A stretch of DNA of 64,000 bases from Centroscyllium fabricii (taxonomy: Eukaryota): NCBI GenBank assembly GCA_051313645.2, contig JBNRSN020000044.1:7812001-7876000 (forward strand). Reading direction: 5' to 3'. Below are positions 1-64,000 of the stretch, piece after piece. The notes beneath the pieces were generated by a model. The model worked only from the letters and a program-made list of their open reading frames with translations, searched no databases and was not told the DNA's origin. The translations under genes were made by a program, and so were the position numbers. Position 1 is the stretch's first letter, and the number at the start of each line of letters is the position of its first letter.

Positions 1-4207
<4,207 letters not shown>

Positions 4208-4708
4208 CCCCATCACCGTCGAACCCTGCACCTCCATCAGCCTCCATCCCTGCACCTCCATCACTCGCCAACCCTACACCTCCATCACCCTTCAACCCTG
4301 AACCTCCATCACCCTCCAACTCTGCACCTCCGTCACTCTCCAACCCTGCACCTCCATCACTCGCCAACCCTGCAGCTCCATCACTCTTCAACCCTGCACC
4401 TTTGTCACTCTCCAACGCTGCTCCTCCATCGCCCTCCAACCCTGCACCTCCATCACTCACCAACCCTGCAGCTCCGTCACTCTCCAACCCTGCACCTCCG
4501 TCACTCTTCAACCCTGCAGCTCCGTCACTCTCCAACCCTGTTCCTCCATCGCCCTCCAACCCTGCACCTCCATCACTCGCCAACCCTGAACCTCCATCAC
4601 TCGCCAACCCTGCAGCTCCGTCACTCTCCAACCCTGCACCTCCATCACTCTTCAACCCTGCACCTCCGTCACTCTCCAACCCTGCACCTCCATCTCCCTT
4701 GAACCCTT
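4208..4708. repeat. Continuation of the 24-bp minisatellite (more diverged)
   Basis: Same unit with more substitutions. Confidence 0.93.
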
Positions 4709-5137
4709 CCCAAAGCCCACAGCAGACCATCGCCTCTGCTATCCAGGGCAGAGTCGACTGGTGATCCTGAGCCACTGCTAGTTCTCATTGTCTGTAATTC
4801 CCTTCCTGCATCTTTCCACCACTTCTCTTTCTCTGCTCCTTTTAGAACCTCCTTAACACCCCCACTCTTTGACCCGCTTAGTCTCCATTGGCGAAGTGTC
4901 CATTTAACACACACTCTTTGACCCGCTTAGTCTCCGTTGGCTAAGTGTCCATTTTCCTCACAAATCTGAACAACAATAAATTTCAACACAAATAAATGAG
5001 GTATTACATTTCGGTAGAAAAATAAGGAGGTCACAAATTACTTGGCAAGTAAGAATGTAAATGGGGCAGAGGTGCAAAGGGACCTGAGAGTACAAATATA
5101 CAAAACACTAAAAGTAGCGAGTTATAAGGCCATAAAC

Positions 5138-5580
5138 GGGGCGGCACGGTGGCACAGTGGATAGCACTGCTGTCTCACAGCACTGGAGACCCGGGTTCAA
5201 ATCCAGCCTCGGGTCCTATCTGTGTGGAGTTTGCACATTCTCCCCGTGTCTGCGTGGGTTTCCTCCGGGTGCTCCGGTTTCCTCCCACAGTCCAAATATG
5301 TGCGGGTTAGGTTGATTGGCCATGATATATTGACCCTTAGTATTAGGGGGTTTGAATATGTGTGGTTACGGGGATAGGGTGGGATATGTGTTGATGGAGG
5401 CTCAATAGGGATCCAGTGATATGGGGAGAGGGCAGGTTCGATAGGGATATGGGGAGAGGGCAGGGGTGGTGTACTGGGTTTGGATGATCAGCCATGATCT
5501 CATTGAATGGCGGAGCAGGCTCGAAGGGCCGAATGGCCTACTCCTGCTCCTAGTTTCTATGTTTCTATGTTTCTATGTTT
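5138..5580 (+). mobile_element. Full-length HE1-type V-SINE
   Basis: tRNA-like head with A box (GGTGGCACAGTGG) and B box (GGTTCAAATCC), V-domain (TGTGTGGAGTTTGCACATTCTCCCCGTGTCTGCGTGGGTTTCCTCCGGG), CR1-shared 3' tail ending (TTTCTATG)n, and short TSD AAAC. Confidence 0.93.
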
Positions 5581-6002
5581 AAACAAGCTAACCAAGCATG
5601 AGGGTTTATTTCAAGAGGGATCGAATTGAAAAGTGGGGAAGTTAAGCTGATTTGGTGTCGAACCTTGGTTAGACCACACTTGGAGCACTGTGTGCAATCT
5701 GGTTGCTATATTATGAAAAGGATATAGAGGCACTGGAGATTGATACAAAATGATTTACAAGGATTATACCAGAAATGCGAGTGTACACCTATCAGGAAAG
5801 GATGAACAGGCTGGGACTCTTTTCTCTTGAAAAGATAAGGCTGAGGGGTGACCTAATAGAGGTCTTTAAAATTATGAAAGGTTTTGATAGAGTGGATGCA
5901 GAGAGAATGTGTCCACTTGTGGGGAAGAGCAAAACTAGAGGCCATCAATATAAGATAGTCACCAAGAAATCCAATAGGGAATTCAGAAGAAACTTTGTTA
6001 CC

Positions 6003-6456
6003 GTATGAGGAGAGATTGGGTCGATTGGGATTATACTCGCTGGAGTTTAGAAGAATGAGAGGGGATCTCATCGAAACTTATAAAATTCTGACAGGTCTGG
6101 ACAAAATAGATGCAGGAAGAATGTTCCGGATGGCGGGGGAGTCCAGAACCAGGGGTCACAGTCTAAAGATAAGGGGTAAACCATTTAGGACAGAGATGAG
6201 GAAGAATTTCTTCACCCAGAGAGTGGTGAACCTGTGGAATTCTCTGCCACAGAATGTAGTTGAGGCCAATTCATTAAATATATTCAAGAAGGAGTTGAAT
6301 ATATTTCTTAGAGCTAAAGGTATCAAGAGATATGGGGAGAAGGCTGGTACGGGGTACTGAGTTTGGATGATCAGCCATGATCGCATCGAATGGCGGAGCA
6401 GGCTCGAGGGGCCGAATGGCCTACTCCTGCTCCTATCTTCTATGTTTCTATGTTTC
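6003..6456 (+). mobile_element. 5'-truncated young CR1 (HER1-like) LINE 3' end nested in the older CR1
   Basis: YEERLGRLGLYSLEFRRMRGDLIETYKIL...YGEKAGTGY*, followed by 3'UTR and (TTTCTATG) tail. TACC flanks both sides. Confidence 0.92.
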
Positions 6457-7816
6457 TACCCAGAGAGTGGTGAGAACGTGGAACTCGCTACCACAGGGAT
6501 TGGTTGAGGAGAATAGTGTGGATGCATTTATGGAGAAGCTAGGTAAGCATATGAGGGAGAGGAGAATAGAGGGTGACGCTGATAGAGTGAGATGATGAAG
6601 GATGGGAGGAGGCTCGAGTGGAGGAGAAACGCCAGCATGGATTGGTTGGGCCGAATAGCCAGTTTCTGTGCCTTAAATCCTGTGTAATTCTAACGGGCTC
6701 CAATATTTTGCCTTTGTGATATTTTCCATGTGTGTCCACAGAGCATATGTACCACAATTTCTTCTCCCATTGTGATAAAGTATGCTGTTTGTATCATACT
6801 GTTATGATCAGTGATACTAATGGCTTTAAGGGACAATTGGATGTTTGTGGAGTGAGACGCGATTGACAGATTGTGAGCAGGCAGGTCGGTGAGTTTATCT
6901 CTGAAACAGTTTGTTGGCCATTCTGACTTGATCTGTTCTGCTGAGCGCTGAGAGAATCCTCTAACTTCTCTTCCTCTGGGTTTCTCTCATTCATTGTAGG
7001 AAAGCCGCAAGTCCATAACTGGCCTCGTCCTCTTCCTACAAGTGGCACAAGCAGAATATCGCCAGCTCGGTCGCCTGCCCTGGTTCCCAGTTCACCCCAA
7101 CACTCCCACTTGCCGAGTGCCACAGTGCCGTGGGCGGAGGTTTGGAGCAAACCCGCCGGGTCCTGTCGCAATGGCCTTACTGGTTCTCAGTCCTCACCTT
7201 ATCATTTCACTGATATTTTCAGATTCTTCCTGTCACCATTAATCAATGTTCTGTGTTATTTTGGGATAACTATGATGTTTCCATGGTTACCAGTCCTGGG
7301 ACTTGTCTCCTGCCTTTAAACCAACTGGATTTAATATTTTTTTATTACTTTCTAAAATATGGAGGCTTTTTTCTGTTTTTTTCCACATTCTCCTTCCTTT
7401 ATCGCTCTTTTTGCTTCTTTTCCTCTTTAACCATTTGATTTTAAAGATCCTTTTTTCTCAGTTTTTTACTGTTTTATCTTTTTCCTTGGATTTTTATTTT
7501 CTATTTCCGTTTGTGTTTTAGTTTTCTTCCCTTCATTCGGTTGTTTGCCTCAGTTTCTCCACATCTGCTGCTTTTGCTGCCTTGCGCGGTCCACCTCTGC
7601 CTTCGCCTCTTCCCATTCTGGTTTTCATATTTCCCCCAAACTCTCTGCTTTCCACGTTCCGCCTCACTCTAATTTGCCACTCAGGATCTTTGTAACGACT
7701 CTGACACATTTTGACATTGATCCTCATCCTCCTCCTTACTGAAAAAAATCTTTAAAACAGGCATTTAAAACCGGCACTTAAAACAGGCACTCTCCTGTTA
7801 ACCTCCAGCATGAAGA

Positions 7817-8155
7817 TGAGTCAATTATCAATAATTACCTCCATTTTCCTGACAGAAATTATAGCTGAAACATAGCACATGTTTTAATGAAAAGCCTTTT
7901 ATGCTTCTCAAAATCTGGTTGCATTTACGTGAAGAGAAAAAAAATAATGCGGACGTTAATTTTTTTCCAACAAATAAATAGGCTTCCCTCCGTTTGTCAA
8001 ACAGTCGCTCATTGACCCTCGGAACTCGCTGCTCGCAATCCTCGGCTTCTCAGATTACTTTTTGAAACAATTGTTTAACCAATCCCCTCATTTTTTGTGT
8101 AATTCTTTCAAACTTCAGAAAAGAAACTTCAAGTTTTTACTTCGTCTGCATCAAG
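7817..8155 (+). promoter_or_regulatory. Candidate promoter and non-coding first exon of the galanin-family gene
   Basis: AP-1 site TGAGTCA (7817-7823), CRE/PAR-like TTACGTGA (7925-7932), AT-rich AATAAATA (~7973) and donor AAG|GTAAAT at 8155/8156 (alternative CAG|GTGAGT at 8224/8225). The coding exon starts directly at AG|ATG, so a 5' non-coding exon is required. Confidence 0.4.
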
Positions 8156-8665
8156 GTAAATTATTTTGAAATATTTGAATATTTCTGTGGGTAATGACTA
8201 ATTGTTGTTATTGGCACCAGGCAGGTGAGTGTCGGAGCTCAGACTGGCGGCACCAGATTGCTAGTGACAGGATCGGACAAGTAGTGAGCAATGTGCATGA
8301 AGCGGCAGGACTGCGCTTTGACTGAAGAACTGGAAACTCAGCTGATTTTATGGGCTTGTGAGTTGCTGCATTTCTCAGGAGCCTGATTAATATTGGGAGA
8401 TCTCCGTAAGAAGCGGAGAGTTCAAAGATTTGCCCGTCAGCTGTAGACGCTGCCGTCGCAGCGATTGTTGGGATTGATGCCAGTTACAATCGTGTCAAGC
8501 ATCTCCCAGTGAAGTCTGGCCAATGATCGACAGGAGGTCAACCGATGGCCGCCAATTTCCTCGCTCCCGCTCCGCCACCATAACCACGAATCAATCTCTT
8601 TCCGCAGCCTTTCCTCCACCGGTCAGGAGCAGCTGTGAGCAAACAGCTGGCCAAAGAGACCCCTC

Positions 8666-9486
8666 TCACCATACACCCACACCGCACCCCCGCATTGTAC
8701 CCCCCTCACCGTACACCCTCACCGCACCCCCGCACTGTACCCCCCTCACCGTACACCCTCACCGTACCCCCGCATTGTACCCCCCTCACCGTACCCCCCT
8801 CACCATACCCTTGCATTGTATCCCCCTCACCATACACCCTCACCGTACCCACGCATTGTACCCCCCTCACCGTACAACCTCACCGCACTCCCGCATTGTA
8901 CCCCGTTCACCGTACACCCTCACCATACCCCCGCATTGTACCCCCCTCACTGTCCACCCTCACCTTACCCCCGCATTGTACCCCCTCACCGTACCCCCTC
9001 ACCGTGCCCTCGCATTGTAGCCCCCTCACCGTACACCCTCATCGTACCCCCGCATTGTACCCCCCTCACCGTACACCCTCAACGTACCCCCACATTGTAA
9101 CCCCCTCACCGTACACCCTCACCATACCCCCGCATTGTACCCCCCTCACCGTACAACCTCACCGTACCCCCGCATTGTACCCCCTCACCGTACCCCCTCA
9201 CCGTACCCCCGCATTGTACCCCCTCACCATACACCCTCACTGCACCCCCGCATTGTACCACTCTCACCGTACCCCCGTATTGTACCCCCTCACCATACCC
9301 CCTCATTGTACCCCACTCACCGTACCCCCTCACTGTATCCCCTCACTGTACCCCCACTCACCATATCCCCTCACCGTACCCCCGCATTGTACCCCACTCA
9401 CCGTACCCCTGCATTGTACCCCCACTCACCGTATCCACTCACCGTACCCCTGCATTGTACCCCCACTCACTGTACCCCCATTCACC
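8666..9486. repeat. C-rich minisatellite built from 12-14 bp subunits (CCCTCACCGTAC / CCCCGCATTGTAC)
   Basis: Direct periodicity, located in the presumed intron 1 of the galanin gene. Confidence 0.93.
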
Positions 9487-9721
9487 ATTGCTGGTGAACG
9501 CTGAGAGCCTCTCCTTGATTTATAAACTTTTAATCAAACCCACTAACTGATTTAAATGAGAAATTGAAGCCGATGGTGTGTTTTCTTTGATTAGCAACAC
9601 TTGTAAATGAAAGAGCGCGTTGACAATCGCTGTGAGCTCAGTCACATTCCTCGTCCAAACCTCGGGTGACCTCATTTTAATGCAGACATACAAGTTAATA
9701 TTCTTTTTTTTCTCTCTCTAG

Positions 9722-9802
9722 ATGTTTAAAGGCAGGACCCTGATCTGTATGTCTTTGATCCTTTGTGGCTTAGTGACCGAATGTTTTGGATTAGTTATCA
9801 TG
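9722..9802 (+). CDS. gal: Galanin-family precursor (preprogalanin / possible GALP orthologue), coding exon 1: signal peptide MFKGRTLICMSLILCGLVTECFGLVIM
   Basis: Polypyrimidine acceptor TTTTTCTCTCTCTAG|ATG and donor ATG|GTAATT; 81 nt, phase 0. Hydrophobic signal peptide resembling fish preprogalanin N-termini. Confidence 0.9.
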
Positions 9803-10116
9803 GTAATTATATTTATTCTTCAATGGCGAATTGACGGGACTGAATTTGAGTCCGTGCTCGGGGTGGGATTGAGGCTTGAGAATGTTTGGAAATGGGAATC
9901 GTTTCTCATTTTGTCCTCAGTGACAGGTCGTAGGTCAGGTGTAGAAATAATCAGAGAGGGTCTGTAACTTCCCAATTACACCAACAGGGCATCTAAAGCT
10001 CTCCTTTTCTCAAGGTCCCAGTGAGATATTCTGGCCTCGATATTAAACCCACACCTTCGCTGCCTCCCCGTAAGTATCGGGGTGTCTATCTGGCTTTAAA
10101 TTCACTGTGGTCCCAG

Positions 10117-10377
10117 GTCCAAAGATGTGCGGGTTAGGTTGATTGGCCATGATAAATTGACCCTTAGTGTCAGGGGGATTGAATATGTGGGGTTACGGGG
10201 ATAGGGTGGGATATGTGTTGGTGCAGGCTCGATAGGGATCGAGGGATATGGGGAGAGGGCAGGGGCGGGGTACTGAGTTTGGATGATCAGCCATGATCTC
10301 ATTGAATGGCGGAGCAGGCTCGAAGGGCTGAATGGCCTACTCCTGCTCCTATCCTCTATGTTCTATGTTTCTATGTT
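10117..10377 (+). mobile_element. 5'-truncated HE1-type SINE
   Basis: Matches the 3' half of the SINE at 5138 and ends in a (TTCTATG) tail. Confidence 0.9.
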
Positions 10378-10582
10378 ACCTCCATTGCCAGCAGACACGC
10401 CCAATGGCCAGTTGATTTTTTTAATCATGTGGGACCCTCACTGTGAGAGTAAAGATTTGTGCTCACTCACTCACTCACTCACTCACAAAAGCTGATGTGT
10501 TATGTGCCCTCTGTTTGAAGGCGGTTTTGCTGTGGCAAGAGGCCACCGTGGAGCGGGGTCACTCTGTGGAGAGGGGTCACTC

Positions 10583-11466
10583 AAGTTCAAGTTTACTTAT
10601 TTGTCACATACATCATTATACATGTACACAGTGCCGTGAAATGCTTAGTCGCAAGCTCCATGTCTGTGCTCTCTGGTTAACAATAAATCAAATAATAAAT
10701 TAACAATTATAAGAAAAGGCATTCAATCGTCAGTATGCCGACCCTTCATTTAGGATCCGGATGGCTTGGGGGGTAAAAGCTCCTCCTAAGCCTCTCTGTG
10801 TTGGTCTTAATGCTGCTGTAGCATTTTCCTGACCGCAGCAATGAGAAGAGGCCGTTGTTCGGGTGACTAGGATCCTTAATGACCTTCTTAGCCTTAGCCG
10901 TGCACCGCCTGGTGTAGATATCCTGCAGGTTAGGGAGTGCACCCCCGGTGGTACGTTCTGCCGACCGTACTACCCTCTGCAGGGCCCTACGGTCTTGTTT
11001 GATGCTGTTGCCATACCAGACGGGCAGCATGGTGGCATAGTGGTTAGCACTGTTACCTCACAGCGCTAGGGGCCCGGGTTCAAATCCAGCCTCTGGTGAC
11101 TATCTGTGTGGAGTTTGCACATTCTCCCCATGTCTGCGTGGGTTTCCTCCGGGTGCACCGGTTTCCTCCCACAGTCCAAAGATGTGCGGGTTAGGTTGAT
11201 TGGCCAGGATAAATTGACCCTTAGTGTTAGGGGGATTAAATATGTGGGGTTACGGGGATAGAGTGGGATATGTGTCGGTGCAGGCTCGATAGGGATCGAG
11301 GGATATGGCGACAAGGTAGGGACAGGGTACTGGGTTTGGATGATCAGCCATGATCTCATTGAATGGCGGAGCAGGCTCGAAGGGCCGAATGGCCTACTCC
11401 TGCTCCTATCTTCTATGTTTCTATGTTTCTATGACAGGATACTCTCAATAGTACATTTATAAAAGT
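10583..11466 (-). mobile_element. 5'-truncated Rex1/Babar-type LINE fragment interrupted by a SINE
   Basis: VWYGNSIKQDRRALQRVVRSAER...KDPSHPNNGLFSLLRSGK...TERLRRSFYP is a typical Rex/Babar RT C-terminus. 18-bp TSD TGTGGAGAGGGGTCACTC at 10565-10582 and 11467-11484. Confidence 0.82.
11022..11432 (+). mobile_element. Full-length HE1-type V-SINE nested in the Rex fragment
   Basis: tRNA-like head, V-domain, (TTTCTATG)n tail and GAC TSD. Confidence 0.93.
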
Positions 11467-11712
11467 TGTGGAGAGGGGTCACTCGATGGAGGTTCTCTTC
11501 AGCATAGAGCTGATGTTTGTGTGGAAGTGGTGAGGGGTTCTCTCTGTCAGGTTGGGCTCTGTCTGGAGGATGCATGAGCTTTTTAATCAGAGACCTGCAG
11601 GCTGTGTTGGCGCAGCTGAAAAGATTCAGTAAATTAATGATGGAGAAAACAGAAAATGATGTCTCTTAGAAAACAAAAAGAGAAACGTTAACCTGTAAAA
11701 CCTTTTTTTCAG

Positions 11713-11767
11713 CCTAAAGACAAGAGAGGTTGGACATTGAACAGCGCGGGATATCTGTTAGGCCCAC
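11713..11767 (+). CDS. gal: Galanin-family precursor coding exon 2: PKDKR-GWTLNSAGYLLGP
   Basis: TTTTTTTCAG|CCT...CCAC|GTGAGT; 55 nt. Encodes the invariant galanin N-terminal 13-mer after a KR convertase site. Confidence 0.97.
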
Positions 11768-11828
11768 GTGAGTAACAGGGTCACTGCCTCGGACCCAGTC
11801 TCAATCATCCTTAAACATTGACACGATA

Positions 11829-12032
11829 GCAAAATACTGCGGATGCTGTAAATCTGAAAAAACAACAGAAAACGCTGGAGAGACTCAGCAGACCAGGCAG
11901 CATCGGTGGAGAGAGAAACAGAGTTAACGTTTCAGGTCTTCAAGAAAGGTCATGGACCTGAAACAATCTGCTCCTCTCTCCACCGATACTGCCTGGCCGC
12001 CTGACCTTCCCCAGCGTTTCCTGTTGTTATTC
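11829..12032. mobile_element. Palindromic Penelope-derived non-autonomous element (imperfect ~60-bp inverted arms)
   Basis: Arms at ~11861-11922 and ~11967-12028 are reverse complements. The centre AAGAAAGGTCATGGACCTGAAAC resembles a decayed hammerhead core. A related half-copy lies at ~12422-12515. Confidence 0.6.
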
Positions 12033-13540
12033 TTAAACATTGCTCGGACCTGTACAAACTGCTGCTCGATAATTGCATCCTCAGAACTCGAAGCAAGACA
12101 GAAAGAGAACGCTTGTATTTATATAACAACAACTTGTATTTATATATCACCTTATTGTATCTTCAGAACATGTCAAATTACTTCACAGTCAATTAATTCA
12201 TCCTGAAGTATTGTCAAATAGGAACATGTAGCAGATCCACAGAGAGCGGAGGTGAATGTCCAGACAATCGGCTATTTGTGGTTGTAGTTTTCAGGCTCGG
12301 ACACCAGCAGAGATTTCTGCCCTGAGGGTCCAACCCTGTCGGCGCTGCACTGAACCCTGATGGTTCCTGAGTGAGCACAACATGTTGTGACTCTAAAGCC
12401 AGTGAGCCACACTAAACTATTGCAAAACACCAAATACTGCGGGTGCTGGAAATCTGAAATATAAACAGAAAATGCTGAAAACGCTCAGCAGGTCCGGCAG
12501 CGCCTGTGGAGAGAGTCAAGGTTTCCAGTCAATCGATCCCCAGGATCCTGGTGAGACGGCCAGCGACTCGCTGGATGAGTTAATGCTCAGTGTGGCTGCT
12601 TAGATGTGTTTGTTTATGATTTTATTTTAATTTCACTTCCCTTGATTTTAAAGTTTTAAGATGTGTTTGGAATATTCCCCCTTTGATTTGATACAGATTT
12701 TGTTCTGGCCCTTTTAGGTGTTGAGTTAGGAATAGGGTTGGTCCAGACAGGCTGGGAGCAGCGTCCCCGAGGGGCAGACACATTCTGTCCAGGGCTCAGA
12801 ATGAGCAAAGCCTGACCCTGCAGCCCAGCACACGGCATTTCTGCAACTCAGGCGTCAATTCCCTCCATGTTGCCGCGTTCCCCCTTCGAACAGTATCAGG
12901 ATCTCAGTCGAACATTTACAGAAGATGGAACCAATTACATTGCATTTCTAAAATACAAGATCAGAAAGGAATTACACTTTGTATTGATCGTCCCTAAAAG
13001 TTAATGGCCCCGATTTTATCTACCCGGCCTGAGGAAATCCGGTCCCCGGGGGAAGGGCAGTTAAAATGGGGGTTCCGTCCCAGCAACTGAGCAACGGGAC
13101 CTTTAAATCATAGGCGGCCCCCTCCCCCTCCCTCTCTCCCTCCTCCCTCTCCCCTCTCCCCTCTCCCCCTCTCTTCCCTCTCGCTCCCCTCGCCTCTCCC
13201 TCCCCCTCCTCCCTCCCTCTCCCCCTCCTCCCTCTCTCTCCCTCTCCTCCCTCACCCTCCCCCTCTCTCTCTCCCCTCCCGCTCCCCCCTCTCCTTCTTA
13301 CATCTCTCACTCCCCTCGCCTCTCCCTCCCTCTCCCCCTCCTCCCTCCCTCTCCCCCTCCACCCTCTCCCCCTCCTCCCTCTCTCTCCCCCTCCTCCCTC
13401 TCCCTCCCCCTCTCTCTCTCCCCTCCCTCTCCCCCCTCTCCTTCTTCCATCTCTCACTCCCCTCGCCTCTCCCTCCCTCTCTCCCCTCCCTCTCTCTCCC
13501 CCTCACTCCCCCTCACCCCCTCTCTCTCCCCTTGCCAACC

Positions 13541-14677
13541 TAGAATCATAGAATCATAGAAGATAGGAGCAGGAGTAGGCCATTCGGCCCTTCGAGCCTG
13601 CTCCGCCATTCAACGAGATCATGGCTGATCTTACACGTTCAGTACCCAGTCCCTGCCTTCTCCCCATATCCCTTAATCCCTTTAGCCTGAAGAAATATAT
13701 CCAGTTCCCTCTTGAATATATTCAATGAACCGGCCTCCACCGCCCTCTGTGGCAAGGAATTCCACAGGTTCACCACTCTCTGTGTGAAGAATTTCCTCCT
13801 CATCTCAGTCCTACAAGGCTTACCCCTTATCCTTAGACTATGCCCCCTGGTTCTCGACTCCCCGGCCATCGGAAACATCCTTTCTGCATCTAACCTGTCC
13901 AAGCCTGACAGAATTTTATAAGTCTCGCTGAGATCGCCTCTTAATCTTCTAAACTCCAGCGAGTATAAGCCCAGACTACACAATCTCTCCTCATAAGTCA
14001 TTCCTGCCATCCCAGGTATCAGCCTGGTGAATCGTCGCTGTACTCCCTCCATGGCAAGACCATCCTTCCTCAGATGCGGCGACCAAAACTGCACACAATA
14101 CTCAAGGTGTGGCCTCACCAAGACCCTGTACAGCTGCAGCAAGACATCCCTATTCCTATACTCAAACCCTCTTGATATAAAGGCCAACATACCATTTGCC
14201 TTTTTAACCGCCTGCTGCACCTGCATGCTCACCTTCAGTGACTGGTGCACAAGAACACCCAGATCTCTTTGCACTTCCCCATCTCCCAATCTATTGCCGT
14301 TCAAATAATACTCTGCCTTTCTGTTTTTGCTACCAAAGTGGATAACCTCACATTTATCCACATTATAGTGCATTTGCCATGTGTTCGCCCAATCCCCCAA
14401 TCTGTCCAGGTCGCTCTGGAGCTTCCCGACATCCTCCTCAGAGCATACTCCCCCTCCAAGCTTAGTGTCATCTGCGAATTTGGAGATGTTACATCCAATT
14501 CCCTCATCCAGGTCATTAATATATATTGTGAACAGCTGGGGTCCCAGTACCGACCCCTGTGGTACCCCACTAGTCACTGCCCGCCAATCAGAAAACGACC
14601 CGTTTATCCCAACTCTCTGTTTTCTATCTGCCAACCAGTTCTCTATCCACGCCAATACCTTGCCCCCAATCCCATGA
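13541..14677 (-). mobile_element. 5'-truncated young CR1 LINE with an uninterrupted 338-aa RT C-terminal frame
   Basis: ORF 13639-14655 with [14 protein letters not shown] and LVRPHLEYCVQFWSP; (ATTCTATG)n tail. Confidence 0.95.
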
Positions 14678-15154
14678 GCCTCGCTCTCCCCCTCTCACTC
14701 TCCCCCCTCCTTCTGTCCCCCTCCCTCTCTCTCTCCCCCACCTCTCCCCCCTCTCCCCCTCCCTCTCTCCCCTCCCTCGCTCTCCCCTCTCTCCCCCTCA
14801 CTCTCCCCCTCCTTCTGTCCCCCTCCCTCTCTCTGCCCCCTCCCTCTCTCTCTCCCCCACCTCCTCCCTCTCTCCCCCTCCCTCTCTCCCCTCCCCCTCA
14901 ACCCCCTCTCTCCCCTTGCCCCCCTCTCTCCCCTTGCCCCCTCCCTCTCTCCCCTCCCACTCTCCCCCTCCCTCTCTCACCATGCTCCCCTCTCCCCCTC
15001 CTTCTCTCTCCCTCCCTCTCTCCCCCTCCCTCTCTCTTCCCCCTCTCTCTCTCCCCCTCTCTTTCTTCCCTCTCTCCCTCCCTCTCTCCCCTCCTTCTCT
15101 CCCCCTCCCTCGCTCTCCCCCCTCTCTCCCCCCTCTCTCCCGCCTCCCTCTCTC

Positions 15155-15480
15155 NNNNNNNNNNNNNNNNNNNNNNNNNNNNNNNNNNNNNNNNNNNNNN
15201 NNNNNNNNNNNNNNNNNNNNNNNNNNNNNNNNNNNNNNNNNNNNNNNNNNNNNNNNNNNNNNNNNNNNNNNNNNNNNNNNNNNNNNNNNNNNNNNNNNNN
15301 NNNNNNNNNNNNNNNNNNNNNNNNNNNNNNNNNNNNNNNNNNNNNNNNNNNNNNNNNNNNNNNNNNNNNNNNNNNNNNNNNNNNNNNNNNNNNNNNNNNN
15401 NNNNNNNNNNNNNNNNNNNNNNNNNNNNNNNNNNNNNNNNNNNNNNNNNNNNNNNNNNNNNNNNNNNNNNNNNNNNNNNN
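15155..15480. other. Assembly gap (326 N)
   Basis: Run of N. Confidence 1.
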
Positions 15481-15748
15481 CCCGCCTCCCTCTCTCATCC
15501 CGACTGCTGCTAAGGGGAAAGGTATCTTCTGGGAATAAAAAAAAACTTTGCAAATGCTGGAAAATTGAAATAAATGCAAAAAATCCTGCAAAAACATGTC
15601 TGGCCTCATCAGCAACTCAAAAGTGAAAAGTCTGGTCACCACTTGGTGAGTAGTCTGGGAATGAATGGATTGTATTTGATACATTCAGTGAGCGGGAGAC
15701 GCAATGTGTTATCGGGGTGATTGAGCTGCTTATGTCCTTTCTTTTCAG

Positions 15749-15847
15749 ATGCTGCGAATGGTCACAGGTCCCTGAGTGACAAGGGGGGTCTCGCAGGGAA
15801 GAGAGATGCCTTCGATGACAATTATAATTCAGTTGGAGCAAGTTTCA
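15749..15847 (+). CDS. gal: Galanin-family precursor coding exon 3: HAANGHRSLSDKGGLA-GKR-DAFDDNYNSVGASF
   Basis: CTTTCTTTTCAG|AT (phase 1, completing CAT=His) and donor CA|GTAAGA; 99 nt. Completes a 29-aa galanin with Gly-Lys-Arg amidation/cleavage signal. Confidence 0.93.
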
Positions 15848-15904
15848 GTAAGAATGGTTGATCATATTGTCACTGTGCCTTTGTAGAGGTGCATGTGTAA
15901 TATA

Positions 15905-16073
15905 AGAAGTCACACAACACCAGGTTATAGTCCAACAGTTTTATTTGAAATCACCTGATGAAGGAGCAACGCTCCAAAAGCTTGTGATTTCAAATAAAGC
16001 TGTTGGACTATAACCTGGTGTTGTGTGACTTTTAACATTTGTCCACCCCAGTCCAACACCGGCACCTCCACAT
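15905..16073 (+). mobile_element. Penelope-derived hairpin element with a minimal hammerhead-ribozyme-like core
   Basis: 48-bp inverted arms (15907-15954 / 15984-16031, one mismatch) enclose CTGATGA-A-GGAGC-AAC-GCTCC-AAAA-GCTT. 13-bp TSD CATGTGTAATATA at 15892-15904 and 16074-16086. Confidence 0.75.
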
Positions 16074-16368
16074 CATGTGTAATATAGAGTGGCTCATCAC
16101 ATTCACCGCTTGTAACCCCCAGTGTGGGGCCCAGCGGGCAGCAACTGCCCTGCAGTGACTGTACTTACGGGGTTGGGCGGGGGGGGGTCAGAGGGAGACC
16201 CCTGTGTGGGGGGTGGGTGGGAGGGAGACCCCCTGTGTGTGGGGGGGTGGGGGGTGGGTGGGAGGGAGACCCCTGTGCGGGGGTTTGGAGGGATGGAGGG
16301 GACCCCCTGTGGGCTGTCGAGGCCCAATCTGTAACATTAAACTTTAAAAACTCCAAAACTTAAAAGAT

Positions 16369-18198
16369 CCCGCAATCAATGGATCAAATCAAAGCTCTGC
16401 AGTCCTGCCACATCCAGTCATGAATGGTGGTGGAGCATTAAAGTAATGGGAGGAGGAGGCTCCATAAATATCCCCATCCTCAGTGATGGTGGAGTTCAGC
16501 ACATGAGTGCAAAAGACAAAGCTGAAGCATTTGCAACCATCTTCAGCCAGAAGTGCCAAGTGGATGATCCATATTGGCCTCTTCCTGAGGTCCCCACCAT
16601 CACATTACCATCACATGATATCAAGAAATGGCTGAGCACACTGGATACAGCAAAGGCCATGGGCCCCGACAACATCCTGTATATCGTGCTAATGGCTTGT
16701 GCTCCAGAACTAGCCGCGCCTCTAGCCAAGCTGTTCCAGTACAGCTACAACACTGGCATCTCTCCGACAATGTGGAAAACTGTCCAGGTATGCCCTGTCC
16801 ACAAAAAGCAGGACAAATCCAATCCAGCCAATTACCGGCCCATCAGTCTACTCTCAATCGTCAGCAAATTTGATGGAAGGTGTCATCGACAGTGTTATCA
16901 AGCAGCACTTACTCACCAATAACCTGCTCACTGATGCCCAGTTTGGGTTCCACCAGGACCACTTGGCTCCAGACCTCATTACAGCCTTGGTCCAAACATG
17001 GACAAAAGAGCTGAATTCCAGAGGTGAGGTGAGAGTGACTGCCCTTGACATCAAGGCAGCATTTGACTGAGAGTGGCATCAAGGAGCCCTAGTAAAACTG
17101 AAGTCAATGGGAATCGGGGGGAAAACTCTCCACTGGCTGGAGTCATACCTAGCACAAAGGAAGGTGGTTGTGGTGGCTGGTGTCAATCATCACAGCCCCA
17201 GGATATCACTGTAGGAGTTCCTCAGGGCAGTGTCCTAGGCCCAACCATCTTCAGCTGCTTCATCAATGACCTTCCCTCCAACATAAGGTCAGAAATGGCG
17301 ATGTTTGCTGATGACTGCACAGTGTTCAGCGCCATTCACAACTCCTCAGATAATGAAGCAGTCCATGTCCGCATGCAACAAGACCAGGACGACATTCAGG
17401 CTTGGGCTGATAAGTGGCAGGTAACATTCGTGCCACACAAGTGCCAGGCAAAGACTATCTCTAACAAGCGAGCGTCTAACCACTGCCCCTTGACATTCAA
17501 TGGCATTACCATCACCAAATCCCCCACCATCAATATCCTGGGGGTTACCATTGACCAGAAACTTAGCTGGACCAGCCACATAAACACTGTGGCAACAAGA
17601 GCAGGTCAGAGGCCAGGTATTCTGCAGTGAGTGTCTCACCTCCCGACGCCCCAAAGCCTTTCCAACATCTACAAGGCACAAGTAAGGAGTGTGATGGAAT
17701 ACTCTCCACTTGCCTGGATGAGTGCAGCTCCAACAACACTCAAAAAGCTCGACACCATCCAAGACAAAGCAGCCCACTTGATAGGCACCCCATCCACCAC
17801 CTTAAACATTCACTCCTTCCACCACCGGTGTACCGTGGCTGCAGTGTGTACCATCTACAAGATGCACTACAGCAACTCGCCAAGGCTTCTTTGGCAGCAC
17901 CTCTTAAACCCACAACCTCTTCCACCGAGAAGGACAAGGGCAGCAGGCGCATGGGAACACTACCACCTCCAAATTCCCCACCAAGTCACACACCATCCTG
18001 ACTTAGAAGTATATCGCCATTCCTTCATCGTCGCTGGGTCAAAATCCTGGAACTCCCTCCCTAACAACACTGAGCACCTACACCACACGGACTGCAGCGG
18101 TTCAAGAAAGCGGCTCACCACCACCTTCTCGAGGGCAATTGGGGATGGGCAATAAATGCTGGCCTTGCCAATGGCGCCCACATCCCATGAACGAATAA
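16369..18198 (+). mobile_element. 5'-truncated LINE of a second CR1/L2-group family, RT region with stops and frameshifts
   Basis: [46 protein letters not shown]; 3' end GGGCAATAAATGCTGGCCTTGCC...; flanked by a ~33-bp duplication. Confidence 0.9.
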
Positions 18199-18582
18199 AT
18201 TAAACTTTAAAAACTCCCAAAACTTAAAAGATTTACAGTTACTTTAAAAATGCTTTAAAAAGTTGGAAACGTTAACATTACTTTAATAAACTGTTAAAAA
18301 CTTTTAAAACACTGAATAATCTGAAGAAGGAGGATCCAGGGCTTTATTCATTAAATTACATTTTGAGGGTTTGACCTGAGGTTGATTGATGGCCGGGTTT
18401 AACGTGTCAGTGGAAACGTTGGTACCTGAAGGAGTTTCACATACGTTGCCCGTGAAAGGTGTGAATGATGCCCAGTGTCCGCACTCGCAGATTGCTGCTA
18501 ATTCTGTAGAGGTTTTGTAAGCTGCAGAATGATTGAGGTCTTGCCAAGTTGTAATGCCCAACATTATTTTCATTGTTTTAAG

Positions 18583-18657
18583 GTAATCCACTGAACTCAC
18601 TTGACGAAAATGCCCTTCAGACCCTGATCGAATTCCTGGCCTACTTACGTCTGAGAG
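18583..18657 (+). CDS. gal: Galanin-family precursor coding exon 4 (GMAP-like): SNPLNSLDENALQTLIEFLAYLRLR
   Basis: TTGTTTTAAG|GT...AGAG|GTGGGT; 75 nt, phase 1/1. Matches the GMAP motif ENxxxTxIEFLxxLxL. Confidence 0.93.
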
Positions 18658-19399
18658 GTGGGTTCAAAAGGATTCCAAAATAAACCACATGAGGAGTGGG
18701 AGTGGCAGCGTGGAGAGTTCAGCCCATTGGGGAGTCAGCACTTCAGCATCAAAGTTAAGATACTTCAGGGGTGAATCCATCTCTCAATGTGGCACTGGGG
18801 CATTCAGACCAGGAGTAGTAGGAGCGATGCTTTACTTGGCCTTCGTGCTGCTGCGGCTTGGAAATCAGTCAGGGTTCCCACTCCTGATTACTACATAGTG
18901 ATTGCTGGACAATACACGTGTGTGAATATTGTGTGATCAGAATAAACTGATTTCCCCTAATAGTCATAAAACCTGCTAAGACTCAGGCCCGTAGATTTAC
19001 TGATGAGAAATCTTGGAGTGTGGGGGAGGTATCATGGTCGGGAAACATGGAGGTGGTTTTCTCGCCTGGCAGGCGGCCAGATTGACAGGCTAGCAGGGAA
19101 GGCCTGCACTAGTAGGCCGCAGCTGGGGTGCGGGGAGGAGGGAGGGAGAGATCGTGGAGGTTGGGGGGCGGGAGATAGGAAAGGCTGGGTGGGGGAGATT
19201 GCGGACTGGGTGTCCGAGACATCGAAGGGGCCGGAGAGGTGGATCAGGGCTCAGAAAGTTCTGGGGGTTCTGATCACTGGGAGGTTAACAGGTTTGTTCA
19301 GGGTCTGGGGGAAGCTCTCTGCTGCTCCTGGCCCACAGGCTGTGCTGGTCAGCTGACCTCTTCCACCCAGCACTCTTTGCATCCCTTCAGCAGCCAGAT

Positions 19400-20260
19400 T
19401 TCCCAAAGCCCAGGGATCCCGACCTCACTCATCCTGACCCGGGAATCCTAGCTGCAATCACCCTGACCTGGGAATCCTGGCCTCAATCACCCTGACCCCT
19501 GACCCCCGATCTGGGAATCCCAGCCGGCCTCACACATCCTGACCCCCGACCCCCCAACCTGGGAATCCCAGCCTCATTCACCTGATCTCCAACCCGGGAA
19601 TCCCAGCCTCATTCATCCTAACCCCTGACCCCCGACCCGACAATCCCGGCCTCATTCATCCTGACCCCTGACCTGAGAATCCCAGCCTCATTCACCCTGA
19701 CCCCCGACCCGGGAATCCTGCCTCACTCACCCTGACCCCCGACCTGGAAATCCTAGCCTCATTCATCCTGACCCTTGACCTGGGAATCCCAACCTCATTC
19801 ATCCTGATCCCCGACCCGGGAATCCCAGCCTCAATCATCCTGACCCCTGACCCGAGAATCCCAGCCTCATTCACATTGATCCCTGACCGGAGAATCCCAG
19901 CTTCATTCACCCTGATCCCTGACCCGGGAATCTCAGCCTCATTCACCCTGACCCGGGAATCCCAGCCTCATTCACCCTGACCCCCGACTCCCGACCCGGG
20001 AATCCCAGCTTCATTCACCCTGACCCCTGACCTGAGAATCCCAGCTTCATTCACCCTGATCCCTGACCTGGGTAACTCAGCCTCATTCACCCTGACCCGG
20101 GAATCCCAGCCTCATTCACCCTGACCCCCGACCCGGGAATCCCAGCCTCAATCATCCTGACCCCTGACCCGGGAATCCCAGCCTCATTAACCCTGACCCC
20201 CGACTCCCGACCCGGGAATCCCAGACTCATTCACCCTGACCCCTGACCCGGGAATCTCAG
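19400..20260. repeat. ~30-42 bp minisatellite (CCCGGGAATCCCAGCCTCATTCACCCTGACCCC[C/T]GA)
   Basis: Direct periodicity with a variable number of 6-bp GACCCC subunits. Confidence 0.92.
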
Positions 20261-20719
20261 GCAGTGTTAAAGCTGGAACAGAGAGAAAATCTGAGGCACG
20301 CAGCCTGATTAAAATATTTAAATGAGGGAGCCGCCTCCTGTGTCCAGATTGGCTGCCCGCCCCGGCCCGTCTTGATTAACACCGGACGTGGGCGGGTTCA
20401 ACGCTGGTTGGGTTCCTGTTTTAAATTTTTAACATTTTAACTTCCCACCCAACCCAAACCCACCCGTTTTGGAGGTTAAAATTCCTCTGGGCTCAGGACA
20501 TGATAAATGGTCACTTGGGTAAGGTGTCAAAGCATGGCCAACACCCCTGGAACTCATGCCCCAGAGAGTCAGATCTTCCGAGGAGAGGAATCCGGCAAAA
20601 TAAAATGAAACAGGGAAGAATGGAGCAAGTACAAAGCAGCCAGTTAAATGGGTTCAGAGTGACATCAGAAACTGTAACATTAATGGAAAGCCACAGGCCT
20701 GAGGCCTTTGATGGTTAAT

Positions 20720-22205
20720 ACCGTGTAACCAGGGCACAGGTGAAGTGGTGTGGGAAGGGCGATGATGAGCAAGCCGGTGCAGGATAAGATATGGAGAGTG
20801 GAGACTTGGATGAGCTAAAGTTTATGGTGGGTGGAGGATACCATCTGGTATAAGGAAATACAAAAACCAAGAACGAGTTGAAAAATTGGGGCTTTGTGAA
20901 TTAAAGAACGCAGATTGCCAGGCGATATGATAGAAATGTTTAAAATACTGAAAGGATGAGATGGGAAGGTGGAAGCAGACCGTTTCCAGTAGTTGAGGGT
21001 CCACAGATACAAGATTAAAGGTGATAGAAACATGGAAGATAGGAGCAGGAGTCGGCCATTCGGCCCTTCGAGCCTGCTCCACCATTCAATTAGATCATGA
21101 CTGATCTTTCAGATTCAGTACCCTGTCCCTGCCTTCTCCCCATATGCCTTGATCCCTTCAGCCTGAAGAAATATATCCAACTCCTTCTTGAATATATTTA
21201 ATGAACCGGCCTCCACCGCCCTCTGTGGCAGAGAATTCCACAGGTTCGCCACTCTCTGGGTGAAGAAATTCCCCCTCATCTCAGTCCTAAATGGTTTTCC
21301 CCTTATCTTTAGACTATGGCACCTGGTTCTGGACTCCCCGGCCATCAGAAACATCCTTCCTGCATCTAGTCTGTCCAGGCCTGACAGAATTTTATAGGTT
21401 TCGATGAGATCCCCTCTCAATCGTCTAAACTCCAGTGAGTATAAGCCCAATCGACTCAATCTCTCCCCATACGTCATTCCTGCCATCCCAGGTATCAGCC
21501 TGGTGAATCTTCACTGCACTCCTTCCATGGCAAGAACATCCTTCCTCAGATGAGGCGACCAAAACTGCACACAATTCTCGAGGTGTGGTCTCACCAAGGT
21601 CCTGTAGAGCTGCAGCAAGCCATTCTTGTTCTTATATTTGAACGCTCTTGCTACAAAGGCCAACATACCATTTGCCTTCTTAACCGCCTGTTGCACCTGC
21701 ATGCTTACCTTCAGTGACTGGTGCACAAGAACACACAGGTCCCTTTGCACTTCCCCATCTCCCAATCTATTGCCATTCAGATAATAATCTGCCCTCCTGG
21801 TTTTGTCACCAAAGTGGATAACCTCACATTATCCACATTATAGTGCATTTGCCATTTATCTGCTCAATCACCCAACCTGTCCAAATCGCATTGGAGTTTC
21901 TCGACATCCTCCTCACAGCATACCCTCCCACCCAGCTTTGTGATAATTTAGAACAGAGAGCAGGAGAAAGCTCTTCACACAGAGAGTTGTGGGCTGTGGA
22001 ATTCACCTCCAGGATTAATGCTTGACGCAGAAACATTGTCAACATTCGAGATTAGATTGGACAGGGGGATGAAGGAAAAGGGATGAAGGGATATGGGAAC
22101 AGGGCGGGTAATGTGATTAGGACTATTTTCTGACATGGAGGGTAAATGGCAGCACAGACTAGTTGGGCCGAATGGCTTGTTTCCATCTTATAACTTCTAT
22201 GTATT
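20720..22205 (+). mobile_element. Old degenerate CR1 3' portion split by a younger antisense CR1
   Basis: Decayed CR1 C-terminal/3'UTR similarity at ~20830-21026 and ~21940-22205. Confidence 0.6.
21027..21939 (-). mobile_element. 5'-truncated CR1 (HER1-like) LINE
   Basis: ORF fragments 21115-21486 and 21511-21765 carry CR1 RT C-terminal motifs; GTGATA TSD. Confidence 0.92.
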
Positions 22206-22474
22206 AAGTTTATGTTGAGTTTCACATTTTTTAGGCAGCTACTCATGGAGCACATCACTAATACTGGACCCACCGATGGTCAGTGTGTGGGACGCTGCTA
22301 AGATTGAAAAGAGTATAAACGAAGATAAGATAGATCTGGAAACAGTAGTCAGGCAACCAAACTTGGATTTTAAGAGCCTGTAGATGGAGGAGGGGCAACT
22401 GATAGTTTAATTGTGTGATATATCGATTTCATGGACAATTTACATTTTTTAATCCTGTGTCACTGTTTTGGCAG

Positions 22475-22536
22475 AATCTGGTGTCCTGGATAATTCAGCC
22501 GTGCCGGTCTCACCCGAGCAGATGCAACAAGCGTAG
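22475..22536 (+). CDS. gal: Galanin-family precursor terminal coding exon: ESGVLDNSAVPVSPEQMQQA*
   Basis: TGTTTTGGCAG|AA (phase 1, completing GAA=Glu) and TAG stop at 22534-22536. Resembles the GMAP C-terminus (ExGxLD...). The five exons total 372 nt = 123 aa + stop. Confidence 0.88.
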
Positions 22537-22665
22537 CCTCGGAACTTTGAGTCCTCGCATGTACAAGCTACAAATGTCCTCATATGAAAAGGAAACAAGC
22601 CCCACCCCCTTGTGATTATTTGCACGGATTTAAAGGATTGAGTTTTGCTGGTTAATTGTCCCAAT

Positions 22666-22671
22666 AATAAA
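22666..22671 (+). terminator. Polyadenylation signal of the galanin-family gene
   Basis: AATAAA 130 nt after the stop codon. Confidence 0.65.
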
Positions 22672-22856
22672 GTGAAGCGAAGATGCTGCACCTTTCTCCA
22701 GTCTGTCTCTTTATGCGTTTGTGTCGAAGTATCCCACTAAAACCCACTGTTAAAACTACACTTTTAATCAACAACCAAAGTCTGAGATCAGCCCCAGACA
22801 GAGAAACGAAGGGTAATTATGGGAGGGCAGGTCATTTGGCCCATCTTAATTCATTT

Positions 22857-23215
22857 TTAAAATTCATTCATGGGATGTGGGCGTCGTTGGCAAGGCCAGC
22901 ATTTATTGCCCATCCCTAGTTGCCCTCGAGAAGGTGGTGGTGAGCTGGCTTCTTGAACCACTGCAGTCCATGTGGTGAAGGTACTCCCACAGTGCTGTTA
23001 GGGAGGGAGTTCCAGGATTTTGACCCAGTGACGATGAATTATCGGTGATATACTTCCAAGTCAAGATGGTGTGTGACTTGAAGGGGAACTTGGAGGTGGT
23101 GGTGTTCCCATGCGCCTGCTGCCCTTGTCCTTCTAGGTGGTAGAGGTCACGGGTTTGGGAGGTACTGTTGAAGAAGCCTTGGTGAGTTGCTGCAGTGGAT
23201 CTTGTAGATGGTCCA
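22857..23215 (-). mobile_element. 3' fragment of the same LINE family as 16369-18198
   Basis: Reverse complement of that element's 3' end (GGCCAGCATTTATTGCCCATCCC...). Confidence 0.85.
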
Positions 23216-23618
23216 CTATCCAGTACACTGTCAGAGAAACCCTAACAACCCCATTGCAGCATTGAATTGATTCTTAAATGCATCCAGGTCTACTCTGTAC
23301 CCAGGAGTCCGTTCCAGTTATTGATCACTTGCCGCGGAAAGAGGAATTTACATAAGTCAGTTCTGAATTTAACTTTTACTGCTTTGAATCTGTGTTGCCT
23401 TGTCTTGCTCTTGCAATTTAGTTTAAAGTAATTTCCCTGAATTACTGTCAACAATCACATAAACCTCGATAAAATCACCTCTCAGGCACCTCATTTCAAG
23501 GTTCAAAAGCCCAAGTTTCTCCAATATTTCATCTAGCTCCGAGCTTTGACATTTGGAATCCGCCTCATGGCTCTTCCCCACTCTGCCTTGAGTGTTATAT
23601 GACTCCCTTGTGTCTCGG

Positions 23619-24275
23619 TGACCAGAACTGGACTAAATGCTCATGCTGGATCTGACCAGAACTGGACCGAGTGCCCACGGTGGGGTCTGACCAGAACTGG
23701 ACCCAGTGCCCAAGGTGGGGTCTGACCAGAACTGGACCCAGTGCCCAAGGTGGGGTCTGACCAGAACTGGAGCGAGTGCCCAAGGTGGGGTCTGACCAGA
23801 ACTGGACCCAGTGCTCACGGTGGGGTCTGACCAGAACTGGAGCCAGTGCTCATGGTGGGGTCTGACCAGAACTGGACCCAGTGCTCATGGTGGGGTCTGA
23901 CCAGAACTGGACCCAGTGCCCACGGTGGGGTCTGACCAGAACTGGAGCGAGTGCCCATGGTGGAGTCTGACCAGAACTGGACCGAGTGGCCACGGTGGGG
24001 TCTGACCAGAACTGGACCGAGTGGCCAAGGTGGGGTCTGACCAGAACTGGACCGAGTGGCCATGGTGCGGTCTGACCAGAACTGGACTGAGTGGCCACGG
24101 TGGGGTCTGGCCAGAACTGGACCGAGTGGCCACGGTGGAGTCTGACCAGAACTGGACTCAGTTCTCTGGGTGGGGTCGGACCAGGACTGGACTGAGTGCC
24201 CACGGTGAGGTCTGACCAGAACTGGACCGAGTGCCCACGGTGGGGTCTGACCAGAATTGGACCCAGTGCTCATGG
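23619..24275. repeat. 35-bp minisatellite (TCTGACCAGAACTGGACCCAGTGCCCACGGTGGGG)n, ~18 copies, derived from CR1 ORF2
   Basis: The minus strand translates to LVRPHLGHWVQFWS, a variant of CR1 LVRPHLEYCVQFWS. It continues into a decayed CR1 remnant at ~23230-23640. Confidence 0.92.
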
Positions 24276-26561
24276 TAAATATCTCCTGATAAAAGTCACA
24301 CGGAGGATTGGAACACTGTTGAGGGGCCACAGTGACACATCTGTGCTACATCTGACCTGGGAAGGACATTGTAGAGAGAGCTTTGCTCAGCATCTAATCG
24401 ACGCTGTGAATGACCTGCAAGAGCCTGATGGACCAATGCAAGGGAACTTTACTCTACATCTGTTGTCAGTATTTGGACCATCAGTAACTTATGCCTTTCT
24501 GTTTCTGTGTATTATCTTACTTTAAATAAATCTAACTATTGGTTTTATTCTGAACAGACTAAGTCTGACTGTATGGTTTGCTGCCTTTCAAAGTAGACGC
24601 AAGAGCTTGTGGCAATGCAGCATGGTTAAGGAGTAATGCTAGTCTCACTGGGCACTATTCATTTCAGGTAGGATGCTTACACCCAGCAGACAGAGGAGAC
24701 TGACATTCCATCAGTCTCGATTGGATCAGATTCCAGGTGCTAGAATACAAGTCTCTGACTTTGTGAGGATGCAGGATTTAGTTCATAGGAGACTCGTTCT
24801 GCTCGTGGAGACTGCCTGAACCATAACCGTGGTTTCTACCTCAACCATTTAAGATGCTCAGAGAAAATTTTGCATAAATTCTTCCCAAAAGCAAGGAGCA
24901 AAAATCCAGGATATTCATCCATCCTTGCACTTCAACCCTGTCCTGCTACCATCCACAGGTCATTCCTTCAGACTGTGCAGCATTGTGTCCCACACAGTCT
25001 AGCTTTCTCAAATCACCTGTTCCCGACTAAATTATTCAAAGCATTCTGGCCTCGCTTTGCCTACCATTGGTGTCTGGTCTCAGTCTGCATGTACACTATC
25101 CCAGTCTGCGTATACACTGTCCCAGTCTGTGCATACACTGCCTCAGTCTGCGCATACACCATTCCAGTCTGTGTATACACTGTCCCAGTCTGTGAATACA
25201 CAGTCCCAGTTTGGGTATACACTGTCCCAGCCTGAGTATGCACTGTCCCAGTCTGTGTATGCTCTGTCCCAGTCTGTGTATACACTGTCTCAGTCTGTAC
25301 ACTGTCCCAGTCTGTGTAGACACTGTCCCAGTCTGTGTAGATACTATACCAGTCTGTGCATACATTGTCTCAGCCTGTGTATACTCTGTCCCAGTCTGTA
25401 CATACACTGCCCCAGTCTGTGTATACAATGCCCCAGTCTGCATGTACAGTGTCTCAGTCTTTGTATACACTGTCCCAGTATGTACACAGTCCCAGTCAGT
25501 GTATACACTGTTCCAGTCTGTGTATACACTGTCTCAGTCTGTGTATACACTGTCTCAGTCTGTGTATACACAGTCCCAGTCTATGTATACATGGTCTCAG
25601 TCTGTGTATATGCTGCCCCAGTCTGTGTATAAACTGTCTCAGTCAGTGCATAGACTGTCCCAGTCAGTGCATACACTCTCCCAGTCTGTGTAAACACTAT
25701 CCCAGTCTATGTATACATGGTCTCAGTCTGTGTATACATTACCACAGTCTGTGTATAAACTGTCCCAGTCAGCGTATACACTATCCCAGTCTGTGCATAC
25801 ATCATCTCAGTCTGTGTATACACTGTCCCAGTCTGTATATACACTGTCCCAGTTTGTGTATATACAGTCCCAGTCTGTGTATGCACTGTCTCAATCTGTG
25901 TATACACTGCCCCAGTCTGTCTATATGCTGTCCCAATCTGTGAATACACCACCCCAGTCTGTGTGTGCACCATTCCAGTCTATGTATACACTCTGTCCCA
26001 GTCTGTGTATATACTGTCCCAATCTGTGTATACACGGTCCCAGTCTGTACACTGTTCCAGTCTGTTTATACACTGTCCCAGTCTGTGAATACACCATCCC
26101 AGTCTGTGTGTGCGCCATTCCAGTCTATGTATACACTCTCCCAGTCTGTGTAAACACTATCCCAGTCTGTGTATACACTGTCCCAGTCTGTGTGTACACT
26201 GTCACAGTTTGTGTATACACTGTCCCAGTCTGTGTATAAACTGACCCAGCCTGTGTATACACTTTCCCAGTCAGTGTAATACACTGTCCCAGTCTGTGTA
26301 TACACTGTCCTATTCTGTGTATACACTGTCCCATTCTGTGTATACAGTGTCCCATTCTGTATATACACTGTCTCAGTCTATGTATACACAGTCCCAGTCT
26401 ATGTATGCACGGTCCCAGTCTATGTATACACTGTCCCAGTCTGTGTATGCACAGTCCCAGTCTGTGGATACACTGTCCCAATCTGTGTATGCACTGTCCC
26501 AGTCTGTGTATACACTCTCTCAGTCTGTACACTGTCCCAGTCTGTGTATCCACTGTCCCTG

Positions 26562-26799
26562 TGATGCATGGTCAATTATACTCGAGACGAAGTTGAGAAT
26601 CCAACTGAGGCTATTATTCGCTAAGAACCCTGGAACATCCTTAGGCTGACTGGCAACTCCTTGTCGTGGGTCAGGCTCCCAGAGTCTGGGCCTATATCAG
26701 GTAGGCTGGGGGTGGAGTCAGCTTCAGGCGTGCCCAGGCATGTATACACACAGGCAAGAGGCAACTATGTACAAACAGTACAAACAGTGGTTCACCACA
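26562..26799 (-). mobile_element. Solo LTR (238 bp)
   Basis: The minus strand reads TGTGGTGAAC...TGCATCA with TG..CA termini, TATA-like GATATAGG and AATAATAGCC. Perfect 5-bp TSD CCCTG at 26557-26561 and 26800-26804. Confidence 0.88.
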
Positions 26800-28585
26800 C
26801 CCTGTCTGTGTGTACACTGTCCAAGTCTGTGTATATACTGTCCCAGCCTCTGTATACACTCACCCAGTCTGTGTATAGACTGTCCCAGTCTGTGTATACA
26901 CAGCCCCAGTCTGTCTATACACTGTCCCAGTCTGTGTATACACTGTCCCAGTCTGTGCATACATTATCCCAGTCTGTATGTACACTGTCCCAGTCTGTAT
27001 ATACACTATGCAAGTCTGTCTATACACTGTCCCAGTCTGTGTATACACAGTCCCAGTCTGTGTTATCACTCTCCCAGTTTGTGTATACACTGTCCCAGTC
27101 TGTTAATACACTGTCCCAGTCTGTGCATCCACTATACGAGTCTGTGTATACACTGTCCCAGGCTGTGTATACACTGTCTCAGTCTGTGTATACACTGTCT
27201 CAGTCTGTACACGTCCAGTCTGTGTATAGGCTGTCCCAGTCTGTGTATACATTGTTCCAGTCTGTGTATACACTGTCCCAGTCTGTATATACACGGTCCC
27301 AGTCTGTGCATAAATGGCCCAGCCTGTCTATACACTCTCCTAGTCTGTGTATACACTGTCCCAGTCTGTGTATGCACAATCCCAGTCTGTGTATACACTG
27401 TTCCAATCTGTGCATGCACTGTCCCAGTCTGTGCAAAAACTGTCTCAGTCTGTACACTGTCCCAGTCTGTGTAGACACTGTCCCAGCCTGTGTATACACT
27501 GTCCCAGTCTGTGTAGACACTGTCCCAGCCTGTGTATACACTGTCCCTGTCTGTGTATACACTGTCCCAGTCTTTGTATACACAGTCCCAGTCTGTGTAT
27601 ACACTGTCCCAGTCTGTGTTACACTCTCCCAGTCTGTGTGCACACTGTCCCAGTCTGTTTATACACTGTCCCAGACTGTACACTGTCCCAGTCTATGTAT
27701 ACACTGTCTCAGTCTGTGCAGACACTGTCACAGTCTTTGTATACGCTGTCCCAGTCTGTATATACACTGTCACAGTCTCTATATACACAGTCCCAGTCTG
27801 TGTAGACACTGTCCCAGTCTGTGTGTACACTATCCCAGTCTGTGTATACACTGTCCAAGTCTGTGCATACACTGCCCCAGTCTGTGTATGCACAATCCCA
27901 GTCTGTGCATACACTGTCCCAATCTGTGTATACACTGTCCCAGTCTGTACACTGTCCCAGTCTGTCTCTACACTGTCTCAGTCTGTGTTAGCACTCTCCC
28001 AGTTTGTGTATGCACTGTCCCAGTCTGTTTATACACTGTTCCAGTCTGTACATACACTATACCAGTCTGTGTATACACTGTCCCAGGCTGTGTATAAACT
28101 GTTTCAGTCTGTTTATACACTGTCTCAGTCTGTGCACTGTTCCAGTCTGTGTATAGGCTGTCCCAGTCTGTGTATGCATTGCTCCAGTCTGTGTATACAC
28201 TGTCCCAGTCTGTGTATACACTGTCCAAGTCTGTGTATACACTGTCCCAGTCTGTGTATACACTGTCCCACTCTGTGTATACATCACCCAACCTATGTAT
28301 ACACTCTCCCAGTCTGTGTATACACTCTCCCAGTCTGTGTATACACTGTCCCAGTCTGTTTATACACTGTCCGAGTCAGTGTATACACTGTCCCAGTCTG
28401 TATACTGTCCAAGTCTGTGTACACACTGTCCCAATCTGTGTTTACGCTATCCCAGTCTGTGTACACACTGTCCCAGTCTTTATACTGTCCCAGTCTGTGT
28501 GTACACTGTCCCAGTTTGTGTTTACACTGTCCCAGTCTGTGTATACACTGTCTCAGTCTGCATGTGCACTGTCCCAGTCTGTGTA

Positions 28586-28972
28586 GGGTGGCACGGTGGC
28601 ACAGTGGTTAGCATTGGTGTCTCACATCACTGGAGACCCGGGTTCAAATCCGGCCTAGGGTACTATCTGTGTGGAGTTTGCACATACTCCCCGTGTCTGC
28701 GTGGGTTTCCTCCGGGTGCTCCAGTTTCTTCCCACAGTCCAAAGATGTGTGGGTTAGGTTGATTGGCCAGGATAAATTGACCCTTAGTGTTAGGGGGGAT
28801 TGAATATATGGGGATAGGGTTGGATATGTGTCGATGCAGGCTCGATAGGGATTTGGGGAGAGGGCAGGGGCGGGGTGCTGGGTTTGGATGATCAGCCATG
28901 ATCTCATTGAATGGCGGAGCAGGCTCGAAGGGCCAAATGGCCTACTCCTGCTCCTAGTTTCTATGTTTCTAT
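28586..28972 (+). mobile_element. Full-length HE1-type V-SINE in the 21-bp array
   Basis: tRNA-like head, V-domain, (TTTCTATG) tail and GTGTA flanks. Confidence 0.93.
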
Positions 28973-30957
28973 GTGTATACACTGTCCTAGTCTGTGTATA
29001 CACTATCCCAGTCTGTGTGTACACTGTCCCAGTCTATACACTGCCCAAGTCTGTGTATACACTGTCCCAGTCTGAGTATACACTATCCCAGTCTGTGTAT
29101 AAACTGTCCCAGTCTGTGCATAAAATGACCCAGTCTGTTTATACACTATCCCCATTTGTGTATACACTGTCTCAGTCTGTGTTTTCACTCTTCCAGTCTG
29201 TGTATGCACTGTCCCCATCTGTTTATACCCTCTCCCAGTCAGTGTATACACTGTCCCAGTCTGTATATACACTGTCCCAGTCTGTGCATAAATGGCCCAG
29301 CCTGTTTATACACTCTCCTAGTCTGTGTATACACTGTCCCAGTCTGTGTATATACAATCCCAGTCTGTGTATACACTGTTCCAATCTATGCATGCACTGT
29401 CCCAGTCTGTGCAAAAACTGTCTCAGTCTGTACACTGTCCCAGTCTGTGTAGACACTGTCCCAGCCTGTGTATACACTGTCCCAGTCTGTGTAGACACTG
29501 TCCCAGCCTGTGTATACACTGTCCCTGTCTGTGTATACACTGTCCCAGTCTTTGTATACACAGTCCTAGTCTGTGTATACACTGTCCCGGTCTGTGTTGC
29601 ATTCTCCCAGTCTGTGTGTACACTGACCCAGTCTGTTTATACACTCTCCCTGTCTGTTTATACACTGTCCCAGACTGTACACTGTCCCAGTCTATGTATA
29701 CACTGTCTCAGTCTGTGCAGACACTGTCACAGTCTTTGTATACGCTGTCCCAGTCTGTATATACACTGTCACAGTCTCTATATACACAGTCCCAGTCTGT
29801 ATAGACACTGTCCCAGTCTGTGTGTACACTATCCCAGTCTGTGTATACACTGTCCCAGTCTGTGCATACACTGCCCCAGTCTGTGTATGCACAATCCCAG
29901 TCTGTGCATACACTGTCCCAATCTATGTATACACTGTCCCAGTCTGTACACTGTCCCAGTCTGTCTCTACACTGTCCCAGTCTGTGTTAGCACTGTCCCA
30001 GTCTGTTTATACACTGTTCCAGTCTGTACATACACTATACCAGTCTGTGTATACATGGTCCCAGGCTGTGTATAAACTGTCTCAGTCTGTGTATACACTG
30101 TCTCAGTCTGTACACTGTTCCAGTCTGTGTATAGGCTGTCCCAGTCTGTGTATGCATTGCTCCAGTCTGTGTATACACTGTCCCAGTCTGTGTATACACT
30201 GTCCGAGTCAGTGTATACACTGTCCCAGTCTGTATACTGTCCAAGTCTGTGTACACACTGTCCCAATCTGTGTACACACTGTCCCAGTATTTAGACTGTC
30301 CCAGTCTGTGTGTGCACTGTCCCAGTTTGTGTTTACACTGTCCCAGTCTGTGTATACACTGTCTCAGTCTACATGTGCACTGTCCCAGTCTGTGTGTACA
30401 CTGTCCTAGTCCGTGTATACACTATCCCAGTCTGTGTGTACACTGTCCCAGTCTATACACTGCCCTAGTCTGTGTATACACTGTCCCAGTCTGAGTATAC
30501 ACTATTCCAGTCTGTGTATAAACTGTCCCAGTCTGTGCATAAAATGACCCAGTCTGTTTATACACTATCCCCATCTGTGTATACACTGTCTCAGTCTGTG
30601 TTTTCACTCTTCCAGTCTGTGTATACACTGTCCCAATCTTTACACTTCCCATTCTGTGTATACACTGTCCAAGTCTGTGCATACACTGTCCCAGTCTGTT
30701 TATAGACTGTTCCAGTCTGTGTACGCACTGTCCAGTCTGTGTATACACCGTCCCAGTCTGTGTATACACTGTCCATTCTGTATATACACTGTTTGCATCT
30801 CTGTATACACTGTCCCAGTCTGTGTATACACTGTCCCAGTCTGTGTATACACTCTCCCAGTCTGTGTTTTCACTCTCCCAGTCTGAGTGTACACTGTCCC
30901 AGTCTTTGTATACACTGTCCCAGTCTGTGTATACACTGTCCCAGTCTGTACACTATC

Positions 30958-31298
30958 AGAAACATAGAAACATAGAAGATAGGAGCAGGAGTAGGCCATT
31001 CAGCCCTTCGAGCCTGCTCCGCCATTCAATGAGATCATGGCTGATCATCCAAACCCAGTACTCCACCCCTTTCCCTCTCCCCATATCCCTTGATCCCTAT
31101 CCCGAGCCTACACCGACACATATCCCACCCTATCCCCGTAACCCCACAAATTCAATCGCCCTAACACTAAGGGTCAATTTATCATGGCCAATCAACCTAA
31201 CCTGCACATCTTTGGACTATGGTAGGAAACTGGAGCACCCGGAGGAAACCCACGCAGACATGGGGAGAATGTGCAAACTGCACACAGATAGTACCCAA
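30958..31298 (-). mobile_element. HE1-type SINE lacking its tRNA head
   Basis: Reverse complement of the V-domain and 3' tail (AGAAACATAGAAACATAG). Confidence 0.9.
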
Positions 31299-33048
31299 GT
31301 CTGACTGACCCAGTCTGTTTATACACTGTCCGAGTCAGTGTATACACTGTCCCAGTCTGTATACTGTCCAAGTCTGTGTACACACTGTTCCAATCTGTGT
31401 TTACACTATCCCCATCTGTGTACATACTGTCTCAGTCTTTATACTGTCCCAGTCTGTGTGCACACTGTCCCATTTTGTGTTTACACTGTCCCAGTCTGTG
31501 TATACACCATCCCAGTCTGCATGTGCACTGTCCCAGTCTGTGTATACACTGTCCTAGTCTGTGTATACACTATCCCAGTCTGTGTGTACACTGTCCCAGT
31601 CTATACACGGCCCTAGTCTGTGTATACACTGTCCCAGTCTGAATATACACTACCCCAGTCTGTGTATACACTGTCCCAGTCTGTGCATAAAATGACCCAG
31701 TCTGTTTATACGCTATCCCCGTCTGTGTATACACTGTCTCAGTCTGTGTTTTCACTCTCCCAGTCTGTGTATACACTGTCCCAATCTTTACATTTCCCAT
31801 TCTGTGTATACACTGTCCAAGTCTGTACATACACTGTTCCAGTCTGTTTATGGACTGTCCCAGTCTGTGTATACACAGTCCATTCTGTATATACACTGCT
31901 TCCATCTCTGTATACACTGTCCCAGTCTGTGTATACACTATCACAATCTGTGTATACATGCTCCCGGTCTGTGTATGCACAATTGCAGTCTGTGTATACA
32001 CTGTCCCAGCATTTATACTGTACCAGTCTGTGCATACACTGTCCCAGTCTGTGTTTTCACTCTCCCAGTCTGAGTGTATACTGTCCCAGTGTTTGTATAC
32101 ACTGTCCCAGTCTGTGTATACACAGTCCCAGTCTGTACACTGTCAGAAGTCTGTGTGTACACTGTCCCAGTCTGTTTATACACTGTCCCAGTCTGTGTTT
32201 TCACTCTCCCAGTCTGTGTGTACACTGTCCCAGTCTGTTTTTACACTGTCCTAGTCTGTGTATACACTGCTCCATAGATACATAGATACATAGAAGATAG
32301 GAGCAGGGGTAGGCCATTCGGCCCCTCGAGCCTGCTCCACCATTCGATGAGATCATGGCTGATCATCCAAACTCTGTACCCCGTACCTGCCTTCTCCCCA
32401 TATCCCTTGGTACCTTTAGCTCTAAGAAATATATCTAACTCCTTCTTGAATATATTTAATGACTTGGCCTCAACTACATTCTGTGGTAGAGAATTCCACA
32501 GGTTCACCACTCTCTGGGTGAAGAAATTCTTCCTCATCTCTGCCCTGAATGGCCTACCCCTTATCCTTAGACTGTGCCCCCTGGTTCTGGACTCTCCGAC
32601 CATCGGGAACATTATTCCTGCGTCTAGTTTGTCCAGACCTGTCAACATTTTATAAGTCTCGATGAGATCCCCTCTCATTCATGTAAACTCCAGCGGGTAT
32701 AAGCCTAATCGATTCAATCTCTCCTCATACGTTATTCCTGCCATCCCAGGTATCAGCCTTGTGAACCTTTGCTGAATTCCCTCCATGGCAAGAACATCCT
32801 TCCTCAGATAAGGTGACCAAAACTGCATACAGTACTCAAGGTGCGGTCTCACCAAGGCCCTGTACAAGTGCAGCAGGACATCCTTGTTCCTGTACTCAAA
32901 CCCTTTCGCTATGAAGGCCAACATACCATTTGCCTTCTTCACTGCCTGCTGCACCTGCATGCTTACCTTCAACGACTGGTGCACAAGAATGCCCAGGTCT
33001 CGTTGCACTTCGCGTCTCCCAATCTATTTCCATTCGGATAATAGTCTG

Positions 33049-33265
33049 TGTGGTAATATTGAACAGACTTCTGGGGGAAGGCTAAAGGGTGAACTCTGTA
33101 CATGTCACTTCCTGTTTTCTGTTAGTATAAATACTGGAACTGCTCAGCATGGGGTGAATGCTTCACCTGGAAGCATGGTAAAACCTGTCTTTGTACATAG
33201 TGATAATGTAGTGGATTAAAGCTTTGCTTTAAGTTATTGATGTATCAGACTCCATTATTACATCA
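33049..33265 (+). mobile_element. Solo LTR (217 bp) inserted in CR1 ORF2
   Basis: TGTGGTAATA...TATTACATCA imperfect inverted termini, GTATAAATA box and ATTAAA signal; 5-bp TSD GTCTG/GTCTA. Confidence 0.82.
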
Positions 33266-33405
33266 GTCTACCTTTCTGTTTTTGACAACAAAGTGGATAA
33301 CCTTGCATTTATCCACATTATATTGCATCTGCCACGCTTCTGCCCAATCACCTAACCTGTCCAAATCATCCTGGAGTTTCTTGGTATCCTCCTCGCAGCA
33401 CACAC

Positions 33406-34687
33406 GGTGCTGGGTCCCCAGCTGTTTACAATCTATATAAATGATTTGGAGGAGGGGACCAAGTGTAATATATCAAAGTTTGCAGATGACACAAAAATGG
33501 GAGGAAAAGCAGGGAGTGAGGAGGACAGAAAAAGCCTGCAAAAGGACATAGATAAGCTAGGTGATTGGGCAGCAATTTGGCAGATGAAATTTAATACTGA
33601 TAAATGCGAAGTTATACATTTTGGAAAAAAAAATCATAGAGCAAGTTATTCTCTAAATGGGGAGGAGCTGCGTGGTAATACAACGCAAAGGGACCTGGGG
33701 GTATTAGTGCATGAATCACAAAAAGTTAGTATGCAGGTGCAGCAAGTGATTAGGAAGGCCAATGGAGTCTTAACCTTTATTGCTAGGGGGATAGAGTATA
33801 AAAGCAGGGAGGTCTTGCTGCAGCTGTACACGGTATTGGTGAGACCGCATTTGGAATATTGTGTGCAGTTTTGGTGTCCATACTTAAGAAAGGATGTACT
33901 TGCCCTGGAGGCAGTGCAGAGAAGGTTTACACGGTTAATTCCAGCGATGAGGGGGTTGACATATGAGGAAAGGTTAAGTAGGTTGGGACTCTACTCTTTG
34001 GAGTTCAGAAGAATGAGAGGCGATCTTATTGAAACGTATAAGATCGTGAGGGGCCTTGATCGGGTGGATGCGCCAAGGATGTTTCCAATGATCGGGGAGA
34101 CTAGAACTAGGGGGCATAGTCTTAGAATAAGGGGGGGCTCTTTTAAAACTGAGATGAGGAGAAACTTCTTCACCCAGAGGGTGGTTAATCTATGGAATTC
34201 ACTGCCTCAGGGAGCTGTGGAAGCGGGAACATTAAATAAATTTAAAACCGAAATAGACTGTTTTTTAGCAGACAAGGGAATTAGGGGTTACGGGGAGCGG
34301 GCAGGGAAGTGGACCTGAGTTATGGTTAGTATAGTAAGACCTGAGTGATCTCCTGGACAAGTTTTGATCGCCTGGATTGGGGTCGGAGAGGAATTTCCCG
34401 GATTTTTTTCCCAAATTGGACCTGGGTTTTTATCCGGTTTTTCGCCTCTCCCAGGAGATCACACGGTTCTTTGGGTGGGAGAAGGGTGATAGTGGTGCGA
34501 AGGTTAGGGTAGGATCAGCAATGATCTTGATGGGTGAGGGGGCGGGCTTGGGGGGCCGATTGGCCTACTCCTGCTCCTATTTATGGGGTTCTTGTGTTCT
34601 TGTGTTCAGCCATGAGCGAATTGAATGGCGGTGCGGGCTCGACGGGCCGAATGGTCTTCTCCTGCACCTATTTTCTATGTTTCTATG
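33406..34687 (+). mobile_element. Young 5'-truncated CR1 of a distinct subfamily inserted antisense into the full-length CR1
   Basis: Open 303-aa RT C-terminal frame (33407-34318) and long composite 3'UTR; nearly identical to 50251-51580. Confidence 0.94.
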
Positions 34688-37600
34688 TGTCATCTGCAAA
34701 CTTGGAGATATTACATCGAGTTCCCTCGTCTAGATCATTAATGTATATTGTGAATAGCTGGGGTCCAAGGACCGATCCCTGCGGTACCCCACTAGTCATT
34801 GCCTGCCACTCGGAAAAAGACTCATTAATTCATACTCTCTGCTTTCTGTCCACCAACCAGTTCTCTATCCAAGTCAATACCTTACCCCCAATCCCATGTG
34901 CTTTAACTTTACATGCTAATCTCTTATGCGGGACCTTATCGAAAGTCTTTTGAAAGTCCAAATACACCACATCTACTGGTTCTCCCCTATCTATTTTCCC
35001 AGTTACATCCTCAAAAAGCTCCAGTAGATTCGTCAAGCACGATTTACCTTTAGTAAATCCATGTTGACTTTGTCCGATCCTGTCACTGTTTTCCAAGTGC
35101 TCAGCTATTACATATTTTATAATGGACTCTAGCATTTTCCCCACTACCGATGTCAGGTACTGTAATTTCCCGCTTTCTCTCTACCACCCTTTTTGAATAG
35201 TGGGGGAACATTAGCTACCCTCCAATCCATGGGTACAGTTCCAGATTCCAGCGAATGTTGAAAGATGATCAGTAATGCATCTATTATTTCTAGGGCCACT
35301 TCCTTAAGTACCCTAGGATGTAGATTATCTGGCCCATGGGATTTATCGGCCTTTAATCCTGTCAATTTCCCTAACGCCATTTCCCTACAAATACTGATTT
35401 CTTTCAGTTCCTCCCTTTCATCAGACCCTATGCTCTCCAACATCTCTAGGAGGTTATTTGTGTTCTCCTTTGTGAAAACAGAACCAAAATATGCATTTAA
35501 TTGGTCAGCCATTTCTTTGTTCCCCATTATAACTTCCCCTGCTTCTGACTGTAAGGGACCTACACTTGATTTCACTAATCTTTTTCTCTTCACATAATCT
35601 ATAAAAGCTCTTCCAGTCAGTTTTTATGTTCCCTGCAAGCTTACTTTCATATTCTATTTTCCCCTTCTTAATTAATTCCTTTGCCCTCCTTTGTTGAATC
35701 CTAAACTGCTCCCAATCATCAGGGTTACCGCTTTTTCTGGCCAATTTATATGCCCTCCCCTTGGATCTTATCCTATCCCTAATTTCCCCTGTTAGCCATG
35801 GTTGAGTCACCCTTTTTGTTTTATTCTTATGCCAAACTGGGATGAACAAATTCTGCAGTTCATCCATGCGGTCTTTGAATGTTTGTCATTGCCTATCCAC
35901 CGTCAACCCTTTGAATGACATTCCCCAATTGATCCTACCCAATTCGCGCCTCATACCATCATAGTTTCCTTTATTTAAATTCAGGACCCTAGTCTCTGAG
36001 TCAACTACTTCACTCTCTATCCTAATGAAGAATTCTATTATATTGTGATCGCTCCGACCCAAGGGGCCTTGTACAACAAGATTGCTAATTAATCCTTTCT
36101 CATTACATAATACCCAGTCTAATATGGCTTGATCTCTGGTTGATTCCTCGACATACTGTTCCAGATAACCATCCCGTAAACATTCTAGGAATTCCTCCTC
36201 CACAGTATTTTTACTAATTTGGCTAGCCCAATCTATATGTAAATTAAAGTCACCCATGATGACAGATGTGCCCTTACTGCATGCTTCTCTAATTTCCCTT
36301 TTAATGCCATCCCCAACCTCCATATTACTGTTTGGAGGTCTATATACCACTCCCACTAACGTTTTCTTCCCCTTGCTATTTCTCAGTTCTACCCCTACAG
36401 ATTCCGCATCATCAGAGTTGATATCCTTCCTTTCAATTGTGTTAATCCCCTCTTTAACCAGCAATACTACCCCAATTCCCTTGCTTTTTTGCCTATCGTT
36501 CCTAAATATTGAATACACCTGAATGTTGAGTTCCCAGCCTTGGCCACCCTGGAGCCATGTTTCTGTAATCCAAATCAAATCATATTTGTTTACCTCTATT
36601 TCCACAGCTAATTCATCTACCTTGTTCTGAATGCTCCTTGCATTAAGACACAAAGCCTTCAGGCTTGTTTCTTTCATGCTCTCAGACCTATATGAATTAT
36701 TATTTCCTGTGACCATGTTTGATTTAACCTGTTGATTTCTCTGCCTTCTAATTTTGCTTTTCTCCTTTCTGTCTTTTGCTTTTATTCTTGTCTCCCTTTC
36801 TTCTGTCTCCCTGCTCAGGTCCCCAACCCCCTGCCACTTTAGTTTAAATCATCCCCAACAGCACTCGCAAACACTCCCCCTAGGACATTGGGCCTGGCTC
36901 TGCCCAGGTGCAGACCATCCCATTTGTACTGGTCCCACCTCCCCCAGAACCGGTTCCAATGTCCAAGGAATTTGAATCCCTCCCCCTTGCACCATTCCTC
37001 TAGCCATGTATTCATTTGTAATATCCTCCTATTTCTACTCTGACTAGCATGTGGCACTGGTAGCAATCCTGAGATTACTACATTTGAGGTCCTATTTTTT
37101 AATTTACGTCCTAACTCCCTATATTCTTCTTTTAGGACCTCATCCCATTTTTTACCTATATCGTTGGTGCCTATGTGCACTACGACAACTGTCTGTTTGC
37201 CCTCCCCCTCCAAAATGTTCTGTAGCTGCTCTGAGACATCCTTGACCCTTGCAGCAGGGAGGCAACATACCATCCTTTAGTCTCATTTGCGGCCGCAGAA
37301 ACGCCTATCTATTCCCCTTACAATTGAGTCCCCTATCACTATAGCTGTTCCCCTCTTTTTCCTCCCAGCCTGTGCAGCAGAGCCACCCATGGTGCCAGGA
37401 GGTTGGCTGCTGCTGTCCACCCCTGGTAGGTCATCCCCCCCCCCCCCCCACAATATCTAAAGCAGTATATCTGTTTGAGAGGGGGCTGACCACAGGGGAA
37501 TACTGCACTACCTGCCTGTACCTCGTACTCTGCTTGGCGGTCACCCATTCCATTTCTGCCTGAACATCCTTTACCTTCGGTGTGACCAACTCGCTAAGTG

Positions 37601-38221
37601 TGCTATCCACAAGGTCCTCAGCAGTGCGAATGCTCCAGAATGTATCCATCCGCAGCTCCAGCGCCACAATGCGGTCTGTCAGTTGCTTCAGATGGACACA
37701 CTTCCCGCACACATAGTCGTCAGGGTCACTGGGAGTGCCCCTGATTTCCCACATAGAGCAGGGGGAGCAAACTATGGTGCAGAGCTGTCCTGCCATGACT
37801 TATCCTTTAGTTATTAATTAAAATTAAATGAATCCCACCAATTTCACTTCAATTAATTGCTATATTCAAAGGCCCTTGCTTACAATAGTCCCCACAACAC
37901 AACAGAGACCTTAGAAACCAAAGAAATTCAGTTTAGAAAAATTTAGAAAGAAAATACTCACCAACCAATCACTTACCTGCTTCCTGGTGACGTCATCCTT
38001 TGATTACCTTTTACCTCTCTACCTGCTACTGAACGGGTATGCCTCGCTGATCGCTGTCCTTTATAGCTGCCACTGCCACTGCCGCCTCGCTGCTCAGGAC
38101 ACCCCCTAAGTCCAGTCCTCTCCCCGCTGTGGTCTGGGCCTCGCTGCTCGCCAACCTTTATAGCCGCCACCACTGCCTCGCTGCTCAGGGCACCCCCAGA
38201 TCTGCTCCACTCTGCTCCGCG

Positions 38222-40455
38222 CAGTCTGTACACTGTCCAAGTCTGTGTATACACTGTCCCAGTCTGTGTATACACTGTCCCCATCTGTGTATACACTGCC
38301 CCAGTCTGTGTATACACTATACCAGTCTGTGTATACACTGTCCCAGTCGTTATACTGTCCCAGTCTGTGTATACACTGTCCCAGTCTTTGTATACACTGT
38401 CCCAGTCTGTGTATAAACTGCTCCATTTGTGTATACATTGACCCAGTCTGTGTATACACTGTCCCAGTCTTTGCATATACTGACCCAGCCTGTGTATACA
38501 CTTTCCCAGTCTGTGTATACATTGTCCCAGTCTGTGCATACACAGTTCCAGCCTGTCTATACACTGTCCCAGTCTGTGTTTTCACTCTCCCAGTCTGTGT
38601 ATACACTGTCCCAGTCTGTTTATACACTGTCCCAGTCAGTTTATACACTGTCACAGCCTGTATACTGTCCCAGTCTGTGTATACACTCTCCCAGTCTGTA
38701 CACTGTCCCAGTCTGTGTATACACTATCCCAGTCTGTGTATACACTGTCTCAGTCTGTGTATACACTATCTCAGTCTGTGTTTTCACTCTCCCAGTCTGT
38801 GTGTACACTGTCCCAGTCTGTTTATAAACTGTCCCAGTCTGTGTATACACTGTCCCAGTCTGTACACTGTCCCAGTCTGTGTATACACTGTCCCAATCTG
38901 TGTATACACTGTCCCCATTTGTGTATACACTGTTCCAGCCTGTGTATACACTATACCAGTCTGTGTATACACTGTCCCAGTCTTTATACTGTCCCAGTCT
39001 GTGCGTACACTATCCCAGTCTGTGTGTACACTCTCCCAGTCTGTCTATACATTATCCCAGTCTTTATATACACTGTCCCAGTCTGTGTATACACTGTCCC
39101 AGACTGTGTATACATTGTCCCAGTCTGTGTATACACAGTTCCAACCTATCTATACACTGTCCCAGTCTGTGTTTTCACTCTCCCAGTCTATGTATACACT
39201 GTCCCAGTCTGTTTATACACTGTCCCAGTCAGTTTATGCACTGTCACAGCCTGTATACTGTCCCAGTCTGTGTATACACTCTCCCAGTCTGTACACTGCC
39301 CCAGTCTGTGTATACACTGCCCCAGTCTGTGTATACACTGTCTCAGTCTGTGTATACACTGTCCCAGTCTGTGTTTTCACTCTCCCAGTCTGTGTGTACA
39401 CTGTCCCAGTCTGTTTATAAACTGTCCCAGTCTGTGTATACACTGTTCCAGTCTGTACACTGTCTCAGTCTGTGTATACACTGTCCCAATCTGTGTATAC
39501 ACTGTCCCCATCTGTGTATACACTGTTTCAGTCTGTGTATACACTATACCAATCTGTGTATACACTGTCCCAGTCTTTATACTATCCCAGTCTGTGCGTA
39601 CACTGTCCCAGTCTGTGTTTACACTGTCCCAGTCTGTGTGCACACTCTCCCAGTCTGTCTATACACTATCCCAGTCTTTGTATACACTCTCCCAGTCTGT
39701 GTATACACTGTCCCAGACTGTGTATACATTGACCCAGTCTGTGTGTACACTGTCCCAGTCTGTGCATACACTGACCCAGCCTGTGTATACACTGTCCCAG
39801 TCTGTGTTTTCACTCTCCCAGCCAGTGTATACACTATCCCAGTCTGTATATACACTGCCCCAGTTAGTGTATACACTGTTCCAGTCTCTATACTGTCCCA
39901 GTCTGTGTATACACTGTCCCAGTCTGTGTATACACTGTCGCAGTCTGTGTATACACTGTCCCAATCTATGTGTACATTGTCCCAGTCTGTGTTTACACTG
40001 TCCCAGTCTGTGTATACACTGTTCTGGGACAATTTGTAAACAGGAACTAGTGAAGGACAACTAGACCGCCATGTTTTGTAACAGTTGATTAAAGCCTTGC
40101 TTTATACTCAAGCCAAGTGCTTAGTGAGTTTTCTTATGTCACTGTGTATACACGGTCTCAGTCTGTGTATACAATGTCCCAGACTCTGTATACACTGTCC
40201 CAGTCTGTGTATACACTGACCTAATCTGTGTATACACTGTCCCAGTCTGTGTATACACTGTCCCAGTCTGTGTATACACTATCCCAGTCTATGTATATAC
40301 TGTCCTAATCTGTGTATATACTGTTTCAGTCTGTGTATACATGGTCCCAGTCTGTGTATACACTGTCCCAGTCTGTGTATACACTGTCCCAGTCTGTGCA
40401 TACACTGTCCCAGTCTGTGTATACACTGTCCCAGTCTGCCTATACGCTGTCCCAG
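38222..40455. repeat. 21-bp minisatellite, right part
   Basis: Same unit as 25073-32272, resuming after the CR1 insertion. Confidence 0.96.
40020..40141 (+). mobile_element. 3' fragment of an LTR within the 21-bp array
   Basis: Unique island with ATTAAAGCCTTGCTTTAT (shared with 4180-4196), ending TTATGTCA. Confidence 0.55.
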
Positions 40456-41720
40456 GGAACAGTCCTGGAGAAATCACCAGAACCCAGAATTCTTACAGCG
40501 GAAGATCTACAGTTGTACAAATCTAGTTGCAGTTTGACAAACCAGGAATAACTAGAGACACTGAGTCAAGGTAATATTTTGATCCACACTCAAATATTCA
40601 CCATGGTTGGACACAAGGTGAAATCGAACGAAAGTTTCTGTGTAAGGAGCAGAATGAAATCTCAACCCCTGAGCAGCTGCTGATGTCTCTTCTCTTTCTG
40701 TTTCCCAAACTCTCCTTTTCCATTTTTGCTGTCTATGTTATGTCTTTTCTGTATTAATGTTTAATTCTTAATTTGTTTTAGATAGTTAATAAAGCCTCTT
40801 TTGTTCTGTGTCTTTTCCTCAGATATTTATTTTTGTCATTATTTCTTTTTAATGCTTTAAGAGAACATTACCTCAGTATATCTTTTTTCCCATGTATGTG
40901 CACTCATTTTATATCTAATAATAAAATCAGTAAACTTTTGTCATTTTGTTCTACTTACGTGCAGCGCCGGTCAGGAGCAAACTAGAAATAAAGATTCTGT
41001 GAAAAGGGCACTGATGAGAGTGATTTGCTTTGTTACTCAGAGCCTGCTGTCAGTCTGAACAGACAGTTCCCAGAACTGGTCTTGGACCTTTAGAAAGGGC
41101 AGATACTTAACAGTAACACCTTCCCACCTTGTGCAATTTCAAAGTCCATTTGTCCCTGAGTGTTTGATGTGTTTTCTGTCTGTCTGTTGTTGTAAAGGGC
41201 AGTGTTTGAGACATTGTGAGAGAGTAGAACCATTTCATTTAGAGAAAAACAATTTACTACAAATTTTGCTGATGAATATCCAGCAATAATTTACCAAATT
41301 TCACCCCAACAAATCTTATTCCTCATCCAAATGTTTTTCCCATTGGAGGACAGAATTCCAGAATGCACCACATTCTATTCAAGTCCACTGCAGAGTTCCT
41401 GCCCCCAACAGTAAACGATTGCCTATTTTCTATTTAAAAAAATACTCAGCACACTAAATGCAGCGATTGAATTTGTGTTAAATATGTGTTTTGAGGTTTT
41501 GTTTGTGTCTCTGTTTAAACTGAACTAATGTGAATGATTGAATGATGGAGAATCTCCCTTAATATTTCAACAGAGGGTGTTCCCAATGCCCATAATAAAG
41601 TGGAAGCTGATGACTTGCTCTTTACAAAGACTGCTCCACCATGAAATCCGGAAGATTCCTTTTGAACATGTTCCCATTACCACTGCACAGAGTGGTTGGA
41701 ACAGACCCTCCCCCCCACTG

Positions 41721-43783
41721 CATAGAAACATAGAAACATAGAAGATAGGAGCAGAAGTAGGCCATTCGGTCCCTCGAGCTTGCGCCGCCATTCAAGAGAT
41801 CATGGCTGATCATCCAAATTCAGTACCCCGTACCTGCCTTTTCTCCATATCCCTTGATCCCTTTAGTTTTAAGAAATATATCCAGAGTTGGCCTCTACTG
41901 TCTTCTGTGGTAGAGAATTCCACAGGTTCACCACTCTCTGGGTGAAGAAATTCCTCCTCATCTCAGTCCTAAATGGCTTACCCCTTATCCTTGGATTGTG
42001 ATCCCTGGTCCTGGACTCCCCGGCCATCGGGAACATCCTTCCTGCATCTAGTCTGTCCAGTCTTGACAGAATTTTATAAGTTTTAATGAGATCCCCTCTC
42101 ATTCTTCTAAACTCCAGTGAGTATAAGCCCAATCGACCCAATCTCTCCTCATACGTCATTCCTGCCATCCCAGTATTAGCCATGTGAATCTTGGCTGCAC
42201 TCCCTCCATGGCAAGAACATCCTTCCTCATATAAGGTGACTAAAACTGCACACAATACTCAAGATGTGGTCTCACCAAGGCCCTGTACAACTGCAGTAGG
42301 ACATCCTTGTTCCTATACTCAAATCCTCTCGCTACGAAGCCCAACATACCATTTGCCTTCTTCACCGCCTGCTGCACCTGCATGCTTACCTTCAGCGACT
42401 GGTGCACAAGAACACCCAGGTCTCGTTGCACTTCCCCTTCTCCCAATCTTTTGCCATTCAGATAATAATCTGCCTTCCTGTTTTTGACACCAAAGTCGAT
42501 AACCTCGCATTTATCCACATTATATTGCATCTGCCATGCCTCTGCCCAATCACCCAACCTGTCCAAATCAGACTGGAGTTTCTCTTTATCCTCCTCACAG
42601 CACACATGCCCACCCAGCTTTGTGTCATCTGCAAACTTGGAGATATTACATCGAGTTCCCTCGTCCAGATCATTAATTTATATTGTGAATAGCTAGGGTC
42701 TTAGGATCAATCCCTGTGGTACTCCACTAGTCACTGCCTGCCACTCGGAAAAAGACTCATTTATTCCAAATTTGCTTTCTGTCTGCCAACCAGTTCTCTA
42801 TCCAAGTCAATACCTTGCCCCCAATCCCATGTGCTTTAACTTTACATGTTAATCTCTTATGCAGGACCTTATCAGAAGCCTTCTGAAAATCCAAATACAC
42901 CACATCCGCTGGTTCACCCTTATCTATTTTACCAGTTACATCCTCAAAAAATTCCAGTAGATTAGTCAAGCACGATTTACCTTTTGTAAATCCATGTTGA
43001 CTTTGCCCGATCTAGTCACTGTTTTCCAAGTGCTCTGCTATTACATCCTTTATAATGGACTCTGGCATTTTTCCCACTATCGATGTCAGGCTTATCGGTC
43101 TATAATTCCCCGTTTTCTCTCTACCACCTTTTTTGAATAGTGGGGTAACATTAGCTACCCTCCAATCCATGGGTACTGTTCTAGAGTCTATCGAATTTTG
43201 GAAGATGACCAGCAATGCATCTACTATTTCTAGGGCCACTTCCTTAAGTATCCTAGGATGTAGATTATCAGGCCCTGGGGATTTATCGGCCTTTAATGCT
43301 GTCAATTTCCCTAACACCATTTCCTGACAACTACTGATTTAATTCAATTCCTCTCCCTCATTAGACCCTATATTCCCTGACATCTCTGGGAGGTTCTTGT
43401 GTCCTCCTTTGTGAAGACAGAACCAAAGTATGTATTTAATTGGTCAGCCATTTCTTTGTTCCCCATTATAAATTCCCCTGATTCTGACTGCAAGGGACCT
43501 ACGCTTGACTTCACCAATCTTTTTCTCTTCACATATCTATAAAAGCTTTTACAGTCAGTTTTTATGTTCCCTGCCAGCTTACTCTCATACTCTATTTTCC
43601 CCCTTTTAATTAATCCCTTTGCCCTCCTTTGCTGAATCTTAAACTGTTCCCAATCCTCAGGTTTTCTGCTTTTTCTGGTCACTTTATATGTCCTCTCCTT
43701 GGATCTTATGCTATCCCTAATTTCCCTTATTAGCCACGGTTGAGTCACCTTTTTTGTTTTATTTTTATGCCAAACTGGCATGA
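41721..43783 (-). mobile_element. 5'-truncated CR1 LINE (~2 kb of ORF2 with stops and frameshifts)
   Basis: KADKSPGPD, NYRPISLTS, YLDFQKA, LVRPHLEYCVQF; (TTTCTATG)n tail. Confidence 0.94.
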
Positions 43784-44479
43784 CTACAATCGATTAATTT
43801 CCCATACTTTCCATCCCTGAGTGAGATTGCCAATCTGGAGCTCATTTGTACAAATCGAGCAGTTTTGGACTGTACCCATTTGGAACTGGGTCAAAATGAC
43901 CAGATCTATTTCATGCAGGACCCGGACCTTTGCATTAGCACTTGAACTCAGACAAATATAACCCACTGTGTATCTCCTCACACTGCCCATCATTCAATAA
44001 TAAAAAGAACCCCTGTCCTTCAATATTCATTAATAACAAGGCTGATTCTTCTTTGCTAATCTCCCCAGGGAGCAATTAATGTTGGTTCATTACAATGCAA
44101 ATTAGACAGATTACTTTCAGAAAATAATATTTTGCGATCAAATATCTGAGTAATTGGAGACATGACGTGTGGTGAGTGCAGCGTGCTGGGGAGGAACAAG
44201 TGATTCTGGACCTATGGTTCCCAAAGCTCTCCACCACTGGGGGTTTCCCCCGCCTCATGTCTGGGTCTGTTATAGACTCGTTGATAGAGATTGATTGCGA
44301 CAATTAGTCAACAACTCCATTATCATTGGATCGTATGACTACCAGGATGGTAGAAGGCGAAGTTGATGGATGCTGGTCTTTCTTCATCCAGCAACCCCTC
44401 TGTTCCTGCTGCCAGTTGTGCCTTAAAAGTTAGGAATGGTGCACCATGCACCTGTCAGGTTATCCTAGTAGGATTGATC

Positions 44480-45124
44480 AGCCTGGATTGAGCTGATTGG
44501 GCTAGTTTAGATTTTCCTGGGTTAGTTGGGTTAAGATGTGGTTATCAGGATAGCATGGGTTTGTCAGGTTAGCTTGATTGGATTAAGCTGGGATGGTTGG
44601 ATTAGCTTTGAATTGGTTGGGTTATCCTAGACTGATTGGGTTAGTGTGGGTTGGACTGGTTAAGATTTGTTTGGGCTGATTGGGTTAGTTTGGGCTAATT
44701 AGGTTAGTTTGGGCTGATTGGGTTAGTTTGGGTTAGTTTGGGCTGATTGGATTAGTTTGGGTTAGTTTGGGCTGTTTGGGTTGATTGGGTCAGTTTGGAC
44801 TGATTGGGTCAGTTTAGGCTGATTGGGTTAGTTTGGGCTGATTGGATTAGTTTGGGCTGTTTGGATTAGTTTGGGCTGATTGGGTTAGTTTGGGCTGATT
44901 GGGTTAGTTTGGGCTGATTGGGTTAGTTTGGGCTGATTGGGTTAGTTTGGGCTGTTTGGATTAGTTTGGGCTGTTTGGGTTAGTTTGGGCTGATTGGGTT
45001 AGTTTGGGCTGATTGGGTCAGTTTGGGCTAATTGGGTTAGTTTGGGCTGATTGGGTTAGCTTGGGCTGATTGGGTTAGTGTGTGCTGATTGGGTTAGTTT
45101 GGGCTGATTGGGTTAGCTTGGGCT
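44480..45124. repeat. 19-bp G-rich minisatellite (TGATTGGGTTAGTTTGGGC)n
   Basis: Direct periodicity, most regular at 44680-45124 and degenerating leftwards. Confidence 0.92.
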
Positions 45125-45340
45125 CCCGAACCTCCTCGACCTGCGGCCCCCATCCCCAACTCCCCCTCCGACTTGCGGCCCCCCCTCTCCCATCAGACTG
45201 GCAGAGAGCACTTGAGGGGGGTTAGGATCTGGCCATTGGTTTCAATACATGGCTTTTCACTCTCACTGTCTAATATTCGGTTTATTTCATAATGGTTGAA
45301 AACATAAAACCTGAAAGTTTATGGTGTCTTTTAAGAGAAG

Positions 45341-45346
45341 TTTATT
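45341..45346 (-). terminator. Candidate polyadenylation signal of pth2
   Basis: AATAAA on the minus strand 75 nt after the stop; a second one at 45281-45286. Confidence 0.55.
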
Positions 45347-45420
45347 GCAGTTAAACAATGAATCACATTTCTGCATTTGGAACACACACAAACACCAATC
45401 ATCCATACATTGTGCTACAT

Positions 45421-46078
45421 CTACTTTTTATTAATCACAAGTTGTCTCATCACAGAGTTCAGCCATTTCTGTCGCTGCATCGCTGTCAGGAACTTGCTCT
45501 TTTCTCGAAAAGCGACATCATCAGCCACCACAATGCTTCTCTTTACTTCTTCATTGGTGCTTGGCTCCAGCCAATCAGATGACCAGCTTTTGCCCAGGGT
45601 AACCCTGGTCAGACCTGCACCATCTCCAAGTGTGTTGTGCGATTGATCGCCACGATTGCTGGGCTCTACTGGGAAATTGCCATCCCCAAGTGTGTTGTGC
45701 GATTGATCGCCATGATTTCTGGGCTCTACTGGGAAATTGCCATCCCCAAGTGTGTTGTGCGATTGATCGCCACGATTGCTGGGCTCTACTGGGAAATTGC
45801 CATCCCCAAGTGTGTTGTGCGATTGATCGCCATGATTGCTGGGCTCTACTGGGAATTTTGCAAACCAAGCTCGACGTCGTAAAGATGGCATCCACCAGCT
45901 CCCAGAGTCCTTTCCTGGGAGTCCTTTGAGTGTGGGGAATGGTGACTTCATCTCAGTGCCCCAATCAGGTAACGAGGCAGATGGATCCCAGCCTGGGACA
46001 ACCGGCAAAATATTCTCCACTTGTTTGGCTCCTGTCAATCCCGGCAAGTTTTCAATTTTCCAGAATGTCGGTGGAGAA
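45421..46078 (-). CDS. pth2: PTH2 / TIP39 precursor, terminal coding exon (pro-region + KR + mature SIVVADDVAFREKSKFLTAMQRQKWLNSVMRQLVINKK at 45537-45424)
   Basis: The C-terminal 38-mer after KR matches the TIP39 signature (xxxxADDAAFRE....L...ER..WLNSYM). Pro-region motifs PSxSLxDW and WxxDW...KR resemble fish pth2. Acceptor TACTATTGTAG|T, phase 2. Confidence 0.95.
45620..45855 (-). repeat. 60-bp in-frame coding tandem repeat (~4 copies) inside the pth2 pro-region
   Basis: Encodes 4 x FPVEP[S/R]N[H/R]GDQSHNTLGDG[N/A]. Confidence 0.95.
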
Positions 46079-46235
46079 CTACAATAGTACAATAAAATTT
46101 AATGTCAACATATCCAAACTCTCAATTAGATTCTAGGCTTTAAATCACTCCCAGGTATCATTATTCTAAATGTTATGTTAAGTAATTAGGACAAGAGATG
46201 ACCACCAGGATCATGCGCACTGCCCAACTTATTAT

Positions 46236-48100
46236 TGTGGTAATCGTATAAATACCACTGTAACTAGTTGATGGCTCACCTTGTATTGTATTGTATTGTA
46301 TTGTAGGCCAGGTCAGCCACACCCCTAACTCCTCCCCTCAGGTCGGAGCATATAGGTGAGAGCTGCCCTGCCCCCACTCATTCTTCGCCTTGACCTCATC
46401 AGGAGACCAGCTCCATTGTTAGTTAATAAAAGCCTGTAGTTTAGGTAACTACTCGTCTTTGCGTATTAATTGACAGTACGTCAATTTTATTAACTAAATT
46501 TTAAAACATGGAGAGTAACACAGTGAGACCGGATCGCCTCGACATAAACCCTCAGGCACCTGAAGCTGCTAATGACTTCGAACACTGGTTTGGCCTGGTC
46601 GAGGCCTACATGAAGGCCGTAAAGGCTACGAGTGATGAGGACAAACTCCAGGTACTCTCATCACGGATCAGCGGCCGGGTGTACTCTTTTATCCGCGGTC
46701 TCAAGACTTACGAGTAAGCAGCCAAGAAATTAAAGGACTGCTACATGCGCCCGGCCAACTCGGTCTATGCCAGGCATCTTCTGGCGACCAGAAGACAATG
46801 ACTCAGTGAGTCAAATGAACAGTTTCTACTAGCGCTCCAAGCCCTCGCACGGGCCTGTGACTGCAAGGCAAGGACAGCGGAGGAAGATGCGAACCTCCTA
46901 ATCCGCGATGCCTACGTGGCTGGACTCAGATCCAGCCAGGCTCACCAGGGGCTGCTGGAGCAGGACACACTGTCGCTTGAGTCCACGATAACGCTTTCTA
47001 ATGCGGTGGACGGAGCGCTTCAAATGCTGGATGTGTACAGAGATCACGGCTCCCACTGTACCCCTGACCCCTGGGTGACACAGCGACAGGCCGAGACCCC
47101 CACGATGGCAGTGGTGACTGTGAAGACACCGGCAGGGTGACCACTTACAACCCCCGGGGGAACGGCCAGGTAGAAAGGGAAAACGGGACCATCTGGAAGG
47201 CGGTCAACCTGGGCCTGAAGTCCAGAGGCCTTCCAGTTTCCCGTTGGCAGGAGGTCCTCCCAGATGCGCTCCATGCCATCTGCTATCTGTTGTGTACCGC
47301 CACTAACTCCACACCTCATGACCTGTTGTTTTCCTTCCCCAGGAAGTCGACTTCAGGGACAGCACTCCCGCTGTGGCTCACAGCGCAGGGGCCAGTATTG
47401 CTTAGAAAGCACGTCCGCAGCCACAAGACTGACCCCCTGGTGGAACGGGTGCACCTGCTCCATGCCAACCTGCAATATTCCCGGACGGGCACGAGGATAC
47501 AGTCTCGATCAGGGACCTGGCGCCCGCCGGGAGCACCAGGGCAGAACCCCCGGTCGAGCCTCAGCCCGACCAGCCACCACCCACCGAATACTGGCCCCCA
47601 TACACACACACACCGGGGCCCTCAACACCACCGATTGACGACCCGGGATCGGACACCACACCGCTGGCGGAGAGCTCGATCCCGGCCCTGCAACCAGCAC
47701 CACCATTGCCGGCACCCTGGCGGTCCCCCAGGCACACGCGACCACCGGAGAGACTAATAACGCTATGCTAATTGCTAATGGACATATAGAGATTTTATTT
47801 TTCCCTCACCCGAAGGCACGTTCACCCGGCCGGACTTGTTTTTAAAGAAGGGGTGAATGTGGTAATCGTATAAATACCACTGTAAATAGTTGATGGCTCA
47901 CCTTGTATTGTATTGTATTGTAGGCCAGGCCAGCCACACCCCTAACTCCTCCCCTCAGGTCGGAGCATATAGGTGAGGGCTGCCCTGCCCCCGCTCATTC
48001 TTTGCCTTGACCTTATCAGGAGACCAGCTCCATTGTTAGTTAATAAAAGCCTGTAGTTTAGGTAACTACTCGTCTTTGCGTATTAATTGACGATACGTCA
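46236..48100 (+). mobile_element. Internally deleted Gypsy-like LTR retrotransposon in the pth2 intron (LTRs 46236-46483 and 47858-48100; gag remnant fused to integrase C-half)
   Basis: Two highly similar TG..CA LTRs, PPT AAAGAAGGGGTGAA before the 3' LTR and TSD ATTAT/ATTAC. Gag-like ORF from 46508 with stops; integrase motif TTYNPRGNGQVERENGTIW..W...LP.AL...ATNSTP. Confidence 0.92.
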
Positions 48101-48729
48101 ATTACTAGCCTCGTTCCCCTATTCCCCCCCTCGCCTTCCCGTCCTTCCTCACCTCCCCATTCATCCTTCTTCCCTCGCCTCCCTGTCCCCCATCCCCATT
48201 CCCCCCTCCACCCCCCTTCACTGCCCTCTCCTCCCCTTCCACCATCCCCCCCTCACCTCCCCTCTCCCCAATCCCCCTCCCCCCAGCCACCCGCTCCCCC
48301 CCCCAGCCAAACCCCCCTCCCCCCTCGCCTCCAGGGAGAGGCAAAAACTCACACAGAGATGCAGCTAATTCAGGAAGCCTCTGACAAAAATTCCTCTGCA
48401 ACTCCTCAGAGATGATCAGGCAAGCTCCAGGAGGTCTTAGCCTTGATTATTACCCAAAATGTTATCTTTCTTTGCCACAATCTCGTAATATCCCAAAACT
48501 GCATCGAACACCTTCTGGAAGGCCTGCAATTAATCGATGCTCACGACCACTTCCAGAACCTTCTTCCACCAGTCTGAGAAAAGTGAAACTTTGAAACAGC
48601 CAACCCTACCCTCTGACGCCTCGTCTCCACCCACCCATCACCTCAAACAAATGATTCACTTGTATCTTATCAATACCCTTAGTCATTTTAAACGCCAGAC
48701 TCCGAAGCCTCTCCAGTGAATCAAAATCC

Positions 48730-49420
48730 AAGGTGCAAAGCCCTCCACAGTTAAACATGTTTGGGCCTGGGATCATCCTCACTGCTGATTTCCTGTCCTC
48801 TTTGGGGTGGGAAACAGGTTCATAATACTCCAGGTGAGGCAGGTGTCCAGGGCCTGTTCACCTTGGCTGCAGCTCTTGAAACTGTGCTTGAACCTTTAGG
48901 GAACGGTCAATGATTAATCCCATGTCTCTCTCCCTTTAACTGCCCCCCACTCATGGTACACTGTAAATAATTTCACATTTACCAACAGCTTGATGTCCAC
49001 ATTCCCAATCTGTCCAAATCCAGTTGTAATATATTTCCTTTTGAAGGTTCTAACCCTACTGCACTTTTTAGTATCATCTGTGAATTTAATTACTGTCTAC
49101 AAGAAAGGAACTCTGGGCATTCCTCTAGTGACTGCACTCCATTGGGAAGAAGTCCTATTTGAAACCATCCTTCAAGCAGGCTCCTTTTAGGTCATTTGTG
49201 ATCCATCTCACAATCTGACCCTTGACAGCAATGGACTTCATTTTAGCAGAATCATTCTTGTGGTATTTTTTGAACTGTTTTGGAAATCCAAGCAGATGAG
49301 ATCTGGATCCATCCAGACTCATCACAAACTGGATCAGGTCTGTCAAGTATGATGTCTGTTTTCTGATGCTGTGTTGAGTATTCCTACCAATCCCGGGTGG
49401 TCTAGATGATGGTTAATAGC
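48730..49420 (-). mobile_element. Highly degenerate CR1 RT fragment
   Basis: Residual motifs (HLLGFPKQFKK, KGQIVRWITN) and the CR1-like order of segments. Confidence 0.5.
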
Positions 49421-49759
49421 CTCCCTAATGATGATATACCAACAGTCAGGTTAATCTACAGATATCAGCTTGTGATTTTAACACTTTTTAAAATAAGAGC
49501 ATCACTAACAAAATATACAAATCATCTAAACCCCTCAATTAGATCCCAGCCTCTAATTCACTCCTGGATATATCAATCATCCAAACTCCTCCAGTCTGCA
49601 ACTGATGTCCAGATATTCACACTCCTTGATTAAGATTCCAGCCTGTAATTCATTTCTCGAAATCCATTCTATGTATAAAACATCCAAATCCCTCAAATAC
49701 ATTTTGCACACTGACAGTATAAATGGTGGCACGGACTGGAGCACCCCGGGGGGCAATTG

Positions 49760-50250
49760 ATTTGCTATCGCCCCATTTTCTATCACCCCATTCGCTATCA
49801 CCCCATTCGCTATCACCCCATTATCTATCGCCCCATTCGCTACAGCCCATTCGCTATCGCCCCATTCGCTACAGCCCATTTGCTATCGCCCCATTGACTA
49901 CAGCCCATTCGCTACAGCCCATTCGCTGTTGCCCCATTTGCTATCGCCCCATTCGCTACAGCCCATTCGCTATCGCCCCATTCGCTACAGCCCATTTGCT
50001 ATCGCCCCATTGACTACAGCCCATTCGCTAGCGCCCCATTCGCTACAGCCCATTTGCTGTTGCCCCATTCGCTATCGCCCCATTCGCTACAGCCCATTCG
50101 CTATCGGCCCATTCGCTACAGCACATTCGCTATCACCCCATCCGCTATCGCCCCATTTGCTACAGCCCATTTGCTATCGCCCATTCGCTGTTGCCCCATT
50201 CGCTATCGCCCCATTCACTATCGGCCCATTCGCTACAGCCAATTCGCTAT
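49760..50250. repeat. 14/15-bp minisatellite (GCCCCATTCGCTATC / GCCCATTCGCTACA), left part
   Basis: Direct periodicity. Confidence 0.93.
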
Positions 50251-53200
50251 CATAGAGTCATAGAGTCATAGAAAATAGGTGCAGGAGAAGACCATTCGGT
50301 CCGTCGAGCCCGCACCGCCATTCAATACGTTCATGGCTGAACACAAGAACACAAGAACAGAAGACACAAGAACACAGGAACACAAGAACACAAGAACCCC
50401 ATAAATAGGAGCAGGAGTAGGCCAATCGGCCCCCCAAGCCCACCCCCTCACCCATCAAGATCATTGCTGATCCTACCCTAACCTTCGTACCACTATCACC
50501 CTTCTCCCACCCAAAGAACCGTGTGATCTCCTGGGAGAGGCGAAAAACCGGATAAAAACCCAGGTCCAATTTGGGAAAAAAATCTGGGAAATTCCTCTCC
50601 GACCCCAATCCAGGCGATCGAAACTTGTCCAGGAGATCACTCAGGTCTTACTATACTAACCATAACTCAGGTCCACTTCCCTGCCCGCTCCCCGTAACCC
50701 CTAATTCCCTTGTCAGCTAAAAAACAGTCTATTTCGGTTTTAAATTTATTTAATGTTCCCGCTTCCACAGCTCCCTGAGGCAGTGAATTCCACAGATTAA
50801 CCACCCTCTGGGTGAAGAAGTTTCTCCTCATCTCAGTTTTAAAAGAGCCCCCCCTTATTCTAAGACTATGCCCCCTAGTTCTAGTCTCCCCGATCATTGG
50901 AAACATCCTTGGCGCATCCACCCGATCAAGGCCCCTCACGATCTTATACGTTTCAATAAGATCGCCTCTCATTCTTCTGAACTCTAAAGAGTAGAGTCCC
51001 AACCTACTTAACCTTTCCTCATATGTCAACCCCCTCATCGCTGGAATTAACCATGTAAACCTTCTCTGCACTGCCTCCAGGGCAAGTACATCCTTTCTTA
51101 AGTATGGACACCAAAACTGCACACAATATTCCAAATGCGGTCTCACCAATACTGTGTACAGCTGCAGCAAGACCTCCCTGCTTTTATACTCTATCCCCCT
51201 AGCAATAAAGGCTAAGACTCCATTGGCCTTCCTAATCACTTGCTGCACCTGCATACTAACTTTTTGCGATTCATGCACTAATACCCCCAGGTCTCTTTGC
51301 GTTCTATTACAATGCAGCTCCTCCCCATTTAGAAAATAACTTGCCCTATGATTTTTTTTTCCAAAGTGTATAACTTCACATTTATCAGTATTAAATTTCA
51401 TCTGCCAAATTGCTGCCCAATCACCTAGCTTATCTATATCCTTTTGCAGGCTTTTTCTGTCCTCCTCTCTCCCTGCTTTTCCTCCCATTTTTGTGTCATC
51501 TGCAAACTTTGATATATTACACTTGGTCCCCTCCTCCAAATCATTTATATAGATTGTAAACAGCTGGGGTCCCAGCACCGACCCCTGCGGAACACCGCTA
51601 GTCACCGATTGCCATCCCGAGTATGAACCATTTATCCCAACTCTCTGCTTCCTGTTTGAAAGCCAATCCTCTACCCATGCTAATATATTTCCCCCAATCC
51701 CATAATTTTTTATTTTAAGCAATAGTCTCTTATGTGGCACCTTGTCAAAAGCCTTTTGGAAGTCCAAGTATACCACATCCACCGGTTCCCCTTTATCCAC
51801 CCGAGATGTTACTTCCTCAAAGAATTCGAGCAAATTAGTTAAACATGACTTCCCCTTCGTAAAACCATGCTGACTCTGTCCGATTAAGTCATGTTTATCC
51901 AAGTGCCCCGTCAGTGTTTCTTTAATAATGGTCTCTAACATTTTACCCACCACAGATGTTAGACTAACCGGTCTATAGTTACCAGCCTTCTGTCTACTTC
52001 CCTTTTTAAATATAGGTGTTACATTAGCCTATTTCCAATCCACCGGGACCCTTCCTGACTCCAGGGAGTTTTGGAAAATTATCACCAATGCATCCACAAT
52101 CCCCACCGCTATTTCTCTCAAGACCCTAGGATGTAATCCATCAGGCCCAGGGGATTTATCCGCCTTAAGTCCCATTAATTTACCTAATACCATCTCCTTA
52201 ATGATCTTAATAGTGTTTAGCTCCTCCATTCCTATAGCCCCCTGTTTATCCAGCGTTGGAATATTTTTTATGTCTTCTACGGTAAAGACTGATACAAAAT
52301 ATTCATTTAATGCTTTTGCCATCTCCATGTTCCCCACCAACAATTTCCCAGTCTCACCCTCCAATGGACCAACATTCACCTTAGCCACCCTTTTTCTTTT
52401 TATATAACTATAAAAACTCTTGCTATTAGTTTTTATGTTTTTCGCTAAGTTACTTTCATAATCTATTTTCCCCTTCTTAATTAATCTCTTTGTTATTTTT
52501 TGCTGACTTTTAAATGCTTCCCAGTCTTCTGTCTTCCCACTGTATCTGGCTACCTTATATGCCCTCGCCTTTAGCCGAATACTATCCTTTATTACTTTAC
52601 TTAGCCATGGTTGGCTGCCCTTTCCATTACCCCTTTTTTTCTTCAGTGGAATGTATTTTTCTTGAAGGTTGTACACTAACTCCTTAAAAGTACGCCACTG
52701 CTCATGTACCGTCTTATTCTTTAGTCCGTTATCCCAATCTACTTTAATCAGTTCTGTTCTCATACCTTCATAGTCTCCCTTGTTTAGACTAAGTACCCTG
52801 GTTTGAGTTTCAAATTGCTCCCCCTCTAGTTGAATATGGAATTCAACCATATTGTGGTCACTCGTTCCAAGAGGGTCCCTAACTATGACATTTTTAATTA
52901 ATCCTGCTTCATTACACAGGACCAGATCCAAGATTGCCTCCCCCCTTGTCGGTTCAGTGACATACTGTTCTAAGAACCCATCCCTAATACACTCTATAAA
53001 CTCTTCCTCTAGTCTACCCTGCCCAGTCTGATTTGTCCAGTTGATATGAAAGTTAAAGTCCCCCATGATTACAGCAGTTCCCTTATTACATGCTTCAACT
53101 ATTTGCTGATTTATGTTCTGACCAACAGAGTCACAACTATTGGGAGGTCTATAGATTACACCCACTAGTGTTTTTTTCCCCTTATTATTCTCTATCTGTA

Positions 53201-53700
53201 CCCAAGCTGTTTCACTATCCTGATCATTTGACCCAATATCCTTCCTTTCTATTGCAGTTATTCCATCCTTTATTAAAAAGGCCACCCCACCTCCTTTTCT
53301 TTCCTGTCTGTCTTTTCTGATTGTCAAGTAACCCTCTATGTTTAACTCCCAGTCCTGATCACCTTGCAGCCATGTTTCTGTAATGGCCACAATATCATAC
53401 CTATACGTGCTTAATTGTACCGTCAATTCATCTATCTTATTGCGAATACTACGTGCATTCAGATAAAGCACTTTCACATGTGTTTTACTACCCTTTATTT
53501 CTGTTTTTACTCCTTTTACGACTCTACCTTTATCTTCATACATTCTGTATCCTCCTAGCACACTTTGATTTTCAGATTCCCCACTGAAACCCTGCTCTAT
53601 TTCCTTTACCCCTGTCGTTATTATCTCTCTTGAATCCTCCCCCCCGCTACTTAGTTTAAAGACCTCTCTATTGCCCTAGTTATATGATTTGCCAGGACCC
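50251..53700 (-). mobile_element. Young CR1 LINE, 5'-truncated at the end of ORF1, ORF2 complete except one in-frame stop
   Basis: ORFs 52029-53561 (APE endonuclease) and 50667-51953 (RT) lie in the same frame, separated by TAG at 52029-52031. Composite 3'UTR and (ACTCTATG)n tail. Confidence 0.96.
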
Positions 53701-53704
53701 TAGT

Positions 53705-54133
53705 CCCATTCGCTATCGCCCCATTTGCTATCGCCCTATTCACTACTGTCCATTCGCTATCGCCCCATTTGCTATCGCCCCATTTGCTATCTCCCCATTC
53801 GCTATCGCCCTATTCACTACTGTCCATTCGCTATCGCCCCATTTGCTATCGCCCCATTCGCTACAGCCCATTTGCTATCGCCCCATTGACTACAGCCCAT
53901 TCGCTGTTGCCCCATTCGCTATCGCCCCATTCGCTACAGCCCATTTGCTATCGCCCCATTGACTACAGCCCATTCGCTACAGCCCATTCGCTGTTGCCCC
54001 ATTCGCTATCGCCCCATTCGCTACAGCCCATTCACTATCAGCCCATTCGCTACAGCCAATTCGCTATCGCCCCATTCGCTATCGCCCCATTCGCTATCGC
54101 CCCATTTGCTATCGCCCCATTCACTATCGCCTG
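53705..54133. repeat. 14/15-bp minisatellite, right part
   Basis: Same unit as 49760-50250. Confidence 0.93.
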
Positions 54134-54319
54134 ATTCACTGAGGCCTGGTTCACTACCTGCCAAAGACCAGTTTCATCCCCTGGAGTTATCTGCATATCT
54201 CAGACAAAAGTTCAGAGCAAATAAAATTCAAACCTCACCAAATATAAACAAAGGGCAATATTTGTAGTGACTGGAAATTGAGCTAAATCAACAATAAATT
54301 CTCCCATTGGAGGCGTTAC

Positions 54320-54426
54320 CTTTCCGTGTGTCTGAGCAATGAGGGAACGGCTCCCGGACACGGGACCAGGACACAGCTCAGGACCAGTCCGACCAACAGC
54401 ACTCGACCAGTGGGAGGGGGCTCCAT
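54320..54426 (-). CDS. pth2: PTH2 / TIP39 precursor, first coding exon: MEPPPTGRVLLVGLVLSCVLVPCPGAVPSLLRHTE(S)
   Basis: Acceptor CTTTCCCTTCAG|GAT ATG, hydrophobic signal peptide and donor GAAAG|GTAAC. It ends in phase 2, exactly complementing the phase-2 acceptor at 46078; total CDS 765 nt = 254 aa + stop. Confidence 0.85.
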
Positions 54427-54591
54427 ATCCTGAAGGGAAAGCACAGAAAGTAAAAGCCCCCGAACATTATTTAGATCCCAGTCTTCCCATAAAACATGAG
54501 ACAACATTTAAAGGCTGCCCAATACATTAAATCAATGAAGATAATAATCAGGCACTTTCTGTAACGGGGCTGGTCCTTAAACCAGGGTTGC

Positions 54592-55030
54592 ACCCCACAC
54601 ACCCCAACATCCCACACCCCCCCACAACCCATCACCCGGATACACCGTCACCCCCCACCCCGTCACCCCAACACACAACCCCACAAGCCGACACCCAGAT
54701 ACACTAACACCCCCCATCACCCAGACACCCGACACTCCACACACCCCGTCACCCCCCACTCCGTCACCCCAACACACACCCCCGACAACCCATCACCTGG
54801 ATACCCCTGCACAACCCCGACACCCAAACATCCCACACACCCCGTCACCCCCCACTCTGTCACCCCAACACACCCCACAACCCATGAGTTTGGGCGAGGG
54901 AGAGTTACCAATTGATGAGTTTGGGCGAGGGAGAATTGCTATCGATGAGTTTAGGCGAGGGACAGTTACTGATTGGTGAGTTTGGGCGAGGGAGAGTTAC
55001 TGATTGGTGAGTTTGGGTGAGGGAGAGTTG
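54592..55030. repeat. C/A-rich low-complexity repeat (54592-54883) followed by a 31-bp tandem repeat (GAGTTTGGGCGAGGGAGAGTTAC...; ~5 copies)
   Basis: Direct periodicity. Confidence 0.85.
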
Positions 55031-55190
55031 GGTAGCAAGCACAGATGGCTGCAGTTTTCATCTGATGGTCGATGGCTTGATTCAAGCCTCTCAATTGGAT
55101 CATTGCGAGGTATCTGTTCCACTCTCTCTTCTTATTGGCTCCTACTCCTCCTCATTGTTTAAGTCAAGCAAAGAAAATAATTTTACTCAC

Positions 55191-55641
55191 CACAGAAATC
55201 ACTTTTCGTTTCTTGATTCAGGACAAGTGATGTTGGATGGCGTTGGATGGTGTTTGATGGTATTGGATGGTCTTGGATGGTGTTGGATGGTGTTGCTTGA
55301 TGTTGGTTGGTGTTGGTTGGTGTTTGATGGTATTCGATTGTGTTGGATGATGTTGGATGGTCTTGGATGGTGTTGGATGATCTTGGATGGTATTCGATTG
55401 TGTTGGATGATGTTGGATGGTCTTGGATGGTGTTGGATGGTGTTGGTTGATGTTGGTTGGTGTTGGATGGTCTTGGATGGTGTTGGATGGTCTTGGATGG
55501 TGTTGGATGGTGTTGGTTGGTGTTGGTTGATGTTGGTTGGTGTTGGTTGCCGTTGACTTGTCGTTGGATGTTGGTTGGGAGCTCAGCACTGATATTCCCT
55601 GTACTGCTTGGTTTATATAAGACTCCAGGATAATGACATCA
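55191..55641 (-). promoter_or_regulatory. Candidate pth2 promoter and non-coding exon 1
   Basis: Minus-strand TATA (TTATATAAAC, 55611-55620), CRE-like TGACATCA (55634-55641) and consensus donor GTG|GTGAGT at 55191/55190. Confidence 0.55.
55229..55577. repeat. 10-bp microsatellite (TGTTGGATGG)n
   Basis: Direct periodicity. Confidence 0.93.
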
Positions 55642-56360
55642 ATGTCCTCATAAGGGAAATAAACTACTGACTATTAAGCTTTAAAGCTTAATGAAACCAA
55701 TTTCAAAAGGCAACTCTGATATAATGAGAGACAATAAGGCAGCTGTGGGACTTCCTGTGGGAGGAGGAAGTCAGGGCGATTTATTATAAACTCATCCAAT
55801 CTGGCCCCGCACACTGACCATTATTTTAATGAGCCTTCAGTATTTCAGATCCTAACTGTTGCTAGAAACAGGTGCAGTAACCATTTTCTTTAAATCTTTG
55901 AAAAAAACATGAAATGGAGGCTGTCCCAAGTCTTGGACTCAGTGGCGGTGAAAGTTCATGTTAAATCTCGTTAAAAATGACTTTGTATTTTGTCAGATTT
56001 GAAAGCTGTCTTTAAATTAGAGTTCCAGTTACATGAGGTCACGATTTGAGTCACTGCCATTAACCAGAGGAAGAGACTTGGTCTGGAGTTAGTGCGGGTC
56101 CTTGACGTCTTTTCATTTCCTCTGTTCATTATTTCATGTTTCTTCAGAATGATATTCAGTTTATAATGAGTGGTGATGAGCTGAACACATTTCCGGGAGA
56201 AAGTTTACATAGTTGGTCACTGGGAGGGGATGGTTTGAAGTTAAGTTTCAAATGGAAAAATGTTTTATTCAGAACTTGTGTTGTGAGTGCTGGATTTGAT
56301 GTTAAGTTTGTGTGAGTGGCTCTGATATCTCAGTGAATGGAAATCCCACCAAAAGTGTCT

Positions 56361-57012
56361 CAGACCATCAAAAATGGACCAGCCACATAAATACTGCGGC
56401 AACAAGAACAGGCCAGAGGCTAGGTATTCTGCGGCGAGGGTCTCACCTCCTGAATCCCCAAAGCCTTTCCACCATCTTCAGGGCACAAGTCAGGAGTGTG
56501 ATGGAATACTCTTCACTTGCCTAGATGAGTGCAGCTCCAACAACACTCAAGAAGTTCAACAGCATCCAGGATAAAGCAGCCCGCTTGATTAGCACCCCAT
56601 CCACCACCTTAAACATTCACTCCCTCCACCACCGGCGCACTGTGGCTGCAGTGTGTACCATCTACAAGATGCACTGCAGCAAATCGCCAAAGCTCCTTCA
56701 ACAGCACCCTCCAAACCCGTGACCTCTTCCACCTTAAAGGACAAGGGCAGTAGGCACTTGGGAACACCACCACCTCCAAGTTCCCCTCCAAGTCACACAC
56801 CATCCTGACTTAGAAGCATATCGCCAATCCTTCATCATTGCTGGGTCAAAATCCTGGAACTCCCTCCCTAACAGCACTGTGGAAGTACCTTCACCACACG
56901 GACTGCAGCGGTTCCAGAAGACGACTCACCGCCTTCTCAAGGGCAACTAGGGATGGGCAATAAATCCTGGCCTTGCCAGTGACGCCCACATCCTATAAAC
57001 AAATTTTAAAAA
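56361..57012 (+). mobile_element. 3' fragment of the LINE family seen at 16369-18198
   Basis: WTSHINT...AQVRSVMEYS...HSLHHRRTVAAVC; same 3' end. Confidence 0.9.
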
Positions 57013-57136
57013 ACAGCACCGGAACCAATGATTGGGCTTCACACTGTAACAATGGGCTGAAATGGCCTCTTTCTGTGCTGTAAATTTCTATGATTCTATA
57101 CCCGGGGGGTTACAGCATTACGTAGACACAGACCTG

Positions 57137-57899
57137 GGGGGAGAAAATCGGTGGCTTGCGCCAGCTGTTAGCACCCTAAGAGGGCTGCTAATGGGGTGCA
57201 AGCATTGACTGGTGCCTCCCACGATATTCAGTGGGGCGCTGGCATGTGCGGTAGCTGGTAGTGCCCCGTGGCTCCACGCCACCAGGGATGACATCATCAG
57301 AGCACGCAGCGACCCTTCTCGCGCCCAGGGCGCGAAATTGAGTTGTGCCCGCTGACGTTCCACCTGATGCTGCCCACGACAGCTTCAGGCTGTCGTACTT
57401 GCAGCGGGGGAGCACTACTTAAAGGGGAGGGTGCCGGGCGGCCATTTTTGTTGCTGGCCGACTGCCAGCACCGTCCCCCTCTGCCGTCCCCGGCCTCCCC
57501 CGGCCTCCCCCGCTGCCCCCCCCCCACAGTGTGCTGCCTCTGCTCACTGAGCCCGGCATTTCCCTCGAGTGCCGGGCTCCTTCAGTGGCATGGCGGCCCA
57601 TGGCGGCCCCGTGGGGCTCTTGCCAGAACCACGCTAGGCCCCTCGCCCTTAATCAGGGGAGGGAGGCCTGCAGTACCACGGCACGGCGCTCTGTGCTGCC
57701 TGTCGCTTCAGCCCACAGCGCCGGAAATTCGGTTGTAGCGCCTAAAGAACGAGGTCAGGCGCCTGCAGTAGCGCCCGACCTCCTACGATGGGCGCTACAA
57801 CCGAATATCACGAGGAACGGTGCCAGCGTTAGGTTGGCGCTAAAAGTAGCACATCACCGAGGGTAGCGCCCAAAATGGGCGCCACTGAATTTTTCCCCC
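57137..57899. mobile_element. Non-autonomous PIF/Harbinger-type DNA transposon (MITE), GC/CpG-rich
   Basis: Imperfect TIRs GGGGGAGAAAATCGGTGGC / GCCACTGAATTTTTCCCCC; 3-bp TSD CTG at 57134-57136 and 57900-57902; no transposase ORF. Confidence 0.75.
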
Positions 57900-58221
57900 C
57901 TGGTGTCTGCTGCTATTCTTTCGCTGATATCGCCCGAGTTGCCTCCACAATTTAAACTCTTTCAATTCATTATTTTAAAGAGGTTGAAAAAGTACAAACG
58001 CAAACTCGAATGGAATTCAATCGTGAACCTAGGGCTCGGATATTGCATATTATTCATTGTTTGCTGTACACTTGTGTATAGAAACAAAGTCTGCAATGAT
58101 GTGGAAGAGACAGGACCGTGAGCGGAACTCTGTAACTGCCCTGTGCAATGGAGCAGCGAGATTCCTGGAGCTGCTGTCATCAACCGGGGCAGGAGCCTGT
58201 ATCACTACAGCTCGGTCCTGA

Positions 58222-61200
58222 GCCACTAATTAACTGTTGCTGGTTAACTATTGCTGGTTAACTGCCGCTGGTTAACTGCCACTAGTTAGCTGCTGCTAAT
58301 GAACTGTCGCTGGTTAACTACCGCTAATTAACTGTCACTAATTAACTGCTACTGGTTAATTGCCACTAATTAACTGCCGCTGGTTAACTGCCACTAATGA
58401 ACTGTTGCTGGGTAACTGTTGCTAATTAACTGTCATTGGTTAATTATCGCTAATTAACTGCTGCTAATTAACTGCCGCTGGTTAACTCTTGCTAATTAAC
58501 TGCTGCTGGTTAACTGTCGCTAATTAACTGCCGCTGGTTAACTGCCACTAATTAACTGTTGCTGGTTAACTACCGCTAATTAACTGTCACTAATTAACTG
58601 CTGCTGGTTAATTGCCACTAATTAACTGCTGCTGGTTAACTGTCACTGGTTAATTACCACTAATTAACTGTTGCTGGTTAACTGCCACTAATTAACTGTT
58701 GCTGGTTAATTGCTGCTAATTAACTGTTGCTGGTTTATTGCCACTAATTAACTGTTGCTGGGTAACTGCCACTAATTAACTGTTGCTGGTTAATTGCTGC
58801 TAATTAACTACTGCTGGTTTATTGCCACTAATTAACTGTTGCTGGGTAACTGTCGCTAATTAACTGTTGTTAACCAGCGGCAGTTGTTAACCAGCGGCAG
58901 TTAATTAGTCCAAAGATGTGCGGGTTAGGTTGATTGGCCAGGATAAATTGACCCTTAGTGTTAGGGCGATTAAATATGTGGGGTTACAGGGATAGGGTGG
59001 GATATGTGTCGGTGCAGGCTCGATAGGGATCGAGGGTATATGGGGAGAGGGCAGGGGCGGGGTACTGGGTTTGGATGATCAGCCATGATCTCATTGAATG
59101 ACGGAGCAGGCTCGAAGGGCCGAATGGCCTACTCCTGCTCCTATCTTCTATGTTTCTATGTTTCTATGTTGTTGGTTAATTATCGTGAATTAACTGCTGC
59201 TAATTAACTGCCGCGGGTTAACTGTCGCTAATTAACTGCCGCTGGTTAACTGCTGCTGGTTAACTGTCGCTGGTTAATTGTCGCTAAATAACTGCCACTG
59301 GTTAACTGTCACTAAATAACTACCGCTGGTTAACTGCCGCTGGTTGATTGCTGCTAATTAACTGCCGCTGGTTAACTGCTGCTAATTAACTGCCGCTGGT
59401 TGATTGCTGCTAATTAACTGCTGCTGGTTAACTGTCGCTAATTAACTGCCGCTGGTTAACTGCCGCTAATTAACTGCTGCTGGTTAACTGCTGCAAATTC
59501 ACGGTCATTGGTTGACTGCCACTGGGTAACTGTCGGTAATTAACTGTTGCTAATTAACTGCTGCTGGTTGACTGTCGCTAATTAATTTTCTGCAATTAAC
59601 TGCTGCTAATTATCTACCGCTGGTTAACTGTCGCTAATTAAATGTCACTAATTAACTGCCGCTGGTTAACTGTCGATAATTAACTCGCTGGTTAACTGTT
59701 GGTAATTAACAGTTGCTAATTAACTGCCGCTGGTTAACTGTCACTAATAACCATGCTGTTGGTTAACTACTGCTAATTAACTATCACTGGTTAACTGTTG
59801 CTAATTAACTGTCATTAATTCACTGCCGCTGGTTAAATATTGCTTATAAACTGCCGCTGGTTAACTGTCGCTCATTATCTGCTGCTGGTTAACTGTCGCT
59901 AATTAACTGTTGCTGGTTAACTATTGCTGGTTAACTGTCACTAATTAAGTGCTGCTGGTTAACTGCCACTGGTTAACTGTTGCTAGTTAATTGCCACTGG
60001 TTAACTGTTGCTGGTTTACTGCCACTGATTAACTGTAGCTGGTTAACTGTCGCTGGTTAATTGCCACTGATTAACTGTAGCTGGGTAACTGCTGCTGGTT
60101 AGCTGTCGCTGGTTAACTGCTGCTAATTATCTGCCACTGGTTAACTGTTGCTAATTAACTGTCGCTGGTGAATTGTCGCTGGTTTACTGTTACTGGTTAA
60201 CTGTTGCTAATTAACAGTTACTGGTTAACTGTTGCTGGTTAACTATCACTAATTAACCACCGCTGGCTAACTGTCGCTAATTAACTGTTGCTGGTTAGCT
60301 GCCACTGGTTAACTGTCGCTGGTTACCTGCGGCTTATTAACTGCCGCTGGTTAACTGTCACTAATGAACTGTTGCTGTTTAACTGTTGCTGGTTAACTGT
60401 CACTAATGAACTACTGCTGGCTAATTGTCACTGGTTAACTGTTGATAATTAACAGCCATTAGCTAACTGCTGCTGGTTAACTGCCACTAATTAACTGTTG
60501 CTTGTTAACTGTCGCTGGTTAATTGTCGCTAATTAACTGTTGTTGGTTTACTGCCACTGATTAACTGTTGCTGGTTAATTGCCACTGATTAACTGTAGCT
60601 GGTTAACTGCTGCTGGTTAGCTGTTGCTGGTTAACTGCTGCTAATTATCTGCCACTGGTTAACTGTCGCTAATTAACAGTTGCTGGCGAACTGTCGCTGG
60701 TTTACTATCACTAATTAACAGCTGCTGGTTAACTGTCGCTAATTAACTGTTGCTGGTTAGCTGCCACTGGTTAACTGTCGCTGGTTGCCTGCCACTTATT
60801 AACTGCCGCTGGTTGACTGTCACTAATGAACTGTTGCTGTTTAACAGTTGCTGGTTAACTGTTACTAATTAACTACTGCTGGCTAATTGTCACTGGTTAA
60901 CTGTTGCTAATTAACAGCCGTTAGCTAACTGCTGCTGGTTAACTGCCACTAATTAACTGTTGCTTGTTAACTGTCGCTGGTTAATTGTCGCTAATTAACT
61001 GTTGTTGGTTTACTGCCACTGATTAACTGTCACTGGTTAATTGCCACTGATTAACTGTAGCTGGTTAACTGCTGCTGGTTAGCTGTTGCTGGTTAACTGC
61101 TGCTAATTATCTGCCACTGGTTAACTGTTGCTAATTAACTGTTGCTGGTGAACTGTCGCTGGTTTACTATCACTAATTAACTGCTGCTGGTTAACTGTCA

Positions 61201-62170
61201 CTAATTAACTGTTGCTGGTTAACTGTCGCTGGTTACCTGCCACTGGTTAACTGTCGCTAATTAACTGCTGCTGGTTGACTGCCACTAATGAACTGTTGCT
61301 GTTTAACTGTTGCTGGTTAACTGTCACTAATTAACTGCTGCTGGTTAACTGTCACTGGTTAACTGTTGCTAATTAACTGCCGCTAGTTAACTGCTGATGG
61401 TTAACTGCCACTAATTAACTGCCGCTAGTTGACTGTCACTAATGAACTGTTGCTGTTTAACTGTTGCTGGTTAACTGTCACTAATTAACTGCTGCTGGCT
61501 AATTGTCACTGGTTAACTGTTGCTAATTAACGGCTGCTAGTTAACTGCTGCTGGTTAACGGCCACTAGTTAATTGTTGCTTGCTAACAGTTGCTGGTTAA
61601 TTGTCACTTGTTAACTGTCACTGGTTTACTGCCACTGATTAACTGTAGCTGGTTAACTGTCACTGATTAATTGCCACTGATTAACTGTCGCTGGTTAACT
61701 GCTGCTGGTTAACTGTCGCTGGTTAACTGTCACTAGTTAACTGTTGCTAATTAACTGCTGCTGGTTAACTATCAGTAATTAACTGTTGCTGGTTAACTGT
61801 CGCTGGTTCACTGTTGCTAATTAACTGCTGCTAGGTTAACTGTCACTTGTTAACTGTCGCTAATTAACTGCCGTTTGTTAACTGTCGCTGCTTGACTGCC
61901 GCTAATTAACTGTTGCTGGTTAACTGCCGCTAATTAACTGTTGCTGGTTAACTGCCGCTAATTACCTGCCACTGGTTAACTGTCGCTGGTTAACTGTCGC
62001 TGGTTAATTGTCACTGGTTAACTGCCACTGGTTAACTGCCACTGGTTAACTGCTGCTAATTAGCTGTCGCTGGGTAACTGCCACTAATTAACTGCTGCTA
62101 GTTAACTGTCGCTGGTTAACTGCCGCTGGTTAACTGTCATTGGTTAACTGTCGCTGGTTAACTGTCACTG
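58222..62170. repeat. 14-bp minisatellite (CTGGTTAACTG[CT][CT][GA] / CTAATTAACTG[CT][CT][GA])n, ~3.9 kb
   Basis: Direct periodicity of two interspersed unit types; ~460-520 bp higher-order repeats around 60000-61100. Confidence 0.96.
58908..59168 (+). mobile_element. 5'-truncated HE1-type SINE in the 14-bp array
   Basis: SINE 3' half and (TTTCTATG)n tail. Confidence 0.92.
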
Positions 62171-62799
62171 GCAGGGATTGTGACGACAAATCCAACAATA
62201 CAAATACATTTCTTTTCTTAAAAAAATATAAAAACATAAGCGAGTTGGACCTTACGGTATTCTCCCGGTGGTTGGAGCCGAATTGTGTCTTCCGCTTTAG
62301 CTCAACTTCTTGTCTAAACGACGCCAAAGGGGAAGAGAGGAGAAAGTGAGACTGTTGGAGTGAAGGTGGCTGAATGACGGGAAGCGAGATCCTGACGTTC
62401 AATGGTTGTTGGAGCGAGGCGATGTCTCTCGGGTTAGATGCTAGCCAGGATTGAACTGACTGAGGCTGACGGTTCCATTAATCCTCCTGTCACCACTCTC
62501 AGACTGAATTCTGATACAGACCCACCTCCCTCACCTGTAGCACAGTGTCTCAGAATTGTTCAACAACCATATTATTAAGGGGGGGTCTGAACAGTTAGTG
62601 AGAGAGTCGTGAAGGCTTGCTAACAGCATGTTGCATCACATGGCGACATGAGACTGAGCAAAGAGCTATTCTACATCTTTCGCATTTCATTCTTCATTTT
62701 ACTTTTTATAATGAGGGAATATTCTGCGGAGGATATTTTAAAAATAACATTTCTTTTTCCCCAATTTTTTCAATAAGGACTTTTATAAGGGTCTAAAAA

Positions 62800-63150
62800 G
62801 TAAAAGATTAGTTAAAGAGCAGATAGAAACAAAGGTATGGGGAGATTTTAAATAAATAGTTTGCATGAGTTTTTACAAATGATGGTGGGAGTGAGACTGC
62901 AGGTGAACGAGAGGAGAATATGGAACAATTGTTAGAGATAACTGGAGACAAGGAACTGCTTCTGATAAAATCGCAGAACTGGAGGTGAATCAATCTCTGA
63001 GGGCAGCCCCCAGGCTATTGGAGGAGGTCTGAGAGGAGATAACAGAGGCTTTGGCCACAATTTTTCAATCTTCCCTAACTATTGTACCCTGGGACTCGAC
63101 AGTAGCTGCTGTAACACCTTGGTCAAGAAGGATAAACCGGGTAACTATCG
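62800..63150 (+). mobile_element. Highly degenerate CR1 ORF2 fragment
   Basis: Decayed equivalents of YFASVFT...IFQSS...VTPL..K..PGNYR. Confidence 0.5.
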
Positions 63151-63880
63151 CATTGGCAGGCTATTTAACTGTTCACAGCCCAGCTTAATCCTTTCCTCAA
63201 CTCAGCCTGACGTTCCCTCAGTGCCAGCTGCCATGTGCAATGTGGTAGACAGGACTCGGTCTCACTCGATGAGTGATGATGGTTTTCCATCGTAACTGCC
63301 TTATTTTGTCTGGGCGTGACTAATGTTCATATCAAGAGGCAGCTCGGAATCACAGAGTCAACAGAAAGTAATTGAAATCCTTATTTAACAACGGTTTTAC
63401 AATTTTCTTCACTACTAACAACTGCTTTAACATTTGTTGCTTCCGTATGATGGTGCCTTCCATTCCTGCCCCCTCACCCACTCGAGAGGCAGGACAGGAT
63501 TTCATTGGCAAGATCTCTCAATCTGGGCTAGTTGGAGGAAGAGGAAGCTGACTCGACGTCACAGGGGTTTACAGGACACCTACTGACACCATCACCCACA
63601 ACATATGTCCTCCTACCTCCACATGATCCAGGACAATTAATGATGCCAGATGGTGCAACCTGGCCATCACTCGCAGTCCTGCCAAGGTCACCACCCTGCT
63701 CATACACTTCATCTCCTTCCCATGGTTTACAAGTAACAGCGTGATGGGCTGTGCAATCTTACTGAGAACCAAAGGGTAATGAGTGATCAGATTGCAGCCA
63801 CACGCACTTCCTTCATCAATCCCATCACCTACATTAACAGGGAGGATTCTATTCTCAATAACCAGATCAATTGTGAGAGA

Positions 63881-64000
63881 AGAACATAAGAAATAGGAGC
63901 CAGGAGTCGGCCATTCAGCCCCTCGAGCCTGCTCCAAATAAGATCATGGCTAATCTGATCTTGGCCTCAACTCCACTTTCCTGCCTGCTCCCGATAACCC
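63881..64000 (-). mobile_element. CR1 3' tail running off the window edge
   Basis: AGAACATAAGAAATAGGAGCCAGGAGTCGGCCATTCAGCCCCTCGAGCCTGCTCC is the reverse complement of the CR1 3' stem-loop and tail. Confidence 0.85.

Follow-up and report, generated by a model that had tools for sequence, protein, structure and literature searches.

A second galanin gene tail-to-tail with PTH2 in the shark Centroscyllium fabricii, and its probable relation to mammalian GALP

The stretch of Centroscyllium fabricii DNA analysed here (C978:7812001-7876000, 64,000 nucleotides, hereafter the window) carries two intact neuropeptide precursor genes arranged tail-to-tail, a galanin-family gene (GAL2) on the plus strand and PTH2 on the minus strand. 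This arrangement had been proposed in an earlier note made from the sequence alone and was borne out by the gene models and by matches to Pfam Galanin and TIP39. GAL2 was modelled with five coding exons (372 nt, 123 aa), no internal stops, and GT..AG at every intron; a run of Ns at 15155-15480 is intronic. Coding exon 1 (9722..9802, +; 27 codons, phase 0), at 81 nt equal in length to that of the canonical galanin gene (GAL) found on contig C557, encodes a hydrophobic N-terminus that lines up with GAL precursors in the alignment and is predicted to be a signal peptide. Coding exon 2 (11713..11767, +), 55 nt in both genes, holds a KR site and the 13-residue galanin core at 11728-11766 (Pfam Galanin E 7e-9). 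Coding exon 3 (15749..15847, +; 99 nt versus 87 nt in the C557 gene) supplies the remainder of a 29-residue peptide, a GKR site at 15796-15804, and the beginning of a GMAP-like peptide, the core of which is encoded by coding exon 4 (18583..18657, +; 75 nt versus 78 nt). The last exon (22475..22671, +, coding to 22536) contains the stop at 22534-22536 and an AATAAA at 22666, and its product matches the C-terminal end of shark orthologues in the alignment. Upstream, a candidate non-coding exon 1 was placed at approximately 8000..8156 (+) from sequence features, namely a donor-like GT at 8157 and an AT-rich box at about 7974; exon 1 of human GAL is non-coding (PMC9367524).

Searches of single GAL2 exon pieces against Pfam returned Galanin at E 7e-9 and 5.6e-4, and GMAP on exon 4 alone at 20.9 bits (E 4e-4), below the cut-off, which the Heterodontus protein P0002 (91% identical to the window protein) passes at 36.9 bits versus a cut-off of 25. 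The intron at 15848-18582 (GT..AG) was skipped exactly by contigs from 4/4 public runs belonging to three studies of related organisms, so the orthologues are spliced as modelled at the exon 3 donor and exon 4 acceptor; 15847>18583 was the sole junction compared, and that these runs are RNA is a guess. The KR lies immediately N-terminal to the galanin core, and 29 residues are enclosed between it and the GKR. From known prohormone processing, the signal peptide would be removed and convertases would cut at KR and GKR, the glycine of GKR being used for amidation, which predicts an amidated 29-residue galanin with a co-released GMAP-like peptide. The earlier note had claimed just such a KR-cleaved, amidated 29-mer together with a GMAP-like peptide: the two sites, the 29 residues, and the GMAP-like tail are all present, and the product is a prediction.

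PTH2 was modelled on the minus strand with two coding exons, 54426-54320 and 46078-45421, giving 254 aa with a Pfam TIP39 match of 68.6 bits (E 4e-19). Coding exon 1 (54320..54426, −) encodes a predicted signal peptide and ends in phase 2, and coding exon 2 (45421..46078, −), with an acceptor at 46078 picked by open frame and phase rather than by reads, encodes the propeptide, KR, and a 38-aa mature peptide at 45537-45424 followed by the stop. The TIP39 match, the KR followed by 38 residues, and a KASH5 neighbour as in human are shared with PTH2/TIP39; the shark gene differs from known PTH2 in the four in-frame 20-aa tandem repeats of its propeptide (45620-45855) and in the galanin gene between it and KASH5. 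A candidate TATA box (~55619-55612) and non-coding first exon were placed from the sequence at 55191..55619 (−), where there is also a 10-base tandem array.

The stop codons of the two convergent genes are 22,884 bases apart, and their poly(A) signals (AATAAA at 22666 on the plus strand for GAL2 and at 45346 on the minus strand for PTH2) are 22.7 kb apart. The stretch at 22700..45300 is made up of tandem arrays with 35-, 21-, and 19-base units and LINE/SINE-type repeats, and all 47 open frames of at least 130 aa between the genes were judged by eye to be tandem-repeat or LINE-type. No gene was found in 22700..45300, where exon candidates were weak, by an exon finder that is crude and with heavily masked repeats, so that genes may be missed. 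The earlier description of 3′ ends about 22.7 kb apart with repeats alone recognised between them thus agrees with the poly(A) signals, the arrays, and the 47/47 repeat-type frames. Convergence owing to co-regulation or to 3′-end interference, which the meeting of two neuropeptide genes in convergent orientation might suggest, is extremely improbable given the separate poly(A) signals, the 22.7 kb of repeats, and the human 19q13.33 gene list, which puts no galanin gene next to PTH2. Old linkage, rather than a functional pair, is the most likely reading of the tail-to-tail position.

A Pfam search of the whole 7.2-Gb genome gave two strong galanin cores among 12 rows, one in the window gene and one at C557:44074897, which confirmed the expectation of a second galanin gene elsewhere in the genome. 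The other ten rows, on C1377, were dropped; the row inspected (L003) was a repeat frame. The C557 gene (C557:44072055-44082690) was modelled as 119 aa with exon phases equal to those of the window gene and shares 88% identity with whale shark GAL and 55% with window GAL2; with a separate canonical GAL at this distance, the window gene is not GAL. The two genes are alike in their five coding exons, phases, 29-mer, GKR, and GMAP, and differ in chromosome, neighbours, and overall sequence. Mature residues 1-15 are identical in the two peptides, and the 6/29 that differ all lie within 16-26. Receptor-binding residues of galanin fall within the first 16 (PMC3516677), and galanin-receptor structures also bear on binding by the N-terminal part; with the first 15 residues identical, the GAL2 peptide would be expected to act on the same GALR receptors, and GAL and GAL2 would differ mainly in the place and time of their expression.

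On C557, SPX2 lies at 48.49 Mb, a glycogen synthase at 48.54-48.72 Mb, a TESMIN-type CXC exon at 48.79 Mb, a TEAD gene at 122.9 Mb, and two PTH genes at 124.0 Mb, all at least 4.4 Mb from GAL. This marker set fits the linkage group of SPX2 and GAL described in PMC4131245. No exons of PPP6R3, TESMIN, or CPT1A were found in the 320 kb around C557 GAL (43.835-44.155 Mb), and the SPX2, TESMIN, PPP6R3, CPT1A, and PTH families, used as linkage markers of GAL (human 11q13), gave no match on C978 in searches that were partly floor searches.

Proteins related to the window gene were collected by several searches. All six candidates returned with the protein of coding exon 3 were shark proteins, five of them named 'galanin peptides-like'. 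A search with one such shark protein gave 685 matches, and the best 120, which were listed and sorted into GAL-type and GAL2-type by a motif rule, consisted of canonical GAL and a second group. Among these listed matches, the second group included sharks, lungfish, caecilians, frogs (Xenopus 'gene 2'), salamanders, lizards, snakes, alligator, bichir, sturgeon, and gar; rays, turtle, and several teleosts were added through a representative search and look-up. Known members are the Xenopus 'galanin prepropeptide, gene 2' (P0036) and the 'galanin peptides-like' proteins of Heterodontus (P0002), Heptranchias (P0008), and Protopterus (P0009). The KR-core-GKR-GMAP layout of the window gene is common to the non-mammalian GAL2 proteins, which fall in the same clade.

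In a tree of 65 rows, hand-picked from about 300 proteins, the window protein fell in a starred clade of shark and ray GAL2 (95/86) and the C557 gene fell with shark GAL (100/98). The window protein is 81-91% identical to the 7/7 shark GAL2 proteins in the tree, with 91% to Heterodontus P0002, and is 63% identical to the lungfish and 52% to the Xenopus gene 2 protein. An approximately unbiased (AU) test rejected the placing of GAL and GAL2 from cartilaginous fishes in one clade (p-AU 2.9e-5). In the trees, the window gene grouped with Xenopus gene 2 and the 'galanin peptides-like' proteins and not with GAL orthologues, a separation that held in the 65-row and 32-row trees and in the AU test. 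We assign the window gene to GAL2, the second galanin group of vertebrates, as an intact shark representative. An origin by recent duplication within sharks, or by relocation of a copy of canonical GAL, is very improbable: the 29-residue length, the retention of every GAL processing signal, and the nearest flanks of C557 GAL, which differ from those of human GAL, could be read that way, but identity is 55% to C557 GAL versus 58-63% to lungfish, caecilian, salamander, and two frog GAL2 proteins, the cartilaginous-fish clade is rejected (see above), and the neighbours of the window gene form a separate paralogous block. GAL2 is likely a GAL duplicate from the early vertebrate genome doublings.

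The neighbours were read on a minor part of C978 (8.6 Mb), with a gap at 7.04-7.21 Mb. In order, they are a TEAD gene (6.96-7.04 Mb, −), a RAS gene (7.29 Mb), a gene with a Dickkopf domain match (7.52 Mb), KASH5 recognised by EF-hand and coiled-coil exons (7.60-7.64 Mb), GAL2 (7.822-7.835 Mb, +), PTH2 (7.857-7.866 Mb, −), and glycogen synthase, GYS (7.938-8.055 Mb). For a human 162-kb duplication at 19q13.33, the genes are given in the order TEAD2, DKKL1, CCDC155 (KASH5), PTH2 (PMC13431349), and the matching order on C978 places GAL2 inside this block, between KASH5 and PTH2; the human list names no galanin-family gene. The C978 TEAD is called TEAD2 solely from its position and by elimination, the PDB scores favouring other paralogues (TEAD3 98.5, TEAD1 96.3, and TEAD2 83.8 bits). 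The RAS gene may be KRASBL, which is lost in mammals and birds (PMC9882654). The reading of the locus as a GALP/PTH2 paralogon was upheld for the neighbours, with TEAD, Dickkopf-type, KASH5, PTH2, and GYS flanks of the human 19q13.33 type. None of the three observations named beforehand as speaking against that reading (a single galanin gene in the genome, canonical GAL neighbours, firm grouping with GAL) was made.

Human GALP lies some 6-7 Mb from the 19q13.33 KASH5/PTH2 block, with RPL28 and PPP6R1 near it. In the shark, it is C745 (96 Mb), and not C978, that carries RPL28 and a SAPS gene, together with a CPT1 and a PTH4-like gene. Searching the PDB produced neither a PPP6R match nor a CPT1 chain, so the labels PPP6R1/PPP6R3 and CPT1A/CPT1C are provisional. 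Human GALP maps to 19q13.43 (PMC9367524), and the immediate neighbours of the window gene differ from those of human GALP, the chromosome arm alone being common. In coelacanth and Xenopus, galp and kiss3 are on one chromosome (PMC9174643); an exact-pattern search gave two kisspeptin matches in the shark genome, on C712 and C689, and did not find KISS3 on C978, of which a minor part was read.

The peptide length separates the two groups among the matches listed. GAL-type peptides are 29 aa in 56/59 cases, and GAL2-type peptides (n=61) are 29 aa in 8, all sharks, 26 aa in 37, and 27 aa in 5, the remaining 11/61 being longer splice forms; two ray GAL2 proteins also have 29 aa. Among the proteins examined, therefore, sharks and rays alone retain a 29-residue GAL2 peptide, and bony vertebrates mostly have 26, their short isoforms lacking three residues, present in shark and ray GAL2, where exon 3 begins. 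As the register of the shark GAL2 peptide equals that of GAL residue for residue, a single three-residue loss in the bony-vertebrate stem would be the simplest reading.

A search with pig GALP gave 63 matches, of which all the named ones were mammalian and one was from a marsupial; 54 GALPs were kept after dropping three unnamed, one without the core, and four aberrant pig or cat models. No named GAL2-type match was mammalian, and no species had GAL, GAL2, and GALP together, among the matches listed. The basic pair before the core is absent in 53/54 GALPs, an exact GKR occurs in 3/54, and a basic doublet lies 11-16 residues past the core in 37/54. Human GALP (P0249) shares the 13-residue core and the 19q13 arm with window GAL2; it has no Pfam GMAP match, whereas KR, GKR, and a GMAP-like tail are all present in the window gene, and human GALP lies outside the KASH5-PTH2 interval. 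GALPs are 27-40% identical to the window protein, and the mammalian peptide is described as 60 aa and not amidated (PMC9174643).

The trees placed GALP on the GAL2 side with 32 rows and, unresolved, on the GAL side with 65 rows, and the AU test rejected neither GALP with mammalian GAL (p 0.315) nor GALP with sauropsid GAL2 (p 0.183). Profile alignment by hhalign of GALP with GAL or GAL2 beyond the core gave nothing significant (best E 0.06). The GALP tail was then scored pairwise with joint column permutation, the GALP rows being related. For the post-core region of six eutherian GALPs against six sauropsid GAL2 proteins, z was 3.1-4.6 over five settings, and the observed score was reached by 0/300 permutations in four of the settings and 3/300 in the fifth. 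Against GAL sets z was at most 1.0, and against shark GAL2 at most 1.3. Per target, z exceeded 2 for 10/46 bony GAL2, 0/64 GAL, and 0/10 shark or ray GAL2, with medians of 1.55 (n=46), 0.0 (n=64), and 0.1 (n=10), respectively; this signal is post hoc, comes from non-independent targets, and is partly spacing. It was absent in the column permutation for marsupial GALP and for shark GAL2. The alignment of human GALP with turtle GAL2 is nearly gap-free, with faint colinearity of the tails. By this comparison the GALP tail is, if only faintly, a better match to GAL2 of bony vertebrates than to GAL.

Taking the GALP tail signal together with the common chromosome arm and with the complementary distribution of GAL2 and GALP across vertebrates, we regard window GAL2 as probably the orthologue or counterpart of mammalian GALP. 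The alternative is that GAL2 was lost in mammals and that GALP arose separately and later, copied either from GAL or from GAL2 while the latter was still present, which would make the shark gene a sister. It agrees with the view of non-mammalian 'GALP' as duplicated GAL (PMC4992253), with the 19q13.43 position of human GALP outside the KASH5-PTH2 interval, with the AU p of 0.315 for GALP with mammalian GAL, and with the lack of profile similarity between GALP and GAL2 beyond the core, and if the neighbouring RAS gene is KRASBL, then losses from this block in mammals and birds do happen. It is nevertheless unlikely, because a GAL copy landing by chance on GAL2's own chromosome arm is less parsimonious, the tail of GALP comes closer in score to bony GAL2 than to GAL, and no species among the matches listed has all three genes. 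With orthology as the preferred reading, an ancestral 29-mer would have been kept in sharks and rays, three residues would have been lost in the bony-vertebrate stem to give a 26-mer, and in mammals the N-terminal KR would have been lost, GKR and GMAP would have decayed, and the gene would have moved along the chromosome to become GALP. The whole of this account, with shark GAL2 as the true GALP orthologue in its oldest state, a stepwise 29 to 26 to GALP series, and relocation from KASH5-PTH2 to 19q13.43, is the history towards which we lean, a shade less firmly than towards orthology itself.

In mammals, GALP acts in the control of feeding and reproduction. Its origin is contested: one school identifies the second galanin of frog and coelacanth as GALP, and another holds GALP to be mammal-only for want of synteny. 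Kim et al. 2014 (via PMC4992253) gave the Xenopus and coelacanth genes the name GALP; PMC4992253 (2016) disputes that naming on the grounds that GMAP is retained in those genes, that they show no synteny with human GALP, and that they are GAL duplicates. GAL and GALP have been derived from genome doubling (PMC5207463); PMC9174643, PMC5207463, and PMC4992253 all cite Kim et al. 2014, and further literature cited comprises PMC3530029, PMC4589379, and PMC7044129. The earlier note had offered the architecture as a new sight of GALP before its mammalian remodelling; on this point it was anticipated, a GMAP-bearing second galanin having been described in Xenopus and coelacanth and orthologues being annotated in many sharks. 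The second-galanin form in frogs and the shark annotations are already known, and this is not a new system. New here are the KASH5-PTH2 position, the 29-residue retention in sharks and rays, and the faint signal from the GALP tail to bony-vertebrate GAL2. Shark GAL2, its KASH5-PTH2 placement, and the 29 versus 26 split were unreported in the full-text literature searched, which mostly excludes subscription journals, and the neighbours may already appear in the figures or supplements of Kim et al. 2014. The shark locus points to the KASH5-PTH2 interval in monotremes and marsupials, which makes the origin of GALP directly testable; orthology, if true, would end the 2014-2016 debate and trace the successive steps by which a galanin became GALP. 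As the two peptides share their first 15 residues, antibody maps of galanin in sharks may mix the products of two genes.

Inside the PTH2 coding sequence (reverse strand, window 45620-45855), a 60-base unit is present in four in-frame copies with a 96% match, so the propeptide carries a 20-aa tandem repeat and the precursor is lengthened to 254 aa. Long minisatellite arrays were located in the window by a tandem-repeat scan, with units of 24 bases (1-4707), 21 bases (25077-32269), and 28 bases (58244-62171).

On the contig carrying GAL2 and PTH2 (C978), the gene at the DKKL1 position encodes cysteine-rich Dickkopf domains (7.520-7.533 Mb, forward strand, stretches L126 and L128), which mammalian DKKL1 is not known to have. 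Between TEAD and this gene lie H/K/N-type RAS exons (7.290-7.298 Mb, forward strand, stretches L143-L144). The RAS gene may be KRASBL, for which loss in mammals and birds is described in a passage of PMC9882654. At 7.926 Mb, between PTH2 and the glycogen synthase gene, lies a frame that resembles an exon and whose splice sites score very highly (L037:9810-9968, forward strand); a Pfam search of this frame returned no match.

The canonical GAL on contig C557 is flanked upstream by reverse-strand exons resembling a sperm Na+/H+ exchanger, presumably SLC9C (43.84-43.99 Mb), and downstream by a forward-strand frame that we take to be COX6A-like (44.145 Mb); neither gave a match in a Pfam search. 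A third glycogen synthase gene is on the same contig (48.54-48.72 Mb, reverse strand), tail to tail with SPX2, just as the glycogen synthase gene on contig C689 is with SPX1. Some of the C557 gene's exons are present twice, at 48.61-48.63 and 48.66-48.67 Mb, reflecting either an internal duplication or an assembly artefact. A literature search on a third glycogen synthase gene beside SPX2 found no paper.

Searches of the genome by family and by exact pattern placed KISS1 at C712:97.19 Mb and KISS2 at C689:107.59 Mb, and found no KISS3 by either route. KISS2 is linked to SPX1 and GYS2 in this shark, as in other vertebrates. A SAPS (PPP6R) exon is near-identical, flanks included, at C557:79385557 and C1289:1223693, the pair being either a duplicate fragment or a misplaced scaffold. 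The CPT1 gene at C1366:1.48-1.49 Mb is altered in motifs retained by the CPT1 of contig C745, and may be diverging. Contig C745 also carries a SAPS gene, RPL28, and, at 7.21 Mb, an exon that we assume to be PTH4-like.

Among other fishes, divergent GAL2-type proteins were seen in char, characins, loach, smelt, and electric eel (P0141, P0155, P0165, P0172, and P0191); teleosts, carps excepted, have a single GAL according to a passage of PMC4992253. The 'galanin peptides-like' protein of the stingray Hypanus sabinus (P0184) has a peptide that starts spexin-like and continues galanin-like, and its Pfam search gave Galanin at E 1e-4 and Spexin at E 0.12; it is either an odd variant or a third family member.

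Follow-up and report, generated by a model that had tools for sequence, protein, structure and literature searches.

The TIP39/PTH2 precursor encoded in the window (the whole stretch of 64,000 nucleotides analyzed here) carries four near-identical, in-frame copies of a 20-residue propeptide segment that occurs once in the other shark precursors compared. The array is best explained as a lineage-restricted coding minisatellite, probably tolerated as a longer spacer in a permissive region of the prohormone, a reading to which we assign a probability of roughly 0.75. A tolerated in-frame coding repeat was the second of two options raised by a first-pass annotation of this DNA, and it is favored by the single unit in eight other sharks, the low conservation of that unit, and the intact hormone and Lys-Arg (KR) processing site.

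The shark TIP39/PTH2 gene consists of two coding exons on the minus strand, and its spliced product comprises 254 residues with one stop codon. Coding exon A (54426-54320, minus strand; 107 nt, or 35 codons plus 2 nt, ending at a GT donor) encodes the initial methionine, a hydrophobic predicted signal peptide (hydropathy scan) and the start of the propeptide. It is the sole hydrophobic ATG-led frame upstream on the minus strand, joins exon B in frame, and yields a product similar to the N-termini of shark TIP39 precursors. Coding exon B (46078-45421, minus strand; 658 nt, with an AG acceptor) is an open frame that contains the propeptide, the repeat, the mature peptide and the stop codon. Its product shows 67–83% identity to nine shark proteins and matches the Pfam family TIP39 (PF14980) with an E-value of 4.2e-19 and 68.6 bits against a cut-off of 27. 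The 8.2-kb intron between the exons (46079-54319, minus strand) has GT...AG ends and holds a LINE-type element, an LTR-element remnant and minisatellites. The mature TIP39-type peptide of 38 residues (45424-45537, minus strand; PF14980) has the same sequence as the peptides of Heterodontus and Mustelus. Judged by domain and layout, the gene is that of an intact TIP39/PTH2 precursor, and one TIP39 locus was found in the genome (G000; a single match among three candidates scored). With regard to naming, the elephant shark "PTH2" of the literature is a PTH-like gene and not TIP39, as stated in a passage of PMC4354418.

Upstream of the coding exons, positions 55191-55620 (minus strand) show a TATA-like box (55619-55612) and a GTGAGT donor (55190), and an acceptor lies 3 nt 5' of the ATG; these features suggest a non-coding first exon. 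Such a putative exon would match the three-exon layout given in the same source (PMC4354418, in part), and would hold a second minisatellite (10 bp × 31.6, 55231-55546).

Tandem Repeats Finder describes the array in exon B (45620-45855) as a 60-bp period in 3.9 copies with 96% matches and 0% indels (score 444). On the minus strand, unit 1 (45796-45855) has histidine at a codon that alternates between His and Arg and appears as two alleles in sequencing run X1; unit 2 (45736-45795) has arginine at this codon and contains an RGD motif; unit 3 (45676-45735) has histidine and a private Ser/Arg difference at 45718; and unit 4 (45616-45675) has arginine, contains RGD and continues into unique sequence. 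Over the 56 positions compared, the units differ by the His/Arg base, by the private change of unit 3, in which Arg takes the place of Ser at unit position 6, and by one synonymous change, found in unit 4; the final residue of copy 4 is Ala, not Asn. The first-pass annotation had described four near-identical in-frame copies in a 254-residue precursor, in the order H, R, H, R with RGD in copies 2 and 4, and all of this holds; the unit sequence that it gave needs correcting at the two residues named for copies 3 and 4. The array has the structure of an exonic minisatellite, with head-to-tail units of 60 bp (more than 6 bp, and a multiple of three) inside a coding exon, and its copy number differs between species (one in eight named sharks, four here).

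Upstream of the array lies Arg-Arg-Arg (45871-45879, minus strand; residues 103–105), a candidate convertase site, and downstream lies KR at residues 215–216. Dibasic pairs occur in the window precursor only at these two places and at the C-terminus, and no dibasic site was found within or between its units. The fragment from RRR to KR would comprise 109 residues, namely 5 before the repeat, 80 of repeat and 24 after it; it is acidic (net charge -10, pI 4.7) and has neither an N-glycan sequon nor an internal dibasic pair. The repeat was said to lie between RRR and KR, and both sites are indeed present, but it does not fill the span between them.

A first homologue search returned 12 proteins, nine of them from eight shark species. 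All nine contain the 20-residue segment a single time, which answers a check of copy number in other sharks proposed earlier: one unit in 8/8 species. Counted from the shared methionine, these precursors measure 190–194 residues (one of two Chiloscyllium models is shorter), and the window precursor corresponds to a normal shark precursor plus three extra units, a gain of 60 residues (254 - 60 = 194). The nearest named precursor is that of Pristiophorus japonicus (P0001), with 83% identity over aligned positions. Human prepro-TIP39 has 100 residues, according to a passage of a review (PMC12823539). The human baseline of about 100 residues used in the first-pass annotation is therefore correct in itself, but sharks are the appropriate comparison, and "greatly expanded" applies relative to mammals and not relative to sharks, in which the difference is only 60 residues.

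Wider searches fetched 119 proteins, of which P0117 and P0119 were set aside as unrelated repeat proteins. At a threshold of 8/12 residues, none of the remaining 117 TIP39-like proteins has an internal self-match, against 12/12 residues in the window protein. A search for short proteins resembling the propeptide gave no match among 669 candidates, and the other homologue searches returned no repeat-bearing relative. A literature search, with most subscription papers outside its scope, found no published account of this repeat, and a repeat-bearing TIP39 precursor is apparently unreported. By eye, the divergent 224-residue protein P0118 appears to have two TIP39-like segments, each after a basic site.

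Short-read contigs from 8 of 21 listed runs were compared with the window (about 55% of run X12 was covered). In run X1 (organism A), depth relative to the flanks is 0.94–1.06 for contigs with 31-mers present once in the window, 2.53 for 31-mers present twice and 2.76 for those present three times. The private site of unit 3 is covered by a contig at 0.99 times flank depth; one contig, which covers the beginning of unit 1, departs from the pattern with 0.44 times flank depth. In run X3, contigs that mix two- and three-fold words stand at 2.37 times flank depth. The assembled sample may be among those of runs X1 and X3, which are to be read as a check of the method, not as a second animal. The 5' contigs of three further organisms differ from the window at 14/428 (B), 15/418 (C) and 9/268 (D) bases, or about 3–4%; B and C come from one further study and D from a third. 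All three have contigs that join the tail of one unit to the head of another, and their repeat contigs have 2.38 (B), 2.29 (C) and 1.54 (D) times the depth of the flanks; contig depth is a rough measure and not a copy number, and the junction contigs have best flanks of 30 and 33 bases, none of them reaching at least 31 on both sides. We read these data as about four copies in organism A and two or more in each of the other three.

These observations bear on the possibility that the four copies are an assembly artefact, or that the repeat is spliced out, so that the protein would be an ordinary precursor of 194 residues. In its favor, no single record among the runs compared spans the whole array, each unit has a short pyrimidine run followed by AG, and there is no RNA contig over the repeat: X14, the one run guessed to be RNA, has a 176-nt contig over 45444-45619 only, and the incomplete contigs of X13 and X15 do not extend across the array. 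These three runs speak neither for nor against expression of the gene. Against it stand the private site of unit 3 at flank depth beside shared k-mers at 2.5–2.8 times, the unit junctions in three other organisms, and the homologous unit, which is exonic in all nine shark protein models. No joint that skips the repeat is listed for any of the eight runs compared. Because the X1 depths fit about four copies and junctions recur in three relatives, an artefact is unlikely; taken together with splicing, we regard this explanation as very improbable. Inclusion of the repeat in the mRNA may be presumed from the exonic single unit of the nine shark models.

The alternation of histidine and arginine had been taken to imply duplication of a 120-bp dimer. 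The two residues differ by a single base of a CpG codon; among the relatives, unit 1 has CAC (His) at this place in organism B, TGC (Cys) in organism C and CGC (Arg) in organism D. In X1, one unit 1 contig (depth 5) carries the Arg base and another (depth 4) the His base, which we read as two alleles; these contig depths, although rough, fit a base change slightly better than the loss of a unit. CpG decay on either strand is an established mechanism and is expected to give such a His/Cys/Arg pattern. The alternation is thus not fixed, and a 120-bp duplication accounts for it no better than recurrent mutation or conversion does; a dimer may have existed, but it is not implied by a single variable CpG base. 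The third-codon-position base at 45832 and its equivalents is the same in all four window units, but unit 1 of organisms B, C and D has another base there, a pattern predicted by homogenisation or re-expansion.

The same codon variability weakens the reading of the RGD motif as well as that of the dimer. RGD was found in none of the eight single-copy sharks and is missing from unit 1 of B and C; unit 1 of organism D has it, which shows that the motif also occurs outside the window genome. Among relatives, where the count covers unit 1 only, this amounts to one of three. The second allele of unit 1 in X1 would also read RGD.

Conservation along the precursor was assessed in an alignment of eight shark species (the second Chiloscyllium model was omitted) in 175 windows of 20 residues. 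The repeat segment has a mean pairwise identity of 0.53 with 2/20 invariant columns, the fifth lowest of all windows, and the mature hormone has 0.88 with 25/38 invariant columns. The 20 residues ending in the KR processing site (45538-45597, minus strand) reach 0.96 with 18/20 columns invariant, and are thus better conserved across the eight sharks than the hormone itself. These values indicate that the expansion affected a stretch among the most permissive in the precursor and did not extend into the conserved part, the repeat ending four residues before this most conserved pro-segment. A W-x-x-x-W pattern within the 20 residues before the cleavage site was seen in 42 of the 53 non-shark precursors in which the site could be located. 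The pre-KR segment is a candidate sorting or processing signal, or a candidate second peptide, and is a better lead than the repeat. In an AlphaFold model, helix is confined to the KR site and the hormone, the latter being the only part with helix at pLDDT >60; pLDDT is <50 over nearly all of the propeptide, but with an input alignment of 13 rows this is weak evidence of disorder.

Conceivably, the repeat, without activity of its own, acts as a longer acidic spacer that tunes hormone output through folding, granule sorting or the rate of KR cleavage. The acidity of the piece between the basic sites, the four-residue distance and the retention of the repeat under four related organism labels would be in keeping with such a role. 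The homologous segment varies freely among single-copy sharks, however, and judged by contig depth organism D (1.5 times flank) seems to have fewer copies than A; we consider output tuning unlikely.

A further proposal was that the basic sites bracketing the repeat could release a repeat-bearing co-peptide. Both RRR and KR are present, but the sites are not tied to the repeat: an upstream RR occurs in 7/8 single-copy shark species (it is absent in Chiloscyllium), where the RR-KR piece has 49–50 residues, and the basic sites are therefore older than the array. In P0071, a 196-residue TIP39 precursor with a mature peptide that is not of the shark type, Arg-Arg-x-Trp is seen by eye in mid-propeptide, hinting that the upstream RR site is perhaps older than sharks. 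In its fullest form, this proposal would have sharks cut pro-TIP39 at the old RR, giving a co-peptide with a nearly invariant 18-residue end that here gains a selected, multivalent RGD array as a second, adhesion-type signal of a neuropeptide gene; we think this very unlikely. A narrower version, in which predicted cleavage at RRR and KR yields a 109-residue co-peptide whose repeated RGD confers a new, selected adhesion or signalling function, seems just as doubtful. Retention of RR in 7/8 sharks together with both sites here, and the presence of RGD in the window array (units 2 and 4), in organism D (unit 1) and, by inference, in the second X1 allele, speak for it. Furin recognizes the consensus pattern R-x-x-R. 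The RRR site has Leu at P4 and departs from this pattern, Chiloscyllium lacks the site, RGD is absent from all eight single-copy sharks, and unit 1 has His in B and Cys in C. In addition, the passages cited from the review of the human precursor mention two sites, one preceding the hormone and one within it, and no other (PMC12823539).

The genomic surroundings are rich in repeats. Tandem arrays, several of them 2–7 kb long, make up 37% of the window, and this is the setting in which we place an origin by slippage or unequal crossover. A Pfam scan of 98 of the 406 window frames gave matches to retroelement-type domains only and no host gene next to the TIP39 gene. Within the intron, a LINE-type element (50670-53675, minus strand) has endonuclease and reverse transcriptase frames split by one stop, and an internally shortened remnant of an LTR-type element (46236-48103) has direct repeats of about 250 bp that are 93–97% alike and 1.6 kb apart. 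On another contig (L002, 1501-1574 of G000:C1044), an isolated 74-bp stretch is 95% identical to a unit tail and the sequence following it, and a contig matching it is also found in run X1. This second match in G000 is a fragment and not a paralogous gene.

Under the minisatellite reading, one 60-bp propeptide segment was likely multiplied by slippage or unequal crossover in an ancestor of the related sharks, and the four in-frame copies were probably accepted as an extension of an unstructured spacer. With a unit length divisible by three, in a segment that ranks among the least constrained, the array leaves the frame, the KR site and the 38-residue hormone untouched. The copies were probably kept alike by continued exchange, with the CpG codon switching among Arg, His and Cys. 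Secretion of the precursor and cleavage at KR would proceed as in other vertebrates; if the old RR is cut too, the usual shark piece of 49–50 residues would be lengthened to 109, probably without new activity.

Repeats that keep the frame of an exon are common: tandem segments are found in about one third of mammalian proteins, units that preserve the frame are the rule, and the bulk of VNTR variation is located outside genes and is largely neutral, even though some exonic repeats are strong in effect (passages in PMC12776774). We infer that the present array is neutral. Two points argue against this: the array persists under four organism labels about 3–4% apart, which selection could also explain, and exonic repeats with real effects include those of ACAN, FLG and the mucins (PMC12776774, in part). 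If neutral, the array would be a small, clean case of a coding minisatellite in that part of a prohormone which is most permissive, and might serve as a clade marker in sharks. If the RR-KR fragment were a real product, its importance would be greater, as TIP39 precursors are thought to give one hormone, and one-copy and four-copy sharks would offer a natural test of the role of the propeptide.

Repeated units in a secreted prohormone recall the multi-copy neuropeptide precursors. In proenkephalin, pro-TRH and FMRFamide-type precursors, each copy is an active peptide flanked by basic sites. Such precursors repeat the active peptide, whereas here the repeated part is a spacer without a dibasic site between copies. 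A multi-copy neuropeptide polyprotein was rejected on these grounds and on conservation (0.53 and 2/20 invariant columns for the unit, against 0.88 and 25/38 for the hormone). The 57-bp exonic VNTR of ACAN is a comparable case, a minisatellite of much the same unit size that keeps the frame of a secreted protein, but its units add glycosaminoglycan attachment sites with a measured effect (PMC12776774, in part). Human prepro-TIP39 also has two coding exons, a signal peptide and a dibasic site before the C-terminal hormone, but comprises 100 residues with an internal peptide of 31, and the second RR of the human precursor falls within the hormone instead of the propeptide (PMC12823539, in part). 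The closest counterparts are the TIP39/PTH2 precursors of other sharks, such as Pristiophorus japonicus, which share the layout, the KR site, the 38-residue peptide, the upstream RR and the pre-KR segment; these carry the 20-residue segment once in 190–194 residues, and the window precursor carries it four times in 254.
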